From: an uncultured Bacilli bacterium
GTDB lineage: Bacteria > Bacillota_I > Bacilli_A > RF39 > UBA660
Length of the DNA stretch: 64,000 bases
Direction: 5' to 3'
Assembly (NCBI GenBank): GCA_910580135.1
Contig: CAJTXC010000001.1
Span: 2,425-66,424 of the forward strand
The position numbers were made by a program, and so were the translations under genes. Positions within the stretch are counted from its first letter, which is position 1, and every line of letters starts with the position of its first letter. The notes beneath the pieces were generated by a model. It made no database searches. It was given only the letters and a program-made list of their open reading frames with translations, and was not told where the DNA came from. Shown here piece after piece: positions 1-64,000 of the stretch.

Positions 1-78
1 TATTAAAAGAAATGCTCCTCGTATCACTACGAAGAGCATCTAAATAAACCTTAAATCTAATACCATGAAAAACACATT

Positions 79-115
79 AAATAAATCAATTAATAAATCA
101 ATAAATAAACCAATT
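79..115. repeat. three imperfect tandem copies of AATAAAYCAAT(T)
   Basis: Read directly: aaataaatcaatt / aataaatcaat / aaataaaccaatt, inside the 500-bp non-coding leader. Confidence 0.5.
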
Positions 116-374
116 AAAAATATAAAATCTTTAATATTAAAGAGTATCTTTAGTACTATTATTTAATATTATTAAGAGTAATATAATTAATTCGTGTTTC
201 ACTACGTTCAACACTCATTGTAAGCATATTATCTTTGATTTCTCCTTTGTAGGAGCAAAGGTAATAGAATTTGCCTGAATATACAAATTTTTATATATTT
301 TTAACTTATATGTTAAAGTTTGTAGAATTTTACAATTTTTAAGATTATATCACTACTATCTGGAATATTATTAT

Positions 375-382
375 TATATTTG
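375..382 (+). promoter_or_regulatory. possible Bacteroides-type -7 box (TATATTTG)
   Basis: Matches TAnnTTTG. No TTTG -33 element at the proper spacing, and it lies 118 nt before ATG 500. Confidence 0.25.
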
Positions 383-499
383 CCACGAATATGAATTGTA
401 ACACCTCTTTATATAATATATTATATATTAGATAATAGTAATAATAACAATAATTTTAATATTAATCTTAATGTTTAACATTTAATTAAAAGTAATAGT

Positions 500-1075
500 A
501 TGCTAACACTTGAAGTAAATAGCAAACAAGGAGTTTTCCAACTCAATCTGCCTACTTCTCTTAATGAGATTGACGAATCTTATATAATGGAAGTAACAAA
601 TCACGTTAAAGTTGATGCTAATTATACTCTTATTGGAGTTGTTTTTAGAGAAAAACTTTCTACTCTTGTTCTTGCTGCTCGTAAAAGTAAGAAAAATTCT
701 GATATTCCTGTAATTCCTATATTTGTTAAGGCAGGAGAAACAGATAGTAAACTTATAAATTCTCTTAAAATTCGCGATAAACTTATTATGTCAGCTAGTG
801 ATATAATGATTGGTTATCACATTTCTGCTCCTAATAATCTTATTACAATAAATACTATTTTAGATTTGCTTGATGGTGATATAAAAGTTTATAATCAACT
901 TATGGCAAGTCAAGAAATGTGTTATTTTATTGAATTTAAACTTGTTCCTAATTGTAATATTCATGGAGCATACGGACTTACTGATGTAGCAGGTTTTAAT
1001 AATCCTTTTGTTAAGAAACTTGCTAGTTCCACAAAGAGTAATATAATTATACCTAATAGTGGTATTATAGTTTAA
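500..1075 (+). CDS. hypothetical protein (191 aa)
   Basis: ATG ORF from the track, first gene after the leader, followed by the hairpin at 1087-1123. No motif recognised. Confidence 0.6.
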   Translation: MLTLEVNSKQGVFQLNLPTSLNEIDESYIMEVTNHVKVDANYTLIGVVFREKLSTLVLAARKSKKNSDIPVIPIFVKAGETDSKLINSLKIRDKLIMSASDIMIGYHISAPNNLITINTILDLLDGDIKVYNQLMASQEMCYFIEFKLVPNCNIHGAYGLTDVAGFNNPFVKKLASSTKSNIIIPNSGIIV

Positions 1076-1086
1076 TAAAGTTCATT

Positions 1087-1123
1087 TCTACGGGGGAGCT
1101 AATATACTTAGTTCTCTCGTAGA
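1087..1123 (+). terminator. intergenic stem-loop built from the iterated motif (possible terminator)
   Basis: tctacgggggag (1087-1098) pairs with ttctctcgtaga (1112-1123): 12 pairs including 3 G-T/U wobbles, 13-nt loop. A T-rich tail (tattactttt) follows, and it sits 11 nt after the stop of ORF 500-1075. Confidence 0.4.
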
Positions 1124-1145
1124 TATTACTTTTAATAATATAAGT

Positions 1146-1649
1146 ATGGCAGATACTTTTAAATTTCCTAATGGTGGATATGATGTTACAATATGTCGTA
1201 AACAAGATATATTAGATTGTATCGACAAAAATATCATTGATAAAGATGTAGCTTTAGCTATAGTTGAACATTGTGAGTTTCAAGCTGCATCTTTTATTCG
1301 TGAAGGTAGATGGACTGGTATTCCTTTTATTGGAAATATTAGAATACCTAAAACAGTTCAAATGCTTAAATCTGATGAACAGCAAGCTCTTATTCAAGAT
1401 GCTAAAGAACAACTTGGTAAAGAGCAATATATAATGTTCAGAAAGAAACTTAATAAAGAAAACGCTAAACAAATTTCACAAGATAGATATTATAGATATA
1501 TAACAAGTATTGCAGTAAATAATAATAGAAAATTATTTAGAAAATTATGTGATACTAAAGGTGAAGTTTATGCTAGACTTTTTCTTTATTGTTCTCATGA
1601 AGTTGTAGCAGTTAGTAATGAGTATATTAATTTAGAAGATTATGAATAG
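1146..1649 (+). CDS. hypothetical protein (167 aa)
   Basis: ATG ORF. Its 8-nt overlap with the next gene suggests translational coupling. Confidence 0.6.
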   Translation: MADTFKFPNGGYDVTICRKQDILDCIDKNIIDKDVALAIVEHCEFQAASFIREGRWTGIPFIGNIRIPKTVQMLKSDEQQALIQDAKEQLGKEQYIMFRKKLNKENAKQISQDRYYRYITSIAVNNNRKLFRKLCDTKGEVYARLFLYCSHEVVAVSNEYINLEDYE

Positions 1650-2253
1650 TAAACTCCTTATAGATAGTCTTATTGTTATTGATGATAATGGTATGCCTAA
1701 GCCACCTACTACTCGTCAACTAATAGACAGAGATATTAGAGAGCTTTACACACGAGATAAAACACCAGATAAGAAAAATTATATAGCTGAATGTATTATT
1801 ATTTATTATCTTGGTGACCCAAAATCACCTGCAAGACAAGCAGGACTTAGTGACCCAGAAGCTCTTAAAATGGCTATTGAACAAGCCGGTCTTGATAAAA
1901 AATATATTCCTGATAAATTAGTTATTCGTCTTATAAGTCGTTATTATGATGAAAATATAACTGAAGCAGGTAAAGTTGTAGAAAACATTCTTAAAACTAT
2001 CCATAATATAAATTTAAGTGTTGATGTAGTAAATAATCTACTTAATGAGAAACTTAATTCAACTATTACACTTGAGGAAATTCCGAATATTATGACTCTT
2101 ATAGATTCTGTTAAAAAGCAAGCTGGAGATATTCCTTCTCTTCTTAAAAAACTTGAAGAGGCTAAACAGAATCTTATGTATGAAAAAGAAACTGAACTTT
2201 CTCGTGGTGGTCAAGCAGTACTTAGTAGTATGGATGCTGAAGAATATAATTAA
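1642..2253 (+). CDS. hypothetical protein (203 aa)
   Basis: ATG ORF overlapping the stop of the previous gene. Confidence 0.6.
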   Translation: MNSKLLIDSLIVIDDNGMPKPPTTRQLIDRDIRELYTRDKTPDKKNYIAECIIIYYLGDPKSPARQAGLSDPEALKMAIEQAGLDKKYIPDKLVIRLISRYYDENITEAGKVVENILKTIHNINLSVDVVNNLLNEKLNSTITLEEIPNIMTLIDSVKKQAGDIPSLLKKLEEAKQNLMYEKETELSRGGQAVLSSMDAEEYN

Positions 2254-2255
2254 TT

Positions 2256-3257
2256 ATGAGAGATACAAGATACGACGAGATATTTCTTTATTTTAAAGAA
2301 GAAGGTCATAAATATAATGATTCTAATGGTAATAGTTATACTTCTGTTACTACTTTAATTCATGATAATTATGTTCCTAAATTCAATAAGAAATATTGGC
2401 TTCATAAGAAAGCTAAAGAACTTGGTATAAGTGAGAAGCAACTTGAAGCTCAATGGCAAGCTATAACTGATGAAGCTTGTGCTCGTGGAACTGTTACTCA
2501 TAATGGTCTTGAAGATGCTATCAAAGAAGTTAGTATGTTTAAGAAAGCTATTCAATATCTTACAAAGATTGACGATGGTAGAGTAGTAACAGTTGCTGAT
2601 ATTCCTTATCTTAAAGTTAAACCTCTTGATATAGAAGAATTTAAGAAAGCTACTAATTATAAATACGAAGAGATTTATAGAGTATTTCAATTCTATATTG
2701 ATAAAGGTTATACTATTTATAGTGAAATTGGAGCTTTTCTTATAGACCATCTTATTTCTGGAACTATAGATATTCTTTGTATAAGAGAACAAGATTTTGT
2801 TATTCTTGATTGGAAAACTAATCGTGATGGTCTACAATTTCAAGCAGGTTATTTTAAGAAAGATAAAACTTGTAAACCTGCTCAAAGAACTAATGAATAT
2901 GTTCTAAAATCAGAATATATGCTACCTCCTCTTAATTATCTTCCTAATTGTAACGGTTATCATTATACTATGCAATTATCTTTATATGCAAGAATGGTAG
3001 AACTTATTCTTGGTATTCCTTGTGTTGGACTTGGACTTTGTCATATTGCTAGTCCTTTTGTTAAGAACCGATATGGTATGCCTTATAGAGATGAACATAA
3101 TCAATATCCTATAGACCCAAATGGAGTTGAAGTTCCTACTTGGTATAGAATCGGTTATCGTAGAAAAGAAGCAGATTTAGTTCTTGCTGATAGACTTGTT
3201 AAAGTTAGGGCTAATAAAATTAATAATATATCTCAAAAAAGTTTATTTGATTTATGA
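2256..3257 (+). CDS. PD-(D/E)XK nuclease, RecB/Cas4-like
   Basis: Translation shows GTIDIL...VILDWKT (D...D/ExK) followed by YTMQLSLYARM (QxxxY), the motif order of RecB-family nucleases. Confidence 0.55.
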   Translation: MRDTRYDEIFLYFKEEGHKYNDSNGNSYTSVTTLIHDNYVPKFNKKYWLHKKAKELGISEKQLEAQWQAITDEACARGTVTHNGLEDAIKEVSMFKKAIQYLTKIDDGRVVTVADIPYLKVKPLDIEEFKKATNYKYEEIYRVFQFYIDKGYTIYSEIGAFLIDHLISGTIDILCIREQDFVILDWKTNRDGLQFQAGYFKKDKTCKPAQRTNEYVLKSEYMLPPLNYLPNCNGYHYTMQLSLYARMVELILGIPCVGLGLCHIASPFVKNRYGMPYRDEHNQYPIDPNGVEVPTWYRIGYRRKEADLVLADRLVKVRANKINNISQKSLFDL

Positions 3258-3880
3258 AAACTCAGTTGTACGCAAAATGTAAAGTTTGTGATTTTGAAGC
3301 ACTTCTTAAGAAAAAAGGTTATGCTTATTTTAATAAAGGTAACTATAATCTTAATATTATAGGAGTTCGTAGTAATCAAGGTAATAAAGTTACAAATAAA
3401 TATGATGACTGTCTTGTAGTAATATATAATACAGATTCTGGTTGGAAACGTCAAATATATACTATTACTACAGAACCTGGACTTAAACTTATGAAAGCTC
3501 CAAGTAATAGTAAAGGTACTGCTATTCTTGCACCTGGTCAATATCGTGGAGCTTATAAAATAGATAAACATCGTGGTAAATATGATGCTCTTTGTCAAAG
3601 GAATAAAGTTGTAAAAGTTTATCGTGATAATAATCGTAATGAAATTTATGATTATAAACCTGAGAATATTGATACAGGAATGTTTGGTATTAATATTCAT
3701 CGTTCTAATGAGTTTTGGACTCGTACTACAATAGATGGTTATTCAGCAGGTTGTCAAGTATTTAACGACCCTAAAGAATTTAATTCTTTTATGACTCTTG
3801 TTAAAAAGTCCGCTGCTATTTTTGGTAATTGTTTTACTTATACACTTATTAATGAAGAAGATATAGATGAAATGGTCTGA
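3254..3880 (+). CDS. putative cell-wall enzyme with YkuD-like (L,D-transpeptidase fold) H...SxGC motif; endolysin candidate
   Basis: GINIHRSN...DGYSAGCQVF resembles the catalytic His ... S-x-G-C signature of the YkuD fold. ATGA start/stop overlap with the upstream gene, and two small membrane proteins follow. Confidence 0.4.
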   Translation: MKTQLYAKCKVCDFEALLKKKGYAYFNKGNYNLNIIGVRSNQGNKVTNKYDDCLVVIYNTDSGWKRQIYTITTEPGLKLMKAPSNSKGTAILAPGQYRGAYKIDKHRGKYDALCQRNKVVKVYRDNNRNEIYDYKPENIDTGMFGINIHRSNEFWTRTTIDGYSAGCQVFNDPKEFNSFMTLVKKSAAIFGNCFTYTLINEEDIDEMV

Positions 3881-4157
3881 TATAAAGAAAGGTTTAGCAG
3901 ACTGGTTTGCTAAACTATTTTTGGTAATTGGAATACTTGCTACTATTGGTGGTTTTGTTTATACTTGTTGTAGAGATAAAGAGAATACCACACCCCCCGT
4001 AGAAAGCAACAAAATAGACTCAATTATTAAAGAGAATGATAAACTTATTATTGAAGTTGAAAATTTAGATAGTATTAAAGATGCAAAAGTTATTGAAGTT
4101 AAGAGTTTGGATAATGATAGCACTCTTAGATTGTTCTATCAACTTATCGGCAAATAA
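3867..4157 (+). CDS. small membrane protein, N-terminal TM helix (holin or i-spanin-like candidate)
   Basis: The LFLVIGILATIGGFVYTCC hydrophobic segment is followed by a charged, coiled-coil-like tail. Position is directly after the putative lysin. Confidence 0.45.
   Translation: MKWSDIKKGLADWFAKLFLVIGILATIGGFVYTCCRDKENTTPPVESNKIDSIIKENDKLIIEVENLDSIKDAKVIEVKSLDNDSTLRLFYQLIGK
3992..4003 (-). repeat. iterated motif, variant (ACCCCCCGTAGA; 2 changes)
   Basis: Inside ORF 3867-4157, read as TTPPVES. Confidence 0.6.
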
Positions 4158-4461
4158 TACTGATGTAGATAGTCTGAACCTTTCTACGGGGGAGGTAGTT
4201 CAACCTAAAGATTCTGTTCTTATTTCTTATGATGATTTAAGACTTGCTAATTCTAAACTTATAGAACTTGATTATGAAAAACAAATTAATAATAACTTAC
4301 GTTGTGTTATCGCTAATGATAGTATTATTATCCGAGATTATCAAGTTCTCAATGATAGAATTAATAAAGATTGTAAGAAAGTAACTCGTCAAAGAAATAT
4401 AGCATTTGGTGGAGCAGCATTTCTATTTCTTACTACTATTATTACATTACTTATAAAATGA
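4081..4461 (+). CDS. small membrane protein, C-terminal TM helix; overlaps previous gene out of frame
   Basis: AFGGAAFLFLTTIITLLIK lies at the C-terminus. The possible lipobox-like ALLDC near the N-terminus is weak. The start is uncertain (ATG 4081 or 4114). Confidence 0.4.
   Translation: MQKLLKLRVWIMIALLDCSINLSANNTDVDSLNLSTGEVVQPKDSVLISYDDLRLANSKLIELDYEKQINNNLRCVIANDSIIIRDYQVLNDRINKDCKKVTRQRNIAFGGAAFLFLTTIITLLIK
4183..4194 (+). repeat. iterated motif, exact TCTACGGGGGAG
   Basis: Context gaaccTTTCTACGGGGGAGGTAGTTcaacc, inside ORF 4081-4461, read as LSTGEVV. Confidence 0.9.
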
Positions 4462-4462
4462 T

Positions 4463-6745
4463 ATGGTAAAACTTGAAGCTAATGTAGAAGAAGTTATTAG
4501 GACTTATCCTTTTTTGAATTATATTAATGAGGATAAAAGTCACTATAAAACAGCTACTGAGGCTGGTTATAATGACCCTGATAATTTATTTCTTGTTGGT
4601 GATAGTGGAGGATTTCTTCTTAATATACAACCTGGTGATAAATTTGTAAATACTCATTTATTTACTGAAATGGCTGATTTTTATCGTAAGAATAAGAAAT
4701 ATACTTTTCTTAAAGAAGATACTATTCCACATCGTCAATTAAGAAAAAGAGAAGAATATCGTAGGAAGCATGGTATTAGTATGCCATGCTTGCTGCGTAA
4801 TGGTAAGATTGAGAATGTAAGAATTACTGGTTCTCATTATAATTTTCTTAACTATACTATGATTGAACAGCTTGATGAAAGTACAACTCAATCTACTTCT
4901 AAGTCTAGTGTAGCTAAGAAATATTATGATTTTAGTAAATTTATAGATGCTCAATTTTGGACATTTCATGTAATGGAATTTGCTATACGTAACGGTTTTC
5001 ATCTTATTATAGATAAAACTCGTCGTGGTGGATTCTCTTATATTATGGCTGCTGATAGTGCTAATAATATAAATTTACAGCCTCGTAAAGTACAAATTCA
5101 CGTTGCTGCTGATAAGAAGTATCTTGTAGCTACTGGTGGTCTTACTGATTTTGCAATAAATAATCTTCGTTTCTTTGAAACTAAAACTCCTTTTGTAAAA
5201 GGTATTCTATCGACAGATAAAGAAAACTTTCGTCTTGGTTTTAAACTTCCTAATGGAGTTGTAAGTCCTAAAAGTTGGAACTCTGCTTTATTTACTGTAT
5301 CTGCAATGAACAATCCTGATTGTGCTATTGGTAAAGACGCAGTTAATGTTAAAGTAGAAGAACTTTCTACTATGGAAAACTTTGATGAGTTTATGTCTGT
5401 TACCGAACCTGCAATGCGTACTGGTAGTTATACTACTGGTAGTTTGTTTTGTTGGGGAACTGCAACATCTGGTAATATGCAAGTTTTTGAACAAAATTTT
5501 TATTCTCCACGTTCTTATAATTTTATGCCTTTTGAGAATGTTTGGGATAAAGATTGTCGTAATGAAATTTGTGGTTACTTTAAAAGTTATGCTTGGGGTC
5601 TTCAAGGACAAATTGGTGACCAATTTGCAATGGATGAAGATGGTAACTCTAATATAGAACTTGGTCTTCGTATTGCATATAATGAACGTAAAAAGAAAAA
5701 AGATACAGCTAAAACATTTGCTGATTATATAAACTATCTTGGTCAGTATGCTCTTATGCCAGCAGAATCTTTTAGTTCTGCTACTGAAAATCTTTTTAGT
5801 AGTGAAGAACTTATGGCTTGGGAAGAGCGTCTTAGAACTGATAATAGTTTTAAATTTTATGCAGATGGTTGGCTTTTTGAAGAGAACGGTAAAGTTGTAT
5901 TTAAAACTAATTCTCGTATAGCTGCTGAAGGTGGAAAACATAATGTAGATTTTTACGATTGGATTGAAGGTGTTCCTCGTAAAGGTCATGAACATCCTCA
6001 TGGTTGTATTAGGAAATGGTTTAACCCAATGCAAGTTCCTCATATAAATAAAGAGGGTAAACAAGTTATTGGTACTCCTCCGGGATTATATTCTATTAGT
6101 TATGACCCGGTTGGTGTGAATAAAGAAAATAAACTTATTACTAATAAACATTCTCACAACTCTATTAAAGTATGGATGAACCCAACTCCCTATAATGGTT
6201 TTAAAACAGCTTTAGTTTGTGCTTATTATGGTCGTCCTGAAAAACTTGAAGAAGCTGATAGAGTTTGTTTACTTCTTGCTAAATATTATAATTGTATAGG
6301 AACAACAGGAGTTGAGATTAACCGTGGTGAAACTGTAAGTAATTTTACTAAGTGGAAAGCTCTTAAATATCTTATGAAAGACCCAGTAGAAATTTGGGAT
6401 ACTTCTATTAAAGGTAATATTGTTTCTACTTATGGTGTTAATATGGGTGATGGAACAAAGAAACTTGAAGGTCTTCGATTACTTAAAGAAATGCTTTATT
6501 CGGTTATTGGACAAGATGATTTAGGTAATGATGTTTATTTGTTTCAAACTATATATGATTATCAATCTATTCTTGAACTTAAAAAATGGAATAGTCTTGG
6601 TAACTTTGACCGTGTTTCAGAAATGATTATTCGTGCTCTTCAATGGCGACTTTGTGATATAGAAGCAGCCAAAGAACTTGCACATCGTAAAAAATTAGTT
6701 ACAGATGATGATAAAAAGAATATATTAACAAGAGCTTGGTTTTAA
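4463..6745 (+). CDS. terL: terminase large subunit (candidate)
   Basis: A 760-aa ORF sits two genes upstream of the portal-size gene. The KTRRGGFSYIMA segment is Walker-A-like. Size and position match crAss-like TerL. This is not verified by search. Confidence 0.55.
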   Translation: MVKLEANVEEVIRTYPFLNYINEDKSHYKTATEAGYNDPDNLFLVGDSGGFLLNIQPGDKFVNTHLFTEMADFYRKNKKYTFLKEDTIPHRQLRKREEYRRKHGISMPCLLRNGKIENVRITGSHYNFLNYTMIEQLDESTTQSTSKSSVAKKYYDFSKFIDAQFWTFHVMEFAIRNGFHLIIDKTRRGGFSYIMAADSANNINLQPRKVQIHVAADKKYLVATGGLTDFAINNLRFFETKTPFVKGILSTDKENFRLGFKLPNGVVSPKSWNSALFTVSAMNNPDCAIGKDAVNVKVEELSTMENFDEFMSVTEPAMRTGSYTTGSLFCWGTATSGNMQVFEQNFYSPRSYNFMPFENVWDKDCRNEICGYFKSYAWGLQGQIGDQFAMDEDGNSNIELGLRIAYNERKKKKDTAKTFADYINYLGQYALMPAESFSSATENLFSSEELMAWEERLRTDNSFKFYADGWLFEENGKVVFKTNSRIAAEGGKHNVDFYDWIEGVPRKGHEHPHGCIRKWFNPMQVPHINKEGKQVIGTPPGLYSISYDPVGVNKENKLITNKHSHNSIKVWMNPTPYNGFKTALVCAYYGRPEKLEEADRVCLLLAKYYNCIGTTGVEINRGETVSNFTKWKALKYLMKDPVEIWDTSIKGNIVSTYGVNMGDGTKKLEGLRLLKEMLYSVIGQDDLGNDVYLFQTIYDYQSILELKKWNSLGNFDRVSEMIIRALQWRLCDIEAAKELAHRKKLVTDDDKKNILTRAWF

Positions 6746-6749
6746 TAAT

Positions 6750-7151
6750 ATGGCTAAATTTAAAGTTATACCTATTGATTTATATAAACGTGACATTACT
6801 GTTTTTATAGGCACTCACGATGAGTTTAAACAATGGGTTGAAAGTTACAAAGTTCCTTCAAGTTGGGAACAGCTTATAGAAAGTATTGTTGAAAGTGATG
6901 ATAATGCTGTTGCATCATATTGGTATAATAACAATAACGGAAATGGTATAATAGAACTTTGTTGTCATCCTGAAAAGAAAGAAGAAATAGGTATAGCAGC
7001 ACATGAATGTTTACATTGTGCTATGCATATTCTTTCTTATGTTAATATACCTTGTATTCCTCATGGTGCTAACGAAGCTTATACATATCTCTTAGAATAT
7101 CTTCTTGTAAGAGTATTAGATTACAATGATTATGAACTTGTAAAACTGTAA
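6750..7151 (+). CDS. small protein with HExxH motif (putative zinc metallopeptidase-like)
   Basis: HECLH is encoded at 7002-7016 (AAHECLHCAMH), and a further His lies downstream. Confidence 0.4.
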   Translation: MAKFKVIPIDLYKRDITVFIGTHDEFKQWVESYKVPSSWEQLIESIVESDDNAVASYWYNNNNGNGIIELCCHPEKKEEIGIAAHECLHCAMHILSYVNIPCIPHGANEAYTYLLEYLLVRVLDYNDYELVKL

Positions 7152-7155
7152 TATT

Positions 7156-9570
7156 ATGATGCCTAAGTATGATGCTACTTTTCCTCAACAACGAGTTAGT
7201 GGCGCAATTAAAAGAACAGCAGATTGGTATGCTAATTGCATAGATTATGTAATTGATGCTGGTCTTAGTTTTAACGATAGAAGTGATACTGAATTAAAAC
7301 TTGGTATTCTTCGTGGTGATTTACCTAATGAATTTTATAAGAAAACTCTTAATCCTTATAATAGTACTAACGAGAAACATACTCGTTTTCCTGCTACTCT
7401 TCGTAATCTTGATATTATGTCAGATATTATTCGTAGATATGTATCTGAATATTTCAAAGGTGTTCACGAATTTGTAGTTGGTGCTAACAATCCAGATATT
7501 GTCATAAATAAAAATGCTAAACTCAAAGAAAAGATTGGAGAATTAGCCCAACAAGCTTTTCAACAAGAGTTTGAAAGACAATATCAAGCAATGGTTCAAC
7601 AAGCTCAACAACAAGGTCAAGACCCAAGTACTATTGACCCACAACAAGCAATGCCTGATGTTGAACAATTTATTGCTGATTTTAATGAAAAATATATAGA
7701 TGATGAGAGTAAACAAGGTCAAGATATTCTTGATTATATCAGAGCAATGACTCAAGATAATATTATTTATCTTTCTGCTTTCTTTAATTTTGTTTCTCTT
7801 GGAGAATGTTATTCTTATTCAGATGTAAGAGGAGATAAACTTTTTAAAGAGAACGTTCCTGTTCTTGAAGCTTTCCCTATTCCTAATGATAAGTTCTTTG
7901 TCGAAGACCATGATATGTTTGCAAGACGTATGCTTATGTCTTATCAGCAAATAGTAGATATGTTTGATGATATGCTTACAGATAAGGATAAGAAATTTCT
8001 TGAAGTATATTATGGTAGAGCTACTACAAATAACGGAATAACGCATCTCAACTATACTCAAATGTTTGAAACTTATCCTGATATTTGTGATAAGTTTTCA
8101 AAAAAAGAACGAGAGCTATTTAAAAAAGAACCTATTTGTATTCATGCTGAAAATAATAATCTATTTGAAGTTTGGCACGTTGTATGGAGAGGAGAAGCTA
8201 AAAGAGGTATTCTTACATATATAAACGAATTAGGACTTGAAACTACTCGTGTAGTAGAAGAAGATTATGAATTTAATGCAGAAGCTGGAGATATAAATAT
8301 TGAATGGGTTTATGAACCTCAAGTTTATGAAGGTTATCGTATAGGCGGAAGATATAATTCTATTTATCCTATTAAAGCCCGTCCAGTTACATTTAACCGT
8401 AATGGTAAACTCCCTTATAATGGTATTATGGAAGTTCTTCCTATGATGGGTAAATTTAGCATTATTAAACTTGTTACTCCTTATCAAGTTATGCGTAATA
8501 TATTTGCTTATCATAGAGAAATGGTTATAGCAAAGAATAAAATGCTAATTCTTCTTCTTCCAGAATCTCTTATTACTTCTAATGCAGAAGATAAGATTTA
8601 TAAGATGGCAGCTGATGGTGTTCTTCTTATAGATGATGCTGAAGATACTAACTCTCTTAAAATGCAACAAATAAGATTACTTAATGCTAATATGGGTGAT
8701 TATATTACTCAGCTTACTAATCTTATGGAAGCTACTAAACTTGAAGCAAGAGAGATGGTAGATATGAATATGCAACGTTATGGTGATATTGCACAATCTG
8801 CTGGAGCTGCTACAACACAAGAAGCTATTACACGTTCTTCTATGGGTATGGTTATTCTTGTTCAAATGTTTGATGAATTTAGAAAAGCAGATTATAATAG
8901 AGATTTAGATTATTGCAAACTTGCATTTGTTGAAGGACTTGATACTTCTTATTGGGATGAACTTGGTAAACGTAGATTTATTAGTCTTGATGTAAATAGT
9001 TTTGTCGGTTCTGATTATTCTACTACAGTTCGTAATGATTCTAAAGAACTTGATAAGATTCAACAACTTCGTCAATGGGCATTTAGTGCTGCTCAGAATG
9101 GTGACCTTGATATTGCTCTTGCTGCAATATCTGGAGACAATGTTTCTCAAATAAAAGCTACTGTTCAAAAGTTCATGGAAATTAAACGTCAGCATGAAGA
9201 ACAGATGCAGCAGATAGAACAAATGATGAAGCAGGAAGAGATGCAAGCTAAACTTCAAGAGATTGCTGCTAAAGGTGAACAAGATAGATTGACACAAGAA
9301 TTTAAATATTCTTATGAAATGCAACTTAAATATATTGATGTTGATATGTCGATGCTTGCTGCTAACAGCAATGATGAAGGTGCTAGAAATAGACTTGCTG
9401 CATTAGCTGAAAGTAATAAGCATAATCTTGAACAACAACGTATTCAACTTGAACGTGAAAAGATTATGGCTGATACTTATAGTAAAGCTGCTGATAGAGA
9501 AGTTAAACGTCATCAAATAGATACTCAATTAAAAATAGCTAAAACTAATAAAAATAGATATGATAAATAA
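7156..9570 (+). CDS. portal protein (candidate)
   Basis: An 804-aa ORF lies downstream of the terminase-size gene and upstream of the capsid genes. It has a Q/E-rich coiled C-terminus and is followed by a terminator. Confidence 0.55.
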   Translation: MMPKYDATFPQQRVSGAIKRTADWYANCIDYVIDAGLSFNDRSDTELKLGILRGDLPNEFYKKTLNPYNSTNEKHTRFPATLRNLDIMSDIIRRYVSEYFKGVHEFVVGANNPDIVINKNAKLKEKIGELAQQAFQQEFERQYQAMVQQAQQQGQDPSTIDPQQAMPDVEQFIADFNEKYIDDESKQGQDILDYIRAMTQDNIIYLSAFFNFVSLGECYSYSDVRGDKLFKENVPVLEAFPIPNDKFFVEDHDMFARRMLMSYQQIVDMFDDMLTDKDKKFLEVYYGRATTNNGITHLNYTQMFETYPDICDKFSKKERELFKKEPICIHAENNNLFEVWHVVWRGEAKRGILTYINELGLETTRVVEEDYEFNAEAGDINIEWVYEPQVYEGYRIGGRYNSIYPIKARPVTFNRNGKLPYNGIMEVLPMMGKFSIIKLVTPYQVMRNIFAYHREMVIAKNKMLILLLPESLITSNAEDKIYKMAADGVLLIDDAEDTNSLKMQQIRLLNANMGDYITQLTNLMEATKLEAREMVDMNMQRYGDIAQSAGAATTQEAITRSSMGMVILVQMFDEFRKADYNRDLDYCKLAFVEGLDTSYWDELGKRRFISLDVNSFVGSDYSTTVRNDSKELDKIQQLRQWAFSAAQNGDLDIALAAISGDNVSQIKATVQKFMEIKRQHEEQMQQIEQMMKQEEMQAKLQEIAAKGEQDRLTQEFKYSYEMQLKYIDVDMSMLAANSNDEGARNRLAALAESNKHNLEQQRIQLEREKIMADTYSKAADREVKRHQIDTQLKIAKTNKNRYDK

Positions 9571-9596
9571 ATAGTGCATTTCCAAACTATTCTTTG

Positions 9597-9637
9597 TCCT
9601 CTTGGTAGTCTTAATGATTATCAAGAGGATTTCTATT
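9597..9637 (+). terminator. stem-loop terminator after portal gene
   Basis: tcctcttg (9597-9604) pairs with caagagga (9622-9629), followed by tttctatt. Confidence 0.55.
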
Positions 9638-9754
9638 AAATACCACATATTTTCAAGCTGTTTCAGCCCGATAAATCATTGAGTAATAGGATTATTCATT
9701 TAGAATAATTCCGGCTAATACGGCGTAAATCTGAGGCTCATAGGGCATATTTTC

Positions 9755-9818
9755 GTTGGCAGTAGTCTATTGTAAATCGGCATTTCATTAACAATTATTA
9801 TACTTAGTGTTGGCAGTA
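9755..9818. repeat. direct repeat GTTGGCAGTA x2 (9755-9764, 9809-9818)
   Basis: Two exact 10-mers lie 54 bp apart in the 382-bp intergenic region upstream of the promoter at 9875-9905. Confidence 0.5.
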
Positions 9819-9874
9819 ATAATATAACATATCCTATTTTTAATAATATTCTTGATAAAATTATTGAAATTTAT

Positions 9875-9905
9875 TTTGCAGGTATCATTAAAAGAGTTAT
9901 CTTTG
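9875..9905 (+). promoter_or_regulatory. Bacteroides-type promoter (-33 TTTG, -7 TATCTTTG)
   Basis: TTTG at 9875-9878 and TAnnTTTG at 9898-9905 with a 19-nt spacer, 48 nt upstream of ATG 9953. Confidence 0.55.
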
Positions 9906-9952
9906 TAACGATTAGATAATCTAATAATAACATTAAACTTAATATTAACATT

Positions 9953-11236
9953 ATGGCTGTACAAGACATTGATTTTGAAGGTGCAGATAACACAGGTGGT
10001 GGTTCAAATCCTGATACCAATACTGTTGTGCCTGATAACAAAGATGATGTTACTCATCTTAATGGTGGTGATGTAGATGATATTACAAATGGTTCTACAG
10101 ATGACAACAAAGATAAACCAGATGATAAAGGTGATAGCAACAATGATAATCACAACGATGACACTTCTACGGGGGAGCTAAATGCTGGCGACCAACTTGA
10201 AGTAGATGGTGTTGTTTATACTGTTGCTGAAAATGGTGACCTTGTTGATGACAAAGGTAATGTTTTTAAAGAAGCTAAAGATGTAGCTGAATGGCTCAAA
10301 TCTGTAGATGTTACAAACGAAAATGAAGATTCAACTCTAAATCTTGCTTCTATTCAGGAAGCTGTAGGTATTACAGTTACTGATGAAAATGGTAAAACTA
10401 TAGAGTTTACAGATGATGCTGATGGCGTTAAGTCATATATTGACTCTGTTATTGCTCTTAGGTCTACTGAACTTCAAGAAGCTGCTGTTAATCGTCTTTA
10501 TCAAGATAATCCTCTTCTTAAACAATTCCAAGATTATGTTCAGCTTAAAGGTACAGCTAAGGGATTTGGTGATATTCCTGACCGTAGTGGTATTAAACTT
10601 GACAAGAATAACGAAGCTCAACTTGTAGCTGTAATTAAGATGGCTGCTCAAGAATTTGGTAATAAGAGTCTTAACGATAATTATATCAAATATCTTCGTG
10701 ATAGTGGTGGTCTTTACGATGAAGCTACTAACCAGCTTGCTGCTCTTGTAGATAAAGATAAAGCATATCGTCAACAAATTGAAACGCAGGCTGCTGAACA
10801 GCGAAAACAAGAAGCTGATGCAAGAGCTTCTTATTGGGAGAAAGTTAATAATATGATTAATAGTCGTGTTATTAACGGTTATAAAATTCCTGATAGTTTT
10901 ACAAGAGAAGTTGACGGTAAGAAAGTTGTTATTACACCTAATGATTTCTTTACATATCTTTCTGAGGCTACTGTTGAACAAAAAGATGGTTCTAAGATTA
11001 CAGCTTATCAGAATGATTTAGCTAAACTCACTGATGATGAGTTTATGGCTCGTGAAATGCTTGATGCTTGGCTTATGTTTACAGGTGGAACATATAAAGA
11101 TTTAATTGATATGGCTGTTAAAGAAAACGAAGTTCGTCGTCTTATTGTCAAATCTAAACAATCACGTTCTGCTAAATCTGTTAAAGTTGTTAAAAAGCAA
11201 GACGGTAAGACAAGTATTGATGATATAGTTCTTTAA
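9953..11236 (+). CDS. acidic protein, putative scaffolding protein (positional guess)
   Basis: 427 aa with a D/N/G-rich low-complexity N-terminus. It lies between the portal and capsid genes and contains the motif copy at 10166. Confidence 0.35.
   Translation: MAVQDIDFEGADNTGGGSNPDTNTVVPDNKDDVTHLNGGDVDDITNGSTDDNKDKPDDKGDSNNDNHNDDTSTGELNAGDQLEVDGVVYTVAENGDLVDDKGNVFKEAKDVAEWLKSVDVTNENEDSTLNLASIQEAVGITVTDENGKTIEFTDDADGVKSYIDSVIALRSTELQEAAVNRLYQDNPLLKQFQDYVQLKGTAKGFGDIPDRSGIKLDKNNEAQLVAVIKMAAQEFGNKSLNDNYIKYLRDSGGLYDEATNQLAALVDKDKAYRQQIETQAAEQRKQEADARASYWEKVNNMINSRVINGYKIPDSFTREVDGKKVVITPNDFFTYLSEATVEQKDGSKITAYQNDLAKLTDDEFMAREMLDAWLMFTGGTYKDLIDMAVKENEVRRLIVKSKQSRSAKSVKVVKKQDGKTSIDDIVL
10166..10177 (+). 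repeat. iterated motif, exact TCTACGGGGGAG
   Basis: Context acacTTCTACGGGGGAGCTAAAT, inside ORF 9953-11236, read as TSTGELN. Confidence 0.9.
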
Positions 11237-11271
11237 TAAATTTTATTGTTTAATTTTTAACTTTAATAAGT

Positions 11272-12747
11272 ATGTATAAACTTAGAGAAGTATCTCGTGG
11301 CAACTATGATGACCGTGGTTATTCTAATGAAGAAACCATTGCTCATCTTATGCTATCTAAACCTGAGGAACTTAATAACACTCTAACATACACTTATGGT
11401 ATGGATGATGATAGGTTTCCTCTTACGTTCCTTACTGAAGGTCAAGGAACTGCTGGTGTTAAAGATATTAAGACTGTTCAGTGGACTTGGAAGACTATGG
11501 GTCGTATGAAGTTCAATGATTATGTTCTTTGGTTTAACACTTCTAATACTACTCCGGGTAAAGGTGGTGCTATGTTCGATGTTGAGTTTGCTACTCACTG
11601 GCTTATTGAACAGTATGGTTTGATTGCTCCTGATGGTGTTACTCAAGTTCGTATTATGAAAGACCTTGGTGAAGGTCCTCATGGCGGTTATCTTTATCGT
11701 CTTAAACTTACTACTCCTGACCCCAATGCTTTTGTAGACCCTGATAATCTTAAAACAGGTAAGTATTGGTCTATGACTGCTCCTACTATTAGTGAATCTT
11801 ATTCTAAAGGTAATAGGAGTAATGTTATGGGGCCTGGTAAGATGACTTCTCAACTTGAGTTCCATCGTTATTCTAAGGAAATTGCTGGTAATATTTCTAA
11901 TGTTATTGTAACTTACGAATTTAAGACTAAGAATGGTGGTACTACCAATCTTTGGATTAATGAAGAAATGCGTCAGCATGATATTCAGCTTCGTATTATG
12001 GACGAAGAGCGTCTGTGGCTTGCTGAATATAACCGTAACGAAAATGGTGAAGTTCTTCTTATTGACCCTGACAACGGTCAGCCTATCCCTCATACTGCTG
12101 GTATGATGCAGATTTGTCGTGAGTCTAATTATGATACCTATGGTGAAGTTCTTACTCTGAATAAGATTGAACGTACTATTGGTGATATTCTTGATAAGGA
12201 TACTGATACTGGTTCTATGGAAGTAGTTCTTATGGGCGGTAAAGGTTTTATGGAAGACTTTGACCAAGCTATTCGTAATGAAGCTACTGCTAATAACTTT
12301 GCTACTCCTCTTGGTGACAAGATGATTGAAGAGTTTGAAGGTGGTCTTTCTTATGGTAAATACTTCCGTCGTTATAAGACTGTAGATGGTCATATCATCA
12401 CTGTTAAACATCTTCCTTTCCTTGACACAGGTACTCTTGCAGAGAATGCTAAGGCTAATGGTATGATTCATCCTCGTACTGGTAAACCTATGACTTCTCA
12501 CCAAGCTTTCCTTATTGACCTTTCAACTTATAATGGTGAACGTAATGTTCGTAAAATCCGTCAGAAAGGTCAGATTTATAAGATTGGTATTCTTAAAGGT
12601 CTTACCGATATTCCCGCTTCTTGGGGTGCAGTTCCTAATAATGCTATTTCTACTGAGATTGATATGTCTCGTTATGAAATTAAGAATAGTTATGGTCTGC
12701 AAGTGAATAATGCAACTAAGATGTTCCATCTGAAGTGCGTACTCTAA
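11272..12747 (+). CDS. major capsid protein (candidate)
   Basis: 491 aa, with the strongest codon bias in the window (cgt/ggt/ctt/act rich, locally higher GC). Position is after the portal and scaffold. The size is typical of crAss-like HK97-fold capsid proteins. Confidence 0.6.
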   Translation: MYKLREVSRGNYDDRGYSNEETIAHLMLSKPEELNNTLTYTYGMDDDRFPLTFLTEGQGTAGVKDIKTVQWTWKTMGRMKFNDYVLWFNTSNTTPGKGGAMFDVEFATHWLIEQYGLIAPDGVTQVRIMKDLGEGPHGGYLYRLKLTTPDPNAFVDPDNLKTGKYWSMTAPTISESYSKGNRSNVMGPGKMTSQLEFHRYSKEIAGNISNVIVTYEFKTKNGGTTNLWINEEMRQHDIQLRIMDEERLWLAEYNRNENGEVLLIDPDNGQPIPHTAGMMQICRESNYDTYGEVLTLNKIERTIGDILDKDTDTGSMEVVLMGGKGFMEDFDQAIRNEATANNFATPLGDKMIEEFEGGLSYGKYFRRYKTVDGHIITVKHLPFLDTGTLAENAKANGMIHPRTGKPMTSHQAFLIDLSTYNGERNVRKIRQKGQIYKIGILKGLTDIPASWGAVPNNAISTEIDMSRYEIKNSYGLQVNNATKMFHLKCVL

Positions 12748-12776
12748 TTAGTAATAATCAGTAAATTGATAGAACA

Positions 12777-13865
12777 ATGGATATAAAAACAAGTATTGCT
12801 GCTAATCCTGCTAAAGTTCAAGAGGAACAAATAGCAAATGTTGATAAAGATGAAGATTTGAGTAAAGAATATGTAGACAATCGTACTATTATCATTAGTC
12901 TTGTTCATAACTATTCAAATTATCGTAAAGCTAATATGAAAGTTCTTGGACAACGTAAAGAAACTATTGGTAGTTCTATTAGTTCTTGTCGAATTCTTTC
13001 TTCTAATGCTGGAGAAGTTAATGCTTATTTCCCTGCACTTGTTGGTTTGTCGCCTAATCATGCTGATTTTACAACTCGTGTTAAAGCTTGGCTTAGTAAC
13101 ATTCAGTGGGTTGTAAACGAAAATGATGTTCCTTTGAATATCTCTTTTGTTTATAAAACTAAACAGGATTATTTGAATTTCAAACGTAGAGAAGATGCTA
13201 TTGACGAAGAGTATGCTAAAGTTGATAGGACTAATCTTTCAGCAATTAAAGAAGCAATTAAGCGTCGTGTAGATGCTCTTAATACTCTTGAAAGCGAAAA
13301 ATATAAGGTTGGACATCCTGTTAATGTTGAACAGTATATTATCTATCGTCATTGTCTTCTTTATCGTGATGTAGCAAAAGATACAGCAATTGTTAATTCT
13401 GACCCTTCTATTCGTTTCTATATTAAAGACGAAGCTAAAGAAGCTGAAAAGCAGAAGAAACTTACTGAATATCGTATGCAGGCTATGCGTAATTTCATTG
13501 AACTTAACGCATCTCCTAGTAAACGTAATTCACTTTATATTGCTATTGTTGCATCAAGAAATGAAAATGTATCTGAGGCTCTTCTTAAATCAGATGTTGA
13601 AAAGAATTCTTATCTTATGGATTATGTCAATACTAATCCTGACAAATTTAATAAGATGTATTCAGATAAGAACATTACTACTCGTGCTTTCATTGAAACT
13701 TTGATTGTTCGTGGTGAACTTGTTCGTTCTGAATTTAATCAGCAGATTTCTACAGCAGATGGTACTCTGATTGGGTCTAACATGAATGGTGCTATAGCTT
13801 TCTTTAATAATCCTGATAATAAGGATATGAAAGAACTTTTTGAAAATAAACTTAAAATGTTTTAA
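12777..13865 (+). CDS. hypothetical head-module protein (362 aa)
   Basis: ATG ORF, co-oriented and tightly packed after the capsid gene. Confidence 0.6.
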   Translation: MDIKTSIAANPAKVQEEQIANVDKDEDLSKEYVDNRTIIISLVHNYSNYRKANMKVLGQRKETIGSSISSCRILSSNAGEVNAYFPALVGLSPNHADFTTRVKAWLSNIQWVVNENDVPLNISFVYKTKQDYLNFKRREDAIDEEYAKVDRTNLSAIKEAIKRRVDALNTLESEKYKVGHPVNVEQYIIYRHCLLYRDVAKDTAIVNSDPSIRFYIKDEAKEAEKQKKLTEYRMQAMRNFIELNASPSKRNSLYIAIVASRNENVSEALLKSDVEKNSYLMDYVNTNPDKFNKMYSDKNITTRAFIETLIVRGELVRSEFNQQISTADGTLIGSNMNGAIAFFNNPDNKDMKELFENKLKMF

Positions 13866-13880
13866 TTAAATAGTTAAGTT

Positions 13881-15164
13881 ATGACTACGCCCGAAATGCA
13901 CGTTATGTTTAGACAGTATGCCCAACAAATGGGTATGCAAAATGTTCGGGCTATCCTTCCTGAACAGATTGATTTGTTACTTAATACATCTATTATGGAT
14001 GTTACAAATCAAGTTATCAAGGAAAATATTGGAATTACCAATGATAGAGTTATAACTGACAATTCTAAAATCGGTCAAATTAATGCACTTCGTTCTCTTT
14101 ATCATGTGCATTATATTGAAATGTCCCCAGTTCCTAGTCAGATAGAAGAAAAACGTACATTTAGTTTTTCTGCTTCTGACAGGAATACAGGACGTATGAC
14201 AACAGATTTTAAGAGAGTTAGTAATAATAATCTTCTTCCAGAGTATATGTTTCTTGTTGATTTCTCTCTTAATTATAAGAAAGTAATCAATGGTCAAGGG
14301 TACAATGGAAAAACTGGGGTTTCAATTAAAGGAACTTATAATGTTCTTACACCTAATGGTTGTATTAATGCTTCTGAAGAATATCTTGTTAAAAACAAAA
14401 ATATAACCAGCGAAGTTATAGTAGAAGTTTATTCTGTCAACGATGAAGATTTTATTAATCTTAAGTTTATTGTAGATATTTCTATTACCGACAATCCTAG
14501 ACTTAAGTGTACTTCCGAAGGATATACTACTTATTTTCTTGGAGTCGAAGGAACTAACATAAATGATAGTTCTTATGGTGGAAAACATTATGTCTTAACA
14601 AAGACTTTTAACGATGGAGATTCTTATTGGAATAATGGAGTCATTTATAATCCTCTTGTTATAAATTCCAATGTTAGAACTTCTGAATATGTAGCTCCTT
14701 CTTTTGAAGTTGATGGACTTGAAACAAATTATTTTCCTGTTCGTATTATAGACGATGCTTATTTAGCAGATACTCTTAACGACTTTGTTCTTAAAAATCG
14801 ACTTAGAAGTCCAATTATAGTTACCTATAATAATAATAATAATAATGTATTTGATTTATATATAGATAAATTTAATAAGACTTCTGATAATCGTTATGTT
14901 CTTGAAGGTGGACTTATCCCATACATGCTTCGTATGTCTTATATTGGTAAACCTGCTAAAGTTAAGTATGGTGAAGATATTGGACAAGAGAATGTAGATT
15001 GTGATTTGCCTGAATATATGCACATTGATGTGGTTAAACACGCTGTTGATTTATATCGTGTTGCTCTTAATGGTTCTATGATGGCAGCTCAACAACAAGA
15101 ACAAAATGCTCGTCAAGAAAATATGAGAAATAATTATCGTAATGAAGGTAATGCCCAACAATAA
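13881..15164 (+). CDS. hypothetical head-module protein (427 aa)
   Basis: ATG ORF with a Q/N-rich C-terminus. Confidence 0.6.
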   Translation: MTTPEMHVMFRQYAQQMGMQNVRAILPEQIDLLLNTSIMDVTNQVIKENIGITNDRVITDNSKIGQINALRSLYHVHYIEMSPVPSQIEEKRTFSFSASDRNTGRMTTDFKRVSNNNLLPEYMFLVDFSLNYKKVINGQGYNGKTGVSIKGTYNVLTPNGCINASEEYLVKNKNITSEVIVEVYSVNDEDFINLKFIVDISITDNPRLKCTSEGYTTYFLGVEGTNINDSSYGGKHYVLTKTFNDGDSYWNNGVIYNPLVINSNVRTSEYVAPSFEVDGLETNYFPVRIIDDAYLADTLNDFVLKNRLRSPIIVTYNNNNNNVFDLYIDKFNKTSDNRYVLEGGLIPYMLRMSYIGKPAKVKYGEDIGQENVDCDLPEYMHIDVVKHAVDLYRVALNGSMMAAQQQEQNARQENMRNNYRNEGNAQQ

Positions 15165-15189
15165 TATTAACATATAAATTTAAATAATA

Positions 15190-16050
15190 ATGAAACAATT
15201 GTTTATTAGTCAGAAAAAAGCTTATGCTACTACTACTGCTAAGTATACTGACCTAACTACTGTTCCAGAGGGCACTGTTGCTATTTTCGACCTTGCTACA
15301 GGTGCTCTTCTAACAGCAGCTGCTAAGGCTACCGGTGATTTTTCCCTTGTTGTAGGTCGTGCTAGTGGTAAGATGCCTCTTATGTTCCCTGAAGTTAACA
15401 TTAAAACACTTCAAGTAACTAAGGCTACTTATCAAGCTGGTGCTACTTTTACTTCTAAGATTACAGTTCCTACTCCTAAAAAAGGAACTCACTATACTGT
15501 TGTGATTACTAAGAAAGGTACTGTATTTAATGAGCGTAATAATTGGACATTTACTACTATGGCAACAACTACAACTGCTGCCGATGTAGCTAAACAACTT
15601 ACTGCTCAGATTAATGGTAATAAGTATCAGCTTGGTGTTAAGGCTGAATATACTGGTGGTGCTATTACAATTACTGCTCTTGAGGCAGGTAAAGACTATG
15701 AAGTTCTTGGAGCTGATGGTCTTATGGGTGTAGCTCCTACAGATGTAACTAACGGTAAGAAAGCAGAGCTTGATAAAGCAGATATTCAAGACCTTGCTTC
15801 TCGTTGTGCTGCTGGTAAAGGCTTTAATGATACTTATCGCGATGGCGATAGTATTTATCCTGGCTACCCTGAAGTTGTAGATGAAGACCAATACGTTCTT
15901 TATACTCTTCGTTTTGCTGTTCCTCGTGTTGCATCTAAACAGCGTGATGAAATAGTTTATCAGATTGTACATCTTGCTGTTCCTGTTGGTTCTGACTCTA
16001 TTGCAGCTCTTGATGTAATTCTTGGTATCAGTGAACCTACAAAAAACTAA
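15190..16050 (+). CDS. abundant virion protein candidate (286 aa; auxiliary capsid or decoration guess)
   Basis: Strong expression-type codon bias and an Ala/Thr/Gly-rich sequence. A perfect 13-bp terminator stem follows immediately. Confidence 0.6.
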   Translation: MKQLFISQKKAYATTTAKYTDLTTVPEGTVAIFDLATGALLTAAAKATGDFSLVVGRASGKMPLMFPEVNIKTLQVTKATYQAGATFTSKITVPTPKKGTHYTVVITKKGTVFNERNNWTFTTMATTTTAADVAKQLTAQINGNKYQLGVKAEYTGGAITITALEAGKDYEVLGADGLMGVAPTDVTNGKKAELDKADIQDLASRCAAGKGFNDTYRDGDSIYPGYPEVVDEDQYVLYTLRFAVPRVASKQRDEIVYQIVHLAVPVGSDSIAALDVILGISEPTKN

Positions 16051-16062
16051 TTTAAAACTCTG

Positions 16063-16110
16063 ACATACTTCTCTTGATTGTAATGGTTAAGAGAAGTATG
16101 TTTAGTTTCT
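16063..16110 (+). terminator. rho-independent terminator
   Basis: acatacttctctt (16063-16075) is the perfect complement of aagagaagtatgt (16089-16101), followed by tttagtttcttt. Confidence 0.7.
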
Positions 16111-16116
16111 TTAACT

Positions 16117-16740
16117 ATGGATGAACTACAAGCAGTAAATGATATAGTAAGTAACGCAGTTAAAGATTCTTCCTATACTACAGTTTTAATTTCAAGTAGT
16201 GTTTTTATTTTATATACTCTTATAATTAAAATTGTAGATTATTACAAATCTAAAGACAAACATAAGCCATTACTTGAAATGGCGTCTGCTATAAAAGATG
16301 TTAGTGAAAATGTAGTTAAACTCAATCAAGTCTTAGACAAGACTATTCAAGATGTTGAACAAAAAGAATATGATAGAATAGCTAATGTTATTGTTGTATC
16401 GTTTCTTAGTTTTAAATCTGCTATATTAGACCAATGTATAGATACGATTATACACAATAATATTAATGCTAACAAAGATAATATTACTCAAAATATTTAT
16501 AAAACAGTAAGTACTGAGTATTATAAACTTTATTCTATCTTTTCAGCTTACGAACATGATTCGATTAGTGTAGCTACTAAAATAAAAGAAAATTGGATAG
16601 ATGACGTAACTGACGAATGTATAGCCGTAATGTATAACGGCAGTGATGCCCTTACACGAATAAGACAACTTAACCATAAACTTGGACTTATTTCTGAAGA
16701 GTATTCTATATATCTTAAAAATAAAATTCTAAATCATTAA
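16117..16740 (+). CDS. hypothetical protein with N-terminal TM segment (207 aa)
   Basis: ATG ORF with a TTVLISSSVFILYTLIIKIV hydrophobic helix. Confidence 0.55.
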   Translation: MDELQAVNDIVSNAVKDSSYTTVLISSSVFILYTLIIKIVDYYKSKDKHKPLLEMASAIKDVSENVVKLNQVLDKTIQDVEQKEYDRIANVIVVSFLSFKSAILDQCIDTIIHNNINANKDNITQNIYKTVSTEYYKLYSIFSAYEHDSISVATKIKENWIDDVTDECIAVMYNGSDALTRIRQLNHKLGLISEEYSIYLKNKILNH

Positions 16741-16752
16741 TAAGATGTTCTT

Positions 16753-16986
16753 ATGTATGATGATGTAATTAGAAAGAATATACTTGATGACCTTGAGGGC
16801 AAAGTTATGAGTATTGTTAATACTTCTATAGCTTTAGCCTCTCAAGGCTATCTTGTTAATAAAAGTAAGTATATTAGACTTGATTGGTCTAGCTTGCTTC
16901 TTCATGCGTTTGAAAATATAGATGTTCTTAAACCTGAACAACAACATTGTGTAGAACTTCTTTATAATAGACTTTCAACAATATGA
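16753..16986 (+). CDS. hypothetical protein (77 aa)
   Basis: ATG ORF with ATGA overlap to the next gene. Confidence 0.5.
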   Translation: MYDDVIRKNILDDLEGKVMSIVNTSIALASQGYLVNKSKYIRLDWSSLLLHAFENIDVLKPEQQHCVELLYNRLSTI

Positions 16987-17738
16987 GTGAATTAAAACCT
17001 ATTGAACCAGAATATATTTATGTTACAATTCCAGCTGAATATATTTGTGTTTATCATCGTATTCTTGCTATGATGGCTGATTATGGTGAAGAAATGCTTA
17101 AAGATTGTAAAGCTAGTTGTACAGATAAAAATTCTGGTGTGATTGAATGTTTTAATATGTTTAATTCTGCTGTTGCAGCAAGAAAACTTGGAAAAGACAA
17201 ACTTGCTTCAGTTATTATTACATATGTTAAAGCTAAAATCAATCAAATATATAAAGGTAAAGATAATAGTACAAGTTTTGTTTTTCCTGTAGATGAAACA
17301 GGACAACTAAAAGCTTTTGTTAGTTGCGGAGAACGTCCTCGTTTTGAGATTAATGCAGACGATGGAGAACTCTATGAACATAAACTTGGAAACGGTTTTG
17401 ATGAGCATTTTCGTCTTGGTCCTGAAGATGAGTCTAAAGATGATATAAATACTAGCTCCCCCGTAGAAAGTTTGGGGCTTGATATTATTATGACTCCTCG
17501 TTATGAAGAAATAGATGGTGAAATGCGTCCTTGTGCTGATATTACAGTATTGTATAATGGTTATCCTATAAATGTTAATAATACTTCTTATCAGTATTAC
17601 TTTGATGATAAGCCTGTGATTAGGTTTAACGATGTTGTGAACCTTTCTACGGGGGTGCATAATTTCAAAGTTGTTGTTACTTATAATGGTCAAACTAAAA
17701 TAGAAAGTGTAGATAAATATTATGCAGCTACAAATTGA
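16983..17738 (+). CDS. hypothetical protein (251 aa)
   Basis: ATG ORF containing an inverted pair of the iterated motif (17456 and 17646). Confidence 0.55.
   Translation: MSELKPIEPEYIYVTIPAEYICVYHRILAMMADYGEEMLKDCKASCTDKNSGVIECFNMFNSAVAARKLGKDKLASVIITYVKAKINQIYKGKDNSTSFVFPVDETGQLKAFVSCGERPRFEINADDGELYEHKLGNGFDEHFRLGPEDESKDDINTSSPVESLGLDIIMTPRYEEIDGEMRPCADITVLYNGYPINVNNTSYQYYFDDKPVIRFNDVVNLSTGVHNFKVVVTYNGQTKIESVDKYYAATN
17456..17467 (-). repeat. iterated motif, exact (CTCCCCCGTAGA on plus strand)
   Basis: Inside ORF 16983-17738, read as SSPVESL. Confidence 0.9.
17646..17657 (+). repeat. iterated motif, variant TCTACGGGGGTG (1 change)
   Basis: Context gaaccTTTCTACGGGGGTGcat, same ORF, read as LSTGVHN. 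Confidence 0.75.
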
Positions 17739-20310
17739 AAAACTTGGAAAAGTTTCTATTACTGTTGAAGAAGATTATTGGGATATAAATAAAGATTACG
17801 ATAAACTTACAATAGTAGAGAAAGAAGGTACTTTTGGTACTTTTATAAGTCGTAAACCTGTTCCTGCTGGAACTGTTCTTACTGACAGAAAATATTGGAT
17901 TCCGTTTAGTTCTCTTAAAGAAGAAATAATTCTTAATTTTAATAAATGGGTAAGTGATTATGGAGCTTTACTTGGTTCACAAGCTGAAACTCTTAATCAT
18001 ATTCAAGAATTAATTAATAGTATTTATGTACATCTTCCTAATGGAGTTGTCTTTAAAGGAGATGTAGATTCTGTTAGACCTGGATTTGAAAGAGAAATTA
18101 TTCTTGAAGGAAAAACTATTAATGAAGAAAATGCTCAGTTTATTCTTTATAAGAATAATGAAGAAATTTATAGAAATGAAAATAGTAATAATTTTAGCAT
18201 TTCTGATATAGTTAATGAAGATACGGAATATAAACTTGTTACTATTCAAAATGGTTATAAATATATTTCTACTTGGAATGTTGCTGTAGCTCTTCCTCTC
18301 TATGCAGGTGGCGGACAAACGTATCAAGATGCTGTTGGAGATAACAAAATAGTAAAAGTTTCCAATGATATTTCTGGTATTTATTCTATTGTAATAGATA
18401 AAGATGGAGATTATATTTTCTTTGTAGCTCCAAAAGGATATTTAATTAAGTCTATTAAAATGAATGGACTTGACGTTCCTATTAAATCTACAAAAGAAGT
18501 TTATCTTGGAACTGATTATGTTATTTATCAATCAGATTATCAATATAAAGCTGGAACTTATCCTATTCAAATTAATGATTATACTGGTTTGAATGGAGAA
18601 GATTTTCTTGGTATTCTTAATTCTTTAGGAGATACAGCATCTGCTGTAGACGTAGCTAATCTTAAAGAGAGAATTGATAATCTTCCTGTTAATGAACTTA
18701 TAGATAAGGAGTATTCTCCTGCTAAGTTCAGCGGAATGGGACGAGTATATCTTCGTAAGAATATCAAGAATAGTAAGAATATTCTTGAGCAAGATATGAT
18801 GCTTAAGAGTAATACTATTTATATTATTCAATATGATTTTGATGCCGAAGACAAAATAATAAATGTTCCAGATAATAGCATTATTATTATAAAAGCTGAT
18901 ATTACTCATTGTAGTTTTGCTTTATCTGATAATACAACAATATATGGATATGGCAAATCTATATATTGTTCAGAAAATAAATCTGCTATAACAATAAAAG
19001 GGAATAATTGTAAAATATATAATATTAATATTTATAAACATACTAATAATTTTTATGGTATAGAAATAAAAGAAAATTCTAAAAATACTATTATATCTGA
19101 ATGTAATGGTTTTGATTTATCATATACTTTTATATCTAATGATGGTATAAATACTATTATTTCTAAATGTAAAGCATATAACTGTAATTGGGACTGTGTA
19201 AATAATTATAGTAATTCGTATAATGCTATAATAGATAATTGTATAGCAGAACTTTGTGGTAGACATGGATTTTCAACAGATGAAGGTGCAAAGTTTATTA
19301 CATTTAAAAACTGTACTGCTATAAATATAGGAAAAATATTAGGAGAAGGTCATACTTGTTTTCATTTTGAAGGAGCTATAAATTCAACTATTATAAATTG
19401 TAAAGCAGTTTATAATTCTAATCATCCTATATTAACAGATGATATAGATTCTATTTTTATAGGAGCAAGAATAGAAACAGGAACTAATAATAAAATAAAC
19501 GGGTTAAGTATAAATTATGATAACAGTTTTAACGAAATTATATCATTATACCCAATTTATATAAACAATACAGATATAGTTAATATATCTAATTTAGAAA
19601 TAGTAAATGATTCTAATAATAAAAAGTGTTATTTAGGAAAAGCAAATGTGATATTAGATAATATAAAAATATTAGGGTCTATAACATTTGAACAAGCATC
19701 TATTAACGGACTTATTTTATCTATATCCAATTCATATATAGACTTAAAAAATACAAATGACGTATTTTATAATGCTAAATATATAGGAGATAATATACTT
19801 ATAAATAATGTTACCTTATATAATGCTAATGCGTTAGTATCAGGAAGATTTATAAATTCTTTATTTCAAAATTGTGTTATAAAAAATTGTGTTACATCTT
19901 TTATATTAAAACAGCAAGAAGGTAATTCTAATGAAAAAAGTGAAAATAATGTTATAAAAAATAATATTTTTATAAATTTAGTAAATGGTGTAACATTAGG
20001 TTGGAATAGTAAAAATTTTAATAGTATTATAACAAGTAATATCTTTGTAGGACATTTTAGTGCTTTAGTAAATGGAAATAATGATAATGCTATATTTATA
20101 AACAATAATATAGATAAAGCAGAATTCGATGTTTTTGTAAAAGATATAACTTTAGTAAAATATCATGGTACAACAAACAAACGTCCAAATGTTATTAATG
20201 AAATAGGATTTCAATATTTTGATACAACTCTTGGTAAACCTATCTATTGGACAGGAACTAAATGGGTAGATGCTACTGGTTCTGATGTTACTACAACTCA
20301 AACTGAATAA
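17722..20310 (+). CDS. tailspike with right-handed parallel beta-helix (depolymerase-like) core
   Basis: Repetitive N/I/C-rich turns occur (IISECNGF, IISKCKAYNC, IIDNCIAELC, ITFKNCTAIN, IINCKAVYN). The C-terminus GKPIYWTGTKWVDATG is fibre-like. Confidence 0.6.
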   Translation: MQLQIEKLGKVSITVEEDYWDINKDYDKLTIVEKEGTFGTFISRKPVPAGTVLTDRKYWIPFSSLKEEIILNFNKWVSDYGALLGSQAETLNHIQELINSIYVHLPNGVVFKGDVDSVRPGFEREIILEGKTINEENAQFILYKNNEEIYRNENSNNFSISDIVNEDTEYKLVTIQNGYKYISTWNVAVALPLYAGGGQTYQDAVGDNKIVKVSNDISGIYSIVIDKDGDYIFFVAPKGYLIKSIKMNGLDVPIKSTKEVYLGTDYVIYQSDYQYKAGTYPIQINDYTGLNGEDFLGILNSLGDTASAVDVANLKERIDNLPVNELIDKEYSPAKFSGMGRVYLRKNIKNSKNILEQDMMLKSNTIYIIQYDFDAEDKIINVPDNSIIIIKADITHCSFALSDNTTIYGYGKSIYCSENKSAITIKGNNCKIYNINIYKHTNNFYGIEIKENSKNTIISECNGFDLSYTFISNDGINTIISKCKAYNCNWDCVNNYSNSYNAIIDNCIAELCGRHGFSTDEGAKFITFKNCTAINIGKILGEGHTCFHFEGAINSTIINCKAVYNSNHPILTDDIDSIFIGARIETGTNNKINGLSINYDNSFNEIISLYPIYINNTDIVNISNLEIVNDSNNKKCYLGKANVILDNIKILGSITFEQASINGLILSISNSYIDLKNTNDVFYNAKYIGDNILINNVTLYNANALVSGRFINSLFQNCVIKNCVTSFILKQQEGNSNEKSENNVIKNNIFINLVNGVTLGWNSKNFNSIITSNIFVGHFSALVNGNNDNAIFINNNIDKAEFDVFVKDITLVKYHGTTNKRPNVINEIGFQYFDTTLGKPIYWTGTKWVDATGSDVTTTQTE

Positions 20311-20313
20311 ACT

Positions 20314-20775
20314 ATGGCAAAGAAAATTATAATTCCAGGTAGACTTCATGCTGGTACTACTGAACAAATAGTTACTGGCTCTAATGAAGTCTTTGATGAT
20401 AAGAGAAACAAAACTCAAGAAGCTGTAAATGATGAGCTTTATGAAACTCAAGAAGTTGCTAATAAAGCTGCTGCTGAGTCTAAATACTATAATGAGCTTA
20501 CTCAAAAAGCTATTGAGGGAATGACTGTTACAGAACAAGAAGTTCTTAAATATTCTCAAGATGTTGTTAAACACGGTAGAGCTATAGAAAAGATTGCAGA
20601 ACAACTTGGTTCTATATATGATAATGATGGTAGAGAAGAAGATGACGAATATCATGGTGGTATTAAACTTAAGCCTATAGAAGAATCAGAAATGGATGTT
20701 ATTCTAGGAGCTGGCACTGCTGCTGATGATACAGTTTATCTTGTTCTTGAACCTGAAACAACTGATAATACTTAA
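20314..20775 (+). CDS. hypothetical protein (153 aa)
   Basis: ATG ORF directly after the tailspike, with an acidic C-terminal half. Confidence 0.55.
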   Translation: MAKKIIIPGRLHAGTTEQIVTGSNEVFDDKRNKTQEAVNDELYETQEVANKAAAESKYYNELTQKAIEGMTVTEQEVLKYSQDVVKHGRAIEKIAEQLGSIYDNDGREEDDEYHGGIKLKPIEESEMDVILGAGTAADDTVYLVLEPETTDNT

Positions 20776-20777
20776 TT

Positions 20778-20936
20778 ATGAGTATATTTGTAAAAGATAG
20801 AGAAATAGATGGTGCTTACTTTGGAAATCGTGTTATCTCTGCTATTTATAAAGGTGGTAGAATAATATGGGAAGCATCTATTCGTTTATGGAAAGGTAAA
20901 CGAGTTTGGAAAAATAAAGCTAAATGGAAGTATTAA
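20778..20936 (+). CDS. small basic ORF (52 aa), not in supplied track
   Basis: Hand translation gives MSIFVKDREIDGAYFGNRVISAIYKGGRIIWEASIRLWKGKRVWKNKAKWKY. It fills an otherwise empty 186-nt gap. Confidence 0.35.
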   Translation: MSIFVKDREIDGAYFGNRVISAIYKGGRIIWEASIRLWKGKRVWKNKAKWKY

Positions 20937-20961
20937 TATTAATGTTTAATTTTATACTTAT

Positions 20962-23900
20962 ATGATTTATAACAAAGGTGAAGAACATATGGATAATCCT
21001 ATTCCTGTAACTGAGGAAAATTTAGGATTTAACACTCCTTGGGAAGGTCATACTTCTAAAGAGATTGAAAGTTATGTATGTTCTGTTTTTGAAAAACTAT
21101 CTGAAAGTTCATCTGCACGATTTACTCTCACTCTTGTAGATGGAAATCTTATTAACTTTGTTGATGGAGTAGATAACATTGTATTCCGATATAAAGTTAA
21201 GTATGCTTCTTCTGAAGAAGTCTTTAATACGTATCGTTTGAGCATTACAGTTAATGGTCAGATTATTCAAGATGGTTATCAGTCTTCTTCTGAAGATGAA
21301 ATTCTAACATCTCCTAATCTTGCTCAGTATCTTAATTCTACAAATGAAAGTACTGTAATAGTTCGTATTCGTGCTTACGATTTGGATGAAAACAATAATG
21401 TAATTGCACAGTCGAGTAATACTATTACATTTAACCGAGTAGTTGGTACACTTGCCCTTCAAGGTATGGTTTTTGGTGCAGTCAATCCTAATGGTATTAG
21501 ATATACTGCTGATTTTGTTCCAACTACTGCTGCTCCTGTAGCTTATCTTAGGTATAAAGTAACTCAACCTGATGGTAGTCTTGTTACATTCACAGACTCT
21601 TCTACGGGGGAGGTAAATAACTATAATGAAATTCCTGTTAGTGCTTCTGGTACTGTAACTGTTCCACTACCAGATAATCTGAGTGATGGTGTTCATACTA
21701 TAACTGCTAAATTAATTGTAGGTAAAACTCAATCTGTTGAAGGTATTTCTACTAACACAATAGTTTACAATTTCCTTACTGTTTCAGATACTGTTGCAGA
21801 TGGAACTCCATTTATTATTGTGGATAGTGTAGATAGTCCTGTTCAGAATGATTATACTCCTGTTAGATATCTTGTTTATATTAAAGGAAAAGAAGCAAGT
21901 TATACTACTCCTCTTCTTTTACAAGATTATTTTAATAATAAGTATAATACTCAAGCTATTAAGAATGTAAAAAATGGAACTATTTATACTTGGAATTATT
22001 TTGTTCCTAATCTTACATCTCTTGGAATGATTACTTGCCAACTCCGTTTTGCTCTTCCTAAAATGCAAAATGGACAAATTGTTTATAATAATAATGGTGA
22101 ACCTCAAATAGACGGTACAGCAGGCACATATAAATCTATTTCTTTTACACCTAAACCAAGTACTATTCCTTGGAATCAAATGGAAGATACATTCCATCTT
22201 TCTGTTAGAAATAAAAGTAATGACGATTATGACGTTGGTACTCTTAAAGATAATGGATATGAAATGGAATTTGAAGATTTCCAATGGAATACTTCTGGTA
22301 GTGGTTATACTCAATTAACTATTGATGGTGTTACATCTAATGTTCTTAAATTTGTAGGTAACAGTAAAGCTACTATTAAAAATTTCTTCCCGTTCTACGA
22401 TACTACTCCTTATAATGCTGCAAATTCTGTAGGTGGTGGTATTCTTGCTACAGGTCGTACTCTTAAGATTAAGTTTGCTGTATCTAATGTTTCTAATGCT
22501 GAAGCTAAAGTTATAGATTGTTATGATGATAGTAATCCTGGTATGGGTTTCTATATTACTGGTAACGGTATGTATCTTAAGTTTGTAGAAGAACTTGTAA
22601 GTAAACCTGAAGAGTATCAAACTGCATCTGGTCATAACGATAGACGTTTTAGTGAAAATAAATGTATTGAACTTTGTATTACTATTCAACCATATTGGGG
22701 TGCTGGTAATATAGAGTCTGCTCATGAAGTTCGATACTATATTAATGGTGAGCTTGCTGGTTTCCGTAAGATTGCTGCTACAACGTCTTTGAGTCAAGTT
22801 GTACCTAAAACTATATCATTTGGAGGTAAAGGTGCTATCTTGTATCTTTATGAAGTTAAATATAAGAATAAATGTATTACTCCTTTTGAAGTTCTTCAAG
22901 AATATGGTATGAGTCAAGATAGTTCTAAGGCTCTTAACAACTTCTATGAAAAGAATAGTTTTTATACTCTTCGCACTAATTCAAATGGGGAAACTTATCC
23001 TGAAATTACTCTTAAGGATGCAATTAACTATGGTAAATATTTAGCAAGCAAAGGAGTAACTGATTTTGCTGTTTTTGTTACTACTAATGATTGTAACGCT
23101 GAACGATATACTGCTAATGGTGGTAAAGCTAACACAAAAGAGTATGCTCAAGATGCTGAATCTTTATATATTTATAGATTCCGTCAAAATGAAAAAGGAG
23201 AAGGTGAAATTGACCCTGATATGACTTTCTATATCGAAGGTCATGATGATAATGAAGAACAAACTTGGTATCTAGGTGAAGAAGATGGTGAAACTAAAGG
23301 CGCTCTTCGTTTTCGCCGTCAAGGTACATCAACAGCTGATGGTACTAAAGGTAATATTCGTTGGGATGTTCGTGCAACTTGTCTTCTTCATAAGTTTAAT
23401 CCTGCTACTCAGAGATTCTTTGATGAATATACTAAGATTAAGAAAAAATGGGAAGGATTTTATATTCCTGATAAAAATGCTATTCCTTGTTTCCTTGTAA
23501 CAGCTAAAAAGAATGTTAATGAGTCTACTCATACTCGTAACGTTCCTACAGCTAAATGGTTTGAAGCTTGTTCTCGTGCTCTTGCTAAAGCAGATGAGAA
23601 ATATGAGGATATTCTTACTCCTCCTCAAAGGGCTGAATTAAAGAGTATTCAAACTGCTTATCCTAGTCTTAGTCGTTCACAGCAGATTGACAGAATTAAG
23701 ACTCGTCAAGTTATTGACGGTATTACTTCTTTAGGATTTAGAATTCAATATTCTAAAGACGCTGCTGGTAAATATCTTCCTGTTACTGACCCAACTCTTT
23801 CTACTCTTGAATGTGAATTTATAGGTCAATATGATTTGACTACTGATAAAAAGAATATGAAAATATTTGGTTTTGGTGGTCATATTGAACATAATTCAGA

Positions 23901-25827
23901 CGGTAGTTTTGATTGGGTTAAAGATACAGACGATGAAGATTTCTCTTTAGAGTATGGTAATAATACCAATCCTCTGTCTTCTTTTAAGAGTCAAAACTGG
24001 GGAACAGCTGCTGCTCGTAATGATTTTGAATATAGGTATCCTGAAGATATAGATACAATTCCTGGTCTTGGAGCTTCAAGTACTGAAACTCCTAGTATCG
24101 GACTTGAACTTGATGGTCCTATGCAAGCTCTTTATGATTTTGTTGCTACTTGTGACCCTAATAAAGAAGAAGGTATTTATTATAGGAATGGTGGTAAATA
24201 TACTGGTCAACTTCCTTTCTTAAATGGTGGACAAAATCTAATTGACCCATTTACTAAAAATCCTATTAGTCTTGGAAGTTCAGCAGATGATACTGTTGCT
24301 AACCGTAAGATTAAATTTTATAATGAACTTAAATATTACGGAGTAGTTAATCAACTTCTTATTTATTATATTGGAACTGTAGATACTCCTCTTGGTGTTG
24401 ACCAAGAAGCTAAGAATATCTTTATGGGTCGATATGGTGATAGAAAACTTTCAAGTGGAGAAATAGTTGCTGGTGATGTTATTCAAGTTAGTAATAATAT
24501 AAATAAGCTTCTTCGTATTCTTGGTTACGACTATGATACTAACTGGCGACTTGATAATAATAATAACTTTAAGTTCCTTTATACAGTTCTTTATCAAGAC
24601 CATCTTTATGATGCTGGTGGTTCTGTTCTTTGGGATTTAATCAGAGAATGCTTTGCTACTGAGATTGCTGAAATGAAGAGTCGTCTTTATGGTACTCTAC
24701 TTTCTAAATCAGTAATTAACAATAACGGAGATATAACGAATGGTGTTCTTTATTATCTATTTACTAAACATATAGATAATTATAACTCTATTCAATATAA
24801 TGCTAACTCTGAATTCTGTTATACTTCCAAAGCAAGTGATTATCCTAAATCTCACGGTTCAGCTCGTGAAGATATTGAATGGTTTGTAGATGGTCGTCTG
24901 AGATTTGTATCTGGTCTTGATTTTAATCCTGATAAAAACAGTAATGATACAAGTTCAGACTTTGGTAAAGGACGTTTCTATGGAACTCCTACTCTGCCTG
25001 CTAACCTTGATGACGGTAATTACTACAATATGTTAGGATATACTAAAGATGAAATTGGTTCTAATGGTAGTCCTATAACTCCTGTAGTTAGTAAAGAAAA
25101 TAGATTTGCTGTTACTGTAACTGCATATGAACGTACTAATTTGGCATTTGCTAAAGGTCGTCCTGCAAGTACATTTAATAGTGTATTTATTAATGTAACT
25201 CCTACTGTAGTAAACGGTATTATAACAGGTTACACTCGTCCTGAAGTCACTCTTAAAGCTAAAGAATTTTATAATCCTGGCATTTCTGATGCTGCTGTTT
25301 ATCTTCATGGTTGTAAACAAATTAAGACTATTGTAGGTCTTGAGAAATGGTATCTTGAAACTATTAACTCTTGGGGTGATTTAACTAATGTTGAAGAACT
25401 TAATCTTGGTAGTCTTGATGAAATTACTCTTCCTGATGGTACAAAAGCAGCTTACAAAAATCCGAATTTAACTTCGCTTAACTTGGTTGCTGACGGAAAA
25501 CCTGTTATATTTGGGTCTTGTAAAAAGCTAAATCTTGCAGGTATTTCTAATATGACTCAAGTATCTCTTCTTGAATTTCCAGTTCTTGAAGTATTTGAAG
25601 GTCGTAATATGCCTGGTACTTCTGAAGTTGTACATCCTGTAGGAAATAGTCTTAGTGAAGCAAATTATGGAGATGGTCTTACTAAATGGGAAATAAGTAA
25701 TAAGCCAAATCTTGAAATTATTACTTTCCAAAGTATAGATGATATAAATACAATCAGTGTTACTCAATCTTCACAAACTGCTTCTGTTAAAGCAATTAAT
25801 ATGCTTATAGAACTTGTTAATAATTAA
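20962..25827 (+). CDS. very large tail fibre/host-interaction protein (1621 aa) with LamG/ConA-like and LRR-like regions
   Basis: GRTLKIKFAVSN...GMGFYITGNGMYLKF...YYINGELAGF resembles a LamG jelly-roll. The C-terminal LTNVEELNLGSL...NPNLTSLNL...CKKLNLAGISNM resembles leucine-rich repeats. Confidence 0.5.
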   Translation: MIYNKGEEHMDNPIPVTEENLGFNTPWEGHTSKEIESYVCSVFEKLSESSSARFTLTLVDGNLINFVDGVDNIVFRYKVKYASSEEVFNTYRLSITVNGQIIQDGYQSSSEDEILTSPNLAQYLNSTNESTVIVRIRAYDLDENNNVIAQSSNTITFNRVVGTLALQGMVFGAVNPNGIRYTADFVPTTAAPVAYLRYKVTQPDGSLVTFTDSSTGEVNNYNEIPVSASGTVTVPLPDNLSDGVHTITAKLIVGKTQSVEGISTNTIVYNFLTVSDTVADGTPFIIVDSVDSPVQNDYTPVRYLVYIKGKEASYTTPLLLQDYFNNKYNTQAIKNVKNGTIYTWNYFVPNLTSLGMITCQLRFALPKMQNGQIVYNNNGEPQIDGTAGTYKSISFTPKPSTIPWNQMEDTFHLSVRNKSNDDYDVGTLKDNGYEMEFEDFQWNTSGSGYTQLTIDGVTSNVLKFVGNSKATIKNFFPFYDTTPYNAANSVGGGILATGRTLKIKFAVSNVSNAEAKVIDCYDDSNPGMGFYITGNGMYLKFVEELVSKPEEYQTASGHNDRRFSENKCIELCITIQPYWGAGNIESAHEVRYYINGELAGFRKIAATTSLSQVVPKTISFGGKGAILYLYEVKYKNKCITPFEVLQEYGMSQDSSKALNNFYEKNSFYTLRTNSNGETYPEITLKDAINYGKYLASKGVTDFAVFVTTNDCNAERYTANGGKANTKEYAQDAESLYIYRFRQNEKGEGEIDPDMTFYIEGHDDNEEQTWYLGEEDGETKGALRFRRQGTSTADGTKGNIRWDVRATCLLHKFNPATQRFFDEYTKIKKKWEGFYIPDKNAIPCFLVTAKKNVNESTHTRNVPTAKWFEACSRALAKADEKYEDILTPPQRAELKSIQTAYPSLSRSQQIDRIKTRQVIDGITSLGFRIQYSKDAAGKYLPVTDPTLSTLECEFIGQYDLTTDKKNMKIFGFGGHIEHNSDGSFDWVKDTDDEDFSLEYGNNTNPLSSFKSQNWGTAAARNDFEYRYPEDIDTIPGLGASSTETPSIGLELDGPMQALYDFVATCDPNKEEGIYYRNGGKYTGQLPFLNGGQNLIDPFTKNPISLGSSADDTVANRKIKFYNELKYYGVVNQLLIYYIGTVDTPLGVDQEAKNIFMGRYGDRKLSSGEIVAGDVIQVSNNINKLLRILGYDYDTNWRLDNNNNFKFLYTVLYQDHLYDAGGSVLWDLIRECFATEIAEMKSRLYGTLLSKSVINNNGDITNGVLYYLFTKHIDNYNSIQYNANSEFCYTSKASDYPKSHGSAREDIEWFVDGRLRFVSGLDFNPDKNSNDTSSDFGKGRFYGTPTLPANLDDGNYYNMLGYTKDEIGSNGSPITPVVSKENRFAVTVTAYERTNLAFAKGRPASTFNSVFINVTPTVVNGIITGYTRPEVTLKAKEFYNPGISDAAVYLHGCKQIKTIVGLEKWYLETINSWGDLTNVEELNLGSLDEITLPDGTKAAYKNPNLTSLNLVADGKPVIFGSCKKLNLAGISNMTQVSLLEFPVLEVFEGRNMPGTSEVVHPVGNSLSEANYGDGLTKWEISNKPNLEIITFQSIDDINTISVTQSSQTASVKAINMLIELVNN
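21601..21612 (+). repeat. iterated motif, exact TCTACGGGGGAG
   Basis: Context gactcTTCTACGGGGGAGGTAAAT, inside ORF 20962-25827, read as SSTGEVN. Confidence 0.9.
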
Positions 25828-25834
25828 TCAAAAC

Positions 25835-28090
25835 ATGGCATTACAAAACTTTACTTGGAACAATGGGACTCAAAGTAGTCCTATTGTTCTATCCTTTGAA
25901 CAAATTGCAGCTCTCTCTGCTGCTGGTAAAAATCCTGATATTACTACAGATATTGGCGGATTTATTACAACGAATAGTCATAAAATTCAAAAGTTTCTTA
26001 AACTTTCTCTTGAAGAGCAATTTCCTAAACTTACGGTTGTTGTCGATGAAGAACTTGCTGATACTTTTGGAGTTAATGTTAGTAATCCTAATATAAATGA
26101 AGGAAGTTCTATCCCTATTAATATAACTGGAGATTCTGGTATTACTCATGATTATCTTCTTTGGAATCTTAATTATAAGAGTGTAACAATAGATGGAGAT
26201 ATATCTGAAGCTATTATCAAATCTCGTATTCATATTACTAATGGACAAATAGTAGTAGATGACCCTCAAGAAAATGCTAGTTGGCAAGTTGTACTTGAGA
26301 TTACTGCTTATCCTAGTTATTATGAAGGAACTAATCTTTCTTCTATTCCTGAATCTAGTCGTCCTAGCTTTACTGTAGCTATAAATGCTAAAGCTATTAC
26401 AGCAATTACTGCTACAACTAAAGAAGAAATTCCTATTAATTCTAGTGTAGAAATAAAAGTAACTCCTACTCCTTCTGATTCTACTAAACTTAAAGGAGCA
26501 ACTTACACTTATACTACGAGCACTCCTAATACAGTGTTTTGTGCTGGTGATTATATTAGAACTCAAGGAAATTCAGGTGCAGGTGTTGTTACTGTAAATC
26601 TTAATACCTGTGGTGGTAAAGTTAAACTTAATACTACAGTTAATTTTACAGTATATGATTTACGTCCTATGACTTTCATTATAGACCAAAGGTATCTTTC
26701 TAATCTTAGTGACCCTGTTGGAATGGTATCTGAAAACTGTATTCTTAATGCAGATGGTAGTCTTACTAGTATTTCTAATACAGGTAAAGATGGTAATCCT
26801 AACAACAATACTCTTACTTGGATTAGGCAAAATACTCATGCTTTTGTTAGTCGCTATATGGGTTTTTCTGGTCTTAGACTTAAACAACTTAGCGATACTA
26901 CAAGAAAGAAATTTGCTGATGGTACAAGTTCTGTAGACTATATATCTAACGAAAGCGGAGAATTTGACGTTTTCCTTAAATTTGGTAGTGATATTTTCTA
27001 TAAAACCGAAGCATTTACTCCTCAAGGACAAGCTAATCCTAATGTAGATTATGTTGCTGTTACTATAGCAAAAGAACTTTCTGAAGGAGAAAGTGAAGCT
27101 AATTGGGTTAAATGGAGTCAATATAAACTTATTGGAGTTTATCCTGCTTGTCAAATTGGTAATAAACTTTATAGTCTATCAGGAAAACGTTCTGTAAATA
27201 ATATTTCACAAACTAATAGTATAGCTAGAGCTAAAGCTCGTGGAACTAATTTTAATATTTGTGATTATGATATGACTAAATTATTTGCTTTCTTATTCTA
27301 TGGATATTATAGTTCTTTAGGATGTCAGCAAATATGCGGTTATGGTACTTCTAATCTTGTAAATAATGTTTATTATCCTAAGATTACAGGTGGTACTGAC
27401 GAACTTGCTATGACAGATACTGATACCACTACTGGTAATGGTGCTGCTACTCCTGATTCTGACCAAATTAAAGCAGGTACTGGTTCTGATATTAAATCGG
27501 TTAACTTCTGGGGTCTTGAAAAATGTTGGGGAGATTTATCTGAGTGGATTTCTAATCTTAGAGTTATGGAAGCTGCTCGTCCTGAAAGTAACAATACTCC
27601 AAATGTATCTGATTATATAGCTGATTATCTTGATGAGTATATTAGTATAACTATTACTAAACAAGATGGTACAGATGTAACTTATACTTCTAAAGCAGAT
27701 TTCCTTGCAGCTTATGATAATCCTGCTTCTCGATTCTTAGCTATTACTGATAAGAACAATGTAATTGTTCGAGCTATTGATGTAGGTAAAACTGCTAATA
27801 GTGAAGGATATATTAAAAAGATGATTTTTGGTAAGCACGCGGATATTATTGCAAAAGAGTATAATAATGGCGCTGGAGCTGATACTGGTTTTTGTGATTA
27901 TGGTCGCGTTAGTTCTGCTGGTCGTGTTGCGCTTCGGTCTGATTATTCCGCTAGTCCTGCTGGTGGGGTTGGTTGTCTCCATGCTTGGGCTGCGGCTGGT
28001 AGTGCTTATTCGTATGTCGGTGCTCGTTTGCTTTATGACGGAGATGAGAATACTGTTTATATTATAAACGACGCAACAGAAACTCTTTAA
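25835..28090 (+). CDS. DGR target protein: tail fibre/receptor-binding protein with C-terminal variable region
   Basis: The track ORF starts at TTG 25814, and ATG 25835 (MALQNF) is the more likely start. The last ~65 aa (GRVSSAGRVALRSDYSASPAGGVGCLHAWAAAGSAYSYVGARLLY) are encoded by the VR. The invariant C, W and R spacing is typical of C-type-lectin-fold DGR targets. Confidence 0.8.
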   Translation: MALQNFTWNNGTQSSPIVLSFEQIAALSAAGKNPDITTDIGGFITTNSHKIQKFLKLSLEEQFPKLTVVVDEELADTFGVNVSNPNINEGSSIPINITGDSGITHDYLLWNLNYKSVTIDGDISEAIIKSRIHITNGQIVVDDPQENASWQVVLEITAYPSYYEGTNLSSIPESSRPSFTVAINAKAITAITATTKEEIPINSSVEIKVTPTPSDSTKLKGATYTYTTSTPNTVFCAGDYIRTQGNSGAGVVTVNLNTCGGKVKLNTTVNFTVYDLRPMTFIIDQRYLSNLSDPVGMVSENCILNADGSLTSISNTGKDGNPNNNTLTWIRQNTHAFVSRYMGFSGLRLKQLSDTTRKKFADGTSSVDYISNESGEFDVFLKFGSDIFYKTEAFTPQGQANPNVDYVAVTIAKELSEGESEANWVKWSQYKLIGVYPACQIGNKLYSLSGKRSVNNISQTNSIARAKARGTNFNICDYDMTKLFAFLFYGYYSSLGCQQICGYGTSNLVNNVYYPKITGGTDELAMTDTDTTTGNGAATPDSDQIKAGTGSDIKSVNFWGLEKCWGDLSEWISNLRVMEAARPESNNTPNVSDYIADYLDEYISITITKQDGTDVTYTSKADFLAAYDNPASRFLAITDKNNVIVRAIDVGKTANSEGYIKKMIFGKHADIIAKEYNNGAGADTGFCDYGRVSSAGRVALRSDYSASPAGGVGCLHAWAAAGSAYSYVGARLLYDGDENTVYIINDATETL
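27900..28034 (+). repeat. DGR variable region (VR)
   Basis: 135 nt align without gaps to 28182-28316. All 35 mismatches are at TR adenines. Confidence 0.9.
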
Positions 28091-28181
28091 GATATAATTA
28101 ATAAAGGTAAGATTGGTCTATATAATGATAGGTATTTCTAACACAAGATACGAGGTAATGGACTTGCTTAGTTAAAAAGAG

Positions 28182-28316
28182 ATAGTAACGTTAATTCTAC
28201 TAGTAATGTTGCACATCAGTCTAATAATTCCACTAATCCTAATAGTGGAGTTAGTTGTCTCAATACTTGGAATACAGCTAGTAATACTAATTCGAATATC
28301 AGTACTCGTTTACTTT
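28182..28316 (+). repeat. DGR template region (TR)
   Basis: A non-coding copy of the VR starts 91 nt after the target stop codon. It has 44 adenines. Read in the target frame it contains 12 AAY codons. Confidence 0.9.
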
Positions 28317-28317
28317 C

Positions 28318-28332
28318 CTGTTGGTTCAACAG
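28318..28332 (+). other. short hairpin immediately 3' of TR
   Basis: ctgttg gtt caacag: a 6-bp perfect stem with a 3-nt loop. Confidence 0.4.
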
Positions 28333-28488
28333 AACGTTGATATAATTATTGTAGTAAACATAATCTTACCTCACCTCTTGGTGGAAAATAAAGTATGGGT
28401 TAGTAAGTATAGTAAAAGTTCACTTGAAACTGATGAAGTTAGAAAAGAACTTTCAGGTAAAGAAAGCCGGTGACCAACAGAAATTAAA

Positions 28489-29742
28489 ATGAAGATTTAT
28501 AGAAATCTTTGGGATAAAATTGTAACCTTTGAAAACTTTAAGCTTGCTTATAAAAATGCTACTAAAGGTAAAAAGCATTATAAAGAAGTTAAGATTATTG
28601 AAAGAAAAGGTGTTAACCGTTATCTTCGTAAACTACTTGAAGAAGTAAAAGGTAAAACTTATAAAGTTTCTGCTTACGATATATTTACTCGTTTTACTGG
28701 AGAAAAGTATAGAGAGATATATCGTCTGCCAATGAAAGATAGAATTGTTCAACACGCTCTTATGGTTATCATAGAGCCTATCTTTAGAGAAACTTTTATT
28801 AAAGATACTTATTCTTCAATTAAAGGTAGAGGGATACATAATGGTTTAAAAGCTATTAAAAGAATTGTTAAATCTCGCAAGTATAGATATTATCTTAAGA
28901 TTGATGTACATAAATGTTATCCGTCTCTTGATAAAGAAATATTAAAAGCTAAACTTGCTCGTAAATTTCATGATAATGATTTACTTTGGTTATTATTTAC
29001 TATTATAGATAGTTGCGATAAAGGAGTTCCTATTGGCAATTATACTTCTCAATATTTTAATAACTTTTATTTTAGTGATTTAGCACATTACTTAAAAGAA
29101 GAGTTAGGTTTAGATACTATTTGGTATTGTGATGATTTAGTTGTCTTTGGTGATGATAAAGATAAACTCCGTGAAGTTTTAAATACTATTAATAGAAAAA
29201 TGACATTACTTAATGTTCGTATCAAAGAAAACTATCAAATATATAATATAGAAATTCGTAGTGTGGATATGCTTGGTTATAAAACAAGACCTGATTATAT
29301 TCTTATTAGAAAGAATACTAAAAAGCGTTTTATAGCTAAAGTTTCCAAAATGGATTTTAATAATCTTACTAAGAAAGATATAAATACACTTGGTAGTTAT
29401 TGGGGAATATTTTGTCATGCTGATTGTAGACATCTTTGGTTTAAATATACTGGTGTGAAAACATTTAAAGAACTTAATATTAACGTTCATAAACGAGATT
29501 TTGTTAAAGATTTACTTGGAGTCAAACTTGAAATTAAAAGTTGTATGTGCTTTAGTAAACGTGGTCAAGAATGGCTAAGAATTGAATGTTGTTATAATAT
29601 AAATGGAGAACAACATGATAATGTTTATATAAGTACAAGTGCTGAAAAACTTGTTGAAGCAGGTAAACAACTTAATGCAAGTATGTTTCCTTTTGAAACT
29701 AAAATAATCGTTGATGATAAAGGTTTTTATGAATTTACTTAA
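28489..29742 (+). CDS. DGR-type reverse transcriptase
   Basis: IGNYTSQ is encoded at 29032-29052 (the [LIV]GxxxSQ hallmark of DGR RTs). YCDD is encoded at 29125-29136 (YxDD catalytic box). The N-terminus resembles DGR/group-II RTs (NLWDKIVTFENFKLAYKNATKGKK). Confidence 0.85.
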   Translation: MKIYRNLWDKIVTFENFKLAYKNATKGKKHYKEVKIIERKGVNRYLRKLLEEVKGKTYKVSAYDIFTRFTGEKYREIYRLPMKDRIVQHALMVIIEPIFRETFIKDTYSSIKGRGIHNGLKAIKRIVKSRKYRYYLKIDVHKCYPSLDKEILKAKLARKFHDNDLLWLLFTIIDSCDKGVPIGNYTSQYFNNFYFSDLAHYLKEELGLDTIWYCDDLVVFGDDKDKLREVLNTINRKMTLLNVRIKENYQIYNIEIRSVDMLGYKTRPDYILIRKNTKKRFIAKVSKMDFNNLTKKDINTLGSYWGIFCHADCRHLWFKYTGVKTFKELNINVHKRDFVKDLLGVKLEIKSCMCFSKRGQEWLRIECCYNINGEQHDNVYISTSAEKLVEAGKQLNASMFPFETKIIVDDKGFYEFT

Positions 29743-29754
29743 ATTGAAAATAAT

Positions 29755-30303
29755 ATGCGTTGGATAAATATTAAAAGTGAAGAACTTGTTGGACTTGAAT
29801 GTATTAATCCGAAAAACGATAAATATATTCTTAGACTATCTCCTAATTCTAAGAATATAGTTCAAGATGAACAAGATAGTAATGATACAAGGATTGTGTC
29901 AATAATTGTTAATAATAAGCCGTCAATAAATGATATTAAAAAACATTTGTTATATTTGCAAAAAGAATATGATAAAACTTCTGAAGTAGATTGTTTTATA
30001 CTTAATGGTAAAAAAGTTTGGATAGATAAAAATACTCGTATTGGACTTTTCAAACTTCTTGATATAGAAAAACAATCTAATACAGAAACTACTATTCTTT
30101 GGTTTAATACTACATCTATAGAAATAGAAGTTGATAAAGCTATTACACTTCTTACTACTGTAGAAAAATATGCTAAACAATGTTATGATAATACGCAAAA
30201 ACATTATGCTGAAATAAATCAACTTAGTTCTATAGAAGCTTGTTTACAATATGATATTACCGCAGGTTATCCTGCTATTTTAAATATTACATTAACAGAT
30301 TAA
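29755..30303 (+). CDS. hypothetical protein (182 aa) downstream of RT
   Basis: ATG ORF 12 nt after the RT stop. No motif recognised. Confidence 0.55.
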   Translation: MRWINIKSEELVGLECINPKNDKYILRLSPNSKNIVQDEQDSNDTRIVSIIVNNKPSINDIKKHLLYLQKEYDKTSEVDCFILNGKKVWIDKNTRIGLFKLLDIEKQSNTETTILWFNTTSIEIEVDKAITLLTTVEKYAKQCYDNTQKHYAEINQLSSIEACLQYDITAGYPAILNITLTD

Positions 30304-30306
30304 ATT

Positions 30307-30435
30307 ATGGCAAATAAACGTAAAAGTCTTGAAACAACTAAAGGAAGAGATGTTTCTCGTAGACCTAAACCTATGGTTCTTAAAGCAGGTGCAACTCGTA
30401 AACGTACTCCTTATAAAGATGGCGGCAAAGTTTAA
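30307..30435 (+). CDS. small highly basic ORF (42 aa), not in supplied track
   Basis: Hand translation gives MANKRKSLETTKGRDVSRRPKPMVLKAGATRKRTPYKDGGKV. It overlaps the start of the next ORF. Confidence 0.3.
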   Translation: MANKRKSLETTKGRDVSRRPKPMVLKAGATRKRTPYKDGGKV

Positions 30436-30787
30436 TATACCAATGAGAATATTCGTGCTAGTAACAAAGGTAACACCTATGTTACTAGCATTATTTCATT
30501 TACTTAATACAGTATTAAGTTATTTCTATATAGAATGTATATTTCTAAATTATCTTGCAGGTATTAGTATTATAACTGTAGCTTATCTTTATTTTACAAG
30601 TTATGCTCTAAAACTTTGTGAATATTATAGAATGTTCCTACATTATTGTCTTGTATTAGATATTATAAATGCTATAGACTATTATATTACTTTACCTATT
30701 ACAGATATAAGTTTATATTTGCTATTAGTAATTATAAATATAATATTCATGTTCTTAATAATTTATTTCAAATTCTTTAAATCATGA
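30419..30787 (+). CDS. multi-pass membrane protein
   Basis: The track ORF starts at TTG 30329, and the first in-frame ATG is 30419 (MAAKFNIPMRIFVLV). About four hydrophobic helices. Confidence 0.5.
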   Translation: MAAKFNIPMRIFVLVTKVTPMLLALFHLLNTVLSYFYIECIFLNYLAGISIITVAYLYFTSYALKLCEYYRMFLHYCLVLDIINAIDYYITLPITDISLYLLLVIINIIFMFLIIYFKFFKS

Positions 30788-31083
30788 TTAGGTCTAAGAA
30801 AGCTATTGCTGCTATATTTAGACAAATAGTAGATAAAATAGAAGCAGGTACTTGTGAAGTTGATGATAGAGAGTTAACTGAAATTGCTAATACATTAGTT
30901 CATCGCAAACTTAATGCAGAACAACTCGCTCATCATCTTGGAGTATCTCGTTCTACTATTACTCGTATGGTTACTGATGGTAGAATACCTCATCCTCGTA
31001 AAACTCTTGGTGGAGATAAATATTGGTGGCAAGATGAAGTTGAAAATCATATAGCCGATTATAATGCAAAATATGGCTTGTAG
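30784..31083 (+). CDS. helix-turn-helix DNA-binding protein (MerR/excisionase-AlpA-like HTH)
   Basis: LAHHLGVSRSTITRMVTDGRIPHPRKTLGGDKYWWQDEVENHI matches the HTH_17/Xis-type pattern. Confidence 0.6.
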   Translation: MIRSKKAIAAIFRQIVDKIEAGTCEVDDRELTEIANTLVHRKLNAEQLAHHLGVSRSTITRMVTDGRIPHPRKTLGGDKYWWQDEVENHIADYNAKYGL

Positions 31084-31117
31084 GCTTTCATAGAAGCTCT
31101 CAGAGCGTTGCAAATTT

Positions 31118-31162
31118 GCCGTCTGTCTAATTCATTGATAATTAGGCAGACGGCTTTATTTT
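31118..31162 (+). terminator. strong rho-independent terminator
   Basis: gccgtctgtctaatt (31118-31132) pairs with aattaggcagacggc (31140-31154): 15 bp with one G-U. The T tract tttatttt follows. Confidence 0.8.
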
Positions 31163-31195
31163 GACCAAAATAATGTGAACTATTCATTAGTGCTG

Positions 31196-31203
31196 TAACT
31201 TTG
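31196..31203 (+). promoter_or_regulatory. Bacteroides-type -7 box TAACTTTG
   Basis: Matches TAnnTTTG, 61 nt upstream of ATG 31264 and just after the terminator. No well-spaced -33 TTTG is visible. Confidence 0.4.
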
Positions 31204-31263
31204 CATCGTACAAATACCGGTAAAGTACATTTAAGTATTAACAATTTAATTAAACAAAGTTTT

Positions 31264-32253
31264 ATGAGTACTAATGAAGTATTTATGATTCCTGACAACC
31301 GTGGTGGTCAGAATAGTTTTGACCCTAATCTTCTTCTTGCCTCTATGATGAATGGCAATAACGGATTTGGTGGTAATGGTAGTTGGATGTGGGTAATCTT
31401 CCTCTTCTTCCTTTATCCTCTTATGCGTAATGGTGGTCTTTGGGGCAATAATGGTTTTGGCGGTGATGGCAACCTCGGTAGTCTTGGTAATCTTGTAAAC
31501 AATGATGCAGGTCGTGAACTTCTTATGCAGGCTATCAATGGTAACAATGCTGCTATTCGTGACCTTGCTAGTATGACAGGCGCTCAGACTTCTGCTATCC
31601 AGCAAGCTATCTGTTCTGTTAACAATTCTATTACTGGTCTTAGCGGTCAGGTTGGTATGAGTGGTCAGCAGATTATTAATTCTATTCAGCAAGGTAATAT
31701 GGGTCTTGCTTCTCAACTTGCTCAGTGCTGCTGCGACCTTCGTACTGCTGTTACTACAGGAAATTACGAAAATCAGATTGCTACACTTAATCAGACTAAT
31801 ACTCTTCAGAGTGGTCAGAACTTTATTAATCGTTCTATTGAGCGGGGTTTCTCTGATACTGCTTATGCTTTCCGTGACCAAACTTGTCAGATTGGTTCTG
31901 CTATTCAAGGTAGCACTCAGGCTCTCAAAGATGCTGGTACTGTTCAGACAAATTCTATTCTTAGCAAACTTACTGAAATGCAAAATGATGCTAAGCAAGC
32001 TAAGATTGACTCTCTGCAAGAAGCTAATTCTACACTTCGTACACAGATTAACATTGAACATCAGAACGCCCTTACTCAGCAAGCAATTGCTGCTGCTGTA
32101 GCTCCTATAAATGCTCAGCTTGCAGAAATTAAATGTGCTCAACCTAATACTGTAACTGTTCCTTACTATCCTTTTAGTATTCAGCCTAATTGTGGTTGCA
32201 CTCATAACTACAATAATGGTTGTGGTTCATGTCAAAATCAATTTTGGTATTAA
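31264..32253 (+). CDS. hypothetical virion protein, Gly/Asn-rich N-terminus with one TM segment, Q-rich coiled region, Cys-rich C-terminus
   Basis: The track start 31201 is TTG inside the promoter, so ATG 31264 (MSTNEVF) is preferred. The TM segment is WMWVIFLFFLYPLM. The protein ends CGCTHNYNNGCGSCQNQFWY. Confidence 0.55.
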   Translation: MSTNEVFMIPDNRGGQNSFDPNLLLASMMNGNNGFGGNGSWMWVIFLFFLYPLMRNGGLWGNNGFGGDGNLGSLGNLVNNDAGRELLMQAINGNNAAIRDLASMTGAQTSAIQQAICSVNNSITGLSGQVGMSGQQIINSIQQGNMGLASQLAQCCCDLRTAVTTGNYENQIATLNQTNTLQSGQNFINRSIERGFSDTAYAFRDQTCQIGSAIQGSTQALKDAGTVQTNSILSKLTEMQNDAKQAKIDSLQEANSTLRTQINIEHQNALTQQAIAAAVAPINAQLAEIKCAQPNTVTVPYYPFSIQPNCGCTHNYNNGCGSCQNQFWY

Positions 32254-32272
32254 TCTTTAAATAACTAAAGTT

Positions 32273-32593
32273 ATGGCAGAATGTTTTAATGGATACATTG
32301 GCAATCGAGGTGGTATTCCTATAGTAGAAGCTGCTCAATCAAGTGCTGGTAGTGCAACTACTAATGCTATTTATACTCTTCCTTGCCATGTCTTTGGAAA
32401 AGGTTGTAAAGGTATTATAGTAGTTAATTTCCTTGGAGCAACAGCTGCTACTGTAACAGGAGTTACTCTCTCAGTAAGCGGTTCAACACGTGAACTTCTT
32501 TCAAGTGCAGGAGAGGCTCTTACTACTCTTACAACTGGATACCATATAATTGTATTTGATAAACCTAATAACCGATTAAATTTGATAGTATAA
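32273..32593 (+). CDS. hypothetical protein (106 aa)
   Basis: ATG ORF, tightly packed. Confidence 0.5.
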   Translation: MAECFNGYIGNRGGIPIVEAAQSSAGSATTNAIYTLPCHVFGKGCKGIIVVNFLGATAATVTGVTLSVSGSTRELLSSAGEALTTLTTGYHIIVFDKPNNRLNLIV

Positions 32594-32594
32594 T

Positions 32595-33107
32595 ATGTTT
32601 TCAGCATTAAGTCAAGGTAGTCCTATCTATATTATTGATAAGACTGATGGTCTAAAATATAAAACAGGAGAAGTTGTTGGTGTTGTTCAAGGAAATGCTT
32701 TTGGTGGTACATTTGGTACTGCATCTTTTGCTCCTAATGGCACTGTCACTCTTAAAGTTAAAGTAGACAATAACGTTATAGATTATCCTGAAGTTCCTAT
32801 CAATGGTTCTGTAATGACTTACAACAATGGTGCTACTATTGTTTGCGAAACAAAACAAGGATTAATCTCAGAGTTGGAAAATACTCTTCAACAGACTAAA
32901 CAAATACTTGCAGACCGTCCTAAATATGAACAAATTGTAAGTGATTGTGAAAGTCTTCTTAAAGAGATAAATCCTGTATTTGCTAAGGATAAAGAACGTG
33001 ATGATAGAATAAATAGTTTAGATACTAAAGTTACAAGTATGGAAGGAAAACTTGATAAAATTCTGAACGTATTGTCTTCTAATAACAATCCTAATATTAA
33101 ATTGTAA
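32595..33107 (+). CDS. hypothetical protein (170 aa), C-terminal coiled coil
   Basis: ATG ORF starting 1 nt after the previous stop. Confidence 0.55.
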   Translation: MFSALSQGSPIYIIDKTDGLKYKTGEVVGVVQGNAFGGTFGTASFAPNGTVTLKVKVDNNVIDYPEVPINGSVMTYNNGATIVCETKQGLISELENTLQQTKQILADRPKYEQIVSDCESLLKEINPVFAKDKERDDRINSLDTKVTSMEGKLDKILNVLSSNNNPNIKL

Positions 33108-33110
33108 GTT

Positions 33111-33350
33111 ATGTATTTAGTTATAAAAAGAGAAAAATCTGAGCATCTTAAACATAAAGTTCATGAACTGAAAGAACTTGCTTGTGATGTTCTTGAATGT
33201 CTTGAAGAGGCTTACTCTGAGAGTCATGAAAGTGAAAGTCGTGAACGTAGTCGTCGCGAAGATAGATATGAACCTCGTAGACGTCATGATGATTATGATG
33301 ATTATGAGCGTGATGAAGCTCGTGGTCGTGGTGGTCGAGGACGCTACTAA
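33111..33350 (+). CDS. small highly charged protein (79 aa), R/E/D-rich with RGRGGRGRY tail
   Basis: ATG ORF, followed by a perfect terminator. Confidence 0.45.
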   Translation: MYLVIKREKSEHLKHKVHELKELACDVLECLEEAYSESHESESRERSRREDRYEPRRRHDDYDDYERDEARGRGGRGRY

Positions 33351-33366
33351 TCTAATAATTCTAATG

Positions 33367-33394
33367 GGAGAGGAGAACAATCTCCTCTCCTTTT
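33367..33394 (+). terminator. rho-independent terminator
   Basis: ggagaggaga (33367-33376) is the perfect complement of tctcctctcc (33381-33390). The loop is acaa, followed by tttt. Confidence 0.8.
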
Positions 33395-33407
33395 AATTTT
33401 TAATGAT

Positions 33408-33830
33408 ATGAAAAGAGATAGTCTTGATATATACGACGATATGCCTGAAGATATGAAACATTATCTTCGTTATAATGGTAGGCATTTTAATAGAAAACTA
33501 TGTGATTTTGCAATAAGTCAAATGTCATCTACCAACCCTTCTACGGGGGAGGTGGTTCATGTAGTTAAACTTGATAAAGAAGCTGTAGATGCTCTTCTTA
33601 AAACATATCGAATTGAAATTAAGAATAATCAACTTTATGATTATGTATATGTTGCAAATATGTGTAAAGCTGATTTTCTTGGTAGAAGTGTACCTGATGA
33701 ACAACATCTCTGTTTATATATTAAAGATGTGATAGATGATGTAGACGGTTATGATGGTCTTGTGTTTAATCGTTGGTATGCTGATATGTGTAGAAGTGGT
33801 GTTGCAATAGATTGGGAAGCGATGTTATAA
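33408..33830 (+). CDS. hypothetical protein (140 aa)
   Basis: ATG ORF containing the motif copy at 33540. Confidence 0.55.
   Translation: MKRDSLDIYDDMPEDMKHYLRYNGRHFNRKLCDFAISQMSSTNPSTGEVVHVVKLDKEAVDALLKTYRIEIKNNQLYDYVYVANMCKADFLGRSVPDEQHLCLYIKDVIDDVDGYDGLVFNRWYADMCRSGVAIDWEAML
33540..33551 (+). repeat. iterated motif, exact TCTACGGGGGAG
   Basis: The full form AACCCTTCTACGGGGGAGGTGGTT spans 33534-33557, inside ORF 33408-33830, read as NPSTGEVV. Confidence 0.9.
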
Positions 33831-33868
33831 TTAGTTAGTTGTTAATAAGATTGATGTTAATTTTAAGT

Positions 33869-33908
33869 ATAGTAGTAGTAATTGTGAAATTGCTACTACT
33901 ATTGTTTT
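33869..33908 (+). terminator. rho-independent terminator
   Basis: atagtagtagtaatt (33869-33883) pairs with aattgctactactat (33888-33902): 15 bp with one wobble. The loop is gtga, followed by tgtttta. Confidence 0.7.
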
Positions 33909-33960
33909 ATATGATTATAAAGATGATGTAGATAATAGAAAAGTTAAAAATATATAAAAA

Positions 33961-33992
33961 TTTGGCTTATTTGAGAATTTTTTATAAGTTTG
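33961..33992 (+). promoter_or_regulatory. Bacteroides-type promoter (-33 TTTG, -7 TAAGTTTG)
   Basis: TTTG at 33961-33964 and TAnnTTTG at 33985-33992 with a 20-nt spacer, 43 nt upstream of ATG 34035. Confidence 0.55.
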
Positions 33993-34034
33993 TCAATAAT
34001 AATAAGAGATATATTAAAAGTAAAGCTAATCATA

Positions 34035-34352
34035 ATGGAAGAAGCAATATCTACAATAGTTAATAACACAATAAATAGTTTTGACTTTCCTTTTTGTATT
34101 ACAGTAAATATAGCTACTTATATTACAATTAAGACTATTACTGATTATAAAAAGAAAAGTAAAGTTAGTACTTGGAATAAACGTCTTATATTTCTTATTA
34201 TAAGTGCTATTATTTCTACTATTTATTGTCTTACAGGAAGTGATATTAAAACAATCTTTAATAGTTTTATTCTTGCTCCTGTGTCTTGGTCTTGGATATT
34301 CAAACCTATATGTGATAAACTTAATATTGGTTATAACGCTAAACTTAATTAA
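34035..34352 (+). CDS. small membrane protein (about 105 aa)
   Basis: The track start 33990 is TTG inside the -7 box, so ATG 34035 (MEEAIST) is preferred. It has two to three hydrophobic helices and a very AT-rich codon set. Confidence 0.5.
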   Translation: MEEAISTIVNNTINSFDFPFCITVNIATYITIKTITDYKKKSKVSTWNKRLIFLIISAIISTIYCLTGSDIKTIFNSFILAPVSWSWIFKPICDKLNIGYNAKLN

Positions 34353-34499
34353 AATATTAATGTTAAGTTATTCCATATATTTTTATTCGGTTTCAGCCAG
34401 TCTAATTTAATAGTGATTAAGACATTAGACAATAATACAAAATGGAAATTAGGCTATCCCCTGCGCGTCAGAGAGCCTATCACATATTAAATAAATGCG

Positions 34500-34511
34500 C
34501 TCCCCCGTAGA
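34500..34511 (-). repeat. iterated motif, exact (CTCCCCCGTAGA), intergenic
   Basis: Context gcgCTCCCCCGTAGAAAGGTTGtg. A partner half-site CGGGGGAG lies at 34587-34594. Confidence 0.9.
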
Positions 34512-34594
34512 AAGGTTGTGAAACTTAATTGTTATTATTAAGGTGTTAGTATAATAATTAGTAAGTGTACTATTAATCAACCTAATCGGGGGAG
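34500..34594. other. intergenic imperfect inverted repeat / candidate structured RNA containing the iterated motif
   Basis: CTCCCCCG (34500-34507) pairs with CGGGGGAG (34587-34594). AGGTTG (34513-34518) pairs with CAACCT (34578-34583). An inner stem is cttaat/attaag. Confidence 0.45.
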
Positions 34595-34625
34595 TGTTCT
34601 TAATAATAAAATCAATAGTAAATGT

Positions 34626-35168
34626 ATGAATAAATTTAATTTTGGAGTAGGAACTCCAACAAAAGGAATTATAGATAGTTCTTTTGTTCCTATAAAATAT
34701 AATAATAATTATAAAATAAATAATAAAGGAGTCATAATAAATAAGAATAATATTGTTTGTAAACCTTTTGTTAATAATAGTGGTTATTATTGTATTGGAC
34801 TATGGGAAAACAATGTCAAAACTACTTATTGTGTTCATAAACTTGTTGCTGAACATTTTATGAATAATTACGATGATAGTTTAGATATAGACCATATAGA
34901 TAATAATAAATTAAATAATGATATAAATAATTTACAATTAATAACTCATAGAGAAAATTGTAAGAAAAGACTAACTCCAAATATTTATAATGTTACTTTT
35001 GAAGGAAATATTATAAAACAATATAAATCAATAAGAGAAGCAGCAAACGATTTACATATAGGATATAACGGTTTAAGAGAATTACTTTCTAATATTAATG
35101 ATGAAAGTGTTATAATTAAAGTTTATAGTAAAATAAATAAAACTTATTTATATTTTAAGAGATATTAA
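34626..35168 (+). CDS. HNH homing endonuclease (free-standing)
   Basis: The order NUMOD4-like N-terminus, YCVHKLVAEHF, DIDHIDNNKLNNDINNLQLITHRENC (H-N-H), then the C-terminal SIREAANDLHI helix-turn-helix module is typical of phage HNH_3-type endonucleases. Composition is extremely AT-rich. Confidence 0.7.
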   Translation: MNKFNFGVGTPTKGIIDSSFVPIKYNNNYKINNKGVIINKNNIVCKPFVNNSGYYCIGLWENNVKTTYCVHKLVAEHFMNNYDDSLDIDHIDNNKLNNDINNLQLITHRENCKKRLTPNIYNVTFEGNIIKQYKSIREAANDLHIGYNGLRELLSNINDESVIIKVYSKINKTYLYFKRY

Positions 35169-35170
35169 TT

Positions 35171-35857
35171 ATGGCGTCAATATCAATGTTAGTGTCGGAA
35201 TTTGCACATTCTCTAAAAAGTCCTAATAATAAAGCTCTCAGAGAAAATATTAAACTTCTTATAGTTCATACACGTAACGAGATTATTCGTAGAAGTTATG
35301 AAAATCACGGTTATGTAGATAAAGGTCTTGTTCAAAGATTTAAAGTTAGTCTTACTGATGTTTATGATGGAGAGATAACTCTCCCAGAAGGTTGTGAGGA
35401 TATAGATATTACAAAGATTAAGCGTAGTCTTCAAAAAGTTCCTACTCCTGTTAGACTTACAAATAATCTTCCTTTTGATAGAATTAGTTCTGTAGGATAT
35501 AGAACATCAAGAGAATTTCCTTTTATTAAGGAAACTACTGCTCGTTTTAGAAGTTCTGTTCCTGGACTTTGTGGTATGCCTTGTTACGATTATATAAATG
35601 GTTATATTTATATATTTCCTACAGATAATAAAACTTTTGATATTAATCAAATAGTTATAGAGTCTGCTTTTGAACATCCTACTGAAATTCAAATCGCTAA
35701 TAACGAAGTTGATAGTATGGATGTTCTTATGGATGAAAATGAATTTCTTTTGTCTGAAGATATGATTGGACAACTTAAAGAAATCATATATAAGCGAGAT
35801 TTACTTAGTACTATTCGTGAAACTAATGAAATTCCAGATACTGTAAAGTTTAATTAA
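35171..35857 (+). CDS. hypothetical virion protein (228 aa)
   Basis: ATG ORF. Confidence 0.55.
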   Translation: MASISMLVSEFAHSLKSPNNKALRENIKLLIVHTRNEIIRRSYENHGYVDKGLVQRFKVSLTDVYDGEITLPEGCEDIDITKIKRSLQKVPTPVRLTNNLPFDRISSVGYRTSREFPFIKETTARFRSSVPGLCGMPCYDYINGYIYIFPTDNKTFDINQIVIESAFEHPTEIQIANNEVDSMDVLMDENEFLLSEDMIGQLKEIIYKRDLLSTIRETNEIPDTVKFN

Positions 35858-35858
35858 T

Positions 35859-36803
35859 ATGGCAATTAAAGAAATACCTACTAACTTTAGAGTATATTAT
35901 AAATTGTTTATTGAAGACAATAAACAAAAACTTGAAGATGCTCTTAAACAAAAAGAAGATTTAGAAGAATCTGTTAGAGTTAAGCATATTACTATTTCTG
36001 CATGGAAAGATATTTATGAAACCCAGTTTAATATAAAATTAGATGATTATATAGAGTTTAAAAGAAATACATATATTACAGGAAGTTTTTATAGAATGGC
36101 TAAAGGTCTACTTATAAATAAACAAAATAATTATGAACTTATAGCTGATTCTTTTAATCTTTTCGATTTAGCTGATACTCAAAAACAATTAGATAATTGT
36201 ATTCAACGTATCACCTTTTATAAGAAATGTATCAAACTAACTCTTAAAGAATATACTGAAATTCTTAGAGTTTATTATACTGAAGTTCATAAGAAACTTA
36301 TTCTTGAAGGACAAGGATATGCTTTTAGTAATGGTATAGGTTGGATTTGTGTTAATCGTTGTCTTTTTGATAAACGACATCCAATGCTTGATTATGCTGC
36401 TACTAAAAAGAAAGAGAAAGAACTTAGAGAAAAAGGTGAACGTATTTATGATAAAGAAGAAGCTGAATGGTGTGCTCGTAATGGATTAGAATACGATGGT
36501 AAAGATAAAAGAGTATTTGTTTGCAATGAATATTGTTATCAAATTCCTCTTATAGATTGTAAACTTCCAGGTAGTAATCATCTTAAATTAGAAATAGGGG
36601 ATTATAGACATAGAAGTTTGCGTGGAAAGAGTAATGATGAAATTATAGAAATGTGTAATAGTGATACAAAGAAAATTTGTGAACTTCCATTAGATTTAAA
36701 AACTAAAGTTACTCTTTGTGACAAAGCTGATAAAATTTTATATACTAAATTTATAAGAAATGAAAATCAAAAACCAATTACCTTTAGCAAGACTAATAGG
36801 TAA
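35859..36803 (+). CDS. hypothetical virion protein (314 aa)
   Basis: ATG ORF. Confidence 0.55.
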   Translation: MAIKEIPTNFRVYYKLFIEDNKQKLEDALKQKEDLEESVRVKHITISAWKDIYETQFNIKLDDYIEFKRNTYITGSFYRMAKGLLINKQNNYELIADSFNLFDLADTQKQLDNCIQRITFYKKCIKLTLKEYTEILRVYYTEVHKKLILEGQGYAFSNGIGWICVNRCLFDKRHPMLDYAATKKKEKELREKGERIYDKEEAEWCARNGLEYDGKDKRVFVCNEYCYQIPLIDCKLPGSNHLKLEIGDYRHRSLRGKSNDEIIEMCNSDTKKICELPLDLKTKVTLCDKADKILYTKFIRNENQKPITFSKTNR

Positions 36804-37506
36804 AATAGATAATGATTTTAATATAAGTGAATCTGATTGGATTCCGCGAGTAGCTGCTTGGACTATTGATGCACTATCTCAAATGCAAGTTCTACCAATG
36901 GAAAGAAAGCGTAGAAAACTTGAAGTTAGTAATAGAATTGCACAATTTCCTTGTACTATAAACGCTACTGAACTTAAAGTCTATGATAAAAATGGTTGTG
37001 AAATACAAGAACTTAATAGTATAAATTCTTGTGGTTGTAGTAAATCTGGTAAAACTACTCCACAAGAAATTGCTGTTATAGATGACACCAATAAAACAGG
37101 AGTAAACTTTATGAAAGTTGGAACTATTGCAGTAAATGGTGGTAATCGTAATTTTGTTCTTGATGGAAATAATATTGAACTTAGCTTTGATACAGATGAA
37201 ATTGAAGTAGAAACTTATGAAACTGCTACTTATTTTGATGAATATTATCAATGTGAAGTTCCTTATATTTACGATAATGGAATATTGCTTGAAGCTCTTG
37301 CTTGGTATGTTTTATTTAAATATTTAAGTAGAGGTAGTAAGCATCAAGTTTACAGTCTTGCAAGTAATAGTCCAGTTACTAATCCTTATCTACAATGGAA
37401 TGTTCTTAGACCTAAAGCTATGGCTGCTGTTAAAATAGCAATTAATAATAGTCATGATGGTTGGAATAATTTCTTTTATAATAGTACATTTCTTCCAAGA
37501 GGTTAA
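36760..37506 (+). CDS. hypothetical virion protein (248 aa)
   Basis: ATG ORF with a 44-nt out-of-frame overlap with the previous gene. Confidence 0.5.
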   Translation: MKIKNQLPLARLIGKIDNDFNISESDWIPRVAAWTIDALSQMQVLPMERKRRKLEVSNRIAQFPCTINATELKVYDKNGCEIQELNSINSCGCSKSGKTTPQEIAVIDDTNKTGVNFMKVGTIAVNGGNRNFVLDGNNIELSFDTDEIEVETYETATYFDEYYQCEVPYIYDNGILLEALAWYVLFKYLSRGSKHQVYSLASNSPVTNPYLQWNVLRPKAMAAVKIAINNSHDGWNNFFYNSTFLPRG

Positions 37507-37509
37507 CTT

Positions 37510-40500
37510 ATGGCACAGATAATTCCTAAATTAAATCTTAATAAAACTCCTTCTATAATAGAATCTAATAGTTTAGTATTTGCTAAAAATATCAGACTTG
37601 ATATTGATGGTTCTATTCATAAAGATTATGGGGTTTTCCCAATGAGTATTCATAAGGGAAAAAATACAGATAATCTTGTTAATTATAAAACTATTCTTAA
37701 TAGGATTATTTCTGATATAGAAGAAAGTACAAAAGGAACAGAAACTCCTGAAGATTATATTCTTCTTAGTTATGTTCATCTACAATGGATTTCTGGTAAA
37801 GAAATAAAAGATGAAGATAATAATGTAATTGCCAGTAAAGGAACTCATAAAATTGTTGGTATTATATCTAACAGTAATGAGTTCTATATCTTTATTAATG
37901 GTAATTGTGTTAGAGGTACTGATTCAAATGGTAAAGATATAACAGAAGTATATAACTTTATTATTTGTTATGACGAAAAAGAAGATAGATTTTATCCTTG
38001 TAACTGTAATTGGAATTGGTCTGGTGGAACAATAACTGGTTGTGTTATAAATAATCTTCTTGGAGAAAAGATTCTAAATATTGGAGAAAAAGATGCTACA
38101 ACATTAGTTCCTTTAAAGTGTATAAATTTAAATACATCTACTATAGGTGATGATGAAAGAATTTATACACAAACTTCTAATATTCCTATTACTAATCTTA
38201 ACTTTATAGGTTCTTTTAATTATGTTATTCCTAATGGAGTATATCAATTCTTTGTAAGATATAAAATTAGAGATAATTTTTATACTGATTGGTTTCCTGC
38301 AAGTAAAGAATTATTTGCTGGTAATAAGAATATAAATAATACAAGTTTTGGTACTGTTAAATTTGTAAATACTCATAGAGATTCTGATAATAGTTTTAAG
38401 TTTTCTGTTGAACATCTTTTCATTAATCAAAAATATAATTATCAAAGTTTCCAAATAGGTTTCATTATTTCACATGATGATGCTATAATGGCTCGTGCTT
38501 GGAAACATTTTGATTTTAATGTAAATACTATTAATTTTGATTATAATGCAAGAGATGCTTATGAAATAGAAGTTATAGATTTACTTAAGAGTGCTTATCA
38601 ACTTTATGATGTAGGTAATATTACAAGTTTTAAAAATAGACTTTATATAGCTAATTATAAAGAAACTGATTTTAATGAAGATTTACAAGATAAAGCAAAC
38701 GAAATAAGAATTGAAATTACTGACCAAAGTGCTACTAGCGGTTATGATGGTTATCCCATTATAGAACGTACTCTTAATGGAAAAACTGTTATTGCTGGTC
38801 TTAAAATAGGAGAAGAAGAACTTTCTTTTAGTGGTTCTAATGGTATAATAGATAAACTTTTAAGATTAAAAAATAATTATAATGATGAAAGTGTTAAAGA
38901 TGCTATAATAGATGCTATAGGTAGTAATTCAAGTAATGGTTATAGATGTGGTGCTAAACAATGGTCTATTCAAATTAGTGGTAATAAGCAATCTTTAACT
39001 GGTGCTCAAAATCAGTTTAGATATAGTCATTCAGGAAATGATTATAGTGGCTTTATTTTTCAAATAGCTATTCAGAATATAAAAGTAGGAGGTAGTTATA
39101 TTAATACTTTTACTATAGATGCTATTCTTTCTGCTATTTATAGTAAAACTAGATATTTAAATGAAAGTTGCATTTTCATAAATAATTCTGGAGCTGAAGA
39201 TTATCAAGTAGATATTGAAATAATAAGAAAATGTTCTTATACTCATAAACATTGGGTACCTAATGGAATGAAACCTTACGACCCAAGTTTAGGTGATGAT
39301 TATATAGATGTAAATCCAGGTGGTGATAATTTAGGAAGACCAAGTGATACTATTATTGGTGGAAGCGGTGGTCATTACGAATATACTACAGTAAATTCTA
39401 CATATACTCAAACTATTTCTCTTAGATTATGGGGAGATAGAAGTAAATATAAATCTACAGATTCTAATCTTCTTTTAGGATATACTACTCTTATTCCTTA
39501 TCAAAAATATAAATTTTATATTCATTATGTTAAACAAAATGGTGAAATAACTAATGGATATTATTGCAATGGTAGAACTGGAGGAATAAAAACTGTTCCT
39601 TATAAAAGTGCTGTTGATTCTGTTATATTTCCTAAATTTACTAATATTAATCTTCCTAAAGGATATGTAGCTTGTTTCTTTAGTATAGTTCATGTTGAAA
39701 ACACTGTTGCTACAGTATACGACATTAATACTGATAATACATACGGAGAAGCAAGTTGTATGGATATTAATGTTGGTCTTATGCCAGGAAGTGATAACAT
39801 GACTATTAAACAAGGTTTTACTTCAGCCTCTGGTGGTATAGGTGACATAGGTGGCGTAATAATAAATCCTGATTTTCCTATAATAAAAGACCCTATTATA
39901 ACTGCTAGTGAAAATAATGAAGAAGAACAATCTGATATAACACCCACTTTACCCCCAATATCAACAACTCAAACTGAAATTAAAACAAATAGTGCTAAAT
40001 ATTATTATAGTAGTGATACATCTAATATAAGATATTTTGGTGCTGACGGTATTATTCAGTTTGATAAAGATTCTAATATAGTTAGCGGAAAAGTAGCTTA
40101 TCTTGTTAATGATTATACTATATCAGATGCAGAAGATACACAATTAACTAAATGTACTCCATTTATAAATCCTCTTACTCTTTCAAAAGAGAATAATGTT
40201 ACAGTTTATTCTTCTTTTGATAATATGAATTTATTAGGATTTATTTGTGCTATAAATCCTTTGCATAGAGAAAGAACTATTAAATATTATACTGATGGTT
40301 CTTCTGTTTATCTTAAAAAAAATATAGAAGAAGCTGAAGATGGTACTGGAGCATATTTTTCTCTTGTTGAACTTAAAAATCATTTATTAGATGCTTCAAC
40401 TTATGATGAGAAACTTACAGCTTTAAGTATCATAAACACAGATATAGAATATATTTATTCTAATTATAACTTAAATTATATGGGTCTTAATGAAGACCCT

Positions 40501-41973
40501 GTTGAAACATATAAAACTTATTATAATAATACTTCAGAGCAAACTACAGATAATTCTACTCCTACAGGAAGTGTAGTTCTTAGACTTTTTAAGAGTCTTA
40601 TGATGAGTTCTACTTATATGCTTCCTGCAATGTATAAAACTTATACAAAGAAAACTTATAGTATTTATAGAAGAAATGAAGTTACAGAATTTAATAATAC
40701 TATTCGAGCAAGTAAACTTGAAGGTGACGAATCTTCTATAAATATTTATAAATTTGAACCAAATGACTATTATAATGTGCCAACTAATAGAGGTTTAATT
40801 ATTAATCTCATATCAGTTGGTGATGCTATTTTAGTTCATACAGAAGATAGTATGTTTAGATTTTCTGGTAGTAATACAATTCAATCTTCTGATGGTGAAA
40901 TTCAACCTGCTGAAAATAATGTATTTGACACAGGTGTTTCTGAAGTTTTTGGTAGTGATTTTGGTTTTGCCGGACTTCAATATAAAACAGACCATATAGT
41001 TACTGAAAATGGCTATATCTTCTTTGATAGAGATTCTCGTATAGTTTATATGTATTCTGGTCAAGGTCAAATTGTCAAACTTAGCGATTCTATTGAAAAA
41101 CTTTTTAGACATAGACCTATTGAAAGTATTAGATTTGCTAATGATTATTATAATAATCGTTTCTTTATGTCTATTTTGTTTTATGAAGACTATACTGCTA
41201 CTGAGAACGGTAAGCCTGTAATTAAACAAAGATATTATCCTGTTACTCTTTCATTTAATATTACAGAAAACGTTAGGTCTTTTGTTAGTCTACATGATTT
41301 TTATTATGGTTATGCTTTTAATACTAAGACTAAATGCTATTTCTTAGCAGATGATATGCAAGATATTTGTACTATAGATAAAGAATATAAAGGCTGTTAT
41401 AGTAAACTTGAACTTTATAACGATAAACTTTATCTACAAAAAAGAGAAACGCAGATAATTAAGTTAGTAGATACAGATACTGCTGGAGCAGCTATTGTTA
41501 ATTATATTATTAAATTATATGATTCTATATTAGATATTATAGATAACAATAATTACGAAACAGTTAAAACATTAAATTCAATAAATTGGTGTGGAAATAA
41601 AGTAACTTCTGAATTTAGAGATATAGCTCAAAATAATGAAGTTACTCTCAATATGGTTGAAGAAGTAAATGATGTAGTTCCTTGTAAATACATAAGAATT
41701 TATTCTGATACTTGTATGAGCAATCTTTTACCTTGTACTTCAAGGTCTAATGATAAATCTATTTCTGCATTAGACTACACTAAATATCCTTTTTATAATC
41801 AAGGTACTTGGACTTTTAATTATTTTAGGAATATTCTTAATTCTAAAAATAATAAAACAAGATATTCTGGAGATAATAATAGTCTTATAGAAGGTAAATA
41901 TTTTGTAGTAAGATTTGTTTTCGATAGTGATTTTAAACTTGAAACTTTATATTTAAATTATAACGCAAAATGA
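37510..41973 (+). CDS. very large tail-associated protein (1487 aa), function unknown
   Basis: Long ATG ORF in the tail module with ATGA overlap to the next gene. Confidence 0.6.
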   Translation: MAQIIPKLNLNKTPSIIESNSLVFAKNIRLDIDGSIHKDYGVFPMSIHKGKNTDNLVNYKTILNRIISDIEESTKGTETPEDYILLSYVHLQWISGKEIKDEDNNVIASKGTHKIVGIISNSNEFYIFINGNCVRGTDSNGKDITEVYNFIICYDEKEDRFYPCNCNWNWSGGTITGCVINNLLGEKILNIGEKDATTLVPLKCINLNTSTIGDDERIYTQTSNIPITNLNFIGSFNYVIPNGVYQFFVRYKIRDNFYTDWFPASKELFAGNKNINNTSFGTVKFVNTHRDSDNSFKFSVEHLFINQKYNYQSFQIGFIISHDDAIMARAWKHFDFNVNTINFDYNARDAYEIEVIDLLKSAYQLYDVGNITSFKNRLYIANYKETDFNEDLQDKANEIRIEITDQSATSGYDGYPIIERTLNGKTVIAGLKIGEEELSFSGSNGIIDKLLRLKNNYNDESVKDAIIDAIGSNSSNGYRCGAKQWSIQISGNKQSLTGAQNQFRYSHSGNDYSGFIFQIAIQNIKVGGSYINTFTIDAILSAIYSKTRYLNESCIFINNSGAEDYQVDIEIIRKCSYTHKHWVPNGMKPYDPSLGDDYIDVNPGGDNLGRPSDTIIGGSGGHYEYTTVNSTYTQTISLRLWGDRSKYKSTDSNLLLGYTTLIPYQKYKFYIHYVKQNGEITNGYYCNGRTGGIKTVPYKSAVDSVIFPKFTNINLPKGYVACFFSIVHVENTVATVYDINTDNTYGEASCMDINVGLMPGSDNMTIKQGFTSASGGIGDIGGVIINPDFPIIKDPIITASENNEEEQSDITPTLPPISTTQTEIKTNSAKYYYSSDTSNIRYFGADGIIQFDKDSNIVSGKVAYLVNDYTISDAEDTQLTKCTPFINPLTLSKENNVTVYSSFDNMNLLGFICAINPLHRERTIKYYTDGSSVYLKKNIEEAEDGTGAYFSLVELKNHLLDASTYDEKLTALSIINTDIEYIYSNYNLNYMGLNEDPVETYKTYYNNTSEQTTDNSTPTGSVVLRLFKSLMMSSTYMLPAMYKTYTKKTYSIYRRNEVTEFNNTIRASKLEGDESSINIYKFEPNDYYNVPTNRGLIINLISVGDAILVHTEDSMFRFSGSNTIQSSDGEIQPAENNVFDTGVSEVFGSDFGFAGLQYKTDHIVTENGYIFFDRDSRIVYMYSGQGQIVKLSDSIEKLFRHRPIESIRFANDYYNNRFFMSILFYEDYTATENGKPVIKQRYYPVTLSFNITENVRSFVSLHDFYYGYAFNTKTKCYFLADDMQDICTIDKEYKGCYSKLELYNDKLYLQKRETQIIKLVDTDTAGAAIVNYIIKLYDSILDIIDNNNYETVKTLNSINWCGNKVTSEFRDIAQNNEVTLNMVEEVNDVVPCKYIRIYSDTCMSNLLPCTSRSNDKSISALDYTKYPFYNQGTWTFNYFRNILNSKNNKTRYSGDNNSLIEGKYFVVRFVFDSDFKLETLYLNYNAK

Positions 41974-43847
41974 GTAGAATAAGACTTAAAGATGATGGTA
42001 AGCCTCGTCATAAAGCTTTATTTGGTGCAGATGGTGCTGTGATGGCTGCTGCTACATTAGCTGCTGCTGGTATTACTGCTGGTGCTACAGCTGCTGCTGC
42101 TAAATCTCAAGCTAAAGCTATGGTAGAAAATGCTAAAACTCAAGCACAATCTATAAAAGACCAAACTACTAATAGTAATAATCTTCAAAAAGAACAACTT
42201 GCTTTTACTCGTTCTCAAAATCAAGAGAACAGACAACAACAGCAAGATATTCAAACTACTCTTCAGCTTATGGCTGGACAAGAGAATATGAATGATAGAA
42301 TGGAACGTAATAAAATGCAAGTTAGACTTGGTGGTAAACCTAAACGTAGAACTATCACTGCACCTTTCTACGGGGGAGGTCAATTCCAAGTAACTGATGG
42401 TGGTGGAGTTATTCCACTTTCTGTTACACCTGACGGTTATGGTCTTTATGAGCTTTATGGTAATGACCACGAACATTATCATAAAACTTCTGGTGGAAAG
42501 AACAAAACCGGTGTTGGAATTAAATTCAATGACGGTTCTGTTGTAGAAGGAGAAGGCAACCAAAATACTAATCAAGGTGAACTTCTTTATGTTACTCCTA
42601 ATGATGCTATGTTTATTTCAAAACATAGCATTGGTGGTTTTAATCCTACTCAAGCAGTTATGAGTGGTGTTCATCCTGAACAAGCTTTTGCTATTCAAGA
42701 AACACTTAAAGATGAAAAAGGACTTAATGATGATGGTAGTAAATCTAAACGCCGTAGTCTTAAACGTATGCTTGGTGGTCCAACTCAATATCCTGAACAA
42801 GTTAATATGACACAAAATCCTAATAACGGTACAGGTTCTGTTGCAGGTGGTGTCATATATGGTATAAATAATTCAACCACCTCCCCCGTAGAAAAGCTAA
42901 AATATAACAATGCTATTGCTAAACATGGTGGTCGTATTCATCTTAAATGTGGTGGTAGACGTAAAGCTGCTTGGGGTGATTATGCTGGAGCAACTTATAA
43001 TGCAGCAGGTAATCTTCTTGGTGCTGGTATTTCTACTTGGGGAAATATGTGGGCTTCTAATAGACTTGGTAAAGCATATAATGAAGCTGGTAATATTCTT
43101 GCAGATGCTTATTCTCAAATGCATGGTATTGATATGAGTGAACTCAAAATGGAAGATTATGCTGCTCCTCATACTTTAGCTGTTGTTAGAGATGCAAATA
43201 ATATAAGTTATGACCCACAAAGAGAACGTATTCATCGTAATTCTGCTTCTGAACGTAGAGAAATAAATCGTGGAACTTTAAGTTCTGCTGCTCGTCAGCA
43301 AAGACTTGCTGCTACTAATGATAGAATGTTCCAACGTATTAGTGAAGTAGATGCTACAGAAAATAATGCAAGAGAATCTATACGACAAGGTAATGCTGAA
43401 CGTATAACTCAAACTGCTCAAGCTAATGCAGATAGAGATGTTCAAGCTCGTAGAGATTTTGGTAATCAAAGACTTTCACTTCTTCAATATAATAATAATA
43501 TTGAAAATGCTAAGATAGCGGGTATGGCTCAAGCTCGTGCTGATGCGCTTACTCAGTCTTCTATGGCTCATGCACAAGGTATGCAAGCAAGTATGTCTGC
43601 TATTGGTTCAGGACTTGCTAATTCAGGTCAAGGCTTTGCTTCTGCTTTTGATGCTGCAAGAAAAGAAAAAACAGATTTTACTAATACTTATATAGGATTA
43701 GGAGATATAGATAAAGTAAATGCTGCTATTCTTAGATATAAGCAAACAGGAGACAAATCTTTTATAAATAGTTTATTAGCTGGTAATACAATAAGTGACG
43801 AAGCTAGAGCTAAATTACAAGATACACTAACTAAAAAGAAAAGTTAA
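41970..43847 (+). CDS. putative internal/ejection protein (625 aa), Ala-rich hydrophobic N-terminus, Q/N-rich
   Basis: The N-terminal segment is ALFGADGAVMAAATLAAAGITAGATAAAA. It contains an inverted motif pair (42367 and 42881). Confidence 0.4.
   Translation: MSRIRLKDDGKPRHKALFGADGAVMAAATLAAAGITAGATAAAAKSQAKAMVENAKTQAQSIKDQTTNSNNLQKEQLAFTRSQNQENRQQQQDIQTTLQLMAGQENMNDRMERNKMQVRLGGKPKRRTITAPFYGGGQFQVTDGGGVIPLSVTPDGYGLYELYGNDHEHYHKTSGGKNKTGVGIKFNDGSVVEGEGNQNTNQGELLYVTPNDAMFISKHSIGGFNPTQAVMSGVHPEQAFAIQETLKDEKGLNDDGSKSKRRSLKRMLGGPTQYPEQVNMTQNPNNGTGSVAGGVIYGINNSTTSPVEKLKYNNAIAKHGGRIHLKCGGRRKAAWGDYAGATYNAAGNLLGAGISTWGNMWASNRLGKAYNEAGNILADAYSQMHGIDMSELKMEDYAAPHTLAVVRDANNISYDPQRERIHRNSASERREINRGTLSSAARQQRLAATNDRMFQRISEVDATENNARESIRQGNAERITQTAQANADRDVQARRDFGNQRLSLLQYNNNIENAKIAGMAQARADALTQSSMAHAQGMQASMSAIGSGLANSGQGFASAFDAARKEKTDFTNTYIGLGDIDKVNAAILRYKQTGDKSFINSLLAGNTISDEARAKLQDTLTKKKS
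42367..42378 (+). repeat. iterated motif, exact TCTACGGGGGAG
   Basis: Context caccTTTCTACGGGGGAGGTcaa, inside ORF 41970-43847, read in a different frame as PFYGGGQ. Confidence 0.9.
42881..42892 (-). repeat. iterated motif, exact (CTCCCCCGTAGA)
   Basis: Context CAACCACCTCCCCCGTAGAAAA, same ORF, read as STTSPVEK. Confidence 0.9.
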
Positions 43848-43853
43848 TATATT

Positions 43854-45137
43854 ATGGCAGATATACCTACTATGAGTCTTAAAGCAGCACCTATGCAATT
43901 TGCTACTTTTACTCCTGTACAATATACTCCTCAAACAGCTGATCCAACACTTCTTTCGAGGTCTATGGCTGCTCAAGAGGCTAGACAAGAAAAAGCTAAT
44001 CAATATTTATTAGCTATAGATAGTACATTAGCTGAAAAAAGAAAACTTCTTAATAAAGCTGATTATGATTGGATGGCACAACAAGCTAATGCTGTTAGAT
44101 CTGAAGTAGATAGACAATTAGAACTTGGTAATTGGCAAAGTGCTATTCGTGTTGCTCAGCAATCTGCAAGAGATTTGACTAGAAATACAGAATTAGAAGA
44201 TAGAATAAGAGCTAATGAAGCATATACAACAGAACGTAACAAAATACAATCTGGTAATTATAGTTCTTATACTAAACGTAGATGGGATGCTATAAACCAA
44301 TATCAATTTAATGGAACTGCTGATTGGACTCCTACTTTTCGTCCTGTAACAGATATGTCTGTTGCTGATATTTGGAATATAGCTGTTAGTAGAACTCCTA
44401 TTAGAAGTAAATCTTCTTCTTGGTCTAGAACTGGTAATACTCATACTTTTTTAGACAATAATGGTAATTTAATTACAGATATAACGGAACAACATACTGA
44501 TGAACAAGGAAATACAAACATACGAGTAGCAGACGGTGTTATAGGTACATACTCTACTACAACAGAAACTCATGGTGGAAGTAGTTCTGTTCAAGAAAAA
44601 AGAGAATCTGATATTATCGCTATATTTAACAATATGTTAAAAGATGATAATATTAGAGGAGCTTTACGACAAGAATATGATAATATGCTTTGGCTATATG
44701 ACCAAGCAACTTCTATTATAGCTAATCCTAATGCTACAGAAGAACAGTTAAAACAAGCTAGAGCTGATTTAGATGTTGCTACTAGTAGTTTATCAAATAA
44801 AGATGGCTTTATATACGCAGGAAATGATGAAGATTTTAATGCTTGGGTAAATGCTCAAGCGGCGCAATATGCTAAAGATAGTGCATATAGACATACTTCT
44901 ACGAGTAAAAATGATAGTGTTACTACTTCTTATAGCGATGGAGCATTAGGTACAGTAAATTCTAATAGAAACGTTCAAGCTATTAATATGTACAGTCCTG
45001 GTTTTGCTACAACTGTAGGTCCTAATATTACTTATACAGCTGTTCCTTATTTAGGAAATTATAATGCGGCTAATATTATGCCTTTATTATATCCTGTACA
45101 AAATACTGTTCCTACTAATTCAAATACTACTAATTAA
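43854..45137 (+). CDS. hypothetical virion protein (427 aa)
   Basis: ATG ORF. Confidence 0.55.
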   Translation: MADIPTMSLKAAPMQFATFTPVQYTPQTADPTLLSRSMAAQEARQEKANQYLLAIDSTLAEKRKLLNKADYDWMAQQANAVRSEVDRQLELGNWQSAIRVAQQSARDLTRNTELEDRIRANEAYTTERNKIQSGNYSSYTKRRWDAINQYQFNGTADWTPTFRPVTDMSVADIWNIAVSRTPIRSKSSSWSRTGNTHTFLDNNGNLITDITEQHTDEQGNTNIRVADGVIGTYSTTTETHGGSSSVQEKRESDIIAIFNNMLKDDNIRGALRQEYDNMLWLYDQATSIIANPNATEEQLKQARADLDVATSSLSNKDGFIYAGNDEDFNAWVNAQAAQYAKDSAYRHTSTSKNDSVTTSYSDGALGTVNSNRNVQAINMYSPGFATTVGPNITYTAVPYLGNYNAANIMPLLYPVQNTVPTNSNTTN

Positions 45138-45149
45138 ATTATAAATATT

Positions 45150-46919
45150 ATGGCTGATATTAATCAAGAAATATTACAACAATATTATGATAGTAGAAAT
45201 TATGCAGCTGCTGCTGAATATTTGAAAACAGCTACTGCTAAAGATTATCGTTCACAACAACAATTAAATGCTCACATAAGACAACTTGAACGAGATGCTG
45301 CTATTCAAAATTCTATATATACTGGACTAGATGCTAATCAAAAAGAAGCATATGTTTTTATGCAAGGAATGAATGGAGCAGGTACTATTCCTCGAAATAG
45401 AACTATAACAATTAACGGAGTACAAACTCAAGAAGTTAATAGTTATGGTACTAATTATTTGAATTATATGAATTCTCTTAGAAGTAATGATGGAACTGCA
45501 TTAGACAAGATTGCTATAAATGTAAATAGCGATGATGATTTAGCTCTTTTAACTTCTAGTTTAGGTTTTCAAAATATTAATTCTAATGACCTTGGTATTT
45601 CTTATCAATCTTTAGGAGAAGGAAAACATAGAATTCTATTAAGTAGAGATAATAAAAATTTATATAAAGTATTAAATGCTGTAAACAATATTTCTTCTAG
45701 AAGCGGATTGGATATAGCAAATAATATAGCAGGCAAAACTGCTGTTATGGCAGGTATAGGTGGAGCAGGAGGCGCAATGTTTGCTGGTGTAGGAGCTATT
45801 CCTGGAACTATTGTAGGTGGAGCTGTAGGTCTTGGTGGAGGTATAGTAGAAGAAATATATAATGCAGTGACTAATTCAAATAGATTTGATATTTACGGTG
45901 TAGCACCAAGTGGTAAAGTTTATTCTACAGATGAATTTAATTATAATAATCTTGAAGCTGCTATGTCTGAAGTAAATAAAGCTAATGAAATTTATTCTTC
46001 TATAAATGCAAATAAAGAAAAAGAACAAACTTTTACTACAGAAACTGTAGTTACCCAATTTTTAGGTGCAGGTCATGCTGAAGCATTTAAAGCTCTTCAA
46101 CAAGGTAGAATTGACCAAACTACTTATGATAAAATTACTAAAAATTGGGAAGATGCTTATGACAGACTTATAAGTGGAGCTGATTTTACTAAACATGAAA
46201 TATATGCTTGGTCTGCTGATTCTGGTGAAGGTGTTAATCTTACTAAAGTAGATAATGCTAATGTTCCTGATTTAAAAGGAGAAGTTTTATTAGCTATGAA
46301 AGAAGGAAGAGTTGCTAAATCTCTTTGTGTTAAAGATGGAGAAATAGGTACTCTTCTTACTATAACTCCTCAAACTGATAAAAATGGCGAATGGTCTGAA
46401 GGAAAAGGAGATGTTCAGAAAAAAATATTCATTCAAGGTCTTTTTGAAGGAACTGCTGAACAAGCATTTGAAGCTGATACAAAAAGTAAAGCTGCAAGAC
46501 AAAACGCCGATATGAAACGTTGGAATTATGAACAAAAACTTTCTAACGGTGTTACAGTAGGGTATTCATCTGGTTCTCCTTATATTAAAGCTCCAGATTC
46601 TAATGGAAACATGGCTATATCTGCAATAACAGAAGAAGATATGGTTAGAAATCTTAATGAATCTGTTATTCTTGAAAATAGTGTATTAGAAGTTTTATCT
46701 AATTTAGATGAAAATGGAGAATTACCGTATCAAACAATAAATGGTCGTAGAATTAGACCTACAGTAGAATCTATGCTTAATGCTTATTCTATAGCAGCTA
46801 CTAATGAAATGTATCCAAAAGGTTCTACTACAGAAAGAGAAAGAATACAATATCAAAATAATATGTATAATGCTATGAAATCGTTATACGATAGGTATTA
46901 TAATTATCAACATAATTAA
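45150..46919 (+). CDS. putative internal/ejection protein with glycine-zipper membrane segment (589 aa)
   Basis: The membrane-type segment is AVMAGIGGAGGAMFAGVGAIPGTIVGGAVGLGGGIV. Confidence 0.4.
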   Translation: MADINQEILQQYYDSRNYAAAAEYLKTATAKDYRSQQQLNAHIRQLERDAAIQNSIYTGLDANQKEAYVFMQGMNGAGTIPRNRTITINGVQTQEVNSYGTNYLNYMNSLRSNDGTALDKIAINVNSDDDLALLTSSLGFQNINSNDLGISYQSLGEGKHRILLSRDNKNLYKVLNAVNNISSRSGLDIANNIAGKTAVMAGIGGAGGAMFAGVGAIPGTIVGGAVGLGGGIVEEIYNAVTNSNRFDIYGVAPSGKVYSTDEFNYNNLEAAMSEVNKANEIYSSINANKEKEQTFTTETVVTQFLGAGHAEAFKALQQGRIDQTTYDKITKNWEDAYDRLISGADFTKHEIYAWSADSGEGVNLTKVDNANVPDLKGEVLLAMKEGRVAKSLCVKDGEIGTLLTITPQTDKNGEWSEGKGDVQKKIFIQGLFEGTAEQAFEADTKSKAARQNADMKRWNYEQKLSNGVTVGYSSGSPYIKAPDSNGNMAISAITEEDMVRNLNESVILENSVLEVLSNLDENGELPYQTINGRRIRPTVESMLNAYSIAATNEMYPKGSTTERERIQYQNNMYNAMKSLYDRYYNYQHN

Positions 46920-46928
46920 AATTTTAAT

Positions 46929-49900
46929 ATGGATATTCAAGCTATTTTTAATGCAGGAGGAACTGTTATTAAAAATCCTAATTATAAAAAAAGAAAAAAG
47001 AATACTCAACCAGAGTATATAACAGTTTCTGATTTAGATTCAGGAATTGCTCCTGATGGAAGTATTGTAGCAGATATAGCGTACAAAGCTGCTGCAAGTG
47101 GAAATCAAGATATATTAGGAAGAAATGGAGAATTAGATAAATATATAGAACATGGTCTTACTCCAAATGGTTGGGAAGATTTAGATGTTCAACTTGCAGA
47201 ACAACAAGGTAATTGGACTAAATTAGGTAACGCTCTTGCTCAAACTCTTGTATCTGAATTAGCTCTTGGAACAGTTAAAGGTTTCAGTGATTTAGGAGAT
47301 TTAATAGGACAAGCTGTTGGACTAAGTGACGGTGATTATTCAAATCCTGTTAGTCAATATCTTGAAGAAAAACAAGAAGAATTTCGTAATTTTGCTCCTA
47401 TATATACAAGACCTGGTGTTAACATAAGTAATGGAGGATTACTTGATGCAGGTTGGTGGACTAGTAATATACCAAGTATTATTAGTTCATTAACTCTTCT
47501 TATTCCAAGTACTGGTATTACAAAAGGTTTATCAGCTATAGGAAAAGCAGCTAATGTAGGTGCTCGTACAAGAAACGCTATACGTGCTGTTAGTGGTGTT
47601 AATCGTAAAATGGTACAAGCTGAACGTCTTAGAGAAGCAGGCAGAACTACTGAAGAAATTGCTGAACTTACTAGACTTAATGGAGTTCAAAAGTTTCTAA
47701 CAAGTGCTAGTACAGCTAAACAAACTTCTCTTTTCTTAGAAAATGCTACAACTGCTGCTCTTAGTAGAGCAATGGAGAATTATCAAGAAGCTCGTCAAAC
47801 ATATAATGATATGTACGCTGAAGCTTCAGAATATCTTAAAGATGATAATAATTATCAGACATTTCTTCAGCAAAATAGTGAATCTCTTAGGCAAGCAGGT
47901 GTTGATGTAAATGATAGAGATGCTGTAGCTAAATATATTTCTTCTTCTGCTGCCGATAGAACCTTTCAAACTGACTGGTTTAATGTTAGTTGGGATGTTA
48001 TTCAAATGTATGGTCTTAGAAATGCTTGGAAAGGACTTAGAAATGCTAAAGATACTCCTTCTGCTGTAAGACGTGCTGAATTAGATGCTCGTAAATATTT
48101 TGGTAAAAAGCCTGAAGAAATAGCTAAACTTAAAGCTCAACGTTCTTTTGGTGAAAAAGCACGAGAATGGGCTAGTGATAGACTTTATGGTTCTAAACTT
48201 ATTGTTGGTTTTGAATTAAGTGAAGGTGCTGAAGAAGCACTTAACTATATTGCTACAGAAGAAGGTATGCGATTTGGTCGTGTTCTTCTTGGAACAGAAC
48301 AAGGAGAAAATAAAGGTGTATGGAGTAACATACTTAATGGATTTGATGGTCGTTTGAAATCTTATCTTCAAGCTCCAGAACTTTATGATGCTGCTTTTTG
48401 GGGTGTTCTTGGTGGTGTAGTTTTTCAAGCTGGTGGTAGTTTTATTAATCGTGTAGGTCAAAAGTTTAATAAATCTGAAGCTGACAAAAATGCTGCAAGT
48501 AAACTCCCGTGGTATCAACTTGACCAACTTCCTGAAAATCAAAGACGTATAGCAGAAATAGAAGCTCGTTCTACTGATTTTGCTAATTACAAATCTCAAC
48601 TTGATAAAATTAATCAAGGAATTGATGTTTATAATTCTACAGAGAATAATGAAGTAAGATTTAATTCTGAAGAAGAAGCTAATGTAGCAAGAGAGAAACT
48701 TAAAGATGAATTTATTGCTAGTATGACTCTTCGTGCAATGAATTCTGGTAATTATGATATGCTTAAAGCTTTTCTTCAAGATGAAAATGTTCGTAAAAAT
48801 TTAATTGAAAGTGGTGTTTTTGGACATGAAAGTGAAAATGGTAAAACATCTGCTGAAATAGAACAAGAAGCTAAAGAATACGTTGATTCTGCTGTTAGAC
48901 GTATGGATGAAATTGCTGATATGTATGAGCAAGAACTTACAGCAGTCGATTACGCTTCTTCTCGTATTGGCAAAGATATGTTAGCCGAATATATGCAAAT
49001 TATAGCTAACAATAATGTTAATACACAACTTGCTCTTAGACAAAATCAACTTTCACTTGCAGGAACTAATGCTAGAATTGCTCAATTAGAAGAACAATTT
49101 AGAGATAATCTTGACCCTAGTATTAATCATGCAAATAATATTAAAGTAGGTCTTATTTCTTCTGAATTAGGTAAACTTTATGCTGAGAAAAAGAAACTTA
49201 CTGAACAGCCTAATAGTCTTAGCAAAACTATAGCACTCGAAAACATTAATAAAAAGATTGAAACTCTTGAAAATGAACTTTCAGATAGTGAACTTGTTTT
49301 TGCTACTTCTTTAGCTCTTCGTTATGTAAAGAAAGAAGATGGTTCTTATGCACAAGAAGATACTGAAGATTATTTTAGATACAGAGATAATCAAATAATT
49401 AATCATACAGAAGATAATGTAGGTTTAACTTTTGACGATACTTTAATAAGTGTTGGACTTTCTCGTCGTGCTAGAACTGTTCTTAGTGATGTAGCAATGC
49501 AAGAATATAAAGTTCTTGAACAAGATGCTGGTAGTAGTTTTGCTACTCTTCGTCAAATTAGTCCAGAACTTAACGATTTGTATGCTGTTCGTGCTGCTAC
49601 AGAATTATCTTCTAAAATGCTTAATTCTGAACTTGTTCGCACTGTAGATGAAGTAAGAGATTATTCTGCTATGCTTCATAATACAATGAGTGAAGCACGT
49701 ATTACTGCAATTGAACAATCCAATAAAACTATACTTGATTTATATAAGAAATATGGTAGAGATATTGAGTTCTATGTAACTGATGATTATAGCAGTAAAA
49801 ATGAAGTACTTAGAAAACTTTCTGAAAGTGAACGTAAAAATCTTGATGATGCTCTTAAAGTTTTAGCACTTACTAAATCTTATAATCGTTCTCTTGGTTT

Positions 49901-52900
49901 ACAACTTGAACTTATGTTTAGAAATCATGATGCAATAGTTGCTAGTCAAGATAGTGCTTTTATAGATGAAGAAAGTGAGGAAAACTCCACAAATTTAGAA
50001 GGCGATACAGACACTATTAACCCAGACCTTGACAATTACACAGGAACAACCGAACAAGACGACACAGAGCAAGTAATCGGGCAAAATGACGATATTACGC
50101 AGCCGAATGACCCCCAAAATATCTCAAACCGAACTCCTGCTTATTATGCTAAATTTTGGTTTCCAAAAGGTGTTCTTTCAAGTAGTAGACATAGTAGCAC
50201 AGATAACGGTGGAGCAGCAGTTTACGATAATGGAGATGGGACATTTACTTTAGATGTTCGTGATGATAAAAAAGCTCTTAACGATTCTCGTTTCTTTGCT
50301 AATGCTGATGAAGTAGATTTAACTCGTCCTTATGAAATAGTAGAAAAACCTATTCTTAAAAAGAATAAAAAAGGTAAACTTGAAGTTTATAAACAAGGTA
50401 GACTTGTTAATACTGATACATTAGAATATCAAGCTGCTCAACAAGCAGAAACTCAAGAAGAAGTTCAAGATGAAGTTCAGACTGAGGAAACTCAAGATGA
50501 AACAGTTGAACAACCTATTGAACATACTACTGAAGAAGAAGTTGAAGAAACTACTCAACCTGAGCAAGTAGAAGCTGACAACCCTTCTACGGGGGAGGTA
50601 GTTGCTGAAACTACTTCAGTTAATACAGAAAGTTCTGCTCCTGTTTCTGTTTATGATGAAGTTGTTCCAGATGAAGTTACTACAGAAGATGAAATTCGTA
50701 TGGCTAGTCTTGGAAGATTTCAAAAAGAATTTAAAGCTAATAATGATGTAGATTTAGATTCTATTGCTAGTGAAATCATAAACGAAGAAGTTAGAAAAGG
50801 TAGAGATAGACAAATGGTAGAAGCAGCTGTTAATAAATCTCTTTCTATTATTAAACGAGTAATAGAGCGTAAAAGAGGAAAAGCTGCTGATTCTGTTATG
50901 CAAAGTTCTGTTGATGAAGTTATTGTTCAATCAAGTATTGTAGAGCTTACAGCTAGAAATCCTTTTATTAAAGATTATACTGATGCTGTTAAGTCTATGA
51001 TAAATGAATTTTGTAAGGAAGTAGGTATAAATGAATATAATGGCAAAAAGTATATCAATCTTGAAGATTTACTTAGATATGTAAATACTATAACAAATGA
51101 TAGTCAAACTTCTAATATGATGTTTGACGCACTTAAAGTTTATCTTACTACAGACGAAGCTAAAAAAGAGTTTATAACAACTGATGAAACTCAGAATAGT
51201 GATACTCTTAAAAAGAATATAGCTAAGTCTGCTGCTCAACGTTATCAAGAAAGACTTTCTGATACTACTACACAACGAGTAGATATTTGGAGTCTTCGTA
51301 GAACTATGTCTTCTAATAAAGAACTTCAAGAATTTGAAGAAGCACTTGAGGCTATACAAAAAGGAGATAAACTTACTTATGTAAAAGAAGATAAAAGAAT
51401 TGTTCTTAAAGATTCTAAAGGTAGAATTGTCGGTACTTTAGCTATTCCAAGTATCAATCCTAAAACTGGTGCTTATGAAATAGCTAATGATGGTTGGAGA
51501 TATGATATTATTTCTCAAACTGGTGGTAATATAAATAGTAATCTTAAAACCCTATTTTCTCGTTGGCTTAATGAAGTGAATGATGCAAGTAAAGAACTTA
51601 ATGCTATTATTTACGAATTAGCATTTGAAAATGTAAGTCCTGAAAGAAAGAAAGAACTTCTTGTTAAATTTGCTAATAATTCTGAAATTAAATCTGCCAG
51701 AAATAATGGTTTTATAGATGCTGCTGCAACTAATGAAAAACTTATTAATGGTCTTGTTAAACTTTGGAGATACCAAAATTATACAGATGGAGATGTTACT
51801 ACTTTACGTAATAAACGTATTGATAGAACATTGAATACTTGGTTTAGCAAACTTCGTAATAGTTATGATGGAGTTAGTTATCTATTAAATGAAGAAAATG
51901 GAGAAATAGAAGTAACTAATATTAGTGATGGCGAGATAATTAGAGCTTCAGAAACTAATGGACAAGAAGCTGCTCTTCCTGTTAATAAGGCAATAGCTGG
52001 TGGTGTAAATCCTTCTATTCATAAATTAGCTATAGCCTCTAATAACGCTAATCATCTTACTGTTTCAGGTATGCCTGATATTCATTTTTCTGGTGTAGGT
52101 AAAATGAATACTTTTGTTCTTTTACCTAATAGAAACGGAAGTTATGAATATGTTCAAGCATATCCTGCTGATATTACTGATGATTATATAGGAAAAGATG
52201 CCAAAGAAATAATTAAAGCAATTCAAGATAGAGTAGAACAACTAATTGAAACTCATGTTAAACAACCTACTCAAGAAAGTTTCGAAGCTATTAAATCTTT
52301 TGTTAAATCTGTTCTTAGTAATCATAATGGTAATAGTAGTCTATTTTGGAATCTTACTCTTTTTGAACAAGGTAATACTTTTGGTATTTCTTTGAATAAA
52401 GATACTAAGATTGTTATAAATGCTACAACAGGGCAAGTAGATATTTCTAAATCAGAATATAAACCTAATAAAAAAGGATTTAGACAAATAAGGGTTGATT
52501 TAAATAGTAAACAAGCTAAAGATGCAATATCTGAACTATTAAATAATCTTAGATTTAATCTCAATCCTACTTATATAGCTTCAGATAATGCTACAAATAC
52601 TATTTTAAATGGTATAGTTAAACGTAGAAATGGTAAATTTGAAATAACTATTGGAGATAGGACTTGGTCATACGATAGTTTCAATGATTTTATACTTTCT
52701 AATAATCTTGTTAGACTTAATACCAAACCAAATGAAAGAGGAACAAGTAATTTTACTCCTCGTGGTAGTCGTAGTCAAAGTGGTAATCAAGTATTAGAAA
52801 TTAGAATTAATAGTACAACCACCTCCCCCGTAGAAAACCTCATAGAAACTCAATCTACTGAACCTGTTATTCCAGATACTAAAAACATTTCTATTCCTGA

Positions 52901-53894
52901 AAGAGCTATTGCTATTCTTAACGGAACACAACAAAGTAGTCATAAAGGTAATGATATTGCTGCTTTAATATTTAATGAAAAACAGTTAAAAGCGTTCAAA
53001 GAGTTGCAATTATTACCGGAAAATATTATATTTGACGAAAATTTCAATAATAAAGAAGGATATGAAACAATTAATGCTGAATATAATGTTAAGACAAGAC
53101 AAATAACTGTAGGTAAACGTTGGCTTGATATGTTTAATAATCCTACTACTCGTAATCAAGCTATTCGTAAACTTATTCATGAGCAACTTCACTATAAGAT
53201 TGGACGAAACAAAGGATATGTTAGAAGTGTTCAAAGTATATATGATGAATTTAAGGAATATCTTGATAAAAATAATGTTCCTAAAGATGCACATATTAGA
53301 GCTTATCTTTTTGAAGGAAAGAAAACTCAACTTGAAACACTTGAAGAATTTCTTGTTGAATCTCTTACAAGTCAAGAACTTGCTCAGTATCTCAATAATA
53401 TAGAAACTACTGTTCCAATTAAATATGGTGCTAAGAACCTATGGCAAAAAATAATGAAAGTTCTTAGTGATATATTTGGTTGGGGAATAAATAAAGGTAG
53501 TCTTTATGAGAAAGAACTTAATACTATTCGTAATTTAAAACTTGAAGATTCCGCTGCTGAAACTTCTACAGAAACAACTGAAACTGAACAAGAACAACCT
53601 GCTACAACAGAAGAAGTTGAAACTAAAGAAGAAAAAGTAGAAGAAAAGATAGAAGTAACAGACGAAGAAGATAGTTCTACAAATGATGACGATTTTGTAG
53701 ATATAAGTGATGATTTAATAGATGAATTTGATAGTAGTGTTACAGAAGAACCTATTGTTAATAGAGATGGTAGTACAAATCTAATGTCAAATGTTCCGTC
53801 TATTCAGTCTATTACTGAAACATTACCGTTAGACCAACAGCCCGAATTTGCCTCTCTCGTGGCTTCTGCTGAGATTGAAACCTCTTGCCGATGA
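46929..53894 (+). CDS. giant virion protein (2321 aa) with C-terminal zincin HExxH motif and acidic low-complexity tracts
   Basis: HEQLH is encoded at 53178-53192 (IRKLIHEQLHYKIG). There are E/Q/T/D-rich tracts around aa 1170-1230 and at the C-terminus, and hydrophobic Gly-rich segments near the N-terminus. Confidence 0.6.
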   Translation: MDIQAIFNAGGTVIKNPNYKKRKKNTQPEYITVSDLDSGIAPDGSIVADIAYKAAASGNQDILGRNGELDKYIEHGLTPNGWEDLDVQLAEQQGNWTKLGNALAQTLVSELALGTVKGFSDLGDLIGQAVGLSDGDYSNPVSQYLEEKQEEFRNFAPIYTRPGVNISNGGLLDAGWWTSNIPSIISSLTLLIPSTGITKGLSAIGKAANVGARTRNAIRAVSGVNRKMVQAERLREAGRTTEEIAELTRLNGVQKFLTSASTAKQTSLFLENATTAALSRAMENYQEARQTYNDMYAEASEYLKDDNNYQTFLQQNSESLRQAGVDVNDRDAVAKYISSSAADRTFQTDWFNVSWDVIQMYGLRNAWKGLRNAKDTPSAVRRAELDARKYFGKKPEEIAKLKAQRSFGEKAREWASDRLYGSKLIVGFELSEGAEEALNYIATEEGMRFGRVLLGTEQGENKGVWSNILNGFDGRLKSYLQAPELYDAAFWGVLGGVVFQAGGSFINRVGQKFNKSEADKNAASKLPWYQLDQLPENQRRIAEIEARSTDFANYKSQLDKINQGIDVYNSTENNEVRFNSEEEANVAREKLKDEFIASMTLRAMNSGNYDMLKAFLQDENVRKNLIESGVFGHESENGKTSAEIEQEAKEYVDSAVRRMDEIADMYEQELTAVDYASSRIGKDMLAEYMQIIANNNVNTQLALRQNQLSLAGTNARIAQLEEQFRDNLDPSINHANNIKVGLISSELGKLYAEKKKLTEQPNSLSKTIALENINKKIETLENELSDSELVFATSLALRYVKKEDGSYAQEDTEDYFRYRDNQIINHTEDNVGLTFDDTLISVGLSRRARTVLSDVAMQEYKVLEQDAGSSFATLRQISPELNDLYAVRAATELSSKMLNSELVRTVDEVRDYSAMLHNTMSEARITAIEQSNKTILDLYKKYGRDIEFYVTDDYSSKNEVLRKLSESERKNLDDALKVLALTKSYNRSLGLQLELMFRNHDAIVASQDSAFIDEESEENSTNLEGDTDTINPDLDNYTGTTEQDDTEQVIGQNDDITQPNDPQNISNRTPAYYAKFWFPKGVLSSSRHSSTDNGGAAVYDNGDGTFTLDVRDDKKALNDSRFFANADEVDLTRPYEIVEKPILKKNKKGKLEVYKQGRLVNTDTLEYQAAQQAETQEEVQDEVQTEETQDETVEQPIEHTTEEEVEETTQPEQVEADNPSTGEVVAETTSVNTESSAPVSVYDEVVPDEVTTEDEIRMASLGRFQKEFKANNDVDLDSIASEIINEEVRKGRDRQMVEAAVNKSLSIIKRVIERKRGKAADSVMQSSVDEVIVQSSIVELTARNPFIKDYTDAVKSMINEFCKEVGINEYNGKKYINLEDLLRYVNTITNDSQTSNMMFDALKVYLTTDEAKKEFITTDETQNSDTLKKNIAKSAAQRYQERLSDTTTQRVDIWSLRRTMSSNKELQEFEEALEAIQKGDKLTYVKEDKRIVLKDSKGRIVGTLAIPSINPKTGAYEIANDGWRYDIISQTGGNINSNLKTLFSRWLNEVNDASKELNAIIYELAFENVSPERKKELLVKFANNSEIKSARNNGFIDAAATNEKLINGLVKLWRYQNYTDGDVTTLRNKRIDRTLNTWFSKLRNSYDGVSYLLNEENGEIEVTNISDGEIIRASETNGQEAALPVNKAIAGGVNPSIHKLAIASNNANHLTVSGMPDIHFSGVGKMNTFVLLPNRNGSYEYVQAYPADITDDYIGKDAKEIIKAIQDRVEQLIETHVKQPTQESFEAIKSFVKSVLSNHNGNSSLFWNLTLFEQGNTFGISLNKDTKIVINATTGQVDISKSEYKPNKKGFRQIRVDLNSKQAKDAISELLNNLRFNLNPTYIASDNATNTILNGIVKRRNGKFEITIGDRTWSYDSFNDFILSNNLVRLNTKPNERGTSNFTPRGSRSQSGNQVLEIRINSTTTSPVENLIETQSTEPVIPDTKNISIPERAIAILNGTQQSSHKGNDIAALIFNEKQLKAFKELQLLPENIIFDENFNNKEGYETINAEYNVKTRQITVGKRWLDMFNNPTTRNQAIRKLIHEQLHYKIGRNKGYVRSVQSIYDEFKEYLDKNNVPKDAHIRAYLFEGKKTQLETLEEFLVESLTSQELAQYLNNIETTVPIKYGAKNLWQKIMKVLSDIFGWGINKGSLYEKELNTIRNLKLEDSAAETSTETTETEQEQPATTEEVETKEEKVEEKIEVTDEEDSSTNDDDFVDISDDLIDEFDSSVTEEPIVNRDGSTNLMSNVPSIQSITETLPLDQQPEFASLVASAEIETSCR
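50586..50597 (+). repeat. iterated motif, exact TCTACGGGGGAG
   Basis: Context caaccCTTCTACGGGGGAGGTAGTTgct, inside ORF 46929-53894, read as NPSTGEVV. Confidence 0.9.
52823..52834 (-). repeat. iterated motif, exact (CTCCCCCGTAGA)
   Basis: Context CAACCACCTCCCCCGTAGAAAA, same ORF, read as TTTSPVEN. The 22-nt context is identical to the copy at 42881. Confidence 0.9.
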
Positions 53895-53960
53895 TTTATA
53901 TTAGTCGGCTAACAAAGTGGCTCAAATTAGATAAAAATAAATTAAATAAATTATAATATT

Positions 53961-56900
53961 ATGAGTTGTAATCTTTTTATAGATAGCACAGAAGTTAATA
54001 ATGCTATTGTAGCAGCAAGTAAAGGAAATAGTATTCTTGCTACAAGATATACTCTTGAATTTAAGAGTGAAGCGTTTGCTAAAGAACTTAAAGATAAATT
54101 AGGATTAAGTATTGATGAAATTCCTAAAAATAAACTTAATGAAGTAGTCAAACTTCTGCAAGAATATCATAATAGACTCTATCCTGATATTAATTATAGT
54201 ACCAAGCTTAATACGAGTGATTCTCCAATCACTCGTTTCGGGTATGATAGTGTTGCTACTCGTGAATTTGGTAAGAAACTTGCAGCTAATTTTATGTTAA
54301 GTGCTTATCATCAACTTGTTCATGATAAAGGTAAAACAATACAACAAGCTCTTAAAGAAATTAAAGAGAAAACAAAGAAAGATATATCTCCAAGAGATTA
54401 TTTTGCTAATACTGTAGTAGCTAAAGTTAAAAAACTTATTATTGAAAGAATTGTAAGTAGAAAATTAACTACTAAAGAAGAAGTTTTGCAATTAATGAAA
54501 ACAAATAATACTGCAAAACTTGAAGAACTATTTGCAAAAGATAATCGTATTGAAGATGCCAATCTTCTTGCTATGTATAAAGAAATACTTGGCAATAGAC
54601 GAGCTTTCTTTGAAGAAGTATTTCGTAATAACGCTCTTGGAGAACTTAGACTTAAGAAACAGCCTATAGCAGAAGATACTTCTTATGAAGCAATAGATGA
54701 ACAAGTAGAAGAAGAACTAGATTCTGAAGAAGGAAATGATTCTCCTACTGATGATAAAAACAATTCTATTAAAGAATTGAATGAAAAACTTGGTGACTAT
54801 AATAACTTTATGACTCATGTTGGAATGAGTATCAGAGGTTATTTTTCAAGTCTTCCTAGAATTATAAATGGTGAAAAATCTAACGGTAAATATGTTCAGG
54901 ATACCAATAATCCTTTTGGCATAGCAGATACAATGTCTGCTGCTCAATGTATTGCTGTTCTTTATTCTTATGGTAACTTCACTAATACAAAAACTATGAT
55001 AGATAGTATTCGTGAAATTGCTGATAATGTTCCGGGAATGGCAGCGTTTCATCAAGTTGCAGATTATCTTGACACTAATATTAGTTTTGCATTTGAAGTA
55101 TATAGAACTTTTGGTAAAGCTATTGTTAGCAAAATAGAAACTACAGATGCTAGTGGAGAATTTGGTAGTAGAACAAGTAATAGAACTGCTGATAAACTTA
55201 CTACACTTAAATTTGAATTTTTTAATAGTGCTAAGTCTACAAGTATTCGTTCTGAAGTAGAACATAGTAGTGATATATTTACTTCTATAAGTAAAAGACT
55301 TAAAGATTTACGTCAATTTAAAAAAGATATTGACTCAGATAGTTCTGTAAGTCCTGAAGATATAGAGGATTTCAATGAAGAAGTAAAGAAAGTTGCTACA
55401 GATTTATATAATCTTCTTAAACGATATTATCCTACTCTTTCAGATAAAGCTATAATAAATTATGTTAATTCTGGAAATCAAGTAGATAATCTTGCTAACT
55501 TAAGTAATATAGCTCAGCTTACAATAAAAGGAGCAGAGAAGAGTAAATTTACTTATGACAGCCGTCAAGCTGACCTTAATGCTCTTTATAGTAAAAGATA
55601 CCAACTTACACAAGCTCTTGAAAATGGCGAAAAGATAAGAAATGGTGCTTTTGAAGAAATTGAAAATCAACTTAATCAGCTTTATTCTATTGATTATGTT
55701 AGCAAAGAAACTCAAGAAGCTGCTTATCAATTAGCTGATGCCCTTGTTAAATTTAGTCTAATTAAGACTGAACTTAATTCTCGTAACGTACATGGTAATC
55801 AATCATCTGATGTTATTAACAACAGTATGATTACTAATATTATAAATACTCTTAAAGACCAAACAGCATTAGAGAATTTTGGTAAATATAAAGGACAATC
55901 CAAACAATATGATTTCAGTAATATTATGATTGAGCATCGTGATGAAAATGGAAATCTTATTAATTATGGATTGTTTACTCAGAATCCAGATAGTAAAGAA
56001 CTTACTCCTACTCCTTATGCTTACAGACTTCTTCAAAATACTTTATTTAGTGGTGCTGGTAGTGTAGTAGATGGTAAAAATGTTCTTTATTCTGAAATGA
56101 GTAGAGGTGACTATACTACTACAGCTTTCATTAATTTCTTTAGAACTGAAGATGATTTTAGTCAACAAACTGAAGCTGATAAAATAGCTTTTGCAGAATA
56201 CTTTATGCGTATTCCATCTGATGCTCCTAAGAATTTTATTATTAAAGCTCCTAAATATTCTGTTAATGGATTGTTTACAAAAGACGGTGTTAATACAAAT
56301 CATCCTATTTTCCAACAGTTTAGACAAGTATTTATACAAGAGCTTCAAGATATGGCTACAGCTATAAATGTTCTATTTGAACATGAAAGTGGTAAAGTTC
56401 GTCTTGATACAGATGAAAAATCACCTACTTATGGTATGCCTATATTTAAGCCTGGATTTGCTAATGATGCAGAAACTGCTCGTAAACTTTATAATAACTA
56501 TCATACTAAGAAAGGTAAAATTCTTAAAAAACTTTCTACAGGTCAATATAGTCTTTTAGGAGATGTATTTACTTCTGATAGGTTTAAAGTTACTATTCTT
56601 AATGAAAATGGTAAACTTGAAGCTGTTAATTTTGCTGATGAGATATTAAAACATTTCAATCTTCTTTACGGGGGAGCTAATAATACTTATCTCCATACAA
56701 CTACCACAAGCAATGGCGTGACTGTTCAACTTACCGATGAACAAAGTGCTATTATAAATGAACAACTTTCTAAGTTTATTATAGCTTACTCAAGTAGAGC
56801 TGTAAATGAGCTTAATGTTTATAGGAATTTTATTCCTGAAGGACTTCTTACAAAACGTAATGCGGCTGAATTTGCTCTTAATCATAGACTTATGTATATT

Positions 56901-59900
56901 AACTTCAATGATTTATTTGAGGGAGATACTAAGTTTTATAAAGATACACAAACTTTTCTTAAACGTGCTAAAGAAGCACAAGGTTCTGGTGTTCCTTATG
57001 GTATTGTAAATTATCAAATGGATTTATCCGAAGAACCTACTCTTGTTGAAAGTCCTCTTAATAATATAACATTTAATCACATATCTGTTGATGGAGTTAC
57101 TTCTCAAGTTAAAATAAATCAATATAGTAAATTTAGAGGAGTAACTATTAAAAATACTATTAGAACTGGTGATACAATTGGTACATTTGTAACTGATAAT
57201 AATGGTAATCCAGTTAAAGACGAAAATGGTAATTATAAGTTTGAAAAGCCTGGAGTTTTAGCTAAGACTCTTATAGATGCTCTTGTTGCATCTGGCATGA
57301 GTAAACCAAATGCTAAAATTCATGCTGCTAATATGATGGTGGGTTATACTAACACTACTGTCAATGATGCACAATCTTATATTACTTTTGAAGAATGGGT
57401 TCGTCGTATAACTGCTCGTGGTCAACTTCCTCAATATAAAGAACTTATAGATGCTGTACTTGATGAAACTAAGCCCTTAGATGCTAAAACTATTGGTCAG
57501 TTTATTCAAGTACAAAAGAACTTTTATTATGACCAACATTATAATGCTGAACTTGGAGTTATAGCTCCTCGTCAGATTAAAAATGCTGAATTTGTTATCG
57601 TTCCTCGTCTTGTTCGTGGTACACAACTTGAACAAGTTTATAACTTAATGCGAGAATTTAATATCGACCAGCTTAATACAGAAGAAACTTCTAAAGCAGG
57701 TAAATGTAATGTTCTTATATTATGGGATAATGAAGGAAATTTGACTGACGCTAATATAGCAGATTTTAGAGCTAATGCTGTTCATGCTACAGAATATTAT
57801 AATTATAATTATCTTTATACTCAACAAGAAACTCCTCAACATCTTGCAGCTGAGAACAAAGCTGGTATTCAGATAATGAAGAAAATTATAGATAACATTG
57901 ATTCTAATAGTGAACTTTATCCTCTTAAACAAAAGTTCTTTAATTTATATTCTCAAAATATTGTAGATAGTTATGAGAATTTAATGCAAGAACTTCATAT
58001 TAAACAAGATGAAAATGGAGAAATAAGTGCTTTTGACCAAGCTATTCTTTATGATATGCTTAAAGAAGAAGTTGGTCGTCTTGGTCTTGATAGTAATATG
58101 ATGGATTATGTTACTCTTGACAGGGATGGTGTTCCTATGATGCCAACTTATATGAGTAATGTTTCTACTAAACTTGAAAGTATTGCTCAAAGTTTGTTTA
58201 ATAATCGTATTACTCGTCAGAAACTTCCTGGTTGGCATGCTGCTCAGATTACAAATGTTGGTTGGACTGCTCTTAACGATACAGTTGATAAACGTAGTTA
58301 TAGTAAAAAACTTCAATATCATCCTGATGGTAAGCCTTATGTTGAAATAATGCTTCCTAAGAGCAATTTCCAAAATCTTGAATATAATAAACCAGATGGT
58401 ACTACTAAAACAGATGAAGAACTATTAGCAGAACTTGCTGAATCTGGACTTGATACAATGATTGGTTATCGTATTCCAACTGAAGGTAAACAATCTGTTT
58501 GTATTATGAAAGTTGTTGGGTTTACAGATGATGCTCTTGGTTCCACTATTGTAGTTCCTGATGATTGGGTTTCTCAAACTGGTTCTGACTTTGATATTGA
58601 CTCTGTTTATGGTATTCATTTTAGTGGAGAAGTAAATAAAGAAACTGGTAAATTAGAAAAAGTTCAATATAATAAAGAAGATAAACGTTCAGATAGAAAA
58701 ACAAAAGGACGTAATAATGAACTTCTTCAAACTATGATTGATATTCTTTCACATCCAAGTTCTTTAGAGGAAAATCTTTCTCGTTCTAACTTTGAAGATA
58801 TTATCAACGATAGAGATGAAGTTATAAATTCTGAACTTGCTAAACTTAGAAAAGCTCGTTCTCCTTATGATTTCTTCGACCAAGCTGCATATCAAGAAGA
58901 TGTAATGAGTGGTGCTAAACTTAAAGCATTTAGTGTTACTCGTGATACTTTTTGTTCTATATGTAATACAGTTCGTCCGAACATTAGTGTAGGTAAAACT
59001 GTTTCTGTTATTTATAAGAAAGATGACGGTTATACTGAAGCTGGTCTTAAGAAACATTTTGGAAATATAAAAAGACTTAAAGATGGTAGTGGTTGGATTG
59101 TAACACATGATACTTTAGGTTGGACTTTAGATAATAAAAATGTTGTTGGAAAGATTCTAACAGCTTATTCATCTCAAACTACAGCTCATATTCTCGATGC
59201 TGTAAAAGAAGGTTCTATCCCTAATGTTAATGATTTTACTTTCCAAGTATATAAGTTATTTCCTGATATAGGTTCTGATTATAAAACTGCTATTGCATTT
59301 ATGATGCAACCTGGTGTTACTAGAATAGTAAATATTTATAATGCTAATAAATCTATATATGGAGAAGAATCTGGTAATGCTATAAATGAAGCTATTAAAC
59401 AAATAGCTACAGAAATACTTAAGCTTGATGGAATTTCTATTCCTAAAAATGCTAGTGTAAAAACACTACTTAATAAACTTAAAAATATTTCTTCAGAAAT
59501 AGCAGAATTATTTGATGTAGTTGAAGCTGATAAATTTAAAATAGAAGATACAGCAGCAGCTAATATGCTTAATATTTCTGCTTCTAAACTTAGAGATAGA
59601 ATTAATCAAACTGGTGAGTTTAGCACTACCTCCCCCGTAGGAAGTAGAAATCAATTACTTTATGATTTAGGTGTTATTCTACAATATAATAAACTTAATA
59701 TTTTAGCTAATGATATTTCTGCTTATGCAAGAGTTTGTAATCCTGATAAGTTTGGTGCTAAGCAAACTATTTATGCTACTGCTAAAGTATTTGATGATAT
59801 TCAAACTCTTGTAACCGCATCTAACCCTTCTCTTACTGTAAATGGTAGAAGTTTTATTGCTGCTATTTATCCTGAAGTATTTAGAGGTATAGATGGTTAT

Positions 59901-62900
59901 ATGAAAGAAACTTCTATCGCAGAATCTGCTTATCCTCCTCTTAATGCTTTTTTACGATATGCTACTGCTCCTTCTATTAAAATAAATAGGGGTTTGTTTG
60001 CTACACAGTCTGATGAATTTAGGCGTGAAGTGGAAAAACTAGCTACTCTTTTTAGTAATGGTAGAACTCTTTCTGAAAAAGAATATAAAGATTTTCAGAA
60101 TTATATTCTTAATTATATTTATAGTCAAGCAAAAGCTATAAGTAACGCTGTTACTTATAAAGATGGAAATTTTGTTTATACTCAGACTGATACTCTTGAA
60201 GAATGTAGTCGTATTTATGGATATGGTAAAACTCCTAATCTTGAAGTAACAGATAAACATGGAGAAATTGTTGAGTTTAAAGTAGAAGATATAAATGATC
60301 CTACTGAATTAGAAATTCAACAGTTTGCTAGTCTTAGTCCTGCTCAAAAAATTCATTATATTCAACAAACTTTTGAAAATAGTGGTGTATTTAAATATAT
60401 AAATGTATCCCTTTATAATAGAGGTTCAAATGCAGGAAAACAGACTATTCAATATGTAGAAAATAATGAAGATATTGAAACTGTTTATAATGAATTTGAA
60501 AAATGTTTCTTTAATGATAATCCTTTAGTAGCACTTGCTGCTATGGATATTGTTAAATACGGTTTTGTTGTTGAAGGTTTTAAAATGAGAAAGAATGCTG
60601 TTAATAAAGTAATTAAAAATAGTGTTCTATTATCTGACAAAACAGGTATAATATCTGATATTTCAACAGCAATTGCTACAATTAAAGATAATGCTATTAG
60701 TACAAATCAACTTAGAAGAAATTATATTCGTAGCCATTCTAATAGTACTTTTATTTCTGGTAAAAGAGTTTATAAAAAGAAAGATGAACATGGTAATTGG
60801 AGATTTGAACTTACTCCTAGAGCTGATGGTATAATTCTTATAGACAATGCTGGTTTAGCTTCTAAATATGGAGTTATATATGACCCAGAACCTAACAATA
60901 GGAATTATCATCCTTATGAAACTAATAGTTATGTTAAGTTATCTTTTAATGGTGTATCAAATCTTTATAGGATTGTAAGTGTAAATGATACTTATATTCT
61001 ATATCCTGTAAACAAACTTGAAGAGAATGAAAATTCTGATTTCTCTGTAAATCCTTTAAATAATAAATTTTTAAGTGAAGAATATTACTTAGGAATTATT
61101 AATGATTTTCGTGACCAACTTAGAGAAAGAGATAGAATTGTAGAAGAACAATTACAAAGTGCTCAAGAAGCTGCTAAATTAGAAAGTAGAGATTTAACTA
61201 AAGAGGAGTATAATGAAATTACAGAAAATGCTCCTACTGTAGATTTTTCTGCTGTTTTAGAAAAACATAAACTTGAAAGGGATAAATATAAACCTAAGAC
61301 AGTTAAACGAGCAAGTGGTTTCTCTAAATCTTTTGATATTAATTCAAAAGATACAGTTAATACTGGAGGTTTTGAAGATGTTATATCTAAAGTAACAGAA
61401 AGATTTAGTGAAAATCCTTTTAGCACTCTTTATCTTCGTAGCACAGCTTTAAGTAATTATATAACTTCTACAGGTATTCATGGTAGTAGTATTCAAACTA
61501 TTAATGGAAGACGTTATGTAATTCAAAAAGTTAATCTTTCTCGTTTAAATAAAAAATATATAGGAGAAGAAAATAAAGATGTAGTTGTAAAAGAATCTAA
61601 TGCAGATATTCAAGAAATAATGCAAAAAGCTAAAGATGCTGGATATACTGTACATGATGTATTTATGATTACTCCTTATGAAGAAAATGTAGAAGTTATG
61701 CAATCTTCAGTTACTGAAGATATAAATGAACTTCCTAATTCTACAACATTAGGAGTTCAAGCTATGGCTACTATGTTTTCTCGTAGAAAATCTGAAGGTG
61801 ATATTGAAGCAGCTAAAGCTCTTAAGTTTCTTCAAGATAAACAAATAACTGGTTCTGCTCCATCTGTAAGCGAAAATACTAAAGATGTAATTCAAACTAC
61901 TGCTGAATATATAGATTGCATGGTTAGTAACTTGTTTACTGACATGAAATATTTCATTAAAGATGATAATTTACAACCATTTGCTATAAATAGTCCTGAA
62001 GCTATTGTTGCAATTAAAGCAGACCCTGCTATTAGACAGAGATTTTTGAAAACTCTTCTTGATGCTCGTGCTCTTGTTAAAAACTTTGCTATCATAAATG
62101 AACTTGATATTCAAGCTGAAGATGATAGTCTTAAACCTTTCTTGAATAAAATTAAAGAAAATATAAATAGACTTCAAAATGCTACAATTATTGCAGAAAC
62201 TGAAAGACTTTTTGCAAATGAGTTTCTTGCTAAACTTAGTAAAAATCCTTTAATTCAACAAGATATTATTAGTGTTCTTGATGGTTATCATAGTGCTTCT
62301 TCTTTTGATGCTTGGGTTGGAGATTTACAAGAAAGTTCTTCTCCTCTTATTCAAATTGTATCTAAAGAAGTAATGGCTGATATTCGTTCTAAAGAAATGA
62401 TGGCTATTAAACGAGTACAAGAATTTAGAAAGAAACTTGCTGATATTAAACGTAGAGCTAAAGAAGCAGGAGTAGATATTGATTGGAAAAAGATTATAGA
62501 TGAAAATGGTAGATTTATTCAAAATTATAATCAAACTTTCCTTGATAAACTTGCTGAACTTAGAGAAAATATATCTGTAGCTAAATCTGAATACGGTGTT
62601 GGAAGTATAGAACATCTTAAAGCCAAACTTGCTTATGATAAATGGAAATTAGCTAATATAAATCAACCTGTTGTAGATGAATATTATCGTCAAAAGATTG
62701 ATATAGAAGAACGTATGATTAATCAGTATGGTACTATTTATTCTGCTTATAAAAAACTTGCTGATAAACGTAGAGAACTTCTTAGTCATACAAGTAATGG
62801 AGTATTAGCTGATAATTATAAACAAGAACTTGAGGAAGTTAAGCGTGATATAAACAATCTTATTAATGATTGTGTTTATGACCAAGCTACAGGAACTTTC

Positions 62901-63999
62901 TTAGAAAAGTATCAAGTTGATGACCCAAATAATCCTTTTAGAGGAGAAGATAGAATTCTTTATAGTATAGATAATGCTTATGCTCTACAAGGGTATCTTA
63001 AGCAAATGAAAGAACTTAATGATAAGTATTTTGATGTAGATACTAAATTTGGTTTTCAAGAAGAATTAGATAGAAACCTTGACATAATTAATAATTATGA
63101 AATGAGGGATGCTAATGGGCATATAACTACTCCTATGGTAGAACTTATGAAACATGAAGATTATGTTAGAGCTAAAGAATGGTTAGCAAATAATGCTCGT
63201 TATGTAGCTACAGAAGAAGTAATGGATGTTGTTAATTCTGCTTTTAAGATATTTAGAGAGAATAAACAAGGTCGTAAACTTCTTTCTATGATTGCTAAAA
63301 AACAAGATGCTTATGACGAAAGAGGCATAATTGATGGACGTAAACTTACTGAAGAAAATATTCGTCAGTTATATGAAGAGCAACTTATAAATTATGGTAT
63401 TCGTGAAAATCAAGTATTTAGCGATAGAACTCTAATTAGTAATTCTCCTACTGATGATACTATATTTACAGCAGCATTTTATAAAGGAATGACTTCTGAT
63501 GGTGCTAAAAATAGTGAATATATTGCTAAAATAAATGAAATCAATAGAATACTTAAACCTCATTTTACTACACATGATGGAACTCTTCATACTGCTGAAC
63601 TTTCTGAAGATGAAATAAGAACTCTTCGTAGACTTTATGAAGAACTTGATGAAATTAAGAAATATGTTAAAGGCAGTGCTACTAATGGAAGTAGTGTTCG
63701 TAAATTTATAGATGAACACGTTGAATTTGTTTATGATGAAGAGAAATTCCAACAGCAAGAAGATTTAGCTAAACAAAGAGGAGAAAGATATTATCGTATG
63801 TGGCTTTCTCTTAATACTCAAATAGTAGAAGATGAAGATGGCAACGATATATCTGTTCCTAATAGATATATCTATGGTTATGCTGTTCCTAAAGGATACA
63901 AGAAAGATGGAACTGGTGATAACACTTTCGTAGATAGTAGAAAAACTGGTGCTCTTCATACTATTCGTAGCTATACTCGTAGTAGAAAAACCCAATATT
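53961..63999 (+). CDS. giant virion-associated RNA polymerase-like protein, 5' partial relative to window end (>3340 codons)
   Basis: ATG 53961 follows an in-frame TAA, and the ORF is absent from the track because no stop occurs before the window edge. The frame was hand-checked at 56661, 58581, 59622 and 63840-63999. GYRIPTEGKQS followed by TGSDFDIDSVYG (DFDID encoded at 58587-58601, aa 1543-1547) mirrors the RxPTxxxxS ... NADFDGD double-psi beta-barrel of multisubunit-type RNAPs. Confidence 0.7.
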   Translation, partial: MSCNLFIDSTEVNNAIVAASKGNSILATRYTLEFKSEAFAKELKDKLGLSIDEIPKNKLNEVVKLLQEYHNRLYPDINYSTKLNTSDSPITRFGYDSVATREFGKKLAANFMLSAYHQLVHDKGKTIQQALKEIKEKTKKDISPRDYFANTVVAKVKKLIIERIVSRKLTTKEEVLQLMKTNNTAKLEELFAKDNRIEDANLLAMYKEILGNRRAFFEEVFRNNALGELRLKKQPIAEDTSYEAIDEQVEEELDSEEGNDSPTDDKNNSIKELNEKLGDYNNFMTHVGMSIRGYFSSLPRIINGEKSNGKYVQDTNNPFGIADTMSAAQCIAVLYSYGNFTNTKTMIDSIREIADNVPGMAAFHQVADYLDTNISFAFEVYRTFGKAIVSKIETTDASGEFGSRTSNRTADKLTTLKFEFFNSAKSTSIRSEVEHSSDIFTSISKRLKDLRQFKKDIDSDSSVSPEDIEDFNEEVKKVATDLYNLLKRYYPTLSDKAIINYVNSGNQVDNLANLSNIAQLTIKGAEKSKFTYDSRQADLNALYSKRYQLTQALENGEKIRNGAFEEIENQLNQLYSIDYVSKETQEAAYQLADALVKFSLIKTELNSRNVHGNQSSDVINNSMITNIINTLKDQTALENFGKYKGQSKQYDFSNIMIEHRDENGNLINYGLFTQNPDSKELTPTPYAYRLLQNTLFSGAGSVVDGKNVLYSEMSRGDYTTTAFINFFRTEDDFSQQTEADKIAFAEYFMRIPSDAPKNFIIKAPKYSVNGLFTKDGVNTNHPIFQQFRQVFIQELQDMATAINVLFEHESGKVRLDTDEKSPTYGMPIFKPGFANDAETARKLYNNYHTKKGKILKKLSTGQYSLLGDVFTSDRFKVTILNENGKLEAVNFADEILKHFNLLYGGANNTYLHTTTTSNGVTVQLTDEQSAIINEQLSKFIIAYSSRAVNELNVYRNFIPEGLLTKRNAAEFALNHRLMYINFNDLFEGDTKFYKDTQTFLKRAKEAQGSGVPYGIVNYQMDLSEEPTLVESPLNNITFNHISVDGVTSQVKINQYSKFRGVTIKNTIRTGDTIGTFVTDNNGNPVKDENGNYKFEKPGVLAKTLIDALVASGMSKPNAKIHAANMMVGYTNTTVNDAQSYITFEEWVRRITARGQLPQYKELIDAVLDETKPLDAKTIGQFIQVQKNFYYDQHYNAELGVIAPRQIKNAEFVIVPRLVRGTQLEQVYNLMREFNIDQLNTEETSKAGKCNVLILWDNEGNLTDANIADFRANAVHATEYYNYNYLYTQQETPQHLAAENKAGIQIMKKIIDNIDSNSELYPLKQKFFNLYSQNIVDSYENLMQELHIKQDENGEISAFDQAILYDMLKEEVGRLGLDSNMMDYVTLDRDGVPMMPTYMSNVSTKLESIAQSLFNNRITRQKLPGWHAAQITNVGWTALNDTVDKRSYSKKLQYHPDGKPYVEIMLPKSNFQNLEYNKPDGTTKTDEELLAELAESGLDTMIGYRIPTEGKQSVCIMKVVGFTDDALGSTIVVPDDWVSQTGSDFDIDSVYGIHFSGEVNKETGKLEKVQYNKEDKRSDRKTKGRNNELLQTMIDILSHPSSLEENLSRSNFEDIINDRDEVINSELAKLRKARSPYDFFDQAAYQEDVMSGAKLKAFSVTRDTFCSICNTVRPNISVGKTVSVIYKKDDGYTEAGLKKHFGNIKRLKDGSGWIVTHDTLGWTLDNKNVVGKILTAYSSQTTAHILDAVKEGSIPNVNDFTFQVYKLFPDIGSDYKTAIAFMMQPGVTRIVNIYNANKSIYGEESGNAINEAIKQIATEILKLDGISIPKNASVKTLLNKLKNISSEIAELFDVVEADKFKIEDTAAANMLNISASKLRDRINQTGEFSTTSPVGSRNQLLYDLGVILQYNKLNILANDISAYARVCNPDKFGAKQTIYATAKVFDDIQTLVTASNPSLTVNGRSFIAAIYPEVFRGIDGYMKETSIAESAYPPLNAFLRYATAPSIKINRGLFATQSDEFRREVEKLATLFSNGRTLSEKEYKDFQNYILNYIYSQAKAISNAVTYKDGNFVYTQTDTLEECSRIYGYGKTPNLEVTDKHGEIVEFKVEDINDPTELEIQQFASLSPAQKIHYIQQTFENSGVFKYINVSLYNRGSNAGKQTIQYVENNEDIETVYNEFEKCFFNDNPLVALAAMDIVKYGFVVEGFKMRKNAVNKVIKNSVLLSDKTGIISDISTAIATIKDNAISTNQLRRNYIRSHSNSTFISGKRVYKKKDEHGNWRFELTPRADGIILIDNAGLASKYGVIYDPEPNNRNYHPYETNSYVKLSFNGVSNLYRIVSVNDTYILYPVNKLEENENSDFSVNPLNNKFLSEEYYLGIINDFRDQLRERDRIVEEQLQSAQEAAKLESRDLTKEEYNEITENAPTVDFSAVLEKHKLERDKYKPKTVKRASGFSKSFDINSKDTVNTGGFEDVISKVTERFSENPFSTLYLRSTALSNYITSTGIHGSSIQTINGRRYVIQKVNLSRLNKKYIGEENKDVVVKESNADIQEIMQKAKDAGYTVHDVFMITPYEENVEVMQSSVTEDINELPNSTTLGVQAMATMFSRRKSEGDIEAAKALKFLQDKQITGSAPSVSENTKDVIQTTAEYIDCMVSNLFTDMKYFIKDDNLQPFAINSPEAIVAIKADPAIRQRFLKTLLDARALVKNFAIINELDIQAEDDSLKPFLNKIKENINRLQNATIIAETERLFANEFLAKLSKNPLIQQDIISVLDGYHSASSFDAWVGDLQESSSPLIQIVSKEVMADIRSKEMMAIKRVQEFRKKLADIKRRAKEAGVDIDWKKIIDENGRFIQNYNQTFLDKLAELRENISVAKSEYGVGSIEHLKAKLAYDKWKLANINQPVVDEYYRQKIDIEERMINQYGTIYSAYKKLADKRRELLSHTSNGVLADNYKQELEEVKRDINNLINDCVYDQATGTFLEKYQVDDPNNPFRGEDRILYSIDNAYALQGYLKQMKELNDKYFDVDTKFGFQEELDRNLDIINNYEMRDANGHITTPMVELMKHEDYVRAKEWLANNARYVATEEVMDVVNSAFKIFRENKQGRKLLSMIAKKQDAYDERGIIDGRKLTEENIRQLYEEQLINYGIRENQVFSDRTLISNSPTDDTIFTAAFYKGMTSDGAKNSEYIAKINEINRILKPHFTTHDGTLHTAELSEDEIRTLRRLYEELDEIKKYVKGSATNGSSVRKFIDEHVEFVYDEEKFQQQEDLAKQRGERYYRMWLSLNTQIVEDEDGNDISVPNRYIYGYAVPKGYKKDGTGDNTFVDSRKTGALHTIRSYTRSRKTQY
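56665..56676 (+). repeat. iterated motif, variant TTTACGGGGGAG (1 change)
   Basis: Context cttcTTTACGGGGGAGCTAATAA, inside the RNAP-like ORF, read as LLYGGAN. Confidence 0.75.
59630..59641 (-). repeat. iterated motif, variant CTCCCCCGTAGG (1 change)
   Basis: Context CACTACCTCCCCCGTAGGAAG, inside the RNAP-like ORF, read as STTSPVGS. Confidence 0.75.
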
Positions 64000-64000
64000 A

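Follow-up and report, generated by a model that had tools for sequence, protein, structure and literature searches.

The window, a 64,000-nucleotide stretch of DNA from a crAss-like phage (Intestiviridae, Obtuvirinae), raises the question of why a single GC-rich 12-mer, TCTACGGGGGAG, recurs on both strands of an AT-rich genome. A search of both strands identified 11 exact copies in the window and none in 100 dinucleotide shuffles. Seven were on the + strand (1087-1098, 4183-4194, 10166-10177, 21601-21612, 33540-33551, 42367-42378, and 50586-50597) and four on the - strand (17456-17467, 34500-34511, 42881-42892, and 52823-52834). Allowing ≤2 mismatches added a two-mismatch copy, TCTACGGGGGGT at 3992-4003 (-), and three one-mismatch copies, TCTACGGGGGTG at 17646-17657 (+), TTTACGGGGGAG at 56665-56676 (+), and CCTACGGGGGAG at 59630-59641 (-), for a total of 15 copies versus 0.56 expected and a shuffle maximum of three. 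A sequence-only reading had reported this iterated GC-rich motif as occurring far beyond chance; the observation is confirmed, and all of its motif coordinates were right. Its half-site near 34587 was genuine and corresponds to TAATCGGGGGAG at 34583-34594 (+, three mismatches), oriented opposite to 34500. A degenerate partner copy that it did not include, TCTACGAGAGAA at 1112-1123 (-, three mismatches), adds to the set.

The motif sites form a discrete scoring class. In a position-weight scan of three Obtuvirinae genomes, which are non-independent samples, copies with ≤1 mismatch scored 25-43 and a few degenerate copies scored 14-24; in shuffled genomes the best match averaged 8-9 per genome, with a top score of 20.5. 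The G+C content along the window ranged from 0.24 to 0.37, and runs of five G or C were as scarce outside the motif as had been claimed: the motif or the half-site accounted for all 10 GGGGG runs and six of the eight CCCCC runs. The flanking contexts at 42881 and 52823 do share the 22 nucleotides attributed to them. Thirteen copies were in nine + strand ORFs, a count that includes a giant ORF running from 53946 to beyond 64000 and missing from the ORF list, while 1087 and 34500 were intergenic, in agreement with the at least nine genes and two intergenic regions first described. The view that the motif does not belong to the standard promoters, att or cos sites, or CRISPR repeats was also supported.

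The positions of the copies are conserved among relatives, both within Obtuvirinae and across to p-crAssphage. For example, the copy at 1087 lies 12 nt past the stop of ORF 500-1075 and 48 nt ahead of ORF 1146, where it makes up the 5' arm of a 16-bp hairpin (1087-1123) whose 3' arm is the degenerate partner; its orthologues, MH552500 44929 and cr271 3524, are likewise in hairpins. The copies at 3992 (ORF 3867-4157, read as PPVE) and, on the opposite strand, 4183 are separated by 191 nt, and the same spacing is found at the 3992 orthologue, MH552500 47830. The 4183 copy (ORF 4081-4461, STGE) matches p-crAssphage site 91287 in position, with different frames (LSTGEV versus HPPRGV). The 10166 copy, in the gene upstream of the major capsid gene (ORF 9953-11236, STGE), has orthologues at MH552500 53967 and cr271 14931, and a sense copy in p-crAssphage gp75 is about 12 residues off in the alignment. 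Two copies 190 nt apart share ORF 16983-17738, namely 17456 (SPVE; orthologue MH552500 60897) and 17646 (STGV; orthologue MH552500 61087, with the identical variant). For 21601, in the 1621-aa ORF 20962-25827 (STGE), neither of the two relatives yielded an orthologous stretch. The 33540 copy (ORF 33408-33830, DUF7841, STGE) has an orthologue at MH552500 69719, and its cr271 counterpart has decayed through substitution to TCTACAGGAGTA. The intergenic 34500 copy, between ORF 33990-34352 and an HNH gene, is orthologous to MH552500 70671; the corresponding cr271 gap holds 31904 (-) and 31984 (+).

ORF 41970-43847 contains 42367, in another frame (FYGG; orthologue MH552500 77746), and 42881 (SPVE), whose orthologue MH552500 78257 has decayed through substitution to TTTACAGGCGAG. 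The 2321-aa ORF 46929-53894, an RNA-polymerase-associated protein, contains 50586 (STGE; orthologue MH552500 86076), for which a sense copy in p-crAssphage gp45 is about 20 residues off in a variable linker, and 52823 (SPVE; orthologues MH552500 88304 and cr271 50246), which matches p-crAssphage site 42682 in every column of the alignment (TSPVEN versus PPVED). In the giant ORF, 56665 (LYGG) aligns exactly with p-crAssphage site 39092 (LLYGG versus ILYGG), and 59630 (SPVG; orthologues MH552500 5787 and cr271 59060) lies within a 12-residue insertion relative to p-crAssphage. Three window sites align exactly with sites in p-crAssphage, and for one of these the frame differs; matches between subfamilies occur at some positions despite a change of reading frame. 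The genomes that share matching positions are only about 70% identical, and at these sites the motif retained 92-93% identity, compared with 73-74% in the aligned flanks.

Because the copies occur on both strands, in several frames, and between genes, the constraint lies at the level of the nucleic acid, and selection acts there rather than on protein. A recurring peptide, such as a PSTGE motif serving as a protease or glycosylation site in many proteins, would account for the six of nine window sense copies that read S-T-G-E, the seventh that reads S-T-G-V, and the antisense copies that read SPVE or close variants (PPVE, SPVG). However, the two remaining sense copies use another frame (FYGG and LYGG), the antisense copies encode an unrelated peptide, a matching p-crAssphage site uses a different frame, and the synonymous positions are invariant, even though their codons would presumably be rare at such AT-richness. 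We give this reading practically no credence, and frame usage together with the intergenic copies refutes it. In p-crAssphage and crAss001, three frames are used per orientation. For contrast, a codon-driven frequent word, AAACTTGAAG, had all 13 of its copies on the sense strand. The earlier argument that the motif is not part of a duplicated protein domain is upheld.

The 12-mer proved to be the core of an element of about 18-25 bp that all six of the Intestiviridae genomes examined carry in roughly 20-31 copies each. Common to them is the core TACGGGG, with a pyrimidine tract ahead of it and purines behind it, and the variants are genus-specific "dialects". Copy numbers were 22 in MH552500, 20 in cr271, and 31 in p-crAssphage, where the element reads tCCATCCTCYACGGGGRGT; cr3_1 and cr8_1 each have their own variants. 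In crAss001, an analogous word, CTTCTGGAG, occurs 32 times versus about two expected. Searches of phi14:2, Suoliviridae cr55_1, and Bacteroides phage B40-8 did not turn up the element, nor was it enriched in 873 kb of Bacteroidales DNA, a mixture of Bacteroidales rather than the actual host: the 12-mer had no copies, ACGGGGGAG had one versus 4.7 for permuted words, and TTCTGGAG had 18 versus 22. The element is essentially phage-specific and absent from host-type DNA, and the signal is apparently previously undescribed.

A GC-rich island within an AT-rich genome, with flanks that are uniform per genome and different between genera as concerted evolution would make them, could also be a repeat that is selfish or maintained by drive and does nothing for the phage. 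Such a miniature mobile or gene-converting element, modeled on REPINs, Rickettsia palindromic elements, or yeast mitochondrial GC clusters, would be tolerated where it inserts in frame, as the insertion at 59630 might suggest, and the close inverted doublets are REPIN-like. Nevertheless, the sites occupy matching positions in genomes of about 70% identity and across subfamilies and hold their sequence while the flanks diverge, and a parasite would not be expected to be spaced evenly per strand. At MH552500 78257 and at the cr271 counterpart of 33540, the site was lost through point substitution and not by clean excision. The element has no associated transposase or RAYT-like gene, and neither target-site duplications nor terminal repeats were noticed when the flanks were aligned. 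We consider this explanation unlikely, and the footprint of a tiny mobile element, one of the roles first entertained, is disfavored by the matching positions.

The arrangement of the copies provided further insights. Orientation alternated in 58 of 76 neighbor pairs from three independent lineages, versus about 38.5 expected, and crAss001 by itself gave P = 4e-4. The excess depended on distance, with opposite-to-same ratios of 15:0 at <1 kb, 10:2 at 1-2 kb, 18:5 at 2-4 kb, and 13:9 at 4-8 kb. On each strand the intervals were fairly even, at about 5-11 kb, and same-strand copies were never close together, which produces the alternation in orientation. Spacing in Intestiviridae had a coefficient of variation of 0.32-0.44 per strand and 0.61-0.81 for all sites pooled, rough values from few sites per genome. 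The alternation persisted through gene blocks on the opposite strand. Direct repeats are prone to deletion, and their avoidance would add to the pattern.

Alternating inverted orientation is typical of multiple-inversion systems, and several pairs share one gene; the copies might then be crossover sites at which a site-specific recombinase inverts the intervening DNA, as in intragenic invertons or a shufflon. Yet simulated inversion of all four intragenic pairs introduced 2-31 stop codons, the sites lie in essential genes genome-wide, and no recombinase was listed in the annotation tables examined, making this reading very improbable.

Pairing in RNA is a stronger competitor, which we regard as possible though not probable. 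Under this reading, opposite copies on one transcript would pair as local hairpins or long-range duplexes, acting as terminators, 3'-end stabilizers, or processing sites for a double-strand RNase, with the DNA-level pattern being secondary. Pairing predicts both the alternation and the absolute excess of opposite neighbors below 1 kb. The intergenic copies, 4-16 nt past stop codons, are in strong terminator-like hairpins with z-scores of -3.2 to -11; the fold of 1075-1135, for example, has -24.9 kcal/mol (z = -7.0), and three hairpins, those at both giant-gene ends and at MH552500 44929, are followed by U-rich or A/U-rich tails. In the 1087 hairpin three arm differences become G.U pairs in + strand RNA, the arms at 1087 and cr271 3524 differ solely by such sense-strand pairs, and the two changes that separate 56665 from 59630 would be U.G pairs in sense RNA. 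However, G.U-type differences across all neighboring pairs showed no sense bias (86 sense versus 126 antisense), and nine of ten single intragenic copies tested folded no better than shuffles, the exception being 50586 (z = -3.2). The dialect differences lack the covariation that a hairpin requires, ribosomes would unwind partners 2-7 kb apart within translated ORFs, and the crAss001 9-mer is too short to hold kilobase-sized loops. Furthermore, absolute alternation continues over the convergent gene-block junction in MH552500 and crAss001, which weakens the case since two sites there cannot share one transcript. The earlier proposal of RNA pairing between opposite copies is thus compatible with the alternation and the intergenic hairpins, but neighboring copies show no sense G.U bias and single copies no significant local fold.

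The explanation we place highest, at roughly an even chance, is that a DNA-handling machine encoded by the phage recognizes the element, a family-specific, cis-acting signal that is polar and distributed over the genome. From genome statistics alone, we infer that a protein would read it on DNA, and the protein-binding or nicking class of role is favored among those first listed. The element is asymmetric and seems to be read on one strand, and its asymmetry, per-strand spacing, and phage specificity argue for such a polar signal. Some 20-31 copies per genome are maintained across all modules, with the intragenic ones threaded into tolerant reading frames and linkers. Being nearly absent from host-type DNA, the element would mark DNA as the phage's own. 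Between genes, two opposite copies, or a copy and a partial copy, have been recruited as terminator-like hairpins. The same alternation and inverted pairing at short range would also follow from intramolecular pairing, whether in RNA or in single-stranded DNA, and this stands against a DNA-level reading.

As to the machine, a tentative guess is that the copies on each template strand serve for preferred priming or for loading of a helicase-primase; the rest of our credence in a DNA-level signal is spread over nicking, Chi-like nuclease attenuation, packaging recognition, and a small remainder. The mean per-strand interval of 5-11 kb is long for Okazaki fragments. The crAss001 primase is of the Toprim type, a class that needs just a trinucleotide, and the Intestiviridae primase had no Pfam match, so that no link between primase and motif could be drawn. 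Programmed single-strand nicks made in virion or replicating DNA by a site-specific phage nickase, as in T5, phiKMV, and Pseudomonas phage tf, would suit a site that is asymmetric, specific, conserved, lineage-specific, and on both strands. These phages encode a DNA ligase according to their annotations, and known nick consensus sequences are similar in length to the element. We nonetheless consider nicking improbable: nicks at inverted copies just 25-190 bp from each other would be staggered and come close to double-strand breaks, and no nickase candidate is co-conserved with the motif. The HNH enzyme at 34626-35168, beside 34500 and once suggested as the cognate of the motif, is a NUMOD1-type homing endonuclease and a mobile insert; it is not the cognate enzyme, because its gene was not found in motif-carrying relatives. 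The HTH protein at 30784-31083 (HTH_17) is conserved within Obtuvirinae and was not detected in p-crAssphage.

Several known systems resemble the phage element in part. Bacterial uptake sequences have a short core in an extended motif, equal use of both orientations, and close complementary pairs that act as terminators (PMC1852404). Like those of Pasteurellaceae (USS) and Neisseriaceae (DUS), the phage element has a conserved core in a weaker, longer motif, roughly equal orientations, copies inside and between genes, and paired-copy terminator hairpins. Uptake sequences, too, have been reported to show dialects by lineage, to favor tolerant frames, and to be evenly spaced. In contrast, the carrier here is a lytic phage genome instead of a competent bacterium, copies number in the tens (about one per 3-4 kb) and not thousands, no uptake receptor is involved, and the distance-dependent alternation exceeds terminator pairs.

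Chi sites of RecBCD/AddAB are likewise asymmetric, G-rich, over-represented, and found roughly once per few kb; a moving enzyme reads them on one strand, and they mark self DNA, features in which the phage element is likened to them. However, Chi is 5-8 nt, host-specified, and oriented with replication, while the phage element is 12-25 nt, phage-lineage-specific, not enriched in Bacteroidales DNA, alternating, and not linked to a RecBCD-like enzyme. The ssi signals and preferred primase sites (G4-type ssi, RSF1010 ssiA/ssiB) share strand specificity, presence on both strands, and occasional inverted pairs, and the pyrimidine tract followed by YTA (CTG in crAss001) resembles DnaG-type initiation trinucleotides. 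Known ssi are 40-140 nt hairpins clustered at origins, whereas the element is short, unstructured when single, and genome-wide. At the nick sites of T5, phiKMV, and tf, too, a consensus of about 10-20 bp is specific to the phage and sits at conserved positions in the genome, but such sites are fewer and mainly on one strand, and the phage element is on both. Finally, REP/BIME and REPIN sequences are repeated, short, and GC-rich, alternate in clusters, and form hairpins as inverted doublets; REPs are extragenic, self-palindromic, and RAYT-associated, while the phage element consists mostly of intragenic single sites that are conserved in position.

Among viruses of the human gut, crAss-like phages are the most abundant, and their replication, packaging, and persistence are poorly understood. 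The window derives from such a phage, and the nearest record, sharing about 70% nucleotide identity, was MH552500 (Wotdevirus murinus; Intestiviridae, Obtuvirinae). Its G+C content ranged from 0.24 to 0.37 along its length, and all called genes were on the + strand. The 12-mer TCTACGGGGGAG, the GC-rich core of an element of about 18-25 bp, was found in 11 exact copies (seven +, four -) at the coordinates reported by the sequence-only reading, and in none of 100 dinucleotide-preserving shuffles. When up to two mismatches were allowed, the count rose to 15 (nine +, six -) against 0.56 expected, and two further degenerate copies were located at 1112-1123(-) and 34583-34594(+). The earlier impression that runs of five G or C mostly belong to the motif also held, as all ten GGGGG runs of the window, and all but two of its eight CCCCC runs, fell in copies or the half-site. 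A position-weight scan of three Obtuvirinae genomes gave scores of 25-43 for copies with no more than one mismatch and of 14-24 for a few degenerate copies, while the top match per shuffled genome averaged 8-9 with a maximum of 20.5; the scores show that the sites form a discrete class. As had been claimed, the copies were spread over unrelated genes, with 13 of the 15 lying within nine ORFs and two being intergenic. The stretch 53946-64000 seems gene-free at first because its giant ORF was missing from the ORF listing. It is a single + strand ORF of more than 3351 codons that continues past the window end and is homologous to the gp44 RNA polymerase fusion protein of p-crAssphage. Additionally, six runs of the CAGCAGCAGC type were present in the window.

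MH552500 contained 22 occurrences of the 12-mer and cr271_1 (Hacihdavirus) 20; related words were found in other Intestiviridae. p-crAssphage (Carjivirus communis) carried 31 copies of tCCATCCTCYACGGGGRGT (13 +, 18 -), and the corresponding dialects were TTCCTyTACGGGGGAr in cr3_1 (Diorhovirus) and ACATwCCTTTTACGGGGsGG in cr8_1 (Fohxhuevirus). Because such variants recur across the Intestiviridae genomes examined, TACGGGG with a 5' pyrimidine tract and 3' purines is a hallmark of the family, spoken in genus dialects. Nothing comparable was found in phi14:2, the Suoliviridae member cr55_1, or the Bacteroides siphophage B40-8. In crAss001 (MH675552), CTTCTGGAG was found 32 times against about 2 expected, and the hexamer ACGGGG/CCCCGT was wholly absent from 100 kb, where about 10 would be expected by rough estimate. 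Its congener cr112_1 retains TTCTGGAG.

Positional conservation among relatives, which the sequence-only reading had named as a check, was observed: the window sites have orthologues in MH552500 and cr271, with orientation and spacings kept. At matching Obtuvirinae sites, identity was 92-93% in the motif versus 73-74% in the aligned flanks. Three window sites had an exact p-crAssphage counterpart in the alignment; a further two lay within about 12-20 residues of p-crAssphage sites in variable linkers. Losses by substitution were seen at MH552500 78257 and in the cr271 orthologue of 33540. At two unrelated window loci, a - copy was followed by a + copy at nearly equal spacing (3992/4183, 191 nt; 17456/17646, 190 nt), and both spacings were preserved in MH552500. 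The footprint of a tiny mobile element had been offered as one origin of the copies; known elements of this kind that insert in frame are RPE, mitochondrial GC clusters, and MITE/REPIN. The site at 59630, which lies inside a 12-residue insertion relative to p-crAssphage, speaks for it. However, the positions are orthologous at about 70% identity and across subfamilies. The interiors of the 190/191-nt inverted pairs share no similarity, and a duplicated segment or MITE was rejected as the source of these pairs. A selfish repeat is unlikely. One HSP begins at 1085, which is anecdotal for mosaic boundaries at sites given the few close relatives.

A repeated peptide could also leave a repeated DNA word. 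The sense copies of the window were translated as S-T-G-E (six), S-T-G-V (one), FYGG (one), and LYGG (one), and the antisense copies as SPVE or the close variants PPVE and SPVG. Copies in p-crAssphage and crAss001, in turn, used three reading frames per orientation, and one pair of matching sites was read in different frames: window 4183 encodes LSTGEV and p-crAssphage 91287 encodes HPPRGV, a locus where the DNA element has been retained while the frame changed. For the codon-driven control word AAACTTGAAG (K-L-E codons), 13 of 13 window copies were on the sense/+ strand. The selective constraint targets the nucleic acid rather than the protein, and a peptide motif is unlikely.

The copies were also ordered along the genomes. 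Neighbors had opposite orientations in 11 of 14 pairs in the window, 22 of 31 in p-crAssphage, and 25 of 31 in crAss001 (P = 4e-4 for crAss001). Pooled over five genomes, of which the Obtuvirinae are not independent, 85 alternations were counted versus 57 +/- 5 expected. Alternation is distance-dependent: in three independent lineages, the ratio of opposite to same orientation among neighbors was 15:0 (under 1 kb), 10:2 (1-2 kb), 18:5 (2-4 kb), and 13:9 (4-8 kb). Among Intestiviridae, spacing had a coefficient of variation of 0.32-0.44 on each strand and was less regular (0.61-0.81) when both strands were pooled; same-strand gaps ranged from minima of at least 1.5-3 kb to maxima of 8-18 kb. 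The pattern persisted across gene blocks of both orientations. In crAss001, 14 consecutive CTTCTGGAG sites alternate between 26.5 and 59.1 kb. Two independent series of strand-specific, evenly spaced sites would produce such an arrangement, to which pairing within a molecule, or avoidance of direct repeats that are prone to deletion, would contribute as well. Inverted neighbors might alternatively mark inversion sites, as in an inverton or shufflon. A frame-preserving intragenic inversion was rejected, since all four pairs gained stop codons (2-31 per inverted segment), and the annotations of MH552500, cr271, and p-crAssphage list no site-specific recombinase, nor was one found among ten window ORFs scanned against Pfam; inversion sites are thus unlikely.

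RNA pairing of the copies was the chief alternative to a DNA signal. Intergenic copies formed strong predicted hairpins with a second or partial copy (z = -3.2 to -11). Some of these lie 4-16 nt past a stop codon, and three have a U-rich or A/U-rich tail. Several intergenic copies, among them window 1087-1123, MH552500 12767, and cr271 66207, would fit the pattern of Rho-independent terminators (GC hairpin, U-tract, sense orientation, position 3' of a gene), and the best-supported reading of the intergenic doublets is that they would double as terminator-like hairpins. At MH552500 12767 and cr271 66207, an antisense copy lies 4-5 nt past the stop codon of the giant polymerase gene, and its 3' half pairs with AACCTTTCTAC, a partial copy after which a U-rich tail follows; this terminator-like end of the gene is conserved in both genera. 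Intragenic copies lacked these features: of ten single copies that were folded, nine did no better than shuffles, the exception being 50586 (z = -3.2). A local RNA hairpin at each copy, including the UACG tetraloop idea, was not supported, given z values near 0 for these nine and the lack of covariation among dialects. Likewise, no sense-strand G.U bias was found between neighboring copies. An Rfam scan of the window assigned the sites to no family or tRNA, and its sole match, unrelated to the motif, was at 3-75 (-), to RF04319 (Bacteroidetes FopS paralogous sRNAs; 60.5 bits vs a gathering score of 56). The phage thus has a copy of a small RNA of host type. The 5' part of this sRNA is similar to GibS, and its 27-nt 5' sequence had exact matches in at least 120 stretches of Bacteroidales genomes, including Muribaculaceae, Bacteroides, Parabacteroides, Prevotella, and Paludibacter. 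A link of the motif to this sRNA was dismissed, as they show no complementarity.

Several proteins were considered as readers of the motif. The HNH gene at 34626-35168, named earlier as an example for binding tests, encodes a homing-type endonuclease (Pfam HNH_3 and NUMOD1) and is missing from relatives that carry the motif, so it was rejected as the cognate enzyme. Similarity to related contigs ends at 34612 and restarts at 35180, skipping the gene, which is a mobile insertion. It lies immediately upstream of the gene for the tail ring protein, CrAss_Ring_2 (35171-35857). The other earlier candidate, the HTH_17 protein at 30784-31083, was conserved within Obtuvirinae only and weakly matched a Kehishuvirus protein that carries a small terminase annotation. 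The helicase of Intestiviridae is AAA_30/PIF1-like, and the annotated primase had no Pfam match. In p-crAssphage (BK010471), close inverted motif pairs at 28062-28208 and 95745-95880 precede the two RepL genes by about 540 and 270 nt, the former pair being a 147-nt hairpin of -72.8 kcal/mol (z = -11). A RepL link was set aside, as among the genomes examined RepL occurs in p-crAssphage only.

For comparison with host-type DNA, 873 kb of Bacteroidales chromosomal sequence from 120 loci, retrieved via an unrelated sRNA sequence, were searched. The 12-mer was absent from this sample, although the actual phage host may differ. ACGGGGGAG occurred once versus 4.7 for permuted words, and TTCTGGAG occurred 18 times versus 22. 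As the motif is not enriched in this Bacteroidales DNA, mimicry of a host Chi or uptake-type word was ruled out.

The best-supported reading is that the motif would be a phage-specific and strand-specific cis-acting DNA signal, placed on both strands for a putative phage machine. The layout consists of a pyrimidine tract, YTA (CTG in crAss001), and a G-rich stretch, and its first two parts recall DnaG-type initiation trinucleotides, which suggests preferred priming or loading sites as candidates. Alternatively, the motif may be read for nicking, as at the programmed single-strand interruptions in virion DNA of the T5/phiKMV/tf type, for Chi-like nuclease control, or for packaging recognition. 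More tentatively, and somewhat short of probable, Intestiviridae including the prototypical human crAssphage would mark both strands regularly with a family-specific 'self' signal, and Kehishuvirus with another word, the dialects co-evolving with a phage protein that would read the signal on a single strand while DNA is replicated, recombined, or packaged; this would be a previously undescribed class of phage cis-element. If true, sequence would be constrained at about 20-30 sites inside essential genes. A full-text literature search that included the motif strings, with partial journal coverage, found no description, and the strings matched PCR primers. In a transcription study of phi14:2, early virion RNA polymerase promoters had no common motif, and middle and late genes had host-type promoters.

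At about 20 bp, and with some 30 copies per genome even in p-crAssphage, the conserved signal offers a concrete experimental handle: it could serve as bait for the binding protein, guide the mapping of nicks, primers, and RNA ends, and be recoded in culturable relatives. It also accounts for unusual runs of GC-rich codons, and for small insertions, in many crAss proteins, and provides a simple signature for recognizing Intestiviridae contigs and genera.

In its genomic behavior, the motif resembles uptake sequences and Chi, which shows that behavior known from these bacterial elements can arise in a virus. As in uptake sequences (USS/DUS), an over-represented short core is embedded in an extended, weaker motif with similar numbers per strand, and close complementary copies are predicted to fold into terminator-like hairpins past stop codons; in uptake sequences, close complementary pairs have been co-opted as terminators (PMC1852404). 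USS/DUS are recognized by a competence DNA receptor and promote DNA uptake by transformable cells, whereas the present motif is carried by a phage and showed no enrichment in the sampled DNA of Bacteroidales. Since the likeness is confined to genomic behavior, the motif is not classed as a member. G4-type/ssi priming signals have a stable hairpin in single-stranded DNA that primase recognizes; by contrast, nine of ten single copies, folded as RNA, did no better than shuffles, and the dialects lacked hairpin covariation. Chi differs in being over-represented in the chromosome of the host whose RecBCD/AddAB reads it, which the motif was not in the sampled Bacteroidales (the actual host may differ). 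Polar reading of one strand by a translocating helicase-nuclease, as for Chi, may apply to the motif; what was observed is its asymmetry and its regular per-strand spacing.

Follow-up and report, generated by a model that had tools for sequence, protein, structure and literature searches.

Among diversity-generating retroelements (DGRs), the prototype is that of Bordetella phage BPP-1 (mtd, avd, TR, brt), in which sequence passes adenine-specifically from a template repeat (TR) to a variable repeat (VR) at the C-terminus of a receptor-binding protein with a C-type-lectin (CLec) fold. Two residues of its reverse transcriptase (RT), R74 and I181 of bRT, promote adenine mutagenesis (PMC7826257). 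Known DGRs extend beyond BPP-1 and Bacteroides phages, the two settings named by a sequence-only reading that left open whether the locus described here was new: DGRs have been published in crAss-like phages since 2020 (Morozova et al. 2020, PMC7290462), and incomplete cassettes are common in the alpha crAss-like phages (PMC7290462). In crAssphage LMMB and other phages of genus I (Carjivirus, Intestiviridae), the cassette closes the structural/tail block on its 3' side, in the order target-VR-TR-RT on one strand and with no avd gene, which is also missing from lineage 3 DGRs (PMC7290462); as avd is not universal, its absence does not exclude membership of the DGRs. The order is target-VR-TR-spacer RNA-RT in the Hankyphage (Bacteroides phage p00), a gut Bacteroidales phage.

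The window, by which we mean the whole 64-kb stretch of DNA analysed, belongs to a crAss-like phage that is Intestiviridae/Obtuvirinae-like and close to Wotdevirus murinus. The subfamily differs from that of LMMB, and the phage is unlike the Hankyphage, a temperate, transposable siphovirus. Matches to the PHROG terminase, portal and major head proteins have E values of 1e-113 to 1e-138, the identity of the major capsid protein is 94.5% with W. murinus and 67% with crAss002, and the gene order agrees with MH552500; capsid, portal, terminase and gene order thus bear out the crAss-like assignment first made from the sequence. The tail-fibre module of this phage very probably carries a functional, Avd-less DGR, composed of the following elements:

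25835-28090, plus strand: gene targeted by the DGR, its 751-aa product a putative tail protein or receptor-binding protein.
27900-28034, plus strand: variable repeat (VR), target residues 689-733, followed by 19 codons to the stop.
28182-28316, plus strand: template repeat (TR), non-coding, with 44 adenines, 24 of them in 12 AAY codons and 20 single.
28489-29742, plus strand: DGR reverse transcriptase, 417 aa, with IGNYTSQ at 29032-29052 and YCDD at 29125-29136.

Position in the structural/tail block, gene order, single-strand arrangement and lack of avd are as in LMMB, and the Hankyphage order also agrees; what agrees with the reports on DGR lineage 3 / CLec3 class (Wu et al. 2018) is the layout, target-TR-RT without avd.

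Computational alignment of VR and TR reproduces the one made by hand in the sequence-only reading: the repeats align without gaps over 135 nt and differ at 35 positions, all 35 at TR adenines (A>G 26, A>C 5, A>T 4), with 0/91 of the non-A positions altered and 9/44 adenines unchanged. If mismatches fell at random, the chance of all 35 lying on A columns would be ~(44/135)^35 = 9e-18. Information flows from TR to VR in the adenine-specific manner of BPP-1. The similarity ends abruptly at both repeat edges, and a scan of both strands of the 64-kb window with the TR, ignoring A positions, recovers a single VR copy. Read in the target frame, the TR contains 12 AAY codons and only 4 third-position adenines; it starts 91 nt after the target stop codon and ends 172 nt before the RT start, and recounting gave the same values as before for the AAY codons and both gaps. 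The VR forms a GC island, with 54% GC against 33% in the remainder of the target gene, in a genome of 31% GC. No IMH/IMH* pair is recognisable, the homology stopping at 28034 and 28316 without a diverged IMH-like tail, and no GC-rich hairpin was found 3' of the VR, where the only palindrome (7 bp, AT-rich, 28055-28069) folds no more stably than shuffled sequence. To our knowledge, IMH/IMH* and the downstream hairpin are poorly defined outside BPP-1, which has a GC-rich IMH, a downstream hairpin and an avd gene between mtd and TR, none of them found in the window. LMMB has identical IMH and IMH* and two non-A substitutions (PMC7290462), whereas no non-A mismatch is present here.

The nearest solved relative of the RT, by sequence and by structure, is bRT of BPP-1. 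Its [ILV]GxxxSQ and YxDD boxes lie where the sequence-only reading had placed them and are intact and conserved. R75 and I182 align with R74 and I181 of bRT and are invariant in 42 homologues, so that the motifs and both mutagenesis residues have their equivalents in BPP-1. The RT is ~90 C-terminal residues longer than that of BPP-1 and ends in a β-rich extension (~residues 335-417, ~29491-29739); the Hankyphage RT aligns over residues 7-406, with 28% identity, and this extension is therefore common to both. Identity to the LMMB RT is only ~35%. Of 15 related loci in IMG/VR (RT 42-66% identical), 13 show the arrangement seen here, with a VR and then a TR placed immediately before the RT. That a direct repeat arisen by chance or by duplication merely sits beside an unrelated retron or group II intron RT could be argued from NCBIfam, whose only matches, all sub-threshold, assign the RT to the group II intron type or to a retron; the probability calculated above, the proximity to bRT and the recurrence of the VR-TR-RT layout in the 13 relatives rule this reading out for practical purposes.

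Searches with Pfam, NCBIfam and PHROGs revealed no Avd or HRDC gene in the neighbouring ORFs, and BPP-1 Avd, compared with all six translated frames of the window, found nothing better than E 1.9. The 182-aa ORF that lies downstream belongs to the backbone genes and has a counterpart in the DGR-less Wotdevirus. The description of the element as complete thus holds for an Avd-less DGR, but not for one that includes an Avd or HRDC gene. As bRT requires Avd, the RT described here would, by comparison, have to act without it, either alone or through its own C-terminal domain.

In the target protein, an N-terminal part and Ig-like β domains are followed, from ~residue 430 onwards, by a C-type-lectin/FGE-like domain that forms the C-terminus and models as a C-type-lectin fold of the kind seen in TaqVP, Mtd and TvpA. 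The VR thus occupies, as in BPP-1, the 3' end of the gene for a protein that is predicted to display it on a CLec fold, a CLec (or Ig) fold being expected of a DGR target. Sequence identity to TaqVP (Thermus aquaticus variable protein, PDB 5vf4) is 17%, and this bacterial, non-virion protein lacks the N-terminal and Ig-like domains. The LMMB target also ends in a CLec-type domain but is an unrelated 486-aa tail-collar fibre, against 751 aa here, with no tblastn hit between them. We call the target a putative tail fibre from its gene position, a PHROG 'tail protein' match and its Ig-like and CLec domains. In the Cys/Trp/Arg framework earlier proposed for the variable peptide, the Cys of GVGCL is not invariant: its codon is TAT in the TR of other strains, whose VRs encode Tyr, Phe or Cys there.

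The spacer between TR and RT appears to be structured, like that of BPP-1. It contains the following predicted elements:

28318-28326, plus strand: 5' arm of a long-range helix closing the spacer, starting 2 nt past the TR.
28367-28449, plus strand: candidate structured RNA resembling Rfam RT-17/RT-18, with a conserved hairpin CACC-TCTT-GGTG at 28372-28383.
28472-28480, plus strand: 3' arm of the closing helix, ending 8 nt before the RT start codon.

In the closing helix, CTGTTGGTT (28318-28326) pairs with GACCAACAG (28472-28480), and relatives retain the pairing with altered sequence (CTGTTGATT/AATCAACAG, TGTTGAAAT/ATTTCAACA, CTGTTTACT/AGTAAACAG and CTTTGTGT/ACACAAAG); the helix scores add up to 187, whereas 500 shuffles averaged 134 and did not exceed 162. 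In the hairpin, two of four pairs covary among 10 sequences, and a CCTCTTGG core is invariant. Rfam RT-17 (RF03020) matches the window spacer over the full model length with 28.6-28.7 bits (E 0.0007-0.003), below the gathering score of 40.4 bits, which the homologous L022 spacer exceeds with 41.1 bits; matches in the LMMB, L017 and L020 spacers are also below threshold. The Hankyphage spacer belongs to another Rfam family, RT-3 (146 bits). Weinberg and colleagues are said to have linked the Rfam RT motifs to DGRs in 2017, a link that is supported here only by the position of the motifs beside TRs.

The activity of the element was assessed by comparing consensus assemblies, which reveals diversification on the timescale of strain divergence and not its rate. 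Genome L002 differs from the window by 8 bases in 13,254 nt, all 8 of them inside the VR, where they fall in two separate patches; in L003-L005, the density of VR SNPs is 97-199 times that of the flanks. Overall, 8-20 differences fall in the VR of these near-identical genomes, as against 0-18 in 9-13 kb of flank. Among the five genomes (the window and L002-L005), 28 columns of the VR are variable, every one of them a TR-A column, as the heterogeneity test proposed in the sequence-only reading had anticipated, while their TRs are identical: at the consensus-assembly level, the VR diversifies and the TR stays constant, as in a DGR. In L006-L009 the TR is changed at 2-3 positions, and the cognate VR has the same non-A changes (T>C at column 5; in L008, A>T at column 24). 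Eight further alleles likewise confine their mismatches to TR adenines, save one non-A mismatch in L007. Among target proteins of at least 95% identity, 29/29 have distinct VR peptides, with 6-12 residues at each AAY position. Alleles P0121, P0124 and P0136 differ solely in the 3'-most variable codons, 723-728, which fits 3'-anchored partial retrohoming and is compatible with the conversion known from BPP-1.

Taken at the level of assembled sequences, these comparisons show an element that is, or recently was, active. The second possibility can be pushed further: an element that was once active may have become a relic, its present VR alleles being inherited and shuffled by homologous recombination among co-circulating phages with no ongoing retrohoming. 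The comparison rests on consensus assemblies only, the two-patch difference from L002 could reflect recombination, and incomplete cassettes are, as noted, common in alpha crAss-like phages; moreover, a TGG>TAG change directly before YCDD in strain L008 introduces a nonsense codon, from which it follows that the RT can be lost. The RT ORF of the window is, however, intact, and its 417-aa product appears unchanged in 57 index blocks of public assemblies. The excess of VR over flank differences, the uniqueness of the VR in every close target protein and the passage of TR non-A changes to the VR within the species also argue against a relic, and VR synonymous sites bear the footprint of a DGR rather than the codon bias of the gene itself (see below). 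We therefore consider a relic very unlikely.

TR adenines outside AA dinucleotides are nearly always G in the VR, synonymous sites included. In nine alleles of the window phage, G was found at 81/81 NAG and 71/81 NAC sites; the count in relatives is 118/131. At four-fold-degenerate third positions, G is present in 27/27 cases in the nine alleles and in 13/16 in relatives, compared with 7/310 G-ending four-fold codons in the rest of the target gene (GCG 1 vs GCA 12, GGG 1 vs GGA 21, TTG 0 vs TTA 7). The RT clade associated with crAss-like phages may thus use a two-tier code, in which adenines of AA dinucleotides are randomised and single adenines, especially before G or C, are nearly always copied as G (dC inserted); we put this forward tentatively, as a reading with slightly less than an even chance. 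Single NAG adenines are mostly G in the VR of LMMB too; in BPP-1, the TR is almost all AAC and NAC adenines are not G-biased in the VR, and the Hankyphage TR is GC-richer and devoid of AG dinucleotides. Context dependence has recently been measured for bRT, with dC misincorporation predominating and a total misincorporation of ~30%; the two-tier code, if true, would be far stronger and more deterministic.

The same pattern could result from protein-level selection for a Gly/Ala/Arg scaffold acting on unbiased mutagenesis. The changes at single-adenine sites are mostly AGT>GGT, ACT>GCT and CAG>CGG, which yield plausible scaffold residues (Gly, Ala or Arg in 27-29 of 29 alleles), and adenine is often retained in the DGRs of BPP-1 and Bacteroides (PMC7826257; bioRxiv 10.1101/2024.11.15.621889). 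The outcome at the four-fold sites speaks against this, and by our own estimate ~13 scaffold sites with ~20-30% G each would make viable cDNAs vanishingly rare; we hold this explanation to be unlikely. MutS acts more readily on single mismatches than on clustered ones, as is known from oligonucleotide recombineering. Host mismatch repair of the cDNA:VR heteroduplex, through which retrohoming is thought to run (bioRxiv 10.1101/2024.11.15.621889), could thus remove isolated mismatches and keep the resident G, with clustered AA mismatches escaping. Bacteroides MutS nevertheless acts all-or-nothing on DGR heteroduplexes (bioRxiv 10.1101/2024.11.15.621889) and isolated TR non-A changes do reach the VR; in addition, the TR keeps its adenines at single-adenine sites in elements whose RTs share only 52-66% identity, which would be unexpected if these sites were never read out. 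Repair is accordingly the less probable of these two alternatives, and an improbable one.

In a functional Avd-less DGR modelled on BPP-1, by analogy with which we infer that TR and spacer are transcribed, that the spacer primes the reaction itself, how the cDNA integrates and that the target binds a receptor, a transcript would span the TR (28182-28316) and the structured spacer with its RT-17-like RNA, closed by the helix that joins the first post-TR bases to those right before the RT start codon. The RT, whose gene follows at once, would bind this RNA and copy the TR from its 3' end, faithfully at U, C and G and with misincorporation opposite A. The cDNA would then replace the whole VR (27900-28034) or a 3'-anchored part of it, rewriting up to 45 codons on the predicted ligand-binding face of the C-type-lectin domain, and the TR would remain unaltered as the master copy. 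The 12 AAY codons would give broad, stop-free diversity at 12 positions, while the ~20 single adenines would turn almost uniformly to G and restore codons for the Gly, Ala and Arg of the scaffold. By analogy, the phage probably benefits from a fast retargeting of receptor binding when the host surface changes.

The locus is a well-supported new example in a group where DGRs are already known, as is, from LMMB, the Avd-less layout. It adds an intact, diversifying DGR to an Obtuvirinae-like crAss-like lineage for which we found no published DGR. Its closest named relative, the mouse-derived W. murinus, lacks the cassette, so that setting the two side by side reveals which part of the tail-fibre region gave way to the DGR module. 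As the phage is found across many public samples, with a different VR every time, it offers a convenient natural system for the study of receptor-binding diversification, possibly in a tractable animal gut. If the two-tier code is true, the AT-rich TR would be a template in compressed form, with the Gly, Ala and Arg scaffold codons fixed in advance and only the AAY positions diversified, which would make the VR, at 54% GC, an island within a genome of 31%. An Avd-less RT with a C-terminal β domain and a near-deterministic A-to-G outcome would provide testable hypotheses on how template context programs DGR RTs, which may also be relevant to the engineering of DGRs for targeted mutagenesis.

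The sequence-only reading had described, at the 3′ end of a putative tail/receptor-binding protein gene, a variable repeat (VR) followed by a template repeat (TR) and a reverse transcriptase (RT) gene, interpreted as a diversity-generating retroelement (DGR). The features concerned are the following.

25835–28090: target gene, 751 aa, with a C-terminal CLec-type domain
27900–28034: VR
28182–28316: TR
28318–28326 and 28472–28480: long-range helix of the spacer between TR and RT gene, formed by 9 nt beginning 2 nt past the TR and 9 nt ending 8 nt before the RT start codon
28489–29742: RT gene, 417 aa, matching Pfam RVT_1 and PHROG 1423 "reverse transcriptase"
29491–29739: extra C-terminal domain of the RT (residues ~335–417), beta-rich and conserved, without family or fold assignment

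Scripted re-alignment reproduced a gap-free repeat of 135 positions with 35 mismatches, at every one of which the downstream copy has A (A>G 26, A>C 5, A>T 4), and all 91 non-A columns of the TR are the same in the VR. Under random placement, the chance of all 35 mismatches falling on the 44 A columns is ~9e-18. Outside both repeat ends, the similarity drops off at once on both sides. The TR starts 91 nt after the stop codon and the RT gene a further 172 nt past the TR, with the RT motifs at 29032–29052 and 29125–29136, all as first read, and the 12 AAY (Asn) codons noted in the TR are indeed present in the target's reading frame. Searching the 64-kb window, part of a genome of about 95 kb, on either strand with the TR and disregarding A positions gave a single VR. 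No diverged IMH-like tail was found after the VR, nor did a search 3′ of it detect an IMH or a GC hairpin like that of the Bordetella phage BPP-1, which carries the prototype DGR.

Logan, ENA and NCBI assemblies include this phage, which occurs in samples such as ERR3199533, SRR26402688, ERR3199673 and SRR30535872, and an identical 417-aa RT sequence is indexed for public assemblies in 57 blocks. IMG/VR yielded no match to an exact 38-nt pattern of the TR, nor did 25800–29800 match GenBank phages by megablast. The comparison below is one of consensus assemblies rather than reads, and speaks to diversification, not to its rate. In L002, one of the near-identical genomes of the same phage, 13,254 nt are the same as in the window but for 8 positions, every one within the VR. 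Three others (L003–L005) differ from the window at 18–36 positions, 10–20 of which lie in the 135-nt VR, a 97–199-fold excess. Among the five near-identical genomes the TR is identical, and all 28 variable VR columns are TR-adenine columns, the heterogeneity that the sequence-only reading had anticipated. In four more divergent strains (L006–L009) the TRs carry T>C at column 5 and G>A at column 76 (TGT>TAT), with an additional A>T at column 24 in L008; their VRs have the same non-A bases as their own TRs, which shows information flow from TR to VR. At column 76, A in these TRs, the VRs have A, T or G. Because this column can be A in the TR, the Cys first described as invariant in the variable peptide is Cys, Tyr or Phe across the population. 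Among target proteins of at least 95% identity, the VR peptides differ in 29 of 29, with 6–12 residues per AAY position. The element is a real, recently active DGR: the initial observation is confirmed and its interpretation supported.

In three alleles, the differences are confined to the 3′-most variable codons, 723–728, as expected if conversion were partial and anchored at the 3′ end of the TR. The differences between the window and L002 fall into two separate VR patches, columns 6–13 (27905–27912) and 102–117 (28001–28016), between which ~20 variable adenine columns are alike; the 3′ patch fits partial retrohoming; for the 5′ patch, inter-allele recombination or a further event must be invoked. 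One non-adenine VR/TR mismatch was observed, in a single allele (L007:4566–4700, VR column 64, G>T, AGT>GTT, Val), and a few protein alleles (Met716, Val717, Asp690) likewise require non-A changes; such substitutions are rare here.

When compared with all PDB sequences, the RT has its best match by far in the BPP-1 enzyme bRT (8ub7, E 9e-36, residues 2–312), whereas group II intron and retron RTs give E 1e-8 or worse. In the alignment, IGNYTSQ pairs with IGSLTSQ of bRT and YCDD with YMDD. The equivalents of bRT R74 and I181, shown to promote adenine mutagenesis (PMC7826257), are R75 and I182, which are invariant across 42 homologues. In L008 (95.5% nucleotide identity over the region), the Trp codon directly before YCDD is changed from TGG to TAG (L008:5135–6406, near window position 29122), which breaks the RT ORF into 217 and 180 aa; the VR of this strain is nonetheless diversified. 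The stop could reflect recent inactivation, amber read-through or an error of assembly; for RT genes of zeta crAss-like phages, suppression of amber codons has been reported (PMC12386605).

No Avd or HRDC accessory gene was found, and the BPP-1 Avd protein as query was negative. The beta-rich C-terminal domain of the RT is a candidate stand-in for the missing Avd. The RT of Hankyphage (Bacteroides phage p00) also aligns across it, up to residue 406, and unexplained C-terminal extensions occur in ~20% of DGR RTs according to Wu et al. 2018 (PMC5758913). A 50-aa ORF in the spacer (28321–28473), without family match and overlapping the conserved RNA, was considered and set aside. A 182-aa ORF directly after the RT gene (29755–30303) was rejected as an accessory factor; it is 43% identical to a DUF4376 protein of the DGR-less phage Wotdevirus murinus and is therefore a backbone gene. 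In that phage, the DUF4376 counterpart follows the fibre gene, and the 182-aa ORF, weakly similar to a tail-fibre PHROG, probably belongs to the backbone as a gene associated with the fibre. The RT and TR therefore lie between the fibre gene and its partner.

The crAss-like origin proposed for the window is borne out: crAss PHROG matches were obtained for the large terminase, the portal and the major head protein, and the capsid protein shares 94.5% identity with that of crAssphage ctcc615, namely W. murinus (Intestiviridae, Obtuvirinae; source mouse tissue), 89% with that of pig phage cr271_1 and 67% with that of crAss002. In contrast to the window, W. murinus has neither the RT nor the DGR target, and carries at the corresponding place a 658-aa fibre-like gene with 29% identity to target residues 350–613. 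Immediately upstream of the target lies a 1621-aa ORF (20962–25827) without Pfam or PHROG match, for which inspection of the annotated W. murinus gene list revealed no recognisable counterpart. The entire fibre region, ~20.9–29.7 kb, seems to have been swapped between the two phages. Elsewhere, PHROGs gave no match at E 1e-5 for two large ORFs, 37510–41973 (1487 aa) and 46929–53894 (2321 aa), and ARAGORN detected no tRNA genes in window 1–64000.

The spacer matches the Rfam models RT-17 and RT-18 over their full length at 28367–28449, below threshold (28.7 bits versus 40.4; E 0.0007–0.003). The homologous spacer of the related locus L022 scores above the Rfam threshold, and those of L017, L020 and LMMB, a crAssphage with a published DGR, match RT-17 below the threshold; that of Hankyphage is instead RT-3, at 146 bits. 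A core, CC-N2-CC-TCTT-GG-N2, is nearly invariant in 10–12 spacers; of the four base pairs of the hairpin (28372–28383), two show covariation. The long-range helix is retained in relatives with changed sequences, its summed score exceeding all 500 shuffles. When folded as a whole, the region from TR to spacer showed no signal (z = −1.26 versus shuffles), and the hairpin and closing helix were brought out only by comparative analysis. The likely role of this domain, judged by analogy to the spacer RNA of BPP-1, is to recruit the RT and position the priming site.

The template adenines fall into two classes. Across loci L002–L024 and the window, the adenines of AAY codons are diversified, whereas the VR nearly always has G for single adenines, in particular those preceding G or C. 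Among nine DNA alleles of the phage, the VR has G at 81 of 81 TR adenines followed by G and at 71 of 81 followed by C, while adenines followed by A or T give bases spread across all four. In relatives, G is present in 118 of 131 cases, and the NAG context shows the same trend in LMMB (7/9) and cr52_1 (6/7), unlike the NAC adenines of the BPP-1 VR. This conversion makes the VR an island of 54% GC in a gene of 33% and a genome of 31%. Selection for Gly, Ala and Arg alone could be put forward to explain it, but the synonymous four-fold-degenerate third positions at TR adenines are also G (27/27 here, 13/16 in relatives), against a codon bias that leaves only 7 of 310 four-fold codons ending in G in the remainder of the gene, so that such selection is not the sole cause. 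Patchy mismatch repair would be another source of the G bias; the all-or-nothing action of MutS on Bacteroides DGRs argues against it. In unselected spectra of these DGRs, A is retained most often. For bRT, dC misincorporation predominates and the 3′ neighbour of the adenine has an influence, but total misincorporation is ~30–50%. We tentatively propose, at slightly short of even confidence, that these RTs intrinsically treat single adenines as G, in a manner that depends on context.

Immediately 5′ of the RT gene, 13 of 15 IMG/VR loci whose RTs are 42–66% identical to this one carry a VR-TR pair in the same order; the nearest GenBank phage RTs (cr52_1, cr10_1, LMMB and others) are 35–42% identical. 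The target has more than 300 homologues, the best 120 listed being full-length and many of them on 90–105-kb contigs. The first crAss-like DGR, described in 2020 in LMMB, has the order target-VR-TR-RT, no avd, an RT of lineage 3 and a CLec3-like VR (PMC7290462), and DGRs have since been reported also in the epsilon and zeta crAss-like groups. DGRs in crAss-like phages are thus already established, and the layout found here is the published one. A literature search found no DGR description for Obtuvirinae, and a 2026 catalogue of the mouse gut virome covers crAss-like phages with no mention of DGRs in them. What is new here is the presence of a DGR in a lineage for which we found none described.

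Follow-up and report, generated by a model that had tools for sequence, protein, structure and literature searches.

Motif copies in the window

The window, the whole 64,000-nt stretch of DNA that was analysed, is from a crAss-like phage of the Obtuvirinae. The core TACGGGGG occurs in it 15 times against about 0.01 expected (exact core count), and 14 matches to TCTACGGGGGAG were found with up to one mismatch allowed, against 0.01 expected. The word is 16–24 bases long and is found on both strands, mostly within genes, at about one site per 4 kb. Its consensus in the window is (A)ACCYTTCTACGGGGGAG[GT/CT], with an information content of about 40 bits (sequence logo), and it is the sole grossly over-represented 9-mer in the window, in MH552500 and in cr271_1 (9-mer counts). 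All 13 copies listed in an earlier note on this DNA were recovered at the positions given there, as were its 24-nt forms at 33534-33557, 50581-50604 and 4177-4200; two further copies, both intergenic, were absent from that list (1087-1098 on the plus strand and 34500-34511 on the minus strand). The copies are as follows.

1087..1123, plus strand: intergenic copy TCTACGGGGGAG at 1087-1098, starting 12 nt past the stop codon of ORF 500-1075
3992..4003, minus strand: variant TCTACGGGGGGT, antisense in ORF 3867-4157, read as PPVE
4177..4200, plus strand: long form AACCTTTCTACGGGGGAGGTAGTT, sense in ORF 4081-4461, read as NLSTGEVV
10166..10177, plus strand: sense copy within ORF 9953-11236, giving STGE in an N-terminal linker rich in Asn and Asp
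17456..17467, minus strand: antisense copy within ORF 16983-17738, giving SPVE
17646..17657, plus strand: variant TCTACGGGGGTG in sense orientation within ORF 16983-17738, giving STGV
21601..21612, plus strand: sense copy within ORF 20962-25827, giving STGE
33534..33557, plus strand: flagged copy AACCCTTCTACGGGGGAGGTGGTT, sense in ORF 33408-33830, read as NPSTGEVV
34500..34511, minus strand: intergenic copy between ORFs 33990-34352 and 34626-35168
42367..42378, plus strand: sense copy within ORF 41970-43847, giving FYGG
42881..42892, minus strand: antisense copy within ORF 41970-43847, giving SPVE
50581..50604, plus strand: long form AACCCTTCTACGGGGGAGGTAGTT in sense orientation within the giant ORF 46929-53894, giving NPSTGEVV
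52823..52834, minus strand: antisense copy within ORF 46929-53894, giving SPVE
56665..56676, plus strand: variant TTTACGGGGGAG in sense orientation, giving LYGG, within the ORF starting at 53946, which extends beyond the window
59630..59641, minus strand: variant CCTACGGGGGAG, antisense in the ORF starting at 53946, read as SPVG

The copy at 1087 is the 5' arm of a 16-bp imperfect hairpin (1087-1123) that contains three G.T/G.U pairs and has a degenerate inverted copy as its other arm, and this hairpin was the top terminator-like match in positions 1-20000 of the window. The copy at 3992 lies in a linker following a predicted membrane helix and forms a divergent pair with that at 4183, 190 bp apart. 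The complementary ends AACC...GGTT, to which the earlier note had drawn attention, are present, but their logo positions are only 50–80% conserved and do not covary as a stem would. Across 89 distinct copies, no covariation was detected in the ends or flanks, pairing did not exceed that of the conserved core, and the pairing test gave no palindrome or terminal inverted repeat. A hairpin of variable stem with the motif in its loop, suggested by loci L024, L025 and L026, was rejected, flank pairing in the 89 copies being no higher than expected. Base composition near the sites showed a slight purine excess 20–60 nt upstream only, which decides nothing.

Distribution and level of selection

All six Intestiviridae genomes examined, among them p-crAssphage (BK010471) and the cultured crAss002, contained 17–31 copies of a genus-specific version of the word, with 31–32 in p-crAssphage depending on the pattern, 29 in crAss002 and 24–27 in cr8_1. 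The cultured phage crAss001 has a shorter word, CTTCTGGAG, in 27 copies against about 2 expected. The version of the word differs genus by genus. Neither cr6_1 (Suoliviridae) nor phi14:2, over its first 50 kb, yielded a comparable word. Matches to the exact 15-mer in 185,579 species genomes were, besides mis-binned phage contigs, singletons in unrelated taxa, and 87 kb of Bacteroidota DNA contained no excess of the 8-nt core. A signal of the host genome, such as Chi or an uptake sequence, was rejected for the exact 15-mer and, within the Bacteroidota DNA covered, for the core. Searches by exact strings or keywords returned no published description of the motif.

The earlier note had proposed that the motif is read by the ribosome in three different ways, in codons that look rare elsewhere, and that selection acts on the nucleic acid; all three points held. 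When frames were rechecked copy by copy, the motif was read as STGE or STGV at 4183, 10166, 17646, 21601, 33540 and 50586, as (F/L)YGG at 42367 and 56665, and as SPVE, SPVG or PPVE at 17456, 42881, 52823, 59630 and 3992; at locus L054, an orthologue of the site at 42367, the word is read in a third frame, as FLRGS. ACG makes up 1.8% of Thr codons, GGG 2.5% of Gly codons and CCC 2.8% of Pro codons, and the motifs hold 6 of the 25 ACG, 8 of the 31 GGG and 6 of the 16 CCC codons. Selection on the DNA rather than the peptide is indicated by synonymous positions that stay invariant amid diverging flanks, by the use of three frames and by the antisense and intergenic copies. At the 13 sites common to the window and MH552500, the 16-nt motif was 90% identical and the flanks 64%.

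The word stands at the same residue in orthologues of just 22–60% protein identity, and such shared residue positions extend over three subfamilies, which differ in their version of the word. The position of the site at 56665 is kept in all five other Intestiviridae genomes (offset 0–1 residue), again with the version proper to each. Sites 4177 and 52823 are occupied at the same residue in MH552500, cr271_1 and p-crAssphage (for site 52823, with 24% protein identity in p-crAssphage), the nearest cr8_1 site lying 8 residues off in both cases. The position is likewise kept at 10166 in MH552500, cr271_1 and crAss002, and at 59630 in MH552500, cr271_1 and cr8_1; the intergenic site at 34500 is conserved in MH552500. 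The flagged site at 33534 is retained in MH552500 and is present as a decayed remnant, tcttctacaggagta, in cr271_1, and MH552500 has point-mutated remnants at 17456 and at 42881 (acctcgcctgtaaaagg). No orthologous region for the site at 21601 was found among the relatives examined. The motif is kept by DNA-level selection at ancient orthologous positions, and these positions are where the proteins tolerate it, namely in linkers and preferred frames, or in intergenic hairpins.

Site turnover, orientation and spacing

In the earlier note the motif was proposed to be possibly a 24-nt in-frame module, resembling elements that insert into coding regions such as Rickettsia palindromic elements (RPEs) but much shorter; yeast mitochondrial GC clusters are a further parallel. 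RPEs and GC clusters are likewise repeats within ORFs that leave the frame unbroken, and the GC clusters likewise form GC-rich islands in an AT-rich genome. Such a module would fit a GC-rich word that lies in an AT-rich genome and never breaks an open frame, the 24-nt, 8-codon form common to three copies, and the 20–35 nt GC-rich hairpin cassettes that follow some p-crAssphage and crAss002 copies and are translated in frame; GC-rich cassettes of this type, with the GCGAAGC mini-hairpin, number zero in the window. The empty-site test gave the opposite answer, with no clean 8-codon indel at any alignable site. Motif-free orthologues were ungapped at 17646, 33540 and 10166, and the other empty sites showed ragged linker indels of 9, 11 or 15 residues. 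Lost sites were point-mutated remnants still in place, and since the site at 17646 is ungapped in motif-free orthologues, it arose by substitution; sites are both gained and lost by point substitution. Orthology of sites across subfamilies, the absence of covariation in terminal repeats and a per-strand even spacing unexpected for insertions also count against the module. The motif differs from RPEs and GC clusters in having no insertion polymorphism and no palindrome, in being ten times shorter and in its ancient orthologous sites. The mobile-module reading is already largely refuted, and we regard it as barely credible. The motif behaves like an unreported genome-wide recognition signal, and not like a protein motif or a jumping element.

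Relative to gene direction, 61 copies were sense, 40 antisense and 34 intergenic. The 3:2 ratio of sense to antisense is that expected from the stop-free frames, and orientation is independent of gene direction. About 75% of the sites lie inside ORFs, far from gene starts, and about 40% of the coding copies are antisense. On each strand there is about one site per 5–8 kb. With patterns chosen post hoc from each genome's top words, the coefficient of variation (CV) of the gaps within one orientation was 0.31–0.51 in 10 of 12 genome-strand sets, against about 0.9 for random placement; the minus-strand sites of MH552500 (six, CV 0.74) and of cr271_1 (six, CV 0.70) were no more even than random. 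Orientation changed along the genome 95 times against 66.8 expected (z = 5.1). Minus sites were roughly uniform within plus intervals, the sole excess being of pairs less than 200 bp apart. The crAss001 word showed the same spacing and alternation.

Candidate functions of the motif

Promoters of the T7 group are about 20 nt long, asymmetric and near-invariant per genome, occur in about 17–30 copies, co-evolve with their enzyme and are over-informative. The motif resembles them in length, asymmetry, copy number and in versions that differ between related phages; however, T7 promoters are intergenic and gene-directed, and placement upstream of genes in a shared orientation was not found among the copies counted above. 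The motif is also unlike the published crAss-like promoters, the paper on phi14:2 describing sigma-70-like middle promoters and no early promoter motif (10.1101/2020.03.07.982082), and the crAss001 transcriptome paper makes no mention of such a motif. If the element acted at the RNA level, it would do so as a small hairpin in which a pyrimidine tract and a G tract, with G.U pairs between them, enclose a UACG loop, and it would serve transcript stability, processing or termination. The motif strand can fold, with a C-G closing pair around UACG, and its folding energy averages -6.9 kcal/mol, compared with -3.1 on the complement and -5.2 in shuffles; the intergenic copy at 1087-1123 folds into a terminator-like hairpin that includes G.U pairs. 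However, the gain over shuffles is less than one standard deviation, flank covariation is absent, the pairing is not kept in the versions of other genera, and the antisense coding copies oppose the only long ORF, which would place the hairpin strand outside the mRNA. No Rfam family matched at the motif sites, and the copy at 1087-1123 was the only terminator-like one, the hairpin otherwise being weak; we consider an RNA element very unlikely. Dispersed sites bound by a monomeric protein that recognises specific DNA sequence, whether a global regulator or roadblock or an architectural IHF/HU-like organiser of the packaged genome, are somewhat less implausible, though still unlikely. Stoperators of cluster A mycobacteriophages and C1 operators of P1 are 15–36 dispersed asymmetric sites of 13–17 bp per genome, served by one phage protein, and the roughly 15–30 asymmetric sites per 90–100 kb genome resemble the P1 C1 operators and the stoperators of L5. 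IHF/HU-like proteins are encoded in the structural module, and genus-specific versions fit co-evolution with a binding protein. However, these operators and stoperators follow promoters or transcriptional direction and function in lysogenic repression, whereas the motif ignores gene direction and neither its orientation nor its position was found tied to promoters or transcription; to our knowledge, the crAss-like phages considered here are not known to be temperate. The location of most sites deep inside ORFs and far from gene starts counts against a regulator, a double-strand binder gives no reason for even spacing per orientation, and IHF-like genes occur throughout the Crassvirales, whereas the motif does not.

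Molecular drive of the kind that shapes DNA uptake sequences offers another explanation. A phage process such as packaging initiation, or biased recombination of DNA fragments during co-infection, would prefer word-bearing DNA, a proposal we hold to be improbable; the word would accumulate through mutation and biased transmission with no benefit to the phage needed, which we find equally hard to credit. The DUS of Neisseria and the USS of Pasteurellaceae are, like the motif, short asymmetric words that are hugely over-represented, occur in both orientations, are spaced over-evenly, form terminator-like hairpins from inverted pairs and arise by point substitution. DUS and USS are embedded in coding DNA in preferred frames and at poorly conserved residues (PMC2817400), and form lineage-specific dialects around a conserved core (PMC3630211). 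The motif shows the same asymmetry, over-representation, use of both orientations, even spacing and frame bias, and has its own dialects. It differs in belonging to a lytic phage and not a competent bacterium, with no uptake machinery; the word is confined to phage genomes, its matches in the sampled bacterial genomes being chance singletons. It is also 3–5 times sparser, with about one site per 3–6 kb where USS have about one every 1 kb, and its roughly 40 bits make it about twice as informative; lytic podoviruses are not known to have an uptake-like step. Because very old sites stand at identical residues across subfamilies, site-by-site purifying selection is indicated rather than turnover under drive. 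The closest rival to the Chi-like reading set out below is that the motif marks strand-specific start sites, at which a phage primase, a primer-making RNA polymerase or a nicking endonuclease would initiate or nick, and we give this a real but limited chance. Even per-strand spacing and independence from transcription suit such sites and the Chi-like reading equally. An asymmetric 40-bit site suits enzymes that initiate or cut where they are bound, such as T7-type polymerases and HNH nickases of the I-HmuI type. At the conserved centre a pyrimidine tract leads into CTA, TTA or CTG, the trinucleotides that DnaG-type primases prefer, and genes for a DnaG-family primase and a DNA ligase are present in all these phages. 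Phages T5, tf and phiKMV are known to have dispersed nick sites with a consensus, and the motif is likewise a dispersed, conserved and asymmetric consensus. Against start sites, DnaG-type primases are not known to require 16–20 nt, 5–8 kb per strand is long for Okazaki fragments, the enriched opposite-strand pairs less than 200 bp apart would be risky if nicked, and a single bidirectional origin predicts one orientation switch and not alternation. The HNH gene adjoining the ligase gene is not conserved either. In cr271_1 this position holds an I-HmuI-like NUMOD4-HNH-NUMOD1 protein, in cr8_1 and crAss002 there are weak, sub-threshold HNH_3 matches, and MH552500 and p-crAssphage have none, so a conserved nicking HNH gene beside the ligase gene was rejected. 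If start sites were the correct reading, each strand would have regular initiation points and replication would be restricted to phage DNA.

The motif is best described as a genome-wide, strand-specific, cis-acting DNA signal of the Intestiviridae crAss-like phages, and among its possible functions we tentatively favour a private Chi-like self-tag. We read the motif as an over-specified polar cis-signal and infer its function to be that of serving a co-evolving, phage-encoded DNA-processing factor. This factor would act along one DNA strand and read the word in a polar way. A helicase-nuclease or recombination machine entering from any end or break would then meet a correctly oriented site within a few kb, where it would stop degradation and switch to recombination-dependent replication; host and competitor DNA, lacking the 40-bit word, would not be spared. 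Candidate machinery is encoded, in the form of RecT, a PD-(D/E)XK exonuclease, a RecD-like helicase and Gam-like proteins (from annotations and, for the exonuclease, a family match); no trans-acting factor for the word was identified. Chi, as read by RecBCD or AddAB, is like the motif a polar, G-rich, over-represented word by which a strand-tracking enzyme recognises self DNA and which is needed in both orientations against breaks from either side, and the density of Chi in E. coli is similar to the motif's one per 4–5 kb or so. In contrast, known Chi sites are 5–8 nt long, have host enzymes as readers and are enriched in the host chromosome, whereas the motif is 16–20 nt long and specific to phage and genus; no genome in the bacterial sample, which lies outside the true hosts, contained multiple copies of the 15-mer. 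We know of no cognate enzyme for the crAss-like word and of no precedent for a scanning helicase that reads 16–20 nt, and a site that is both long and asymmetric is more usual for polymerases, nickases and site-specific binders. The patchy occurrence of the word across crAss-like phages also counts against the Chi-like reading. The broader proposal, that the Intestiviridae (and crAss001 in simpler form) use a private, genus-specific, polar 40-bit code, spaced regularly along each strand, by which a phage machine tells its own DNA from that of hosts and competitors, is offered as a conjecture, and a somewhat doubtful one. If true, it would be a viral counterpart of Chi or of uptake sequences, and its dialects would be a barrier between co-infecting gut phages.

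The sites are costly to the phage, imposing rare codons and fixed peptides on about 15–30 proteins. Since they are nevertheless held at the same residue across subfamilies while the word has changed in concert, they point to an important unrecognised process, probably replication, recombination or DNA self-recognition, in phages that include p-crAssphage, often called the most abundant human gut virus. As crAss002 and crAss001 are both cultured and each has its own version, function can be tested directly. The word is also a sharp genus-level marker for metagenomic crAss-like contigs, and exposes phage contigs mis-binned into bacterial metagenome-assembled genomes.

Motif copies in the window and their conservation

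The window belongs to a crAss-like phage (~30% G+C). In GenBank it is closest to Wotdevirus murinus MH552500 and Hacihdavirus cr271_1 (Crassvirales, Intestiviridae, Obtuvirinae), whose major capsid proteins are 94.5% and 89% identical, respectively, to its own. The sequence AACCCTTCTACGGGGGAGGTGGTT was confirmed at window positions 33534–33557. TCTACGGGGGAG, searched at ≤1 mismatch, gave 14 matches in the 64-kb window versus 0.01 expected from shuffles, and the 8-nt core TACGGGGG was located in 15 copies:

1089, 4185, 10168, 17648, 21603, 33542, 42369, 50588, 56667, plus strand, core copies
3994, 17458, 34502, 42883, 52825, 59632, minus strand, core copies

The earlier note did not list the copies at 1087 and 34500, both of them intergenic. 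The long ORFs of the window all lie on the plus strand, and the one from 53946 onward passes the window end (>3,351 codons). Reading frames were as the earlier note had described: sense copies are translated as STGE or STGV six times and as (F/L)YGG twice, and all five antisense copies as SPVE, SPVG or PPVE; in the remaining antisense frame there would be a TAG. Its impression of rare codons was borne out (ACG, 1.8% of Thr; GGG, 2.5% of Gly; CCC, 2.8% of Pro), and motif copies hold between one-quarter and one-third of the ACG, GGG and CCC codons in the window.

Related loci were compared over ±50 residues around each site. The word is found at the same position in orthologues with just 35–60% identity nearby, and the linkers around it vary among orthologues in both sequence and length. 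Over the 13 sites common to the window and MH552500, identity is 90% within the 16-nt motif and 64% within its ±80-nt flanks. Locus L054, an orthologue of the 42367 site, retains CTACGGGGGAGC and reads it as FLRGS, not FYGGG. Motif-free orthologues are gapless at 17646 (locus L025, with ttaactactggtgtt read as LTTGV), 33540 and 10166, and others carry ragged deletions of 9, 11 or 15 residues; the clean 8-codon gap expected of the 24-nt in-frame mobile module proposed in the earlier note occurred in none. Lost sites are point-mutated remnants (tcttctacaggagta in cr271_1, acctcgcctgtaaaagg in MH552500), with more examples among near-copies (TCTACAGGGGAG, TCTATGGGGGTG). Given the conservation in orthologues, the change of frame, the gapless empty sites and the remnants, selection on nucleic acid, the other half of that proposal, stands and the mobile module falls. 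The empty sites, gapless or ragged, together with the remnants, speak against the module, and as the origin of the motif it is exceedingly improbable.

Distribution, orientation and spacing

A 15-mer scan of viral contigs returned several copies each in many contigs of 88–94 kb and 28–33% G+C, and in complete genomes the motif is the single outstanding over-represented 9-mer.

Table. Copies and versions of the word by genome; ranges in copy number reflect the choice of search pattern.
Genome; group; copies; word
Window (64 kb); Obtuvirinae; 15; CTTCTACGGGGGAG[GT/CT]
MH552500; Wotdevirus; 18; as in window
cr271_1; Hacihdavirus; 17; as in window, mostly AGCT
p-crAssphage BK010471; Carjivirus; 31–32; tCCATCCTC[T/C]ACGGGG[A/G]GT
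crAss002 (cultured); Jahgtovirus; 29; CTCCT[T/C]TA[C/T]GGGGGAA
cr8_1; Fohxhuevirus; 24–27; cATaCCTTTTACGGGG[C/G]GGCT
crAss001 (cultured; MH675552, 1–100000); Steigviridae; 27 (~2 expected); yCTTCTGGAG

In MH552500 and cr271_1 the copies extend into the replication module, whose genes are encoded by the opposite strand. The crAss001 word (CTTCTGGAG) is shorter, has a pyrimidine tract and GGAG end in common with the motif of the window, and looks like a simpler relative of it. No comparable word was found in cr6_1 (Suoliviridae) or in the initial 50 kb of phi14:2, a phage whose described middle promoters are sigma-70-like and for which no early motif is reported (10.1101/2020.03.07.982082). The word carries ~40 bits of information in the five genomes of Obtuvirinae and Crudevirinae and 31 bits in that of crAss002; far less would suffice to single out 30 sites within a 100-kb genome or even within that of a host. 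At several window sites the same residue is occupied in other subfamilies by each genome's own version: site 56665 is matched in all five other Intestiviridae genomes, and p-crAssphage has counterparts of sites 52823 and 4183 in proteins that are 24% and 22% identical, respectively, which argues that the sites are old and the word was altered in place and in concert.

A search for the exact 15-mer across bacteria and archaea, with 185,579 species represented by one genome apiece, gave single matches in unrelated taxa, which is chance level except for contigs JAZOOK010000154.1 and JAZOOK010000082.1 of a 'Candidatus Coprovivens sp.' MAG (loci L081, L110 and L122; 26–29% G+C, two or three copies per 8 kb), most likely mis-binned crAss-like phage. 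Twelve Bacteroidota loci (87 kb), a sample outside which the true hosts lie, held no core copy beyond the selecting one each. No description of the motif was found among 8 million papers by exact motif strings and keywords, and the feature, real and strong, is apparently undescribed.

Of the sites in six genomes, 61 lie in genes in the sense orientation, 40 lie in genes in the antisense orientation and 34 are intergenic; intergenic DNA is over-used. The 3:2 ratio of sense to antisense is that predicted from the number of stop-free frames, so orientation is unrelated to transcription. In 10 of 12 genome-strand sets the gap CV per orientation was 0.31–0.51, where random placement would give ~0.9 (window: plus, 0.38, P = 0.006; minus, 0.33, P = 0.025), the exceptions being the six minus-strand sites of MH552500 (CV 0.74) and cr271_1 (0.70), no more even than random. 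Orientation changes along the genomes numbered 95 versus 66.8 expected (z = 5.1). Changes numbered 24 of 29 in crAss002 (P = 0.0008) and 19 versus 12.6 expected in crAss001 (P = 0.003), where the order is +--+--+-+--+--+--+--+-+-+-- and minus-strand spacing is even (CV 0.46, P = 0.001). Minus sites are spread roughly uniformly inside plus intervals, and inverted pairs ≤200 bp apart are in excess (11 versus ~4 expected), those of the window being 3992/4183 and 17456/17646, both 190 bp apart. The motif thus forms two independent, strand-specific, regularly spaced sets, a pattern that we take to mark a polar signal used by a process moving along one strand. For these spacing and orientation results, the search patterns had been picked once the top words of each genome were known, and close pairs were at an early stage merged post hoc.

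Possible functions of the motif

The motif is a cis-signal at the level of DNA: strand-specific, evenly spaced, over-specified and particular to each lineage. It is placed where proteins tolerate it and is gained and lost by substitution; we infer that it is read in a polar way by a co-evolving phage-encoded factor. The reading favoured here, tentatively, is a private Chi-like self-tag, which would account for both orientations occurring everywhere with regular coverage needed on each strand, for close opposite pairs being allowed, for a word too specific for host or competitor DNA, and for dialects diverging between genera. Candidate machinery in motif-bearing genomes includes RecT, a PD-(D/E)XK exonuclease, a RecD-like helicase and Gam-like proteins. 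Known Chi sites, however, are 5–8 nt long and read by host enzymes. Chi and uptake sequences, as genome-wide polar signature sequences, are the closest kind, and there is a fair chance that the motif is new in kind rather than a variant of either.

The closest rival, a site at which priming or nicking starts, is possible though doubtful: long asymmetric sites fit enzymes that initiate or cut, the motif centre is a pyrimidine tract with CTA, TTA or CTG, all trinucleotides of the DnaG type, and all these phages have a primase and a ligase, but no conserved nickase was found. Dispersed protein-binding sites are unlikely, and an uptake-sequence-like product of molecular drive, for which parallels exist (PMC2817400, PMC3630211), is less probable still. 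An RNA hairpin is very improbable; predicted motif hairpins were only marginally better than shuffles, and flank pairing beyond the conserved block was not above expectation in 89 distinct copies. The motif occurs in the best-known gut phages, and two cultured phages carry versions of it, so its function is open to direct test.

Other sequence features

Some copies in p-crAssphage and crAss002 are followed by a GC-rich cassette of 20–35 nt with a short hairpin, often GCGAAGC, beyond which the usual downstream consensus returns:

6026, 28075, 28177, 44951, 58725, 93665, 95869, p-crAssphage BK010471 (L193/L194), cassette copies
4214, 47844, 64740, 86211, 89652, crAss002 (L191/L192), cassette copies

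Judged by the reading frames, some cassettes seem to lie inside giant ORFs and to be translated in frame, and the cassettes, none of which is in the window, could be a separate small insertion targeting the motif.

The motif resembles the universally conserved 16S rRNA segment CTCCTACGGGAGG (positions ~338–350, the 341F primer site), a hairpin with a UACG loop; this likeness is probably coincidence, and many literature string matches were mistyped 16S primers.

Small overlapping ORFs at 3867–4157 and 4081–4461, one with a membrane helix and the other with a lipoprotein-like signal, look from sequence like a spanin-type pair; each carries the motif in its linker, just past the hydrophobic segment, the two copies being in opposite orientations and 190 bp apart, an arrangement kept in several related loci. 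The 270-nt intergenic region 34353–34625, without an Rfam match, contains a minus-strand copy (34500–34511) with a degenerate plus-strand one, ATCGGGGGAG (34585–34594), lying 75 nt downstream; between them, pairing of CTCCCCCG with CGGGGGAG would be possible. Its MH552500 counterpart (70528–72355) is unannotated.

Bacteroidetes FopS sRNA (Rfam RF04319) was matched above the gathering score at window 3–75, minus strand (60.5 bits, E = 2e-6); MH552500, cr271_1 and p-crAssphage have no such match over their first 50 kb. A 32-nt inverted repeat (284–315/33933–33964, 91% complementary) has arms 33.6 kb apart, both of which appear to be in intergenic DNA. These AT-rich arms terminate in ...AAAATTTG, similar to the Bacteroidetes -7 promoter box, and may be promoters on opposite strands.

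Follow-up and report, generated by a model that had tools for sequence, protein, structure and literature searches.

The window analysed here is a 64,000-nt stretch of AT-rich DNA (30.8% GC), which comes from a crAss-like phage of the family Intestiviridae, subfamily Obtuvirinae, and whose nearest record in INPHARED is MH552500 (Wotdevirus murinus), with ~79% nucleotide identity across part of the region. The + strand holds all genes from position 500 to 53894, after which a giant ORF runs to the end of the window, and neither tRNA nor tmRNA was found in the window. Within this series lies a 273-nt intergenic spacer, the local order being DUF7841 gene, 105-aa gene, spacer, HNH ORF and the gene for tail ring protein 2 (Table 1). 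Two preceding small genes each have a canonical terminator behind them, at 33366-33391 and 33869-33902 respectively. In the relatives the spacer directly precedes the ring-protein gene, as seen by end-to-end alignment with L130-L132, L133 and MH552500 (L numbers denote members of a set of 31 related loci, which we retrieved through the ring protein).

Table 1. Features at and around the spacer, with their positions in the window
Feature	Position	Strand	Basis or remark
DUF7841 gene	33408-33830	+	
Nearest upstream motif copy, encoding NPSTGEV	33533-33551	-	Inside the DUF7841 gene
105-aa gene	34035-34352	+	ORF list
Intergenic spacer, 273 nt	34353-34625	+	Between the stop of the 105-aa gene (34352) and the HNH ATG (34626)
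TATTTTTA, weak promoter candidate	34378-34385	+	One mismatch from the Bacteroidetes -7 box
First GC patch, with TAGGCT/AGCCTA stem	34450-34479	+	
Long hairpin	34497-34597	+	RNA fold, consensus fold of 8 relatives and covariation count on 16 relatives
5' arm, perfect copy of the genome-wide motif CTCCCCCGTAGAAAGGTTG, sense	34500-34518	+	
3' arm, degenerate inverted motif copy	34578-34594	-	+ strand reads CAACCTAATCGGGGGAG
T/A-rich tail and translation leader TCTTAATAATAAAATCAATAGTAAATGT	34598-34625	+	Homologous to the L130-L132 tail reaching the ring-gene ATG
Free-standing HNH endonuclease ORF, 180 aa	34626-35168	+	Pfam PF13392 HNH_3
Tail ring protein 2, formerly annotated 'IHF-like'	35171-35857	+	Pfam PF25702, 1.2e-53

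A preliminary description of this DNA had given the coordinates of the gap and of a long inverted repeat within it, all of which were correct when re-checked. It had also drawn attention to GC-rich patches, and these are present, but the enrichment is modest (0.41 in 34450-34549 compared with 0.31 for the window) and the aggct/agcct stem of the first patch (34451-34455 with 34474-34478) does not keep its pairing in the aligned relatives. The -7 promoter box of Bacteroidetes has the consensus TAnnTTTG, to which an octamer near the start of the spacer comes close, and a box of the form CATATATTTTT(A/G)TT is conserved in position in MH552500 and L136-L138. A promoter upstream within the spacer, for which the octamer at 34378 is a weak candidate, is possible. 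Middle promoters have been published for another crAss subfamily, upstream of the homologous 'IHF-like' gene, in a text that gives no sequence for them.

The HNH ORF and its point of insertion

The HNH ORF matches the HNH_3 domain with an E-value of 1.6e-09 and 37.6 bits (cut-off 24.8), and in addition shows a NUMOD1 match of 19.9 bits, which lies below the cut-off of 22.8. It has no equivalent at the locus in any of the 31 relatives and no close homologue in IMG/VR or INPHARED; looking for HNH relatives beside motif copies elsewhere, we found no close HNH relatives at all.

Comparison with HNH-less relatives, as the preliminary description had proposed, defined the boundaries of the insertion. 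The whole spacer, including the hairpin and its A/T-rich tail, is homologous from end to end with that of L130-L132, the three closest relatives (86-88% protein identity), which have no HNH ORF. The aligned tail of the window and these relatives, TTAATAATAAAAT(C/T)(A/G)AT...ATG, leads to an ATG that starts the ring protein (ATGGCTAGTATAGCA) in L130-L132 and the HNH ORF in the window. The empty junction of the L130 type is AAAATTGATTAAGAT joined directly to ATGGCTAGTATAGCA (L130 reads ...AAAATTGATTAAGATATGGCTAGTATAGCAATGCTT...), and the ring gene of the window begins two bases past the HNH stop. From these junction alignments it follows that the insertion comprises essentially the ORF alone, from ~34613-34626 to 35170. 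MH552500, also without the HNH ORF, has the 105-aa gene, a 233-nt spacer with the motif at the same place and then the ring-protein gene directly, and both hairpin and tail are found in the HNH-less L130-L135, L141, L142, L144-L146, L149, L152 and L153. The HNH ORF is therefore present or absent, with precise boundaries, between relatives that are otherwise collinear. These comparisons indicate an ORF-precise insertion in which the HNH ATG replaced that of the ring gene, and they identify the HNH gene as a later, independent acquisition unrelated to the hairpin, which belongs with the leader or intercistronic stretch of the ring-protein gene; the link between the two, or a common mobile cassette, that had been suggested previously is not supported by them.

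Of all 30-nt stretches in the window's ring gene, the very first is the most diverged from the HNH-less alleles (0.67 compared with 0.85 overall), through changes that are mostly synonymous. This is what a homing site grown immune to cleavage would show, and although it is an indirect hint, it makes the junction of leader and ring-gene start a more likely predicted target of the HNH protein than the motif.

A hairpin conserved ahead of the ring-protein gene

RNA folding of 34490-34612 gave an energy of -35.7 kcal/mol compared with -18.5 +/- 3.0 kcal/mol for shuffled sequences (z = -5.7), none of the 200 shuffles being as good. The hairpin has an outer stem of 11 bp, seven of them G-C pairs (34497-34507 with 34587-34597), in which CTCCCCCG (34500-34507) pairs with CGGGGGAG (34587-34594), and a 5x3 internal loop separates this from a 6-bp stem formed by AGGTTG (34513-34518) and CAACCT (34578-34583). 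Beyond this stem is an apical region of 59 nt. The outer helices of the preliminary description thus fold with the z-score given above, but the inner stem that it had formed from cttaat/attaag is not the one of minimum energy and is lost in the closest relatives, which have ATAATA there.

The claim that one arm is an exact copy of an iterated motif was confirmed, since within the window the 19-mer is matched without any mismatch by the 5' arm alone, and this arm is kept in MH552500 and L130-L133. The 3' arm is degenerate, with TAAT standing in place of the TTCTAC part, and nine of the 13 core positions pair with it in the window compared with 11-13 in most relatives. The sequence 3' of the stem (UGUUCUUAAU) likewise contains a weaker T-run in the window (TGTTCTT) than in relatives (TATTTTT and TCTTTTT), and the hairpin ends 29 nt before the HNH ATG. 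A simple terminator scan does not call the hairpin. The Rfam scan that the preliminary description had called for gave no family match on the element at gathering or permissive thresholds, the best match of the Rfam 15 covariance models in 34300-34700 being one of 18.7 bits (gathering score 56.1) inside the HNH ORF, and nothing was found at the equivalent site in 11 related loci.

The hairpin recurs at this location in at least 17 of the 31 relatives, upstream of the ring gene by 24-55 nt and mostly with a T-run after it. In the window and 16 relatives, 36-161 nt separate a sense motif from an inverted copy, and the distance from the end of the 3' arm to the ring ATG is 24-55 nt, with the exception of L159 (363 nt). 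Stems in the relatives measure 13-25 bp and apical regions 20-170 nt, the upper limit of ~170 nt being reached in L141 and L149; a FopS-like seed in the long loops of L141 and L144 was considered and was not significant. The T-runs that follow the 3' arm read TATTTTT, TCTTTTT, CTTTATTTT, CTTTCTTTT and CTTTT, with T8 in L155, TTTTCTT in L156 and T6 in L160, so that four to eight U residues fall within the first 10 nt past the stem in L130, L131, L133, L135, L142, L145, L155, L156 and L160. The U-run is weak in L141, L144, L146, L152 and L153. In L134 the spacer is nearly all hairpin: the stop codon precedes it by ~20 nt, and the ATG follows at a distance of 24 nt.

When eight elements of similar size were folded to a consensus, 18 outer-helix pairs were recovered. 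Covariation was counted on an ungapped alignment of the arms from 16 sequences and compared with 500 shuffles and with slid registers. These data show that the helix is maintained: 74.7% of cells are paired compared with 69.1 +/- 1.4% in the shuffles, and the covariation score is 0.257 compared with 0.175, neither value being reached in any of the 500 shuffles, whereas slid registers give only 47-54% pairing. Changes on both sides were found in 11 of the 21 pairs, for example from C-G to A-U or U-A at the base of the helix, from G-C to A-U in GTAG/CTAC and from C-G to G-C in L134. The one-sided changes in the core helix produce U·G; the + (sense) strand can pair these as wobbles, whereas its complement would have C·A mismatches, which points to selection on the sense transcript. 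In addition, distant relatives keep a hairpin at the same place with quite different stem sequences (AAGACUUCUUUAAAAGC... in L155 and L157, ACGCUCCACAGAAG... in L156 and ACCCUAGUAGAGA... in L160) and with fold z-scores ranging from -2.3 to -6.6 (L155 -6.6, L156 -4.2, L154 -4.5, L152 -5.8 and L142 -3.4), indicating that the conserved feature in them is a helix at that position. The earlier suggestion of a structured RNA is in part supported by this helix, its compensatory changes and its sense-strand G·U wobbles. MH552500 and L136-L138 have the sense motif at the site without a 3' arm, and by this comparison the most conserved feature at the site would be the motif and not the hairpin.

A motif repeated along the genome

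The 19-mer of the 5' arm is matched eight times in the window at three or fewer mismatches, compared with no match in 100 shuffles. Its core, CCCCCGTAG(A/G)A (9-13 nt), is present in 15 copies, 13 of which are inside ORFs, and all 16 CCCCCG hexamers of the window fall either in motif copies or in the 3' arm of the hairpin. The nearest upstream copy is complementary to the 5' arm over 18 of 19 nt and is kept in MH552500 and L130-L138, ~1 kb upstream of the ring gene. Antisense copies encode S-T-G-E (seven out of eight) or F-Y-G-G-G and sense copies (S/P)-P-V-E, using codons that are rare for the genome. A motif at the peptide level was rejected, because one DNA sequence encodes STGE, FYGGG, SPVE and PPRRK, through the use of three or more reading frames; this and the rare GC-rich codons indicate that selection acts on the nucleotides of the motif.

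The motif is shared by other members of the family, with 15 copies in the window, 21 in MH552500, 20 in cr271_1, 28 in cr8_1 and 31 in the prototypical crAssphage (BK010471). At the 13 sites common to the window and MH552500 the core is 97% identical and the flanks ~50%, and copies are found in orthologous position and orientation in cr271_1 and cr8_1 even where the flanking proteins are only 29-60% identical. Copies are made by substitution, as illustrated by the ring gene of L154, L155 and L157, in which YPPRRKT stands in place of the window's FPTDNKT without any indel. The sequence differs in concert between lineages (CTCCCCCGTAGAA, CCGCCCCGTAAAA and ACCCCCCGTAGAGGA), the variant of cr8_1 being AGCC[G/C]CCCCGTAAAAGGTATG (also CC[G/C]CCCCGTAAAAGG) and that of crAssphage GAC[C/T]CCCCGT[A/G]GAGGATGGA. 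Such concerted change at fixed sites implies either a common reader co-evolving with the motif or gene conversion among the copies. In cr8_1 the G form goes with the sense orientation (11 of 12 copies) and the C form with the antisense orientation (ten of 13), and two of the three antisense exceptions are arms of local hairpins.

In all five genomes the copies divide about evenly between + and - and alternate in orientation along the sequence, with same-orientation neighbours in only 3/14, 5/20, 4/19, 5/27 and 9/30 cases (the last two counted by eye); this alternation and the even spacing would be expected were each strand to need a regularly spaced set of sites for itself. In MH552500 (12769) and cr271_1 (66209) a textbook terminator stands directly behind the giant ORF's stop codon and has the GTAGAAG half of the motif as its 5' arm; in both phages its stem measures 14-15 bp and its loop 4 nt, and its tail is T-rich. 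A motif hairpin of crAssphage (22901/22930), judged by eye, lacks a U-run and has its wobble on the antisense strand.

Several other origins of the motif were considered and rejected. Inversion in silico, as for a shufflon or other invertible segment, gives stop codons in the pairs 17456/17657, 3992/4194 and 42360/42899, and the minus frames of the 50579/52841 segment hold 24-108 stops. A MITE or an in-frame palindromic insertion does not fit, the interiors of the two 190-bp pairs being unrelated and the ring-gene motif of L154, L155 and L157 having arisen without an indel. The tRNAs of related phages are unlike the motif, which disposes of a tRNA origin, and among the matches listed from 185,579 species genomes there were scattered single matches only and no enrichment, which was taken to reject a Chi-like or uptake-like motif of the host. 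Adjacent sense and antisense copies are no more complementary than random pairs, as long-range pairing of neighbours would require, and a small hairpin follows only 13 of 84 copies, with just two clear terminators, so that it is not an obligatory companion. The motif sequences were not found in a phage context in the papers searched.

Function of the hairpin and relation to known systems

Our preferred reading, to which we would give an even chance, is that the hairpin is an intercistronic Rho-independent terminator or attenuator. It lies in a long rightward block of late genes, after the 105-aa gene and ~25-55 nt before the tail ring-protein gene, with a GC-rich stem made of one sense and one inverted copy of the 13-19-nt motif and, in most relatives, a 3' arm that runs into a U-run. 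Transcripts from upstream would fold the hairpin and some fraction of them would terminate there, and this partial termination may determine how much product the late genes upstream yield relative to those downstream. In the window both the stem, with its internal loop, and the U-run (UGUUCUU) are weaker than in HNH-less relatives, which would favour read-through into the HNH and ring genes. We infer both the termination activity and attenuation as its purpose from the stability of the fold compared with shuffles, the position, the covariation, the T-runs and the use of the motif in real terminators. A terminator after the 105-aa gene also fits the local pattern set by those behind the two preceding small genes, and the L134 spacer leaves little room for a promoter. 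Of the features that define an intrinsic terminator, the element has the stable GC-rich stem but not the short loop (about 3-10 nt), its apical region of 59 nt (and up to ~170 nt elsewhere) being atypical. The poor U-run of the window and of the five relatives with a weak one also counts against termination, as do the missing 3' arm in MH552500 and L136-L138 and the crAssphage hairpin without a U-run. The hairpin stops only ~25-30 nt short of the ring ATG, so that expression of the ring gene would have to come from read-through or from a promoter that lies either within the hairpin or upstream of it.

The large apical region, the weak U-run, the close ring ATG and the partnerless motifs together make a hairpin for RNA processing or stability a serious rival to a terminator, if an unlikely one in our estimate. 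It might be cleaved as a double strand, as are the RNase III sites between the genes of phage T7, or it might be a hairpin that protects either the upstream message at its 3' end or the ring message at its 5' end and would set their half-lives. Structural conservation, covariation and sense-strand wobbles speak for such an element just as they do for a terminator, the long stems (13-25 bp) with large apical regions are closer to processing sites than to terminators, some relatives have weak U-runs, and a ring gene starting ~28 nt downstream suits a processed 5' leader; but processing sites need no U-run, and a clear one stands right after the stem in most relatives. Slightly more doubtful is that the functional unit is the DNA motif, the hairpin being two inverted sites for a phage-encoded sequence-specific factor and the RNA helix a by-product. 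Such a factor would read all 15-31 copies for replication priming, nicking, recombination or genome organization. The orthologous positions and orientations across genera despite diverged flanking proteins, the near-identical core between diverged flanks, the creation of copies in ORFs by substitutions that cost amino-acid changes, the near-equal and alternating strands, the concerted lineage change (with AC[C/T]CCCCGT[A/G]GAGGATGGA in crAssphage) and the single partnerless motif of MH552500 and L136-L138 are all in keeping with a DNA site. However, the one-sided changes in local pairs are sense-strand G·U and the helix is kept with unrelated sequences in distant relatives, which argues that at this site the helix itself is selected at the RNA level.

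A small regulatory RNA, an idea of the preliminary description, would be transcribed from the spacer and end at the hairpin, and its arm CUCCCCCGUAGAAAGGUUG, once released, would pair with antisense motif copies in late mRNAs. The 5' arm is indeed the consensus motif and complementary to nine copies reading UUCUACGGGGGAG in + strand mRNAs, a weak -7-box-like element is at hand at 34378, and the phage has at least one small-RNA-like gene elsewhere (FopS-like). We nevertheless regard this as improbable, because the arm is sequestered in a helix, the degenerate 3' arm of the window offers no matching antisense for the sense copies, Rfam gives no match, L134 has no room for a promoter, MH552500 and L136-L138 have no hairpin, and neither adjacent nor specific copies show extra complementarity. 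More improbable still is a hairpin that serves as recognition site of the adjacent HNH endonuclease or belongs to its cassette. The hairpin does end 29 nt before the HNH ATG, and this physical adjacency is all that speaks for it, whereas the same spacer and hairpin in HNH-less relatives with homology up to the ATG, the absence of the HNH gene from all 31 relatives, the limits of the inserted DNA, the junction of leader and diverged ring-gene start as the likely homing site and the fourteen other motif copies, which would be self-targets in its own genome, leave this reading largely refuted.

On a wider scale we tentatively propose that the hairpin is a node in a family-wide system of cis-elements of Intestiviridae, in which each genome carries a lineage-specific GC-rich 13-25-mer 15-31 times, at orthologous sites within genes as well as between them, with a co-evolving trans-acting reader that could be protein or RNA. 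The reader may have a role in replication, recombination, transcription punctuation or RNA fate, and local inverted pairs may have been recruited as terminator-like hairpins. Taken alone, the element is of an ordinary kind, a conserved intercistronic hairpin with a homing-endonuclease ORF inserted beside it, and separating the two removes a tempting but wrong link. Across genera of the phage family that is most abundant in the human gut, the motif is kept at the same ~15-31 sites with its orientation unchanged; it is more conserved than the proteins that contain it and has changed in concert between lineages. No description of it was found in the papers searched. The motif family may be new, and its reader, if found, would give a new handle on the replication or gene expression of crAss-like phages.

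Among known systems, the HNH ORF, a predicted endonuclease gene, is closest to the free-standing homing endonucleases of phages (T4 mob genes and I-HmuI-like enzymes), with which it shares an HNH_3 domain and a weak NUMOD1, an AT-rich sequence, presence or absence between close relatives and an ORF-precise place in an intergenic spot by a conserved gene whose leader it uses; it differs in having no close homologue in IMG/VR or INPHARED. The hairpin resembles the intrinsic terminators and attenuators between phage late genes in the GC-rich base of its stem, followed by a U-run in most relatives, in standing behind a stop codon with canonical terminators as neighbours and in keeping its structure as the sequence drifts. 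In contrast, its apical region measures 59-170 nt where terminators have 3-8 nt, the U-run of the window is weak, the next start codon is only ~28 nt away, and the motif in its stem is reused 15-31 times per genome, mostly outside terminators.

None of the known phage signals (promoter, Chi, uptake sequence, pac or nick site) fits all properties of the motif. The DUS of Neisseria and the USS of Haemophilus are motifs of ~10-13 nt read by the bacterial competence machinery. Like them, the phage motif is short, genome-wide, on both strands and made by substitution inside ORFs, and inverted pairs of them behind genes double as terminator hairpins. It differs in belonging to a lytic phage, with no enrichment in the sampled bacterial genomes among the matches listed, and in having positions conserved across genera and an alternating orientation; an uptake role for it is not conceivable. 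The promoters of the phage T7 group co-evolve with their RNA polymerase and all point in the direction of the genes, whereas about half of the copies of our motif are antisense and the orientation alternates. What the two share is a phage-specific motif of roughly 20 nt in ~20 copies, at positions conserved among relatives and in some cases inside upstream ORFs, whose sequence changes in concert between lineages.

Distribution and orientation of the GC-rich motif

The GC-rich motif CTCCCCCGTAG(A/G)A is present in 15 copies in the window, the majority of which lie within ORFs, and its orientation alternates along the genome. Orthologous sites are occupied in MH552500, the nearest database record, and in the further Intestiviridae genomes cr271_1 and cr8_1. 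Lineage-specific variants of the motif were also found, with 28 copies in cr8_1 and 31 in the prototypical crAssphage BK010471, and we found no mention of the motif in the literature searched.

At the 28 sites of cr8_1 (NC_055877), two variants are divided according to their orientation relative to transcription: CCGCCCC accounts for 11 of the 12 sense copies and CCCCCCC for 10 of the 13 antisense copies, two of the three antisense exceptions being arms of local hairpins. Both classes therefore place a G at that position on the coding strand.

Features of the window, by position
Feature	Position	Strand	Details
Motif copies	3994, 17458, 34502, 42883, 52825, 59632	+	
Motif copies	1088, 4184, 10167, 17647, 21602, 33541, 42368, 50587, 56666	-	
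Convergent motif pair	3992-4194		~190 bp apart, within coding sequence
Convergent motif pair	17456-17657		~190 bp apart, within coding sequence
ORF, 96 aa	3867-4157	+	N-terminal membrane helix
ORF, 126 aa	4081-4461	+	C-terminal membrane helix
Intergenic hairpin	1085-1124	+	immediately 3' of the stop of ORF 500-1075
Canonical intrinsic terminator	33366-33391		after 79-aa gene; 11-bp stem, 4-nt loop, T-run
Canonical intrinsic terminator	33869-33902		after DUF7841 gene; 15-bp stem, 4-nt loop, T-run

Convergent pairs and overlapping ORFs

Both convergent pairs are kept in MH552500 (at 47832/48022 and 60899/61088), and their interiors bear no relation to each other. Inversion between the motifs of either pair was rejected, as the ORFs would be broken. 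The first pair spans the 77-nt overlap of the 96-aa and 126-aa ORFs, which are read in different frames directly downstream of a putative peptidoglycan-binding lysis gene. These ORFs may be nested in the manner of spanins, or their overlap may be a site of frameshifting.

Hairpins, terminators and the start of the ring gene

In the intergenic hairpin, CTACGGGGGAG pairs with CTCTCGTAG, with three G·U wobbles on the + strand, and cr271_1 carries its ortholog at 3525/3552. Between 33000 and 36000 there are three terminator-like sites, compared with 0.4 expected. Within the tail ring protein 2 gene, the stretch most diverged from the alleles that lack the upstream HNH ORF is its first 30 nt (35171-35200; 67% compared with 85% overall, with one amino-acid change), a pattern consistent with an immunized homing site of the inserted HNH.

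Matches to known RNA families

In the related crAss-like contig L154, positions 710-800 match the RT-17 RNA of Rfam (RF03020; 43 bits, gathering score 40.4), approximately 1.7 kb upstream of the ring gene of that contig. FopS is a family of paralogous Bacteroides small RNAs linked to RbpB and the control of polysaccharide utilization. Positions 3-75 of the window (- strand) match this family (Rfam RF04319), scoring 60.5 bits where the gathering threshold is 56, with a local E value of 1.4e-08; the leading 31 nt (GUGUUUUUCAUGGUAUUAGAUUUAAGGUU...) are exactly those of the family consensus and are followed by a terminator hairpin. Judged by this similarity, the crAss-like phage may carry a mimic of a host small RNA family, which would be of separate interest.
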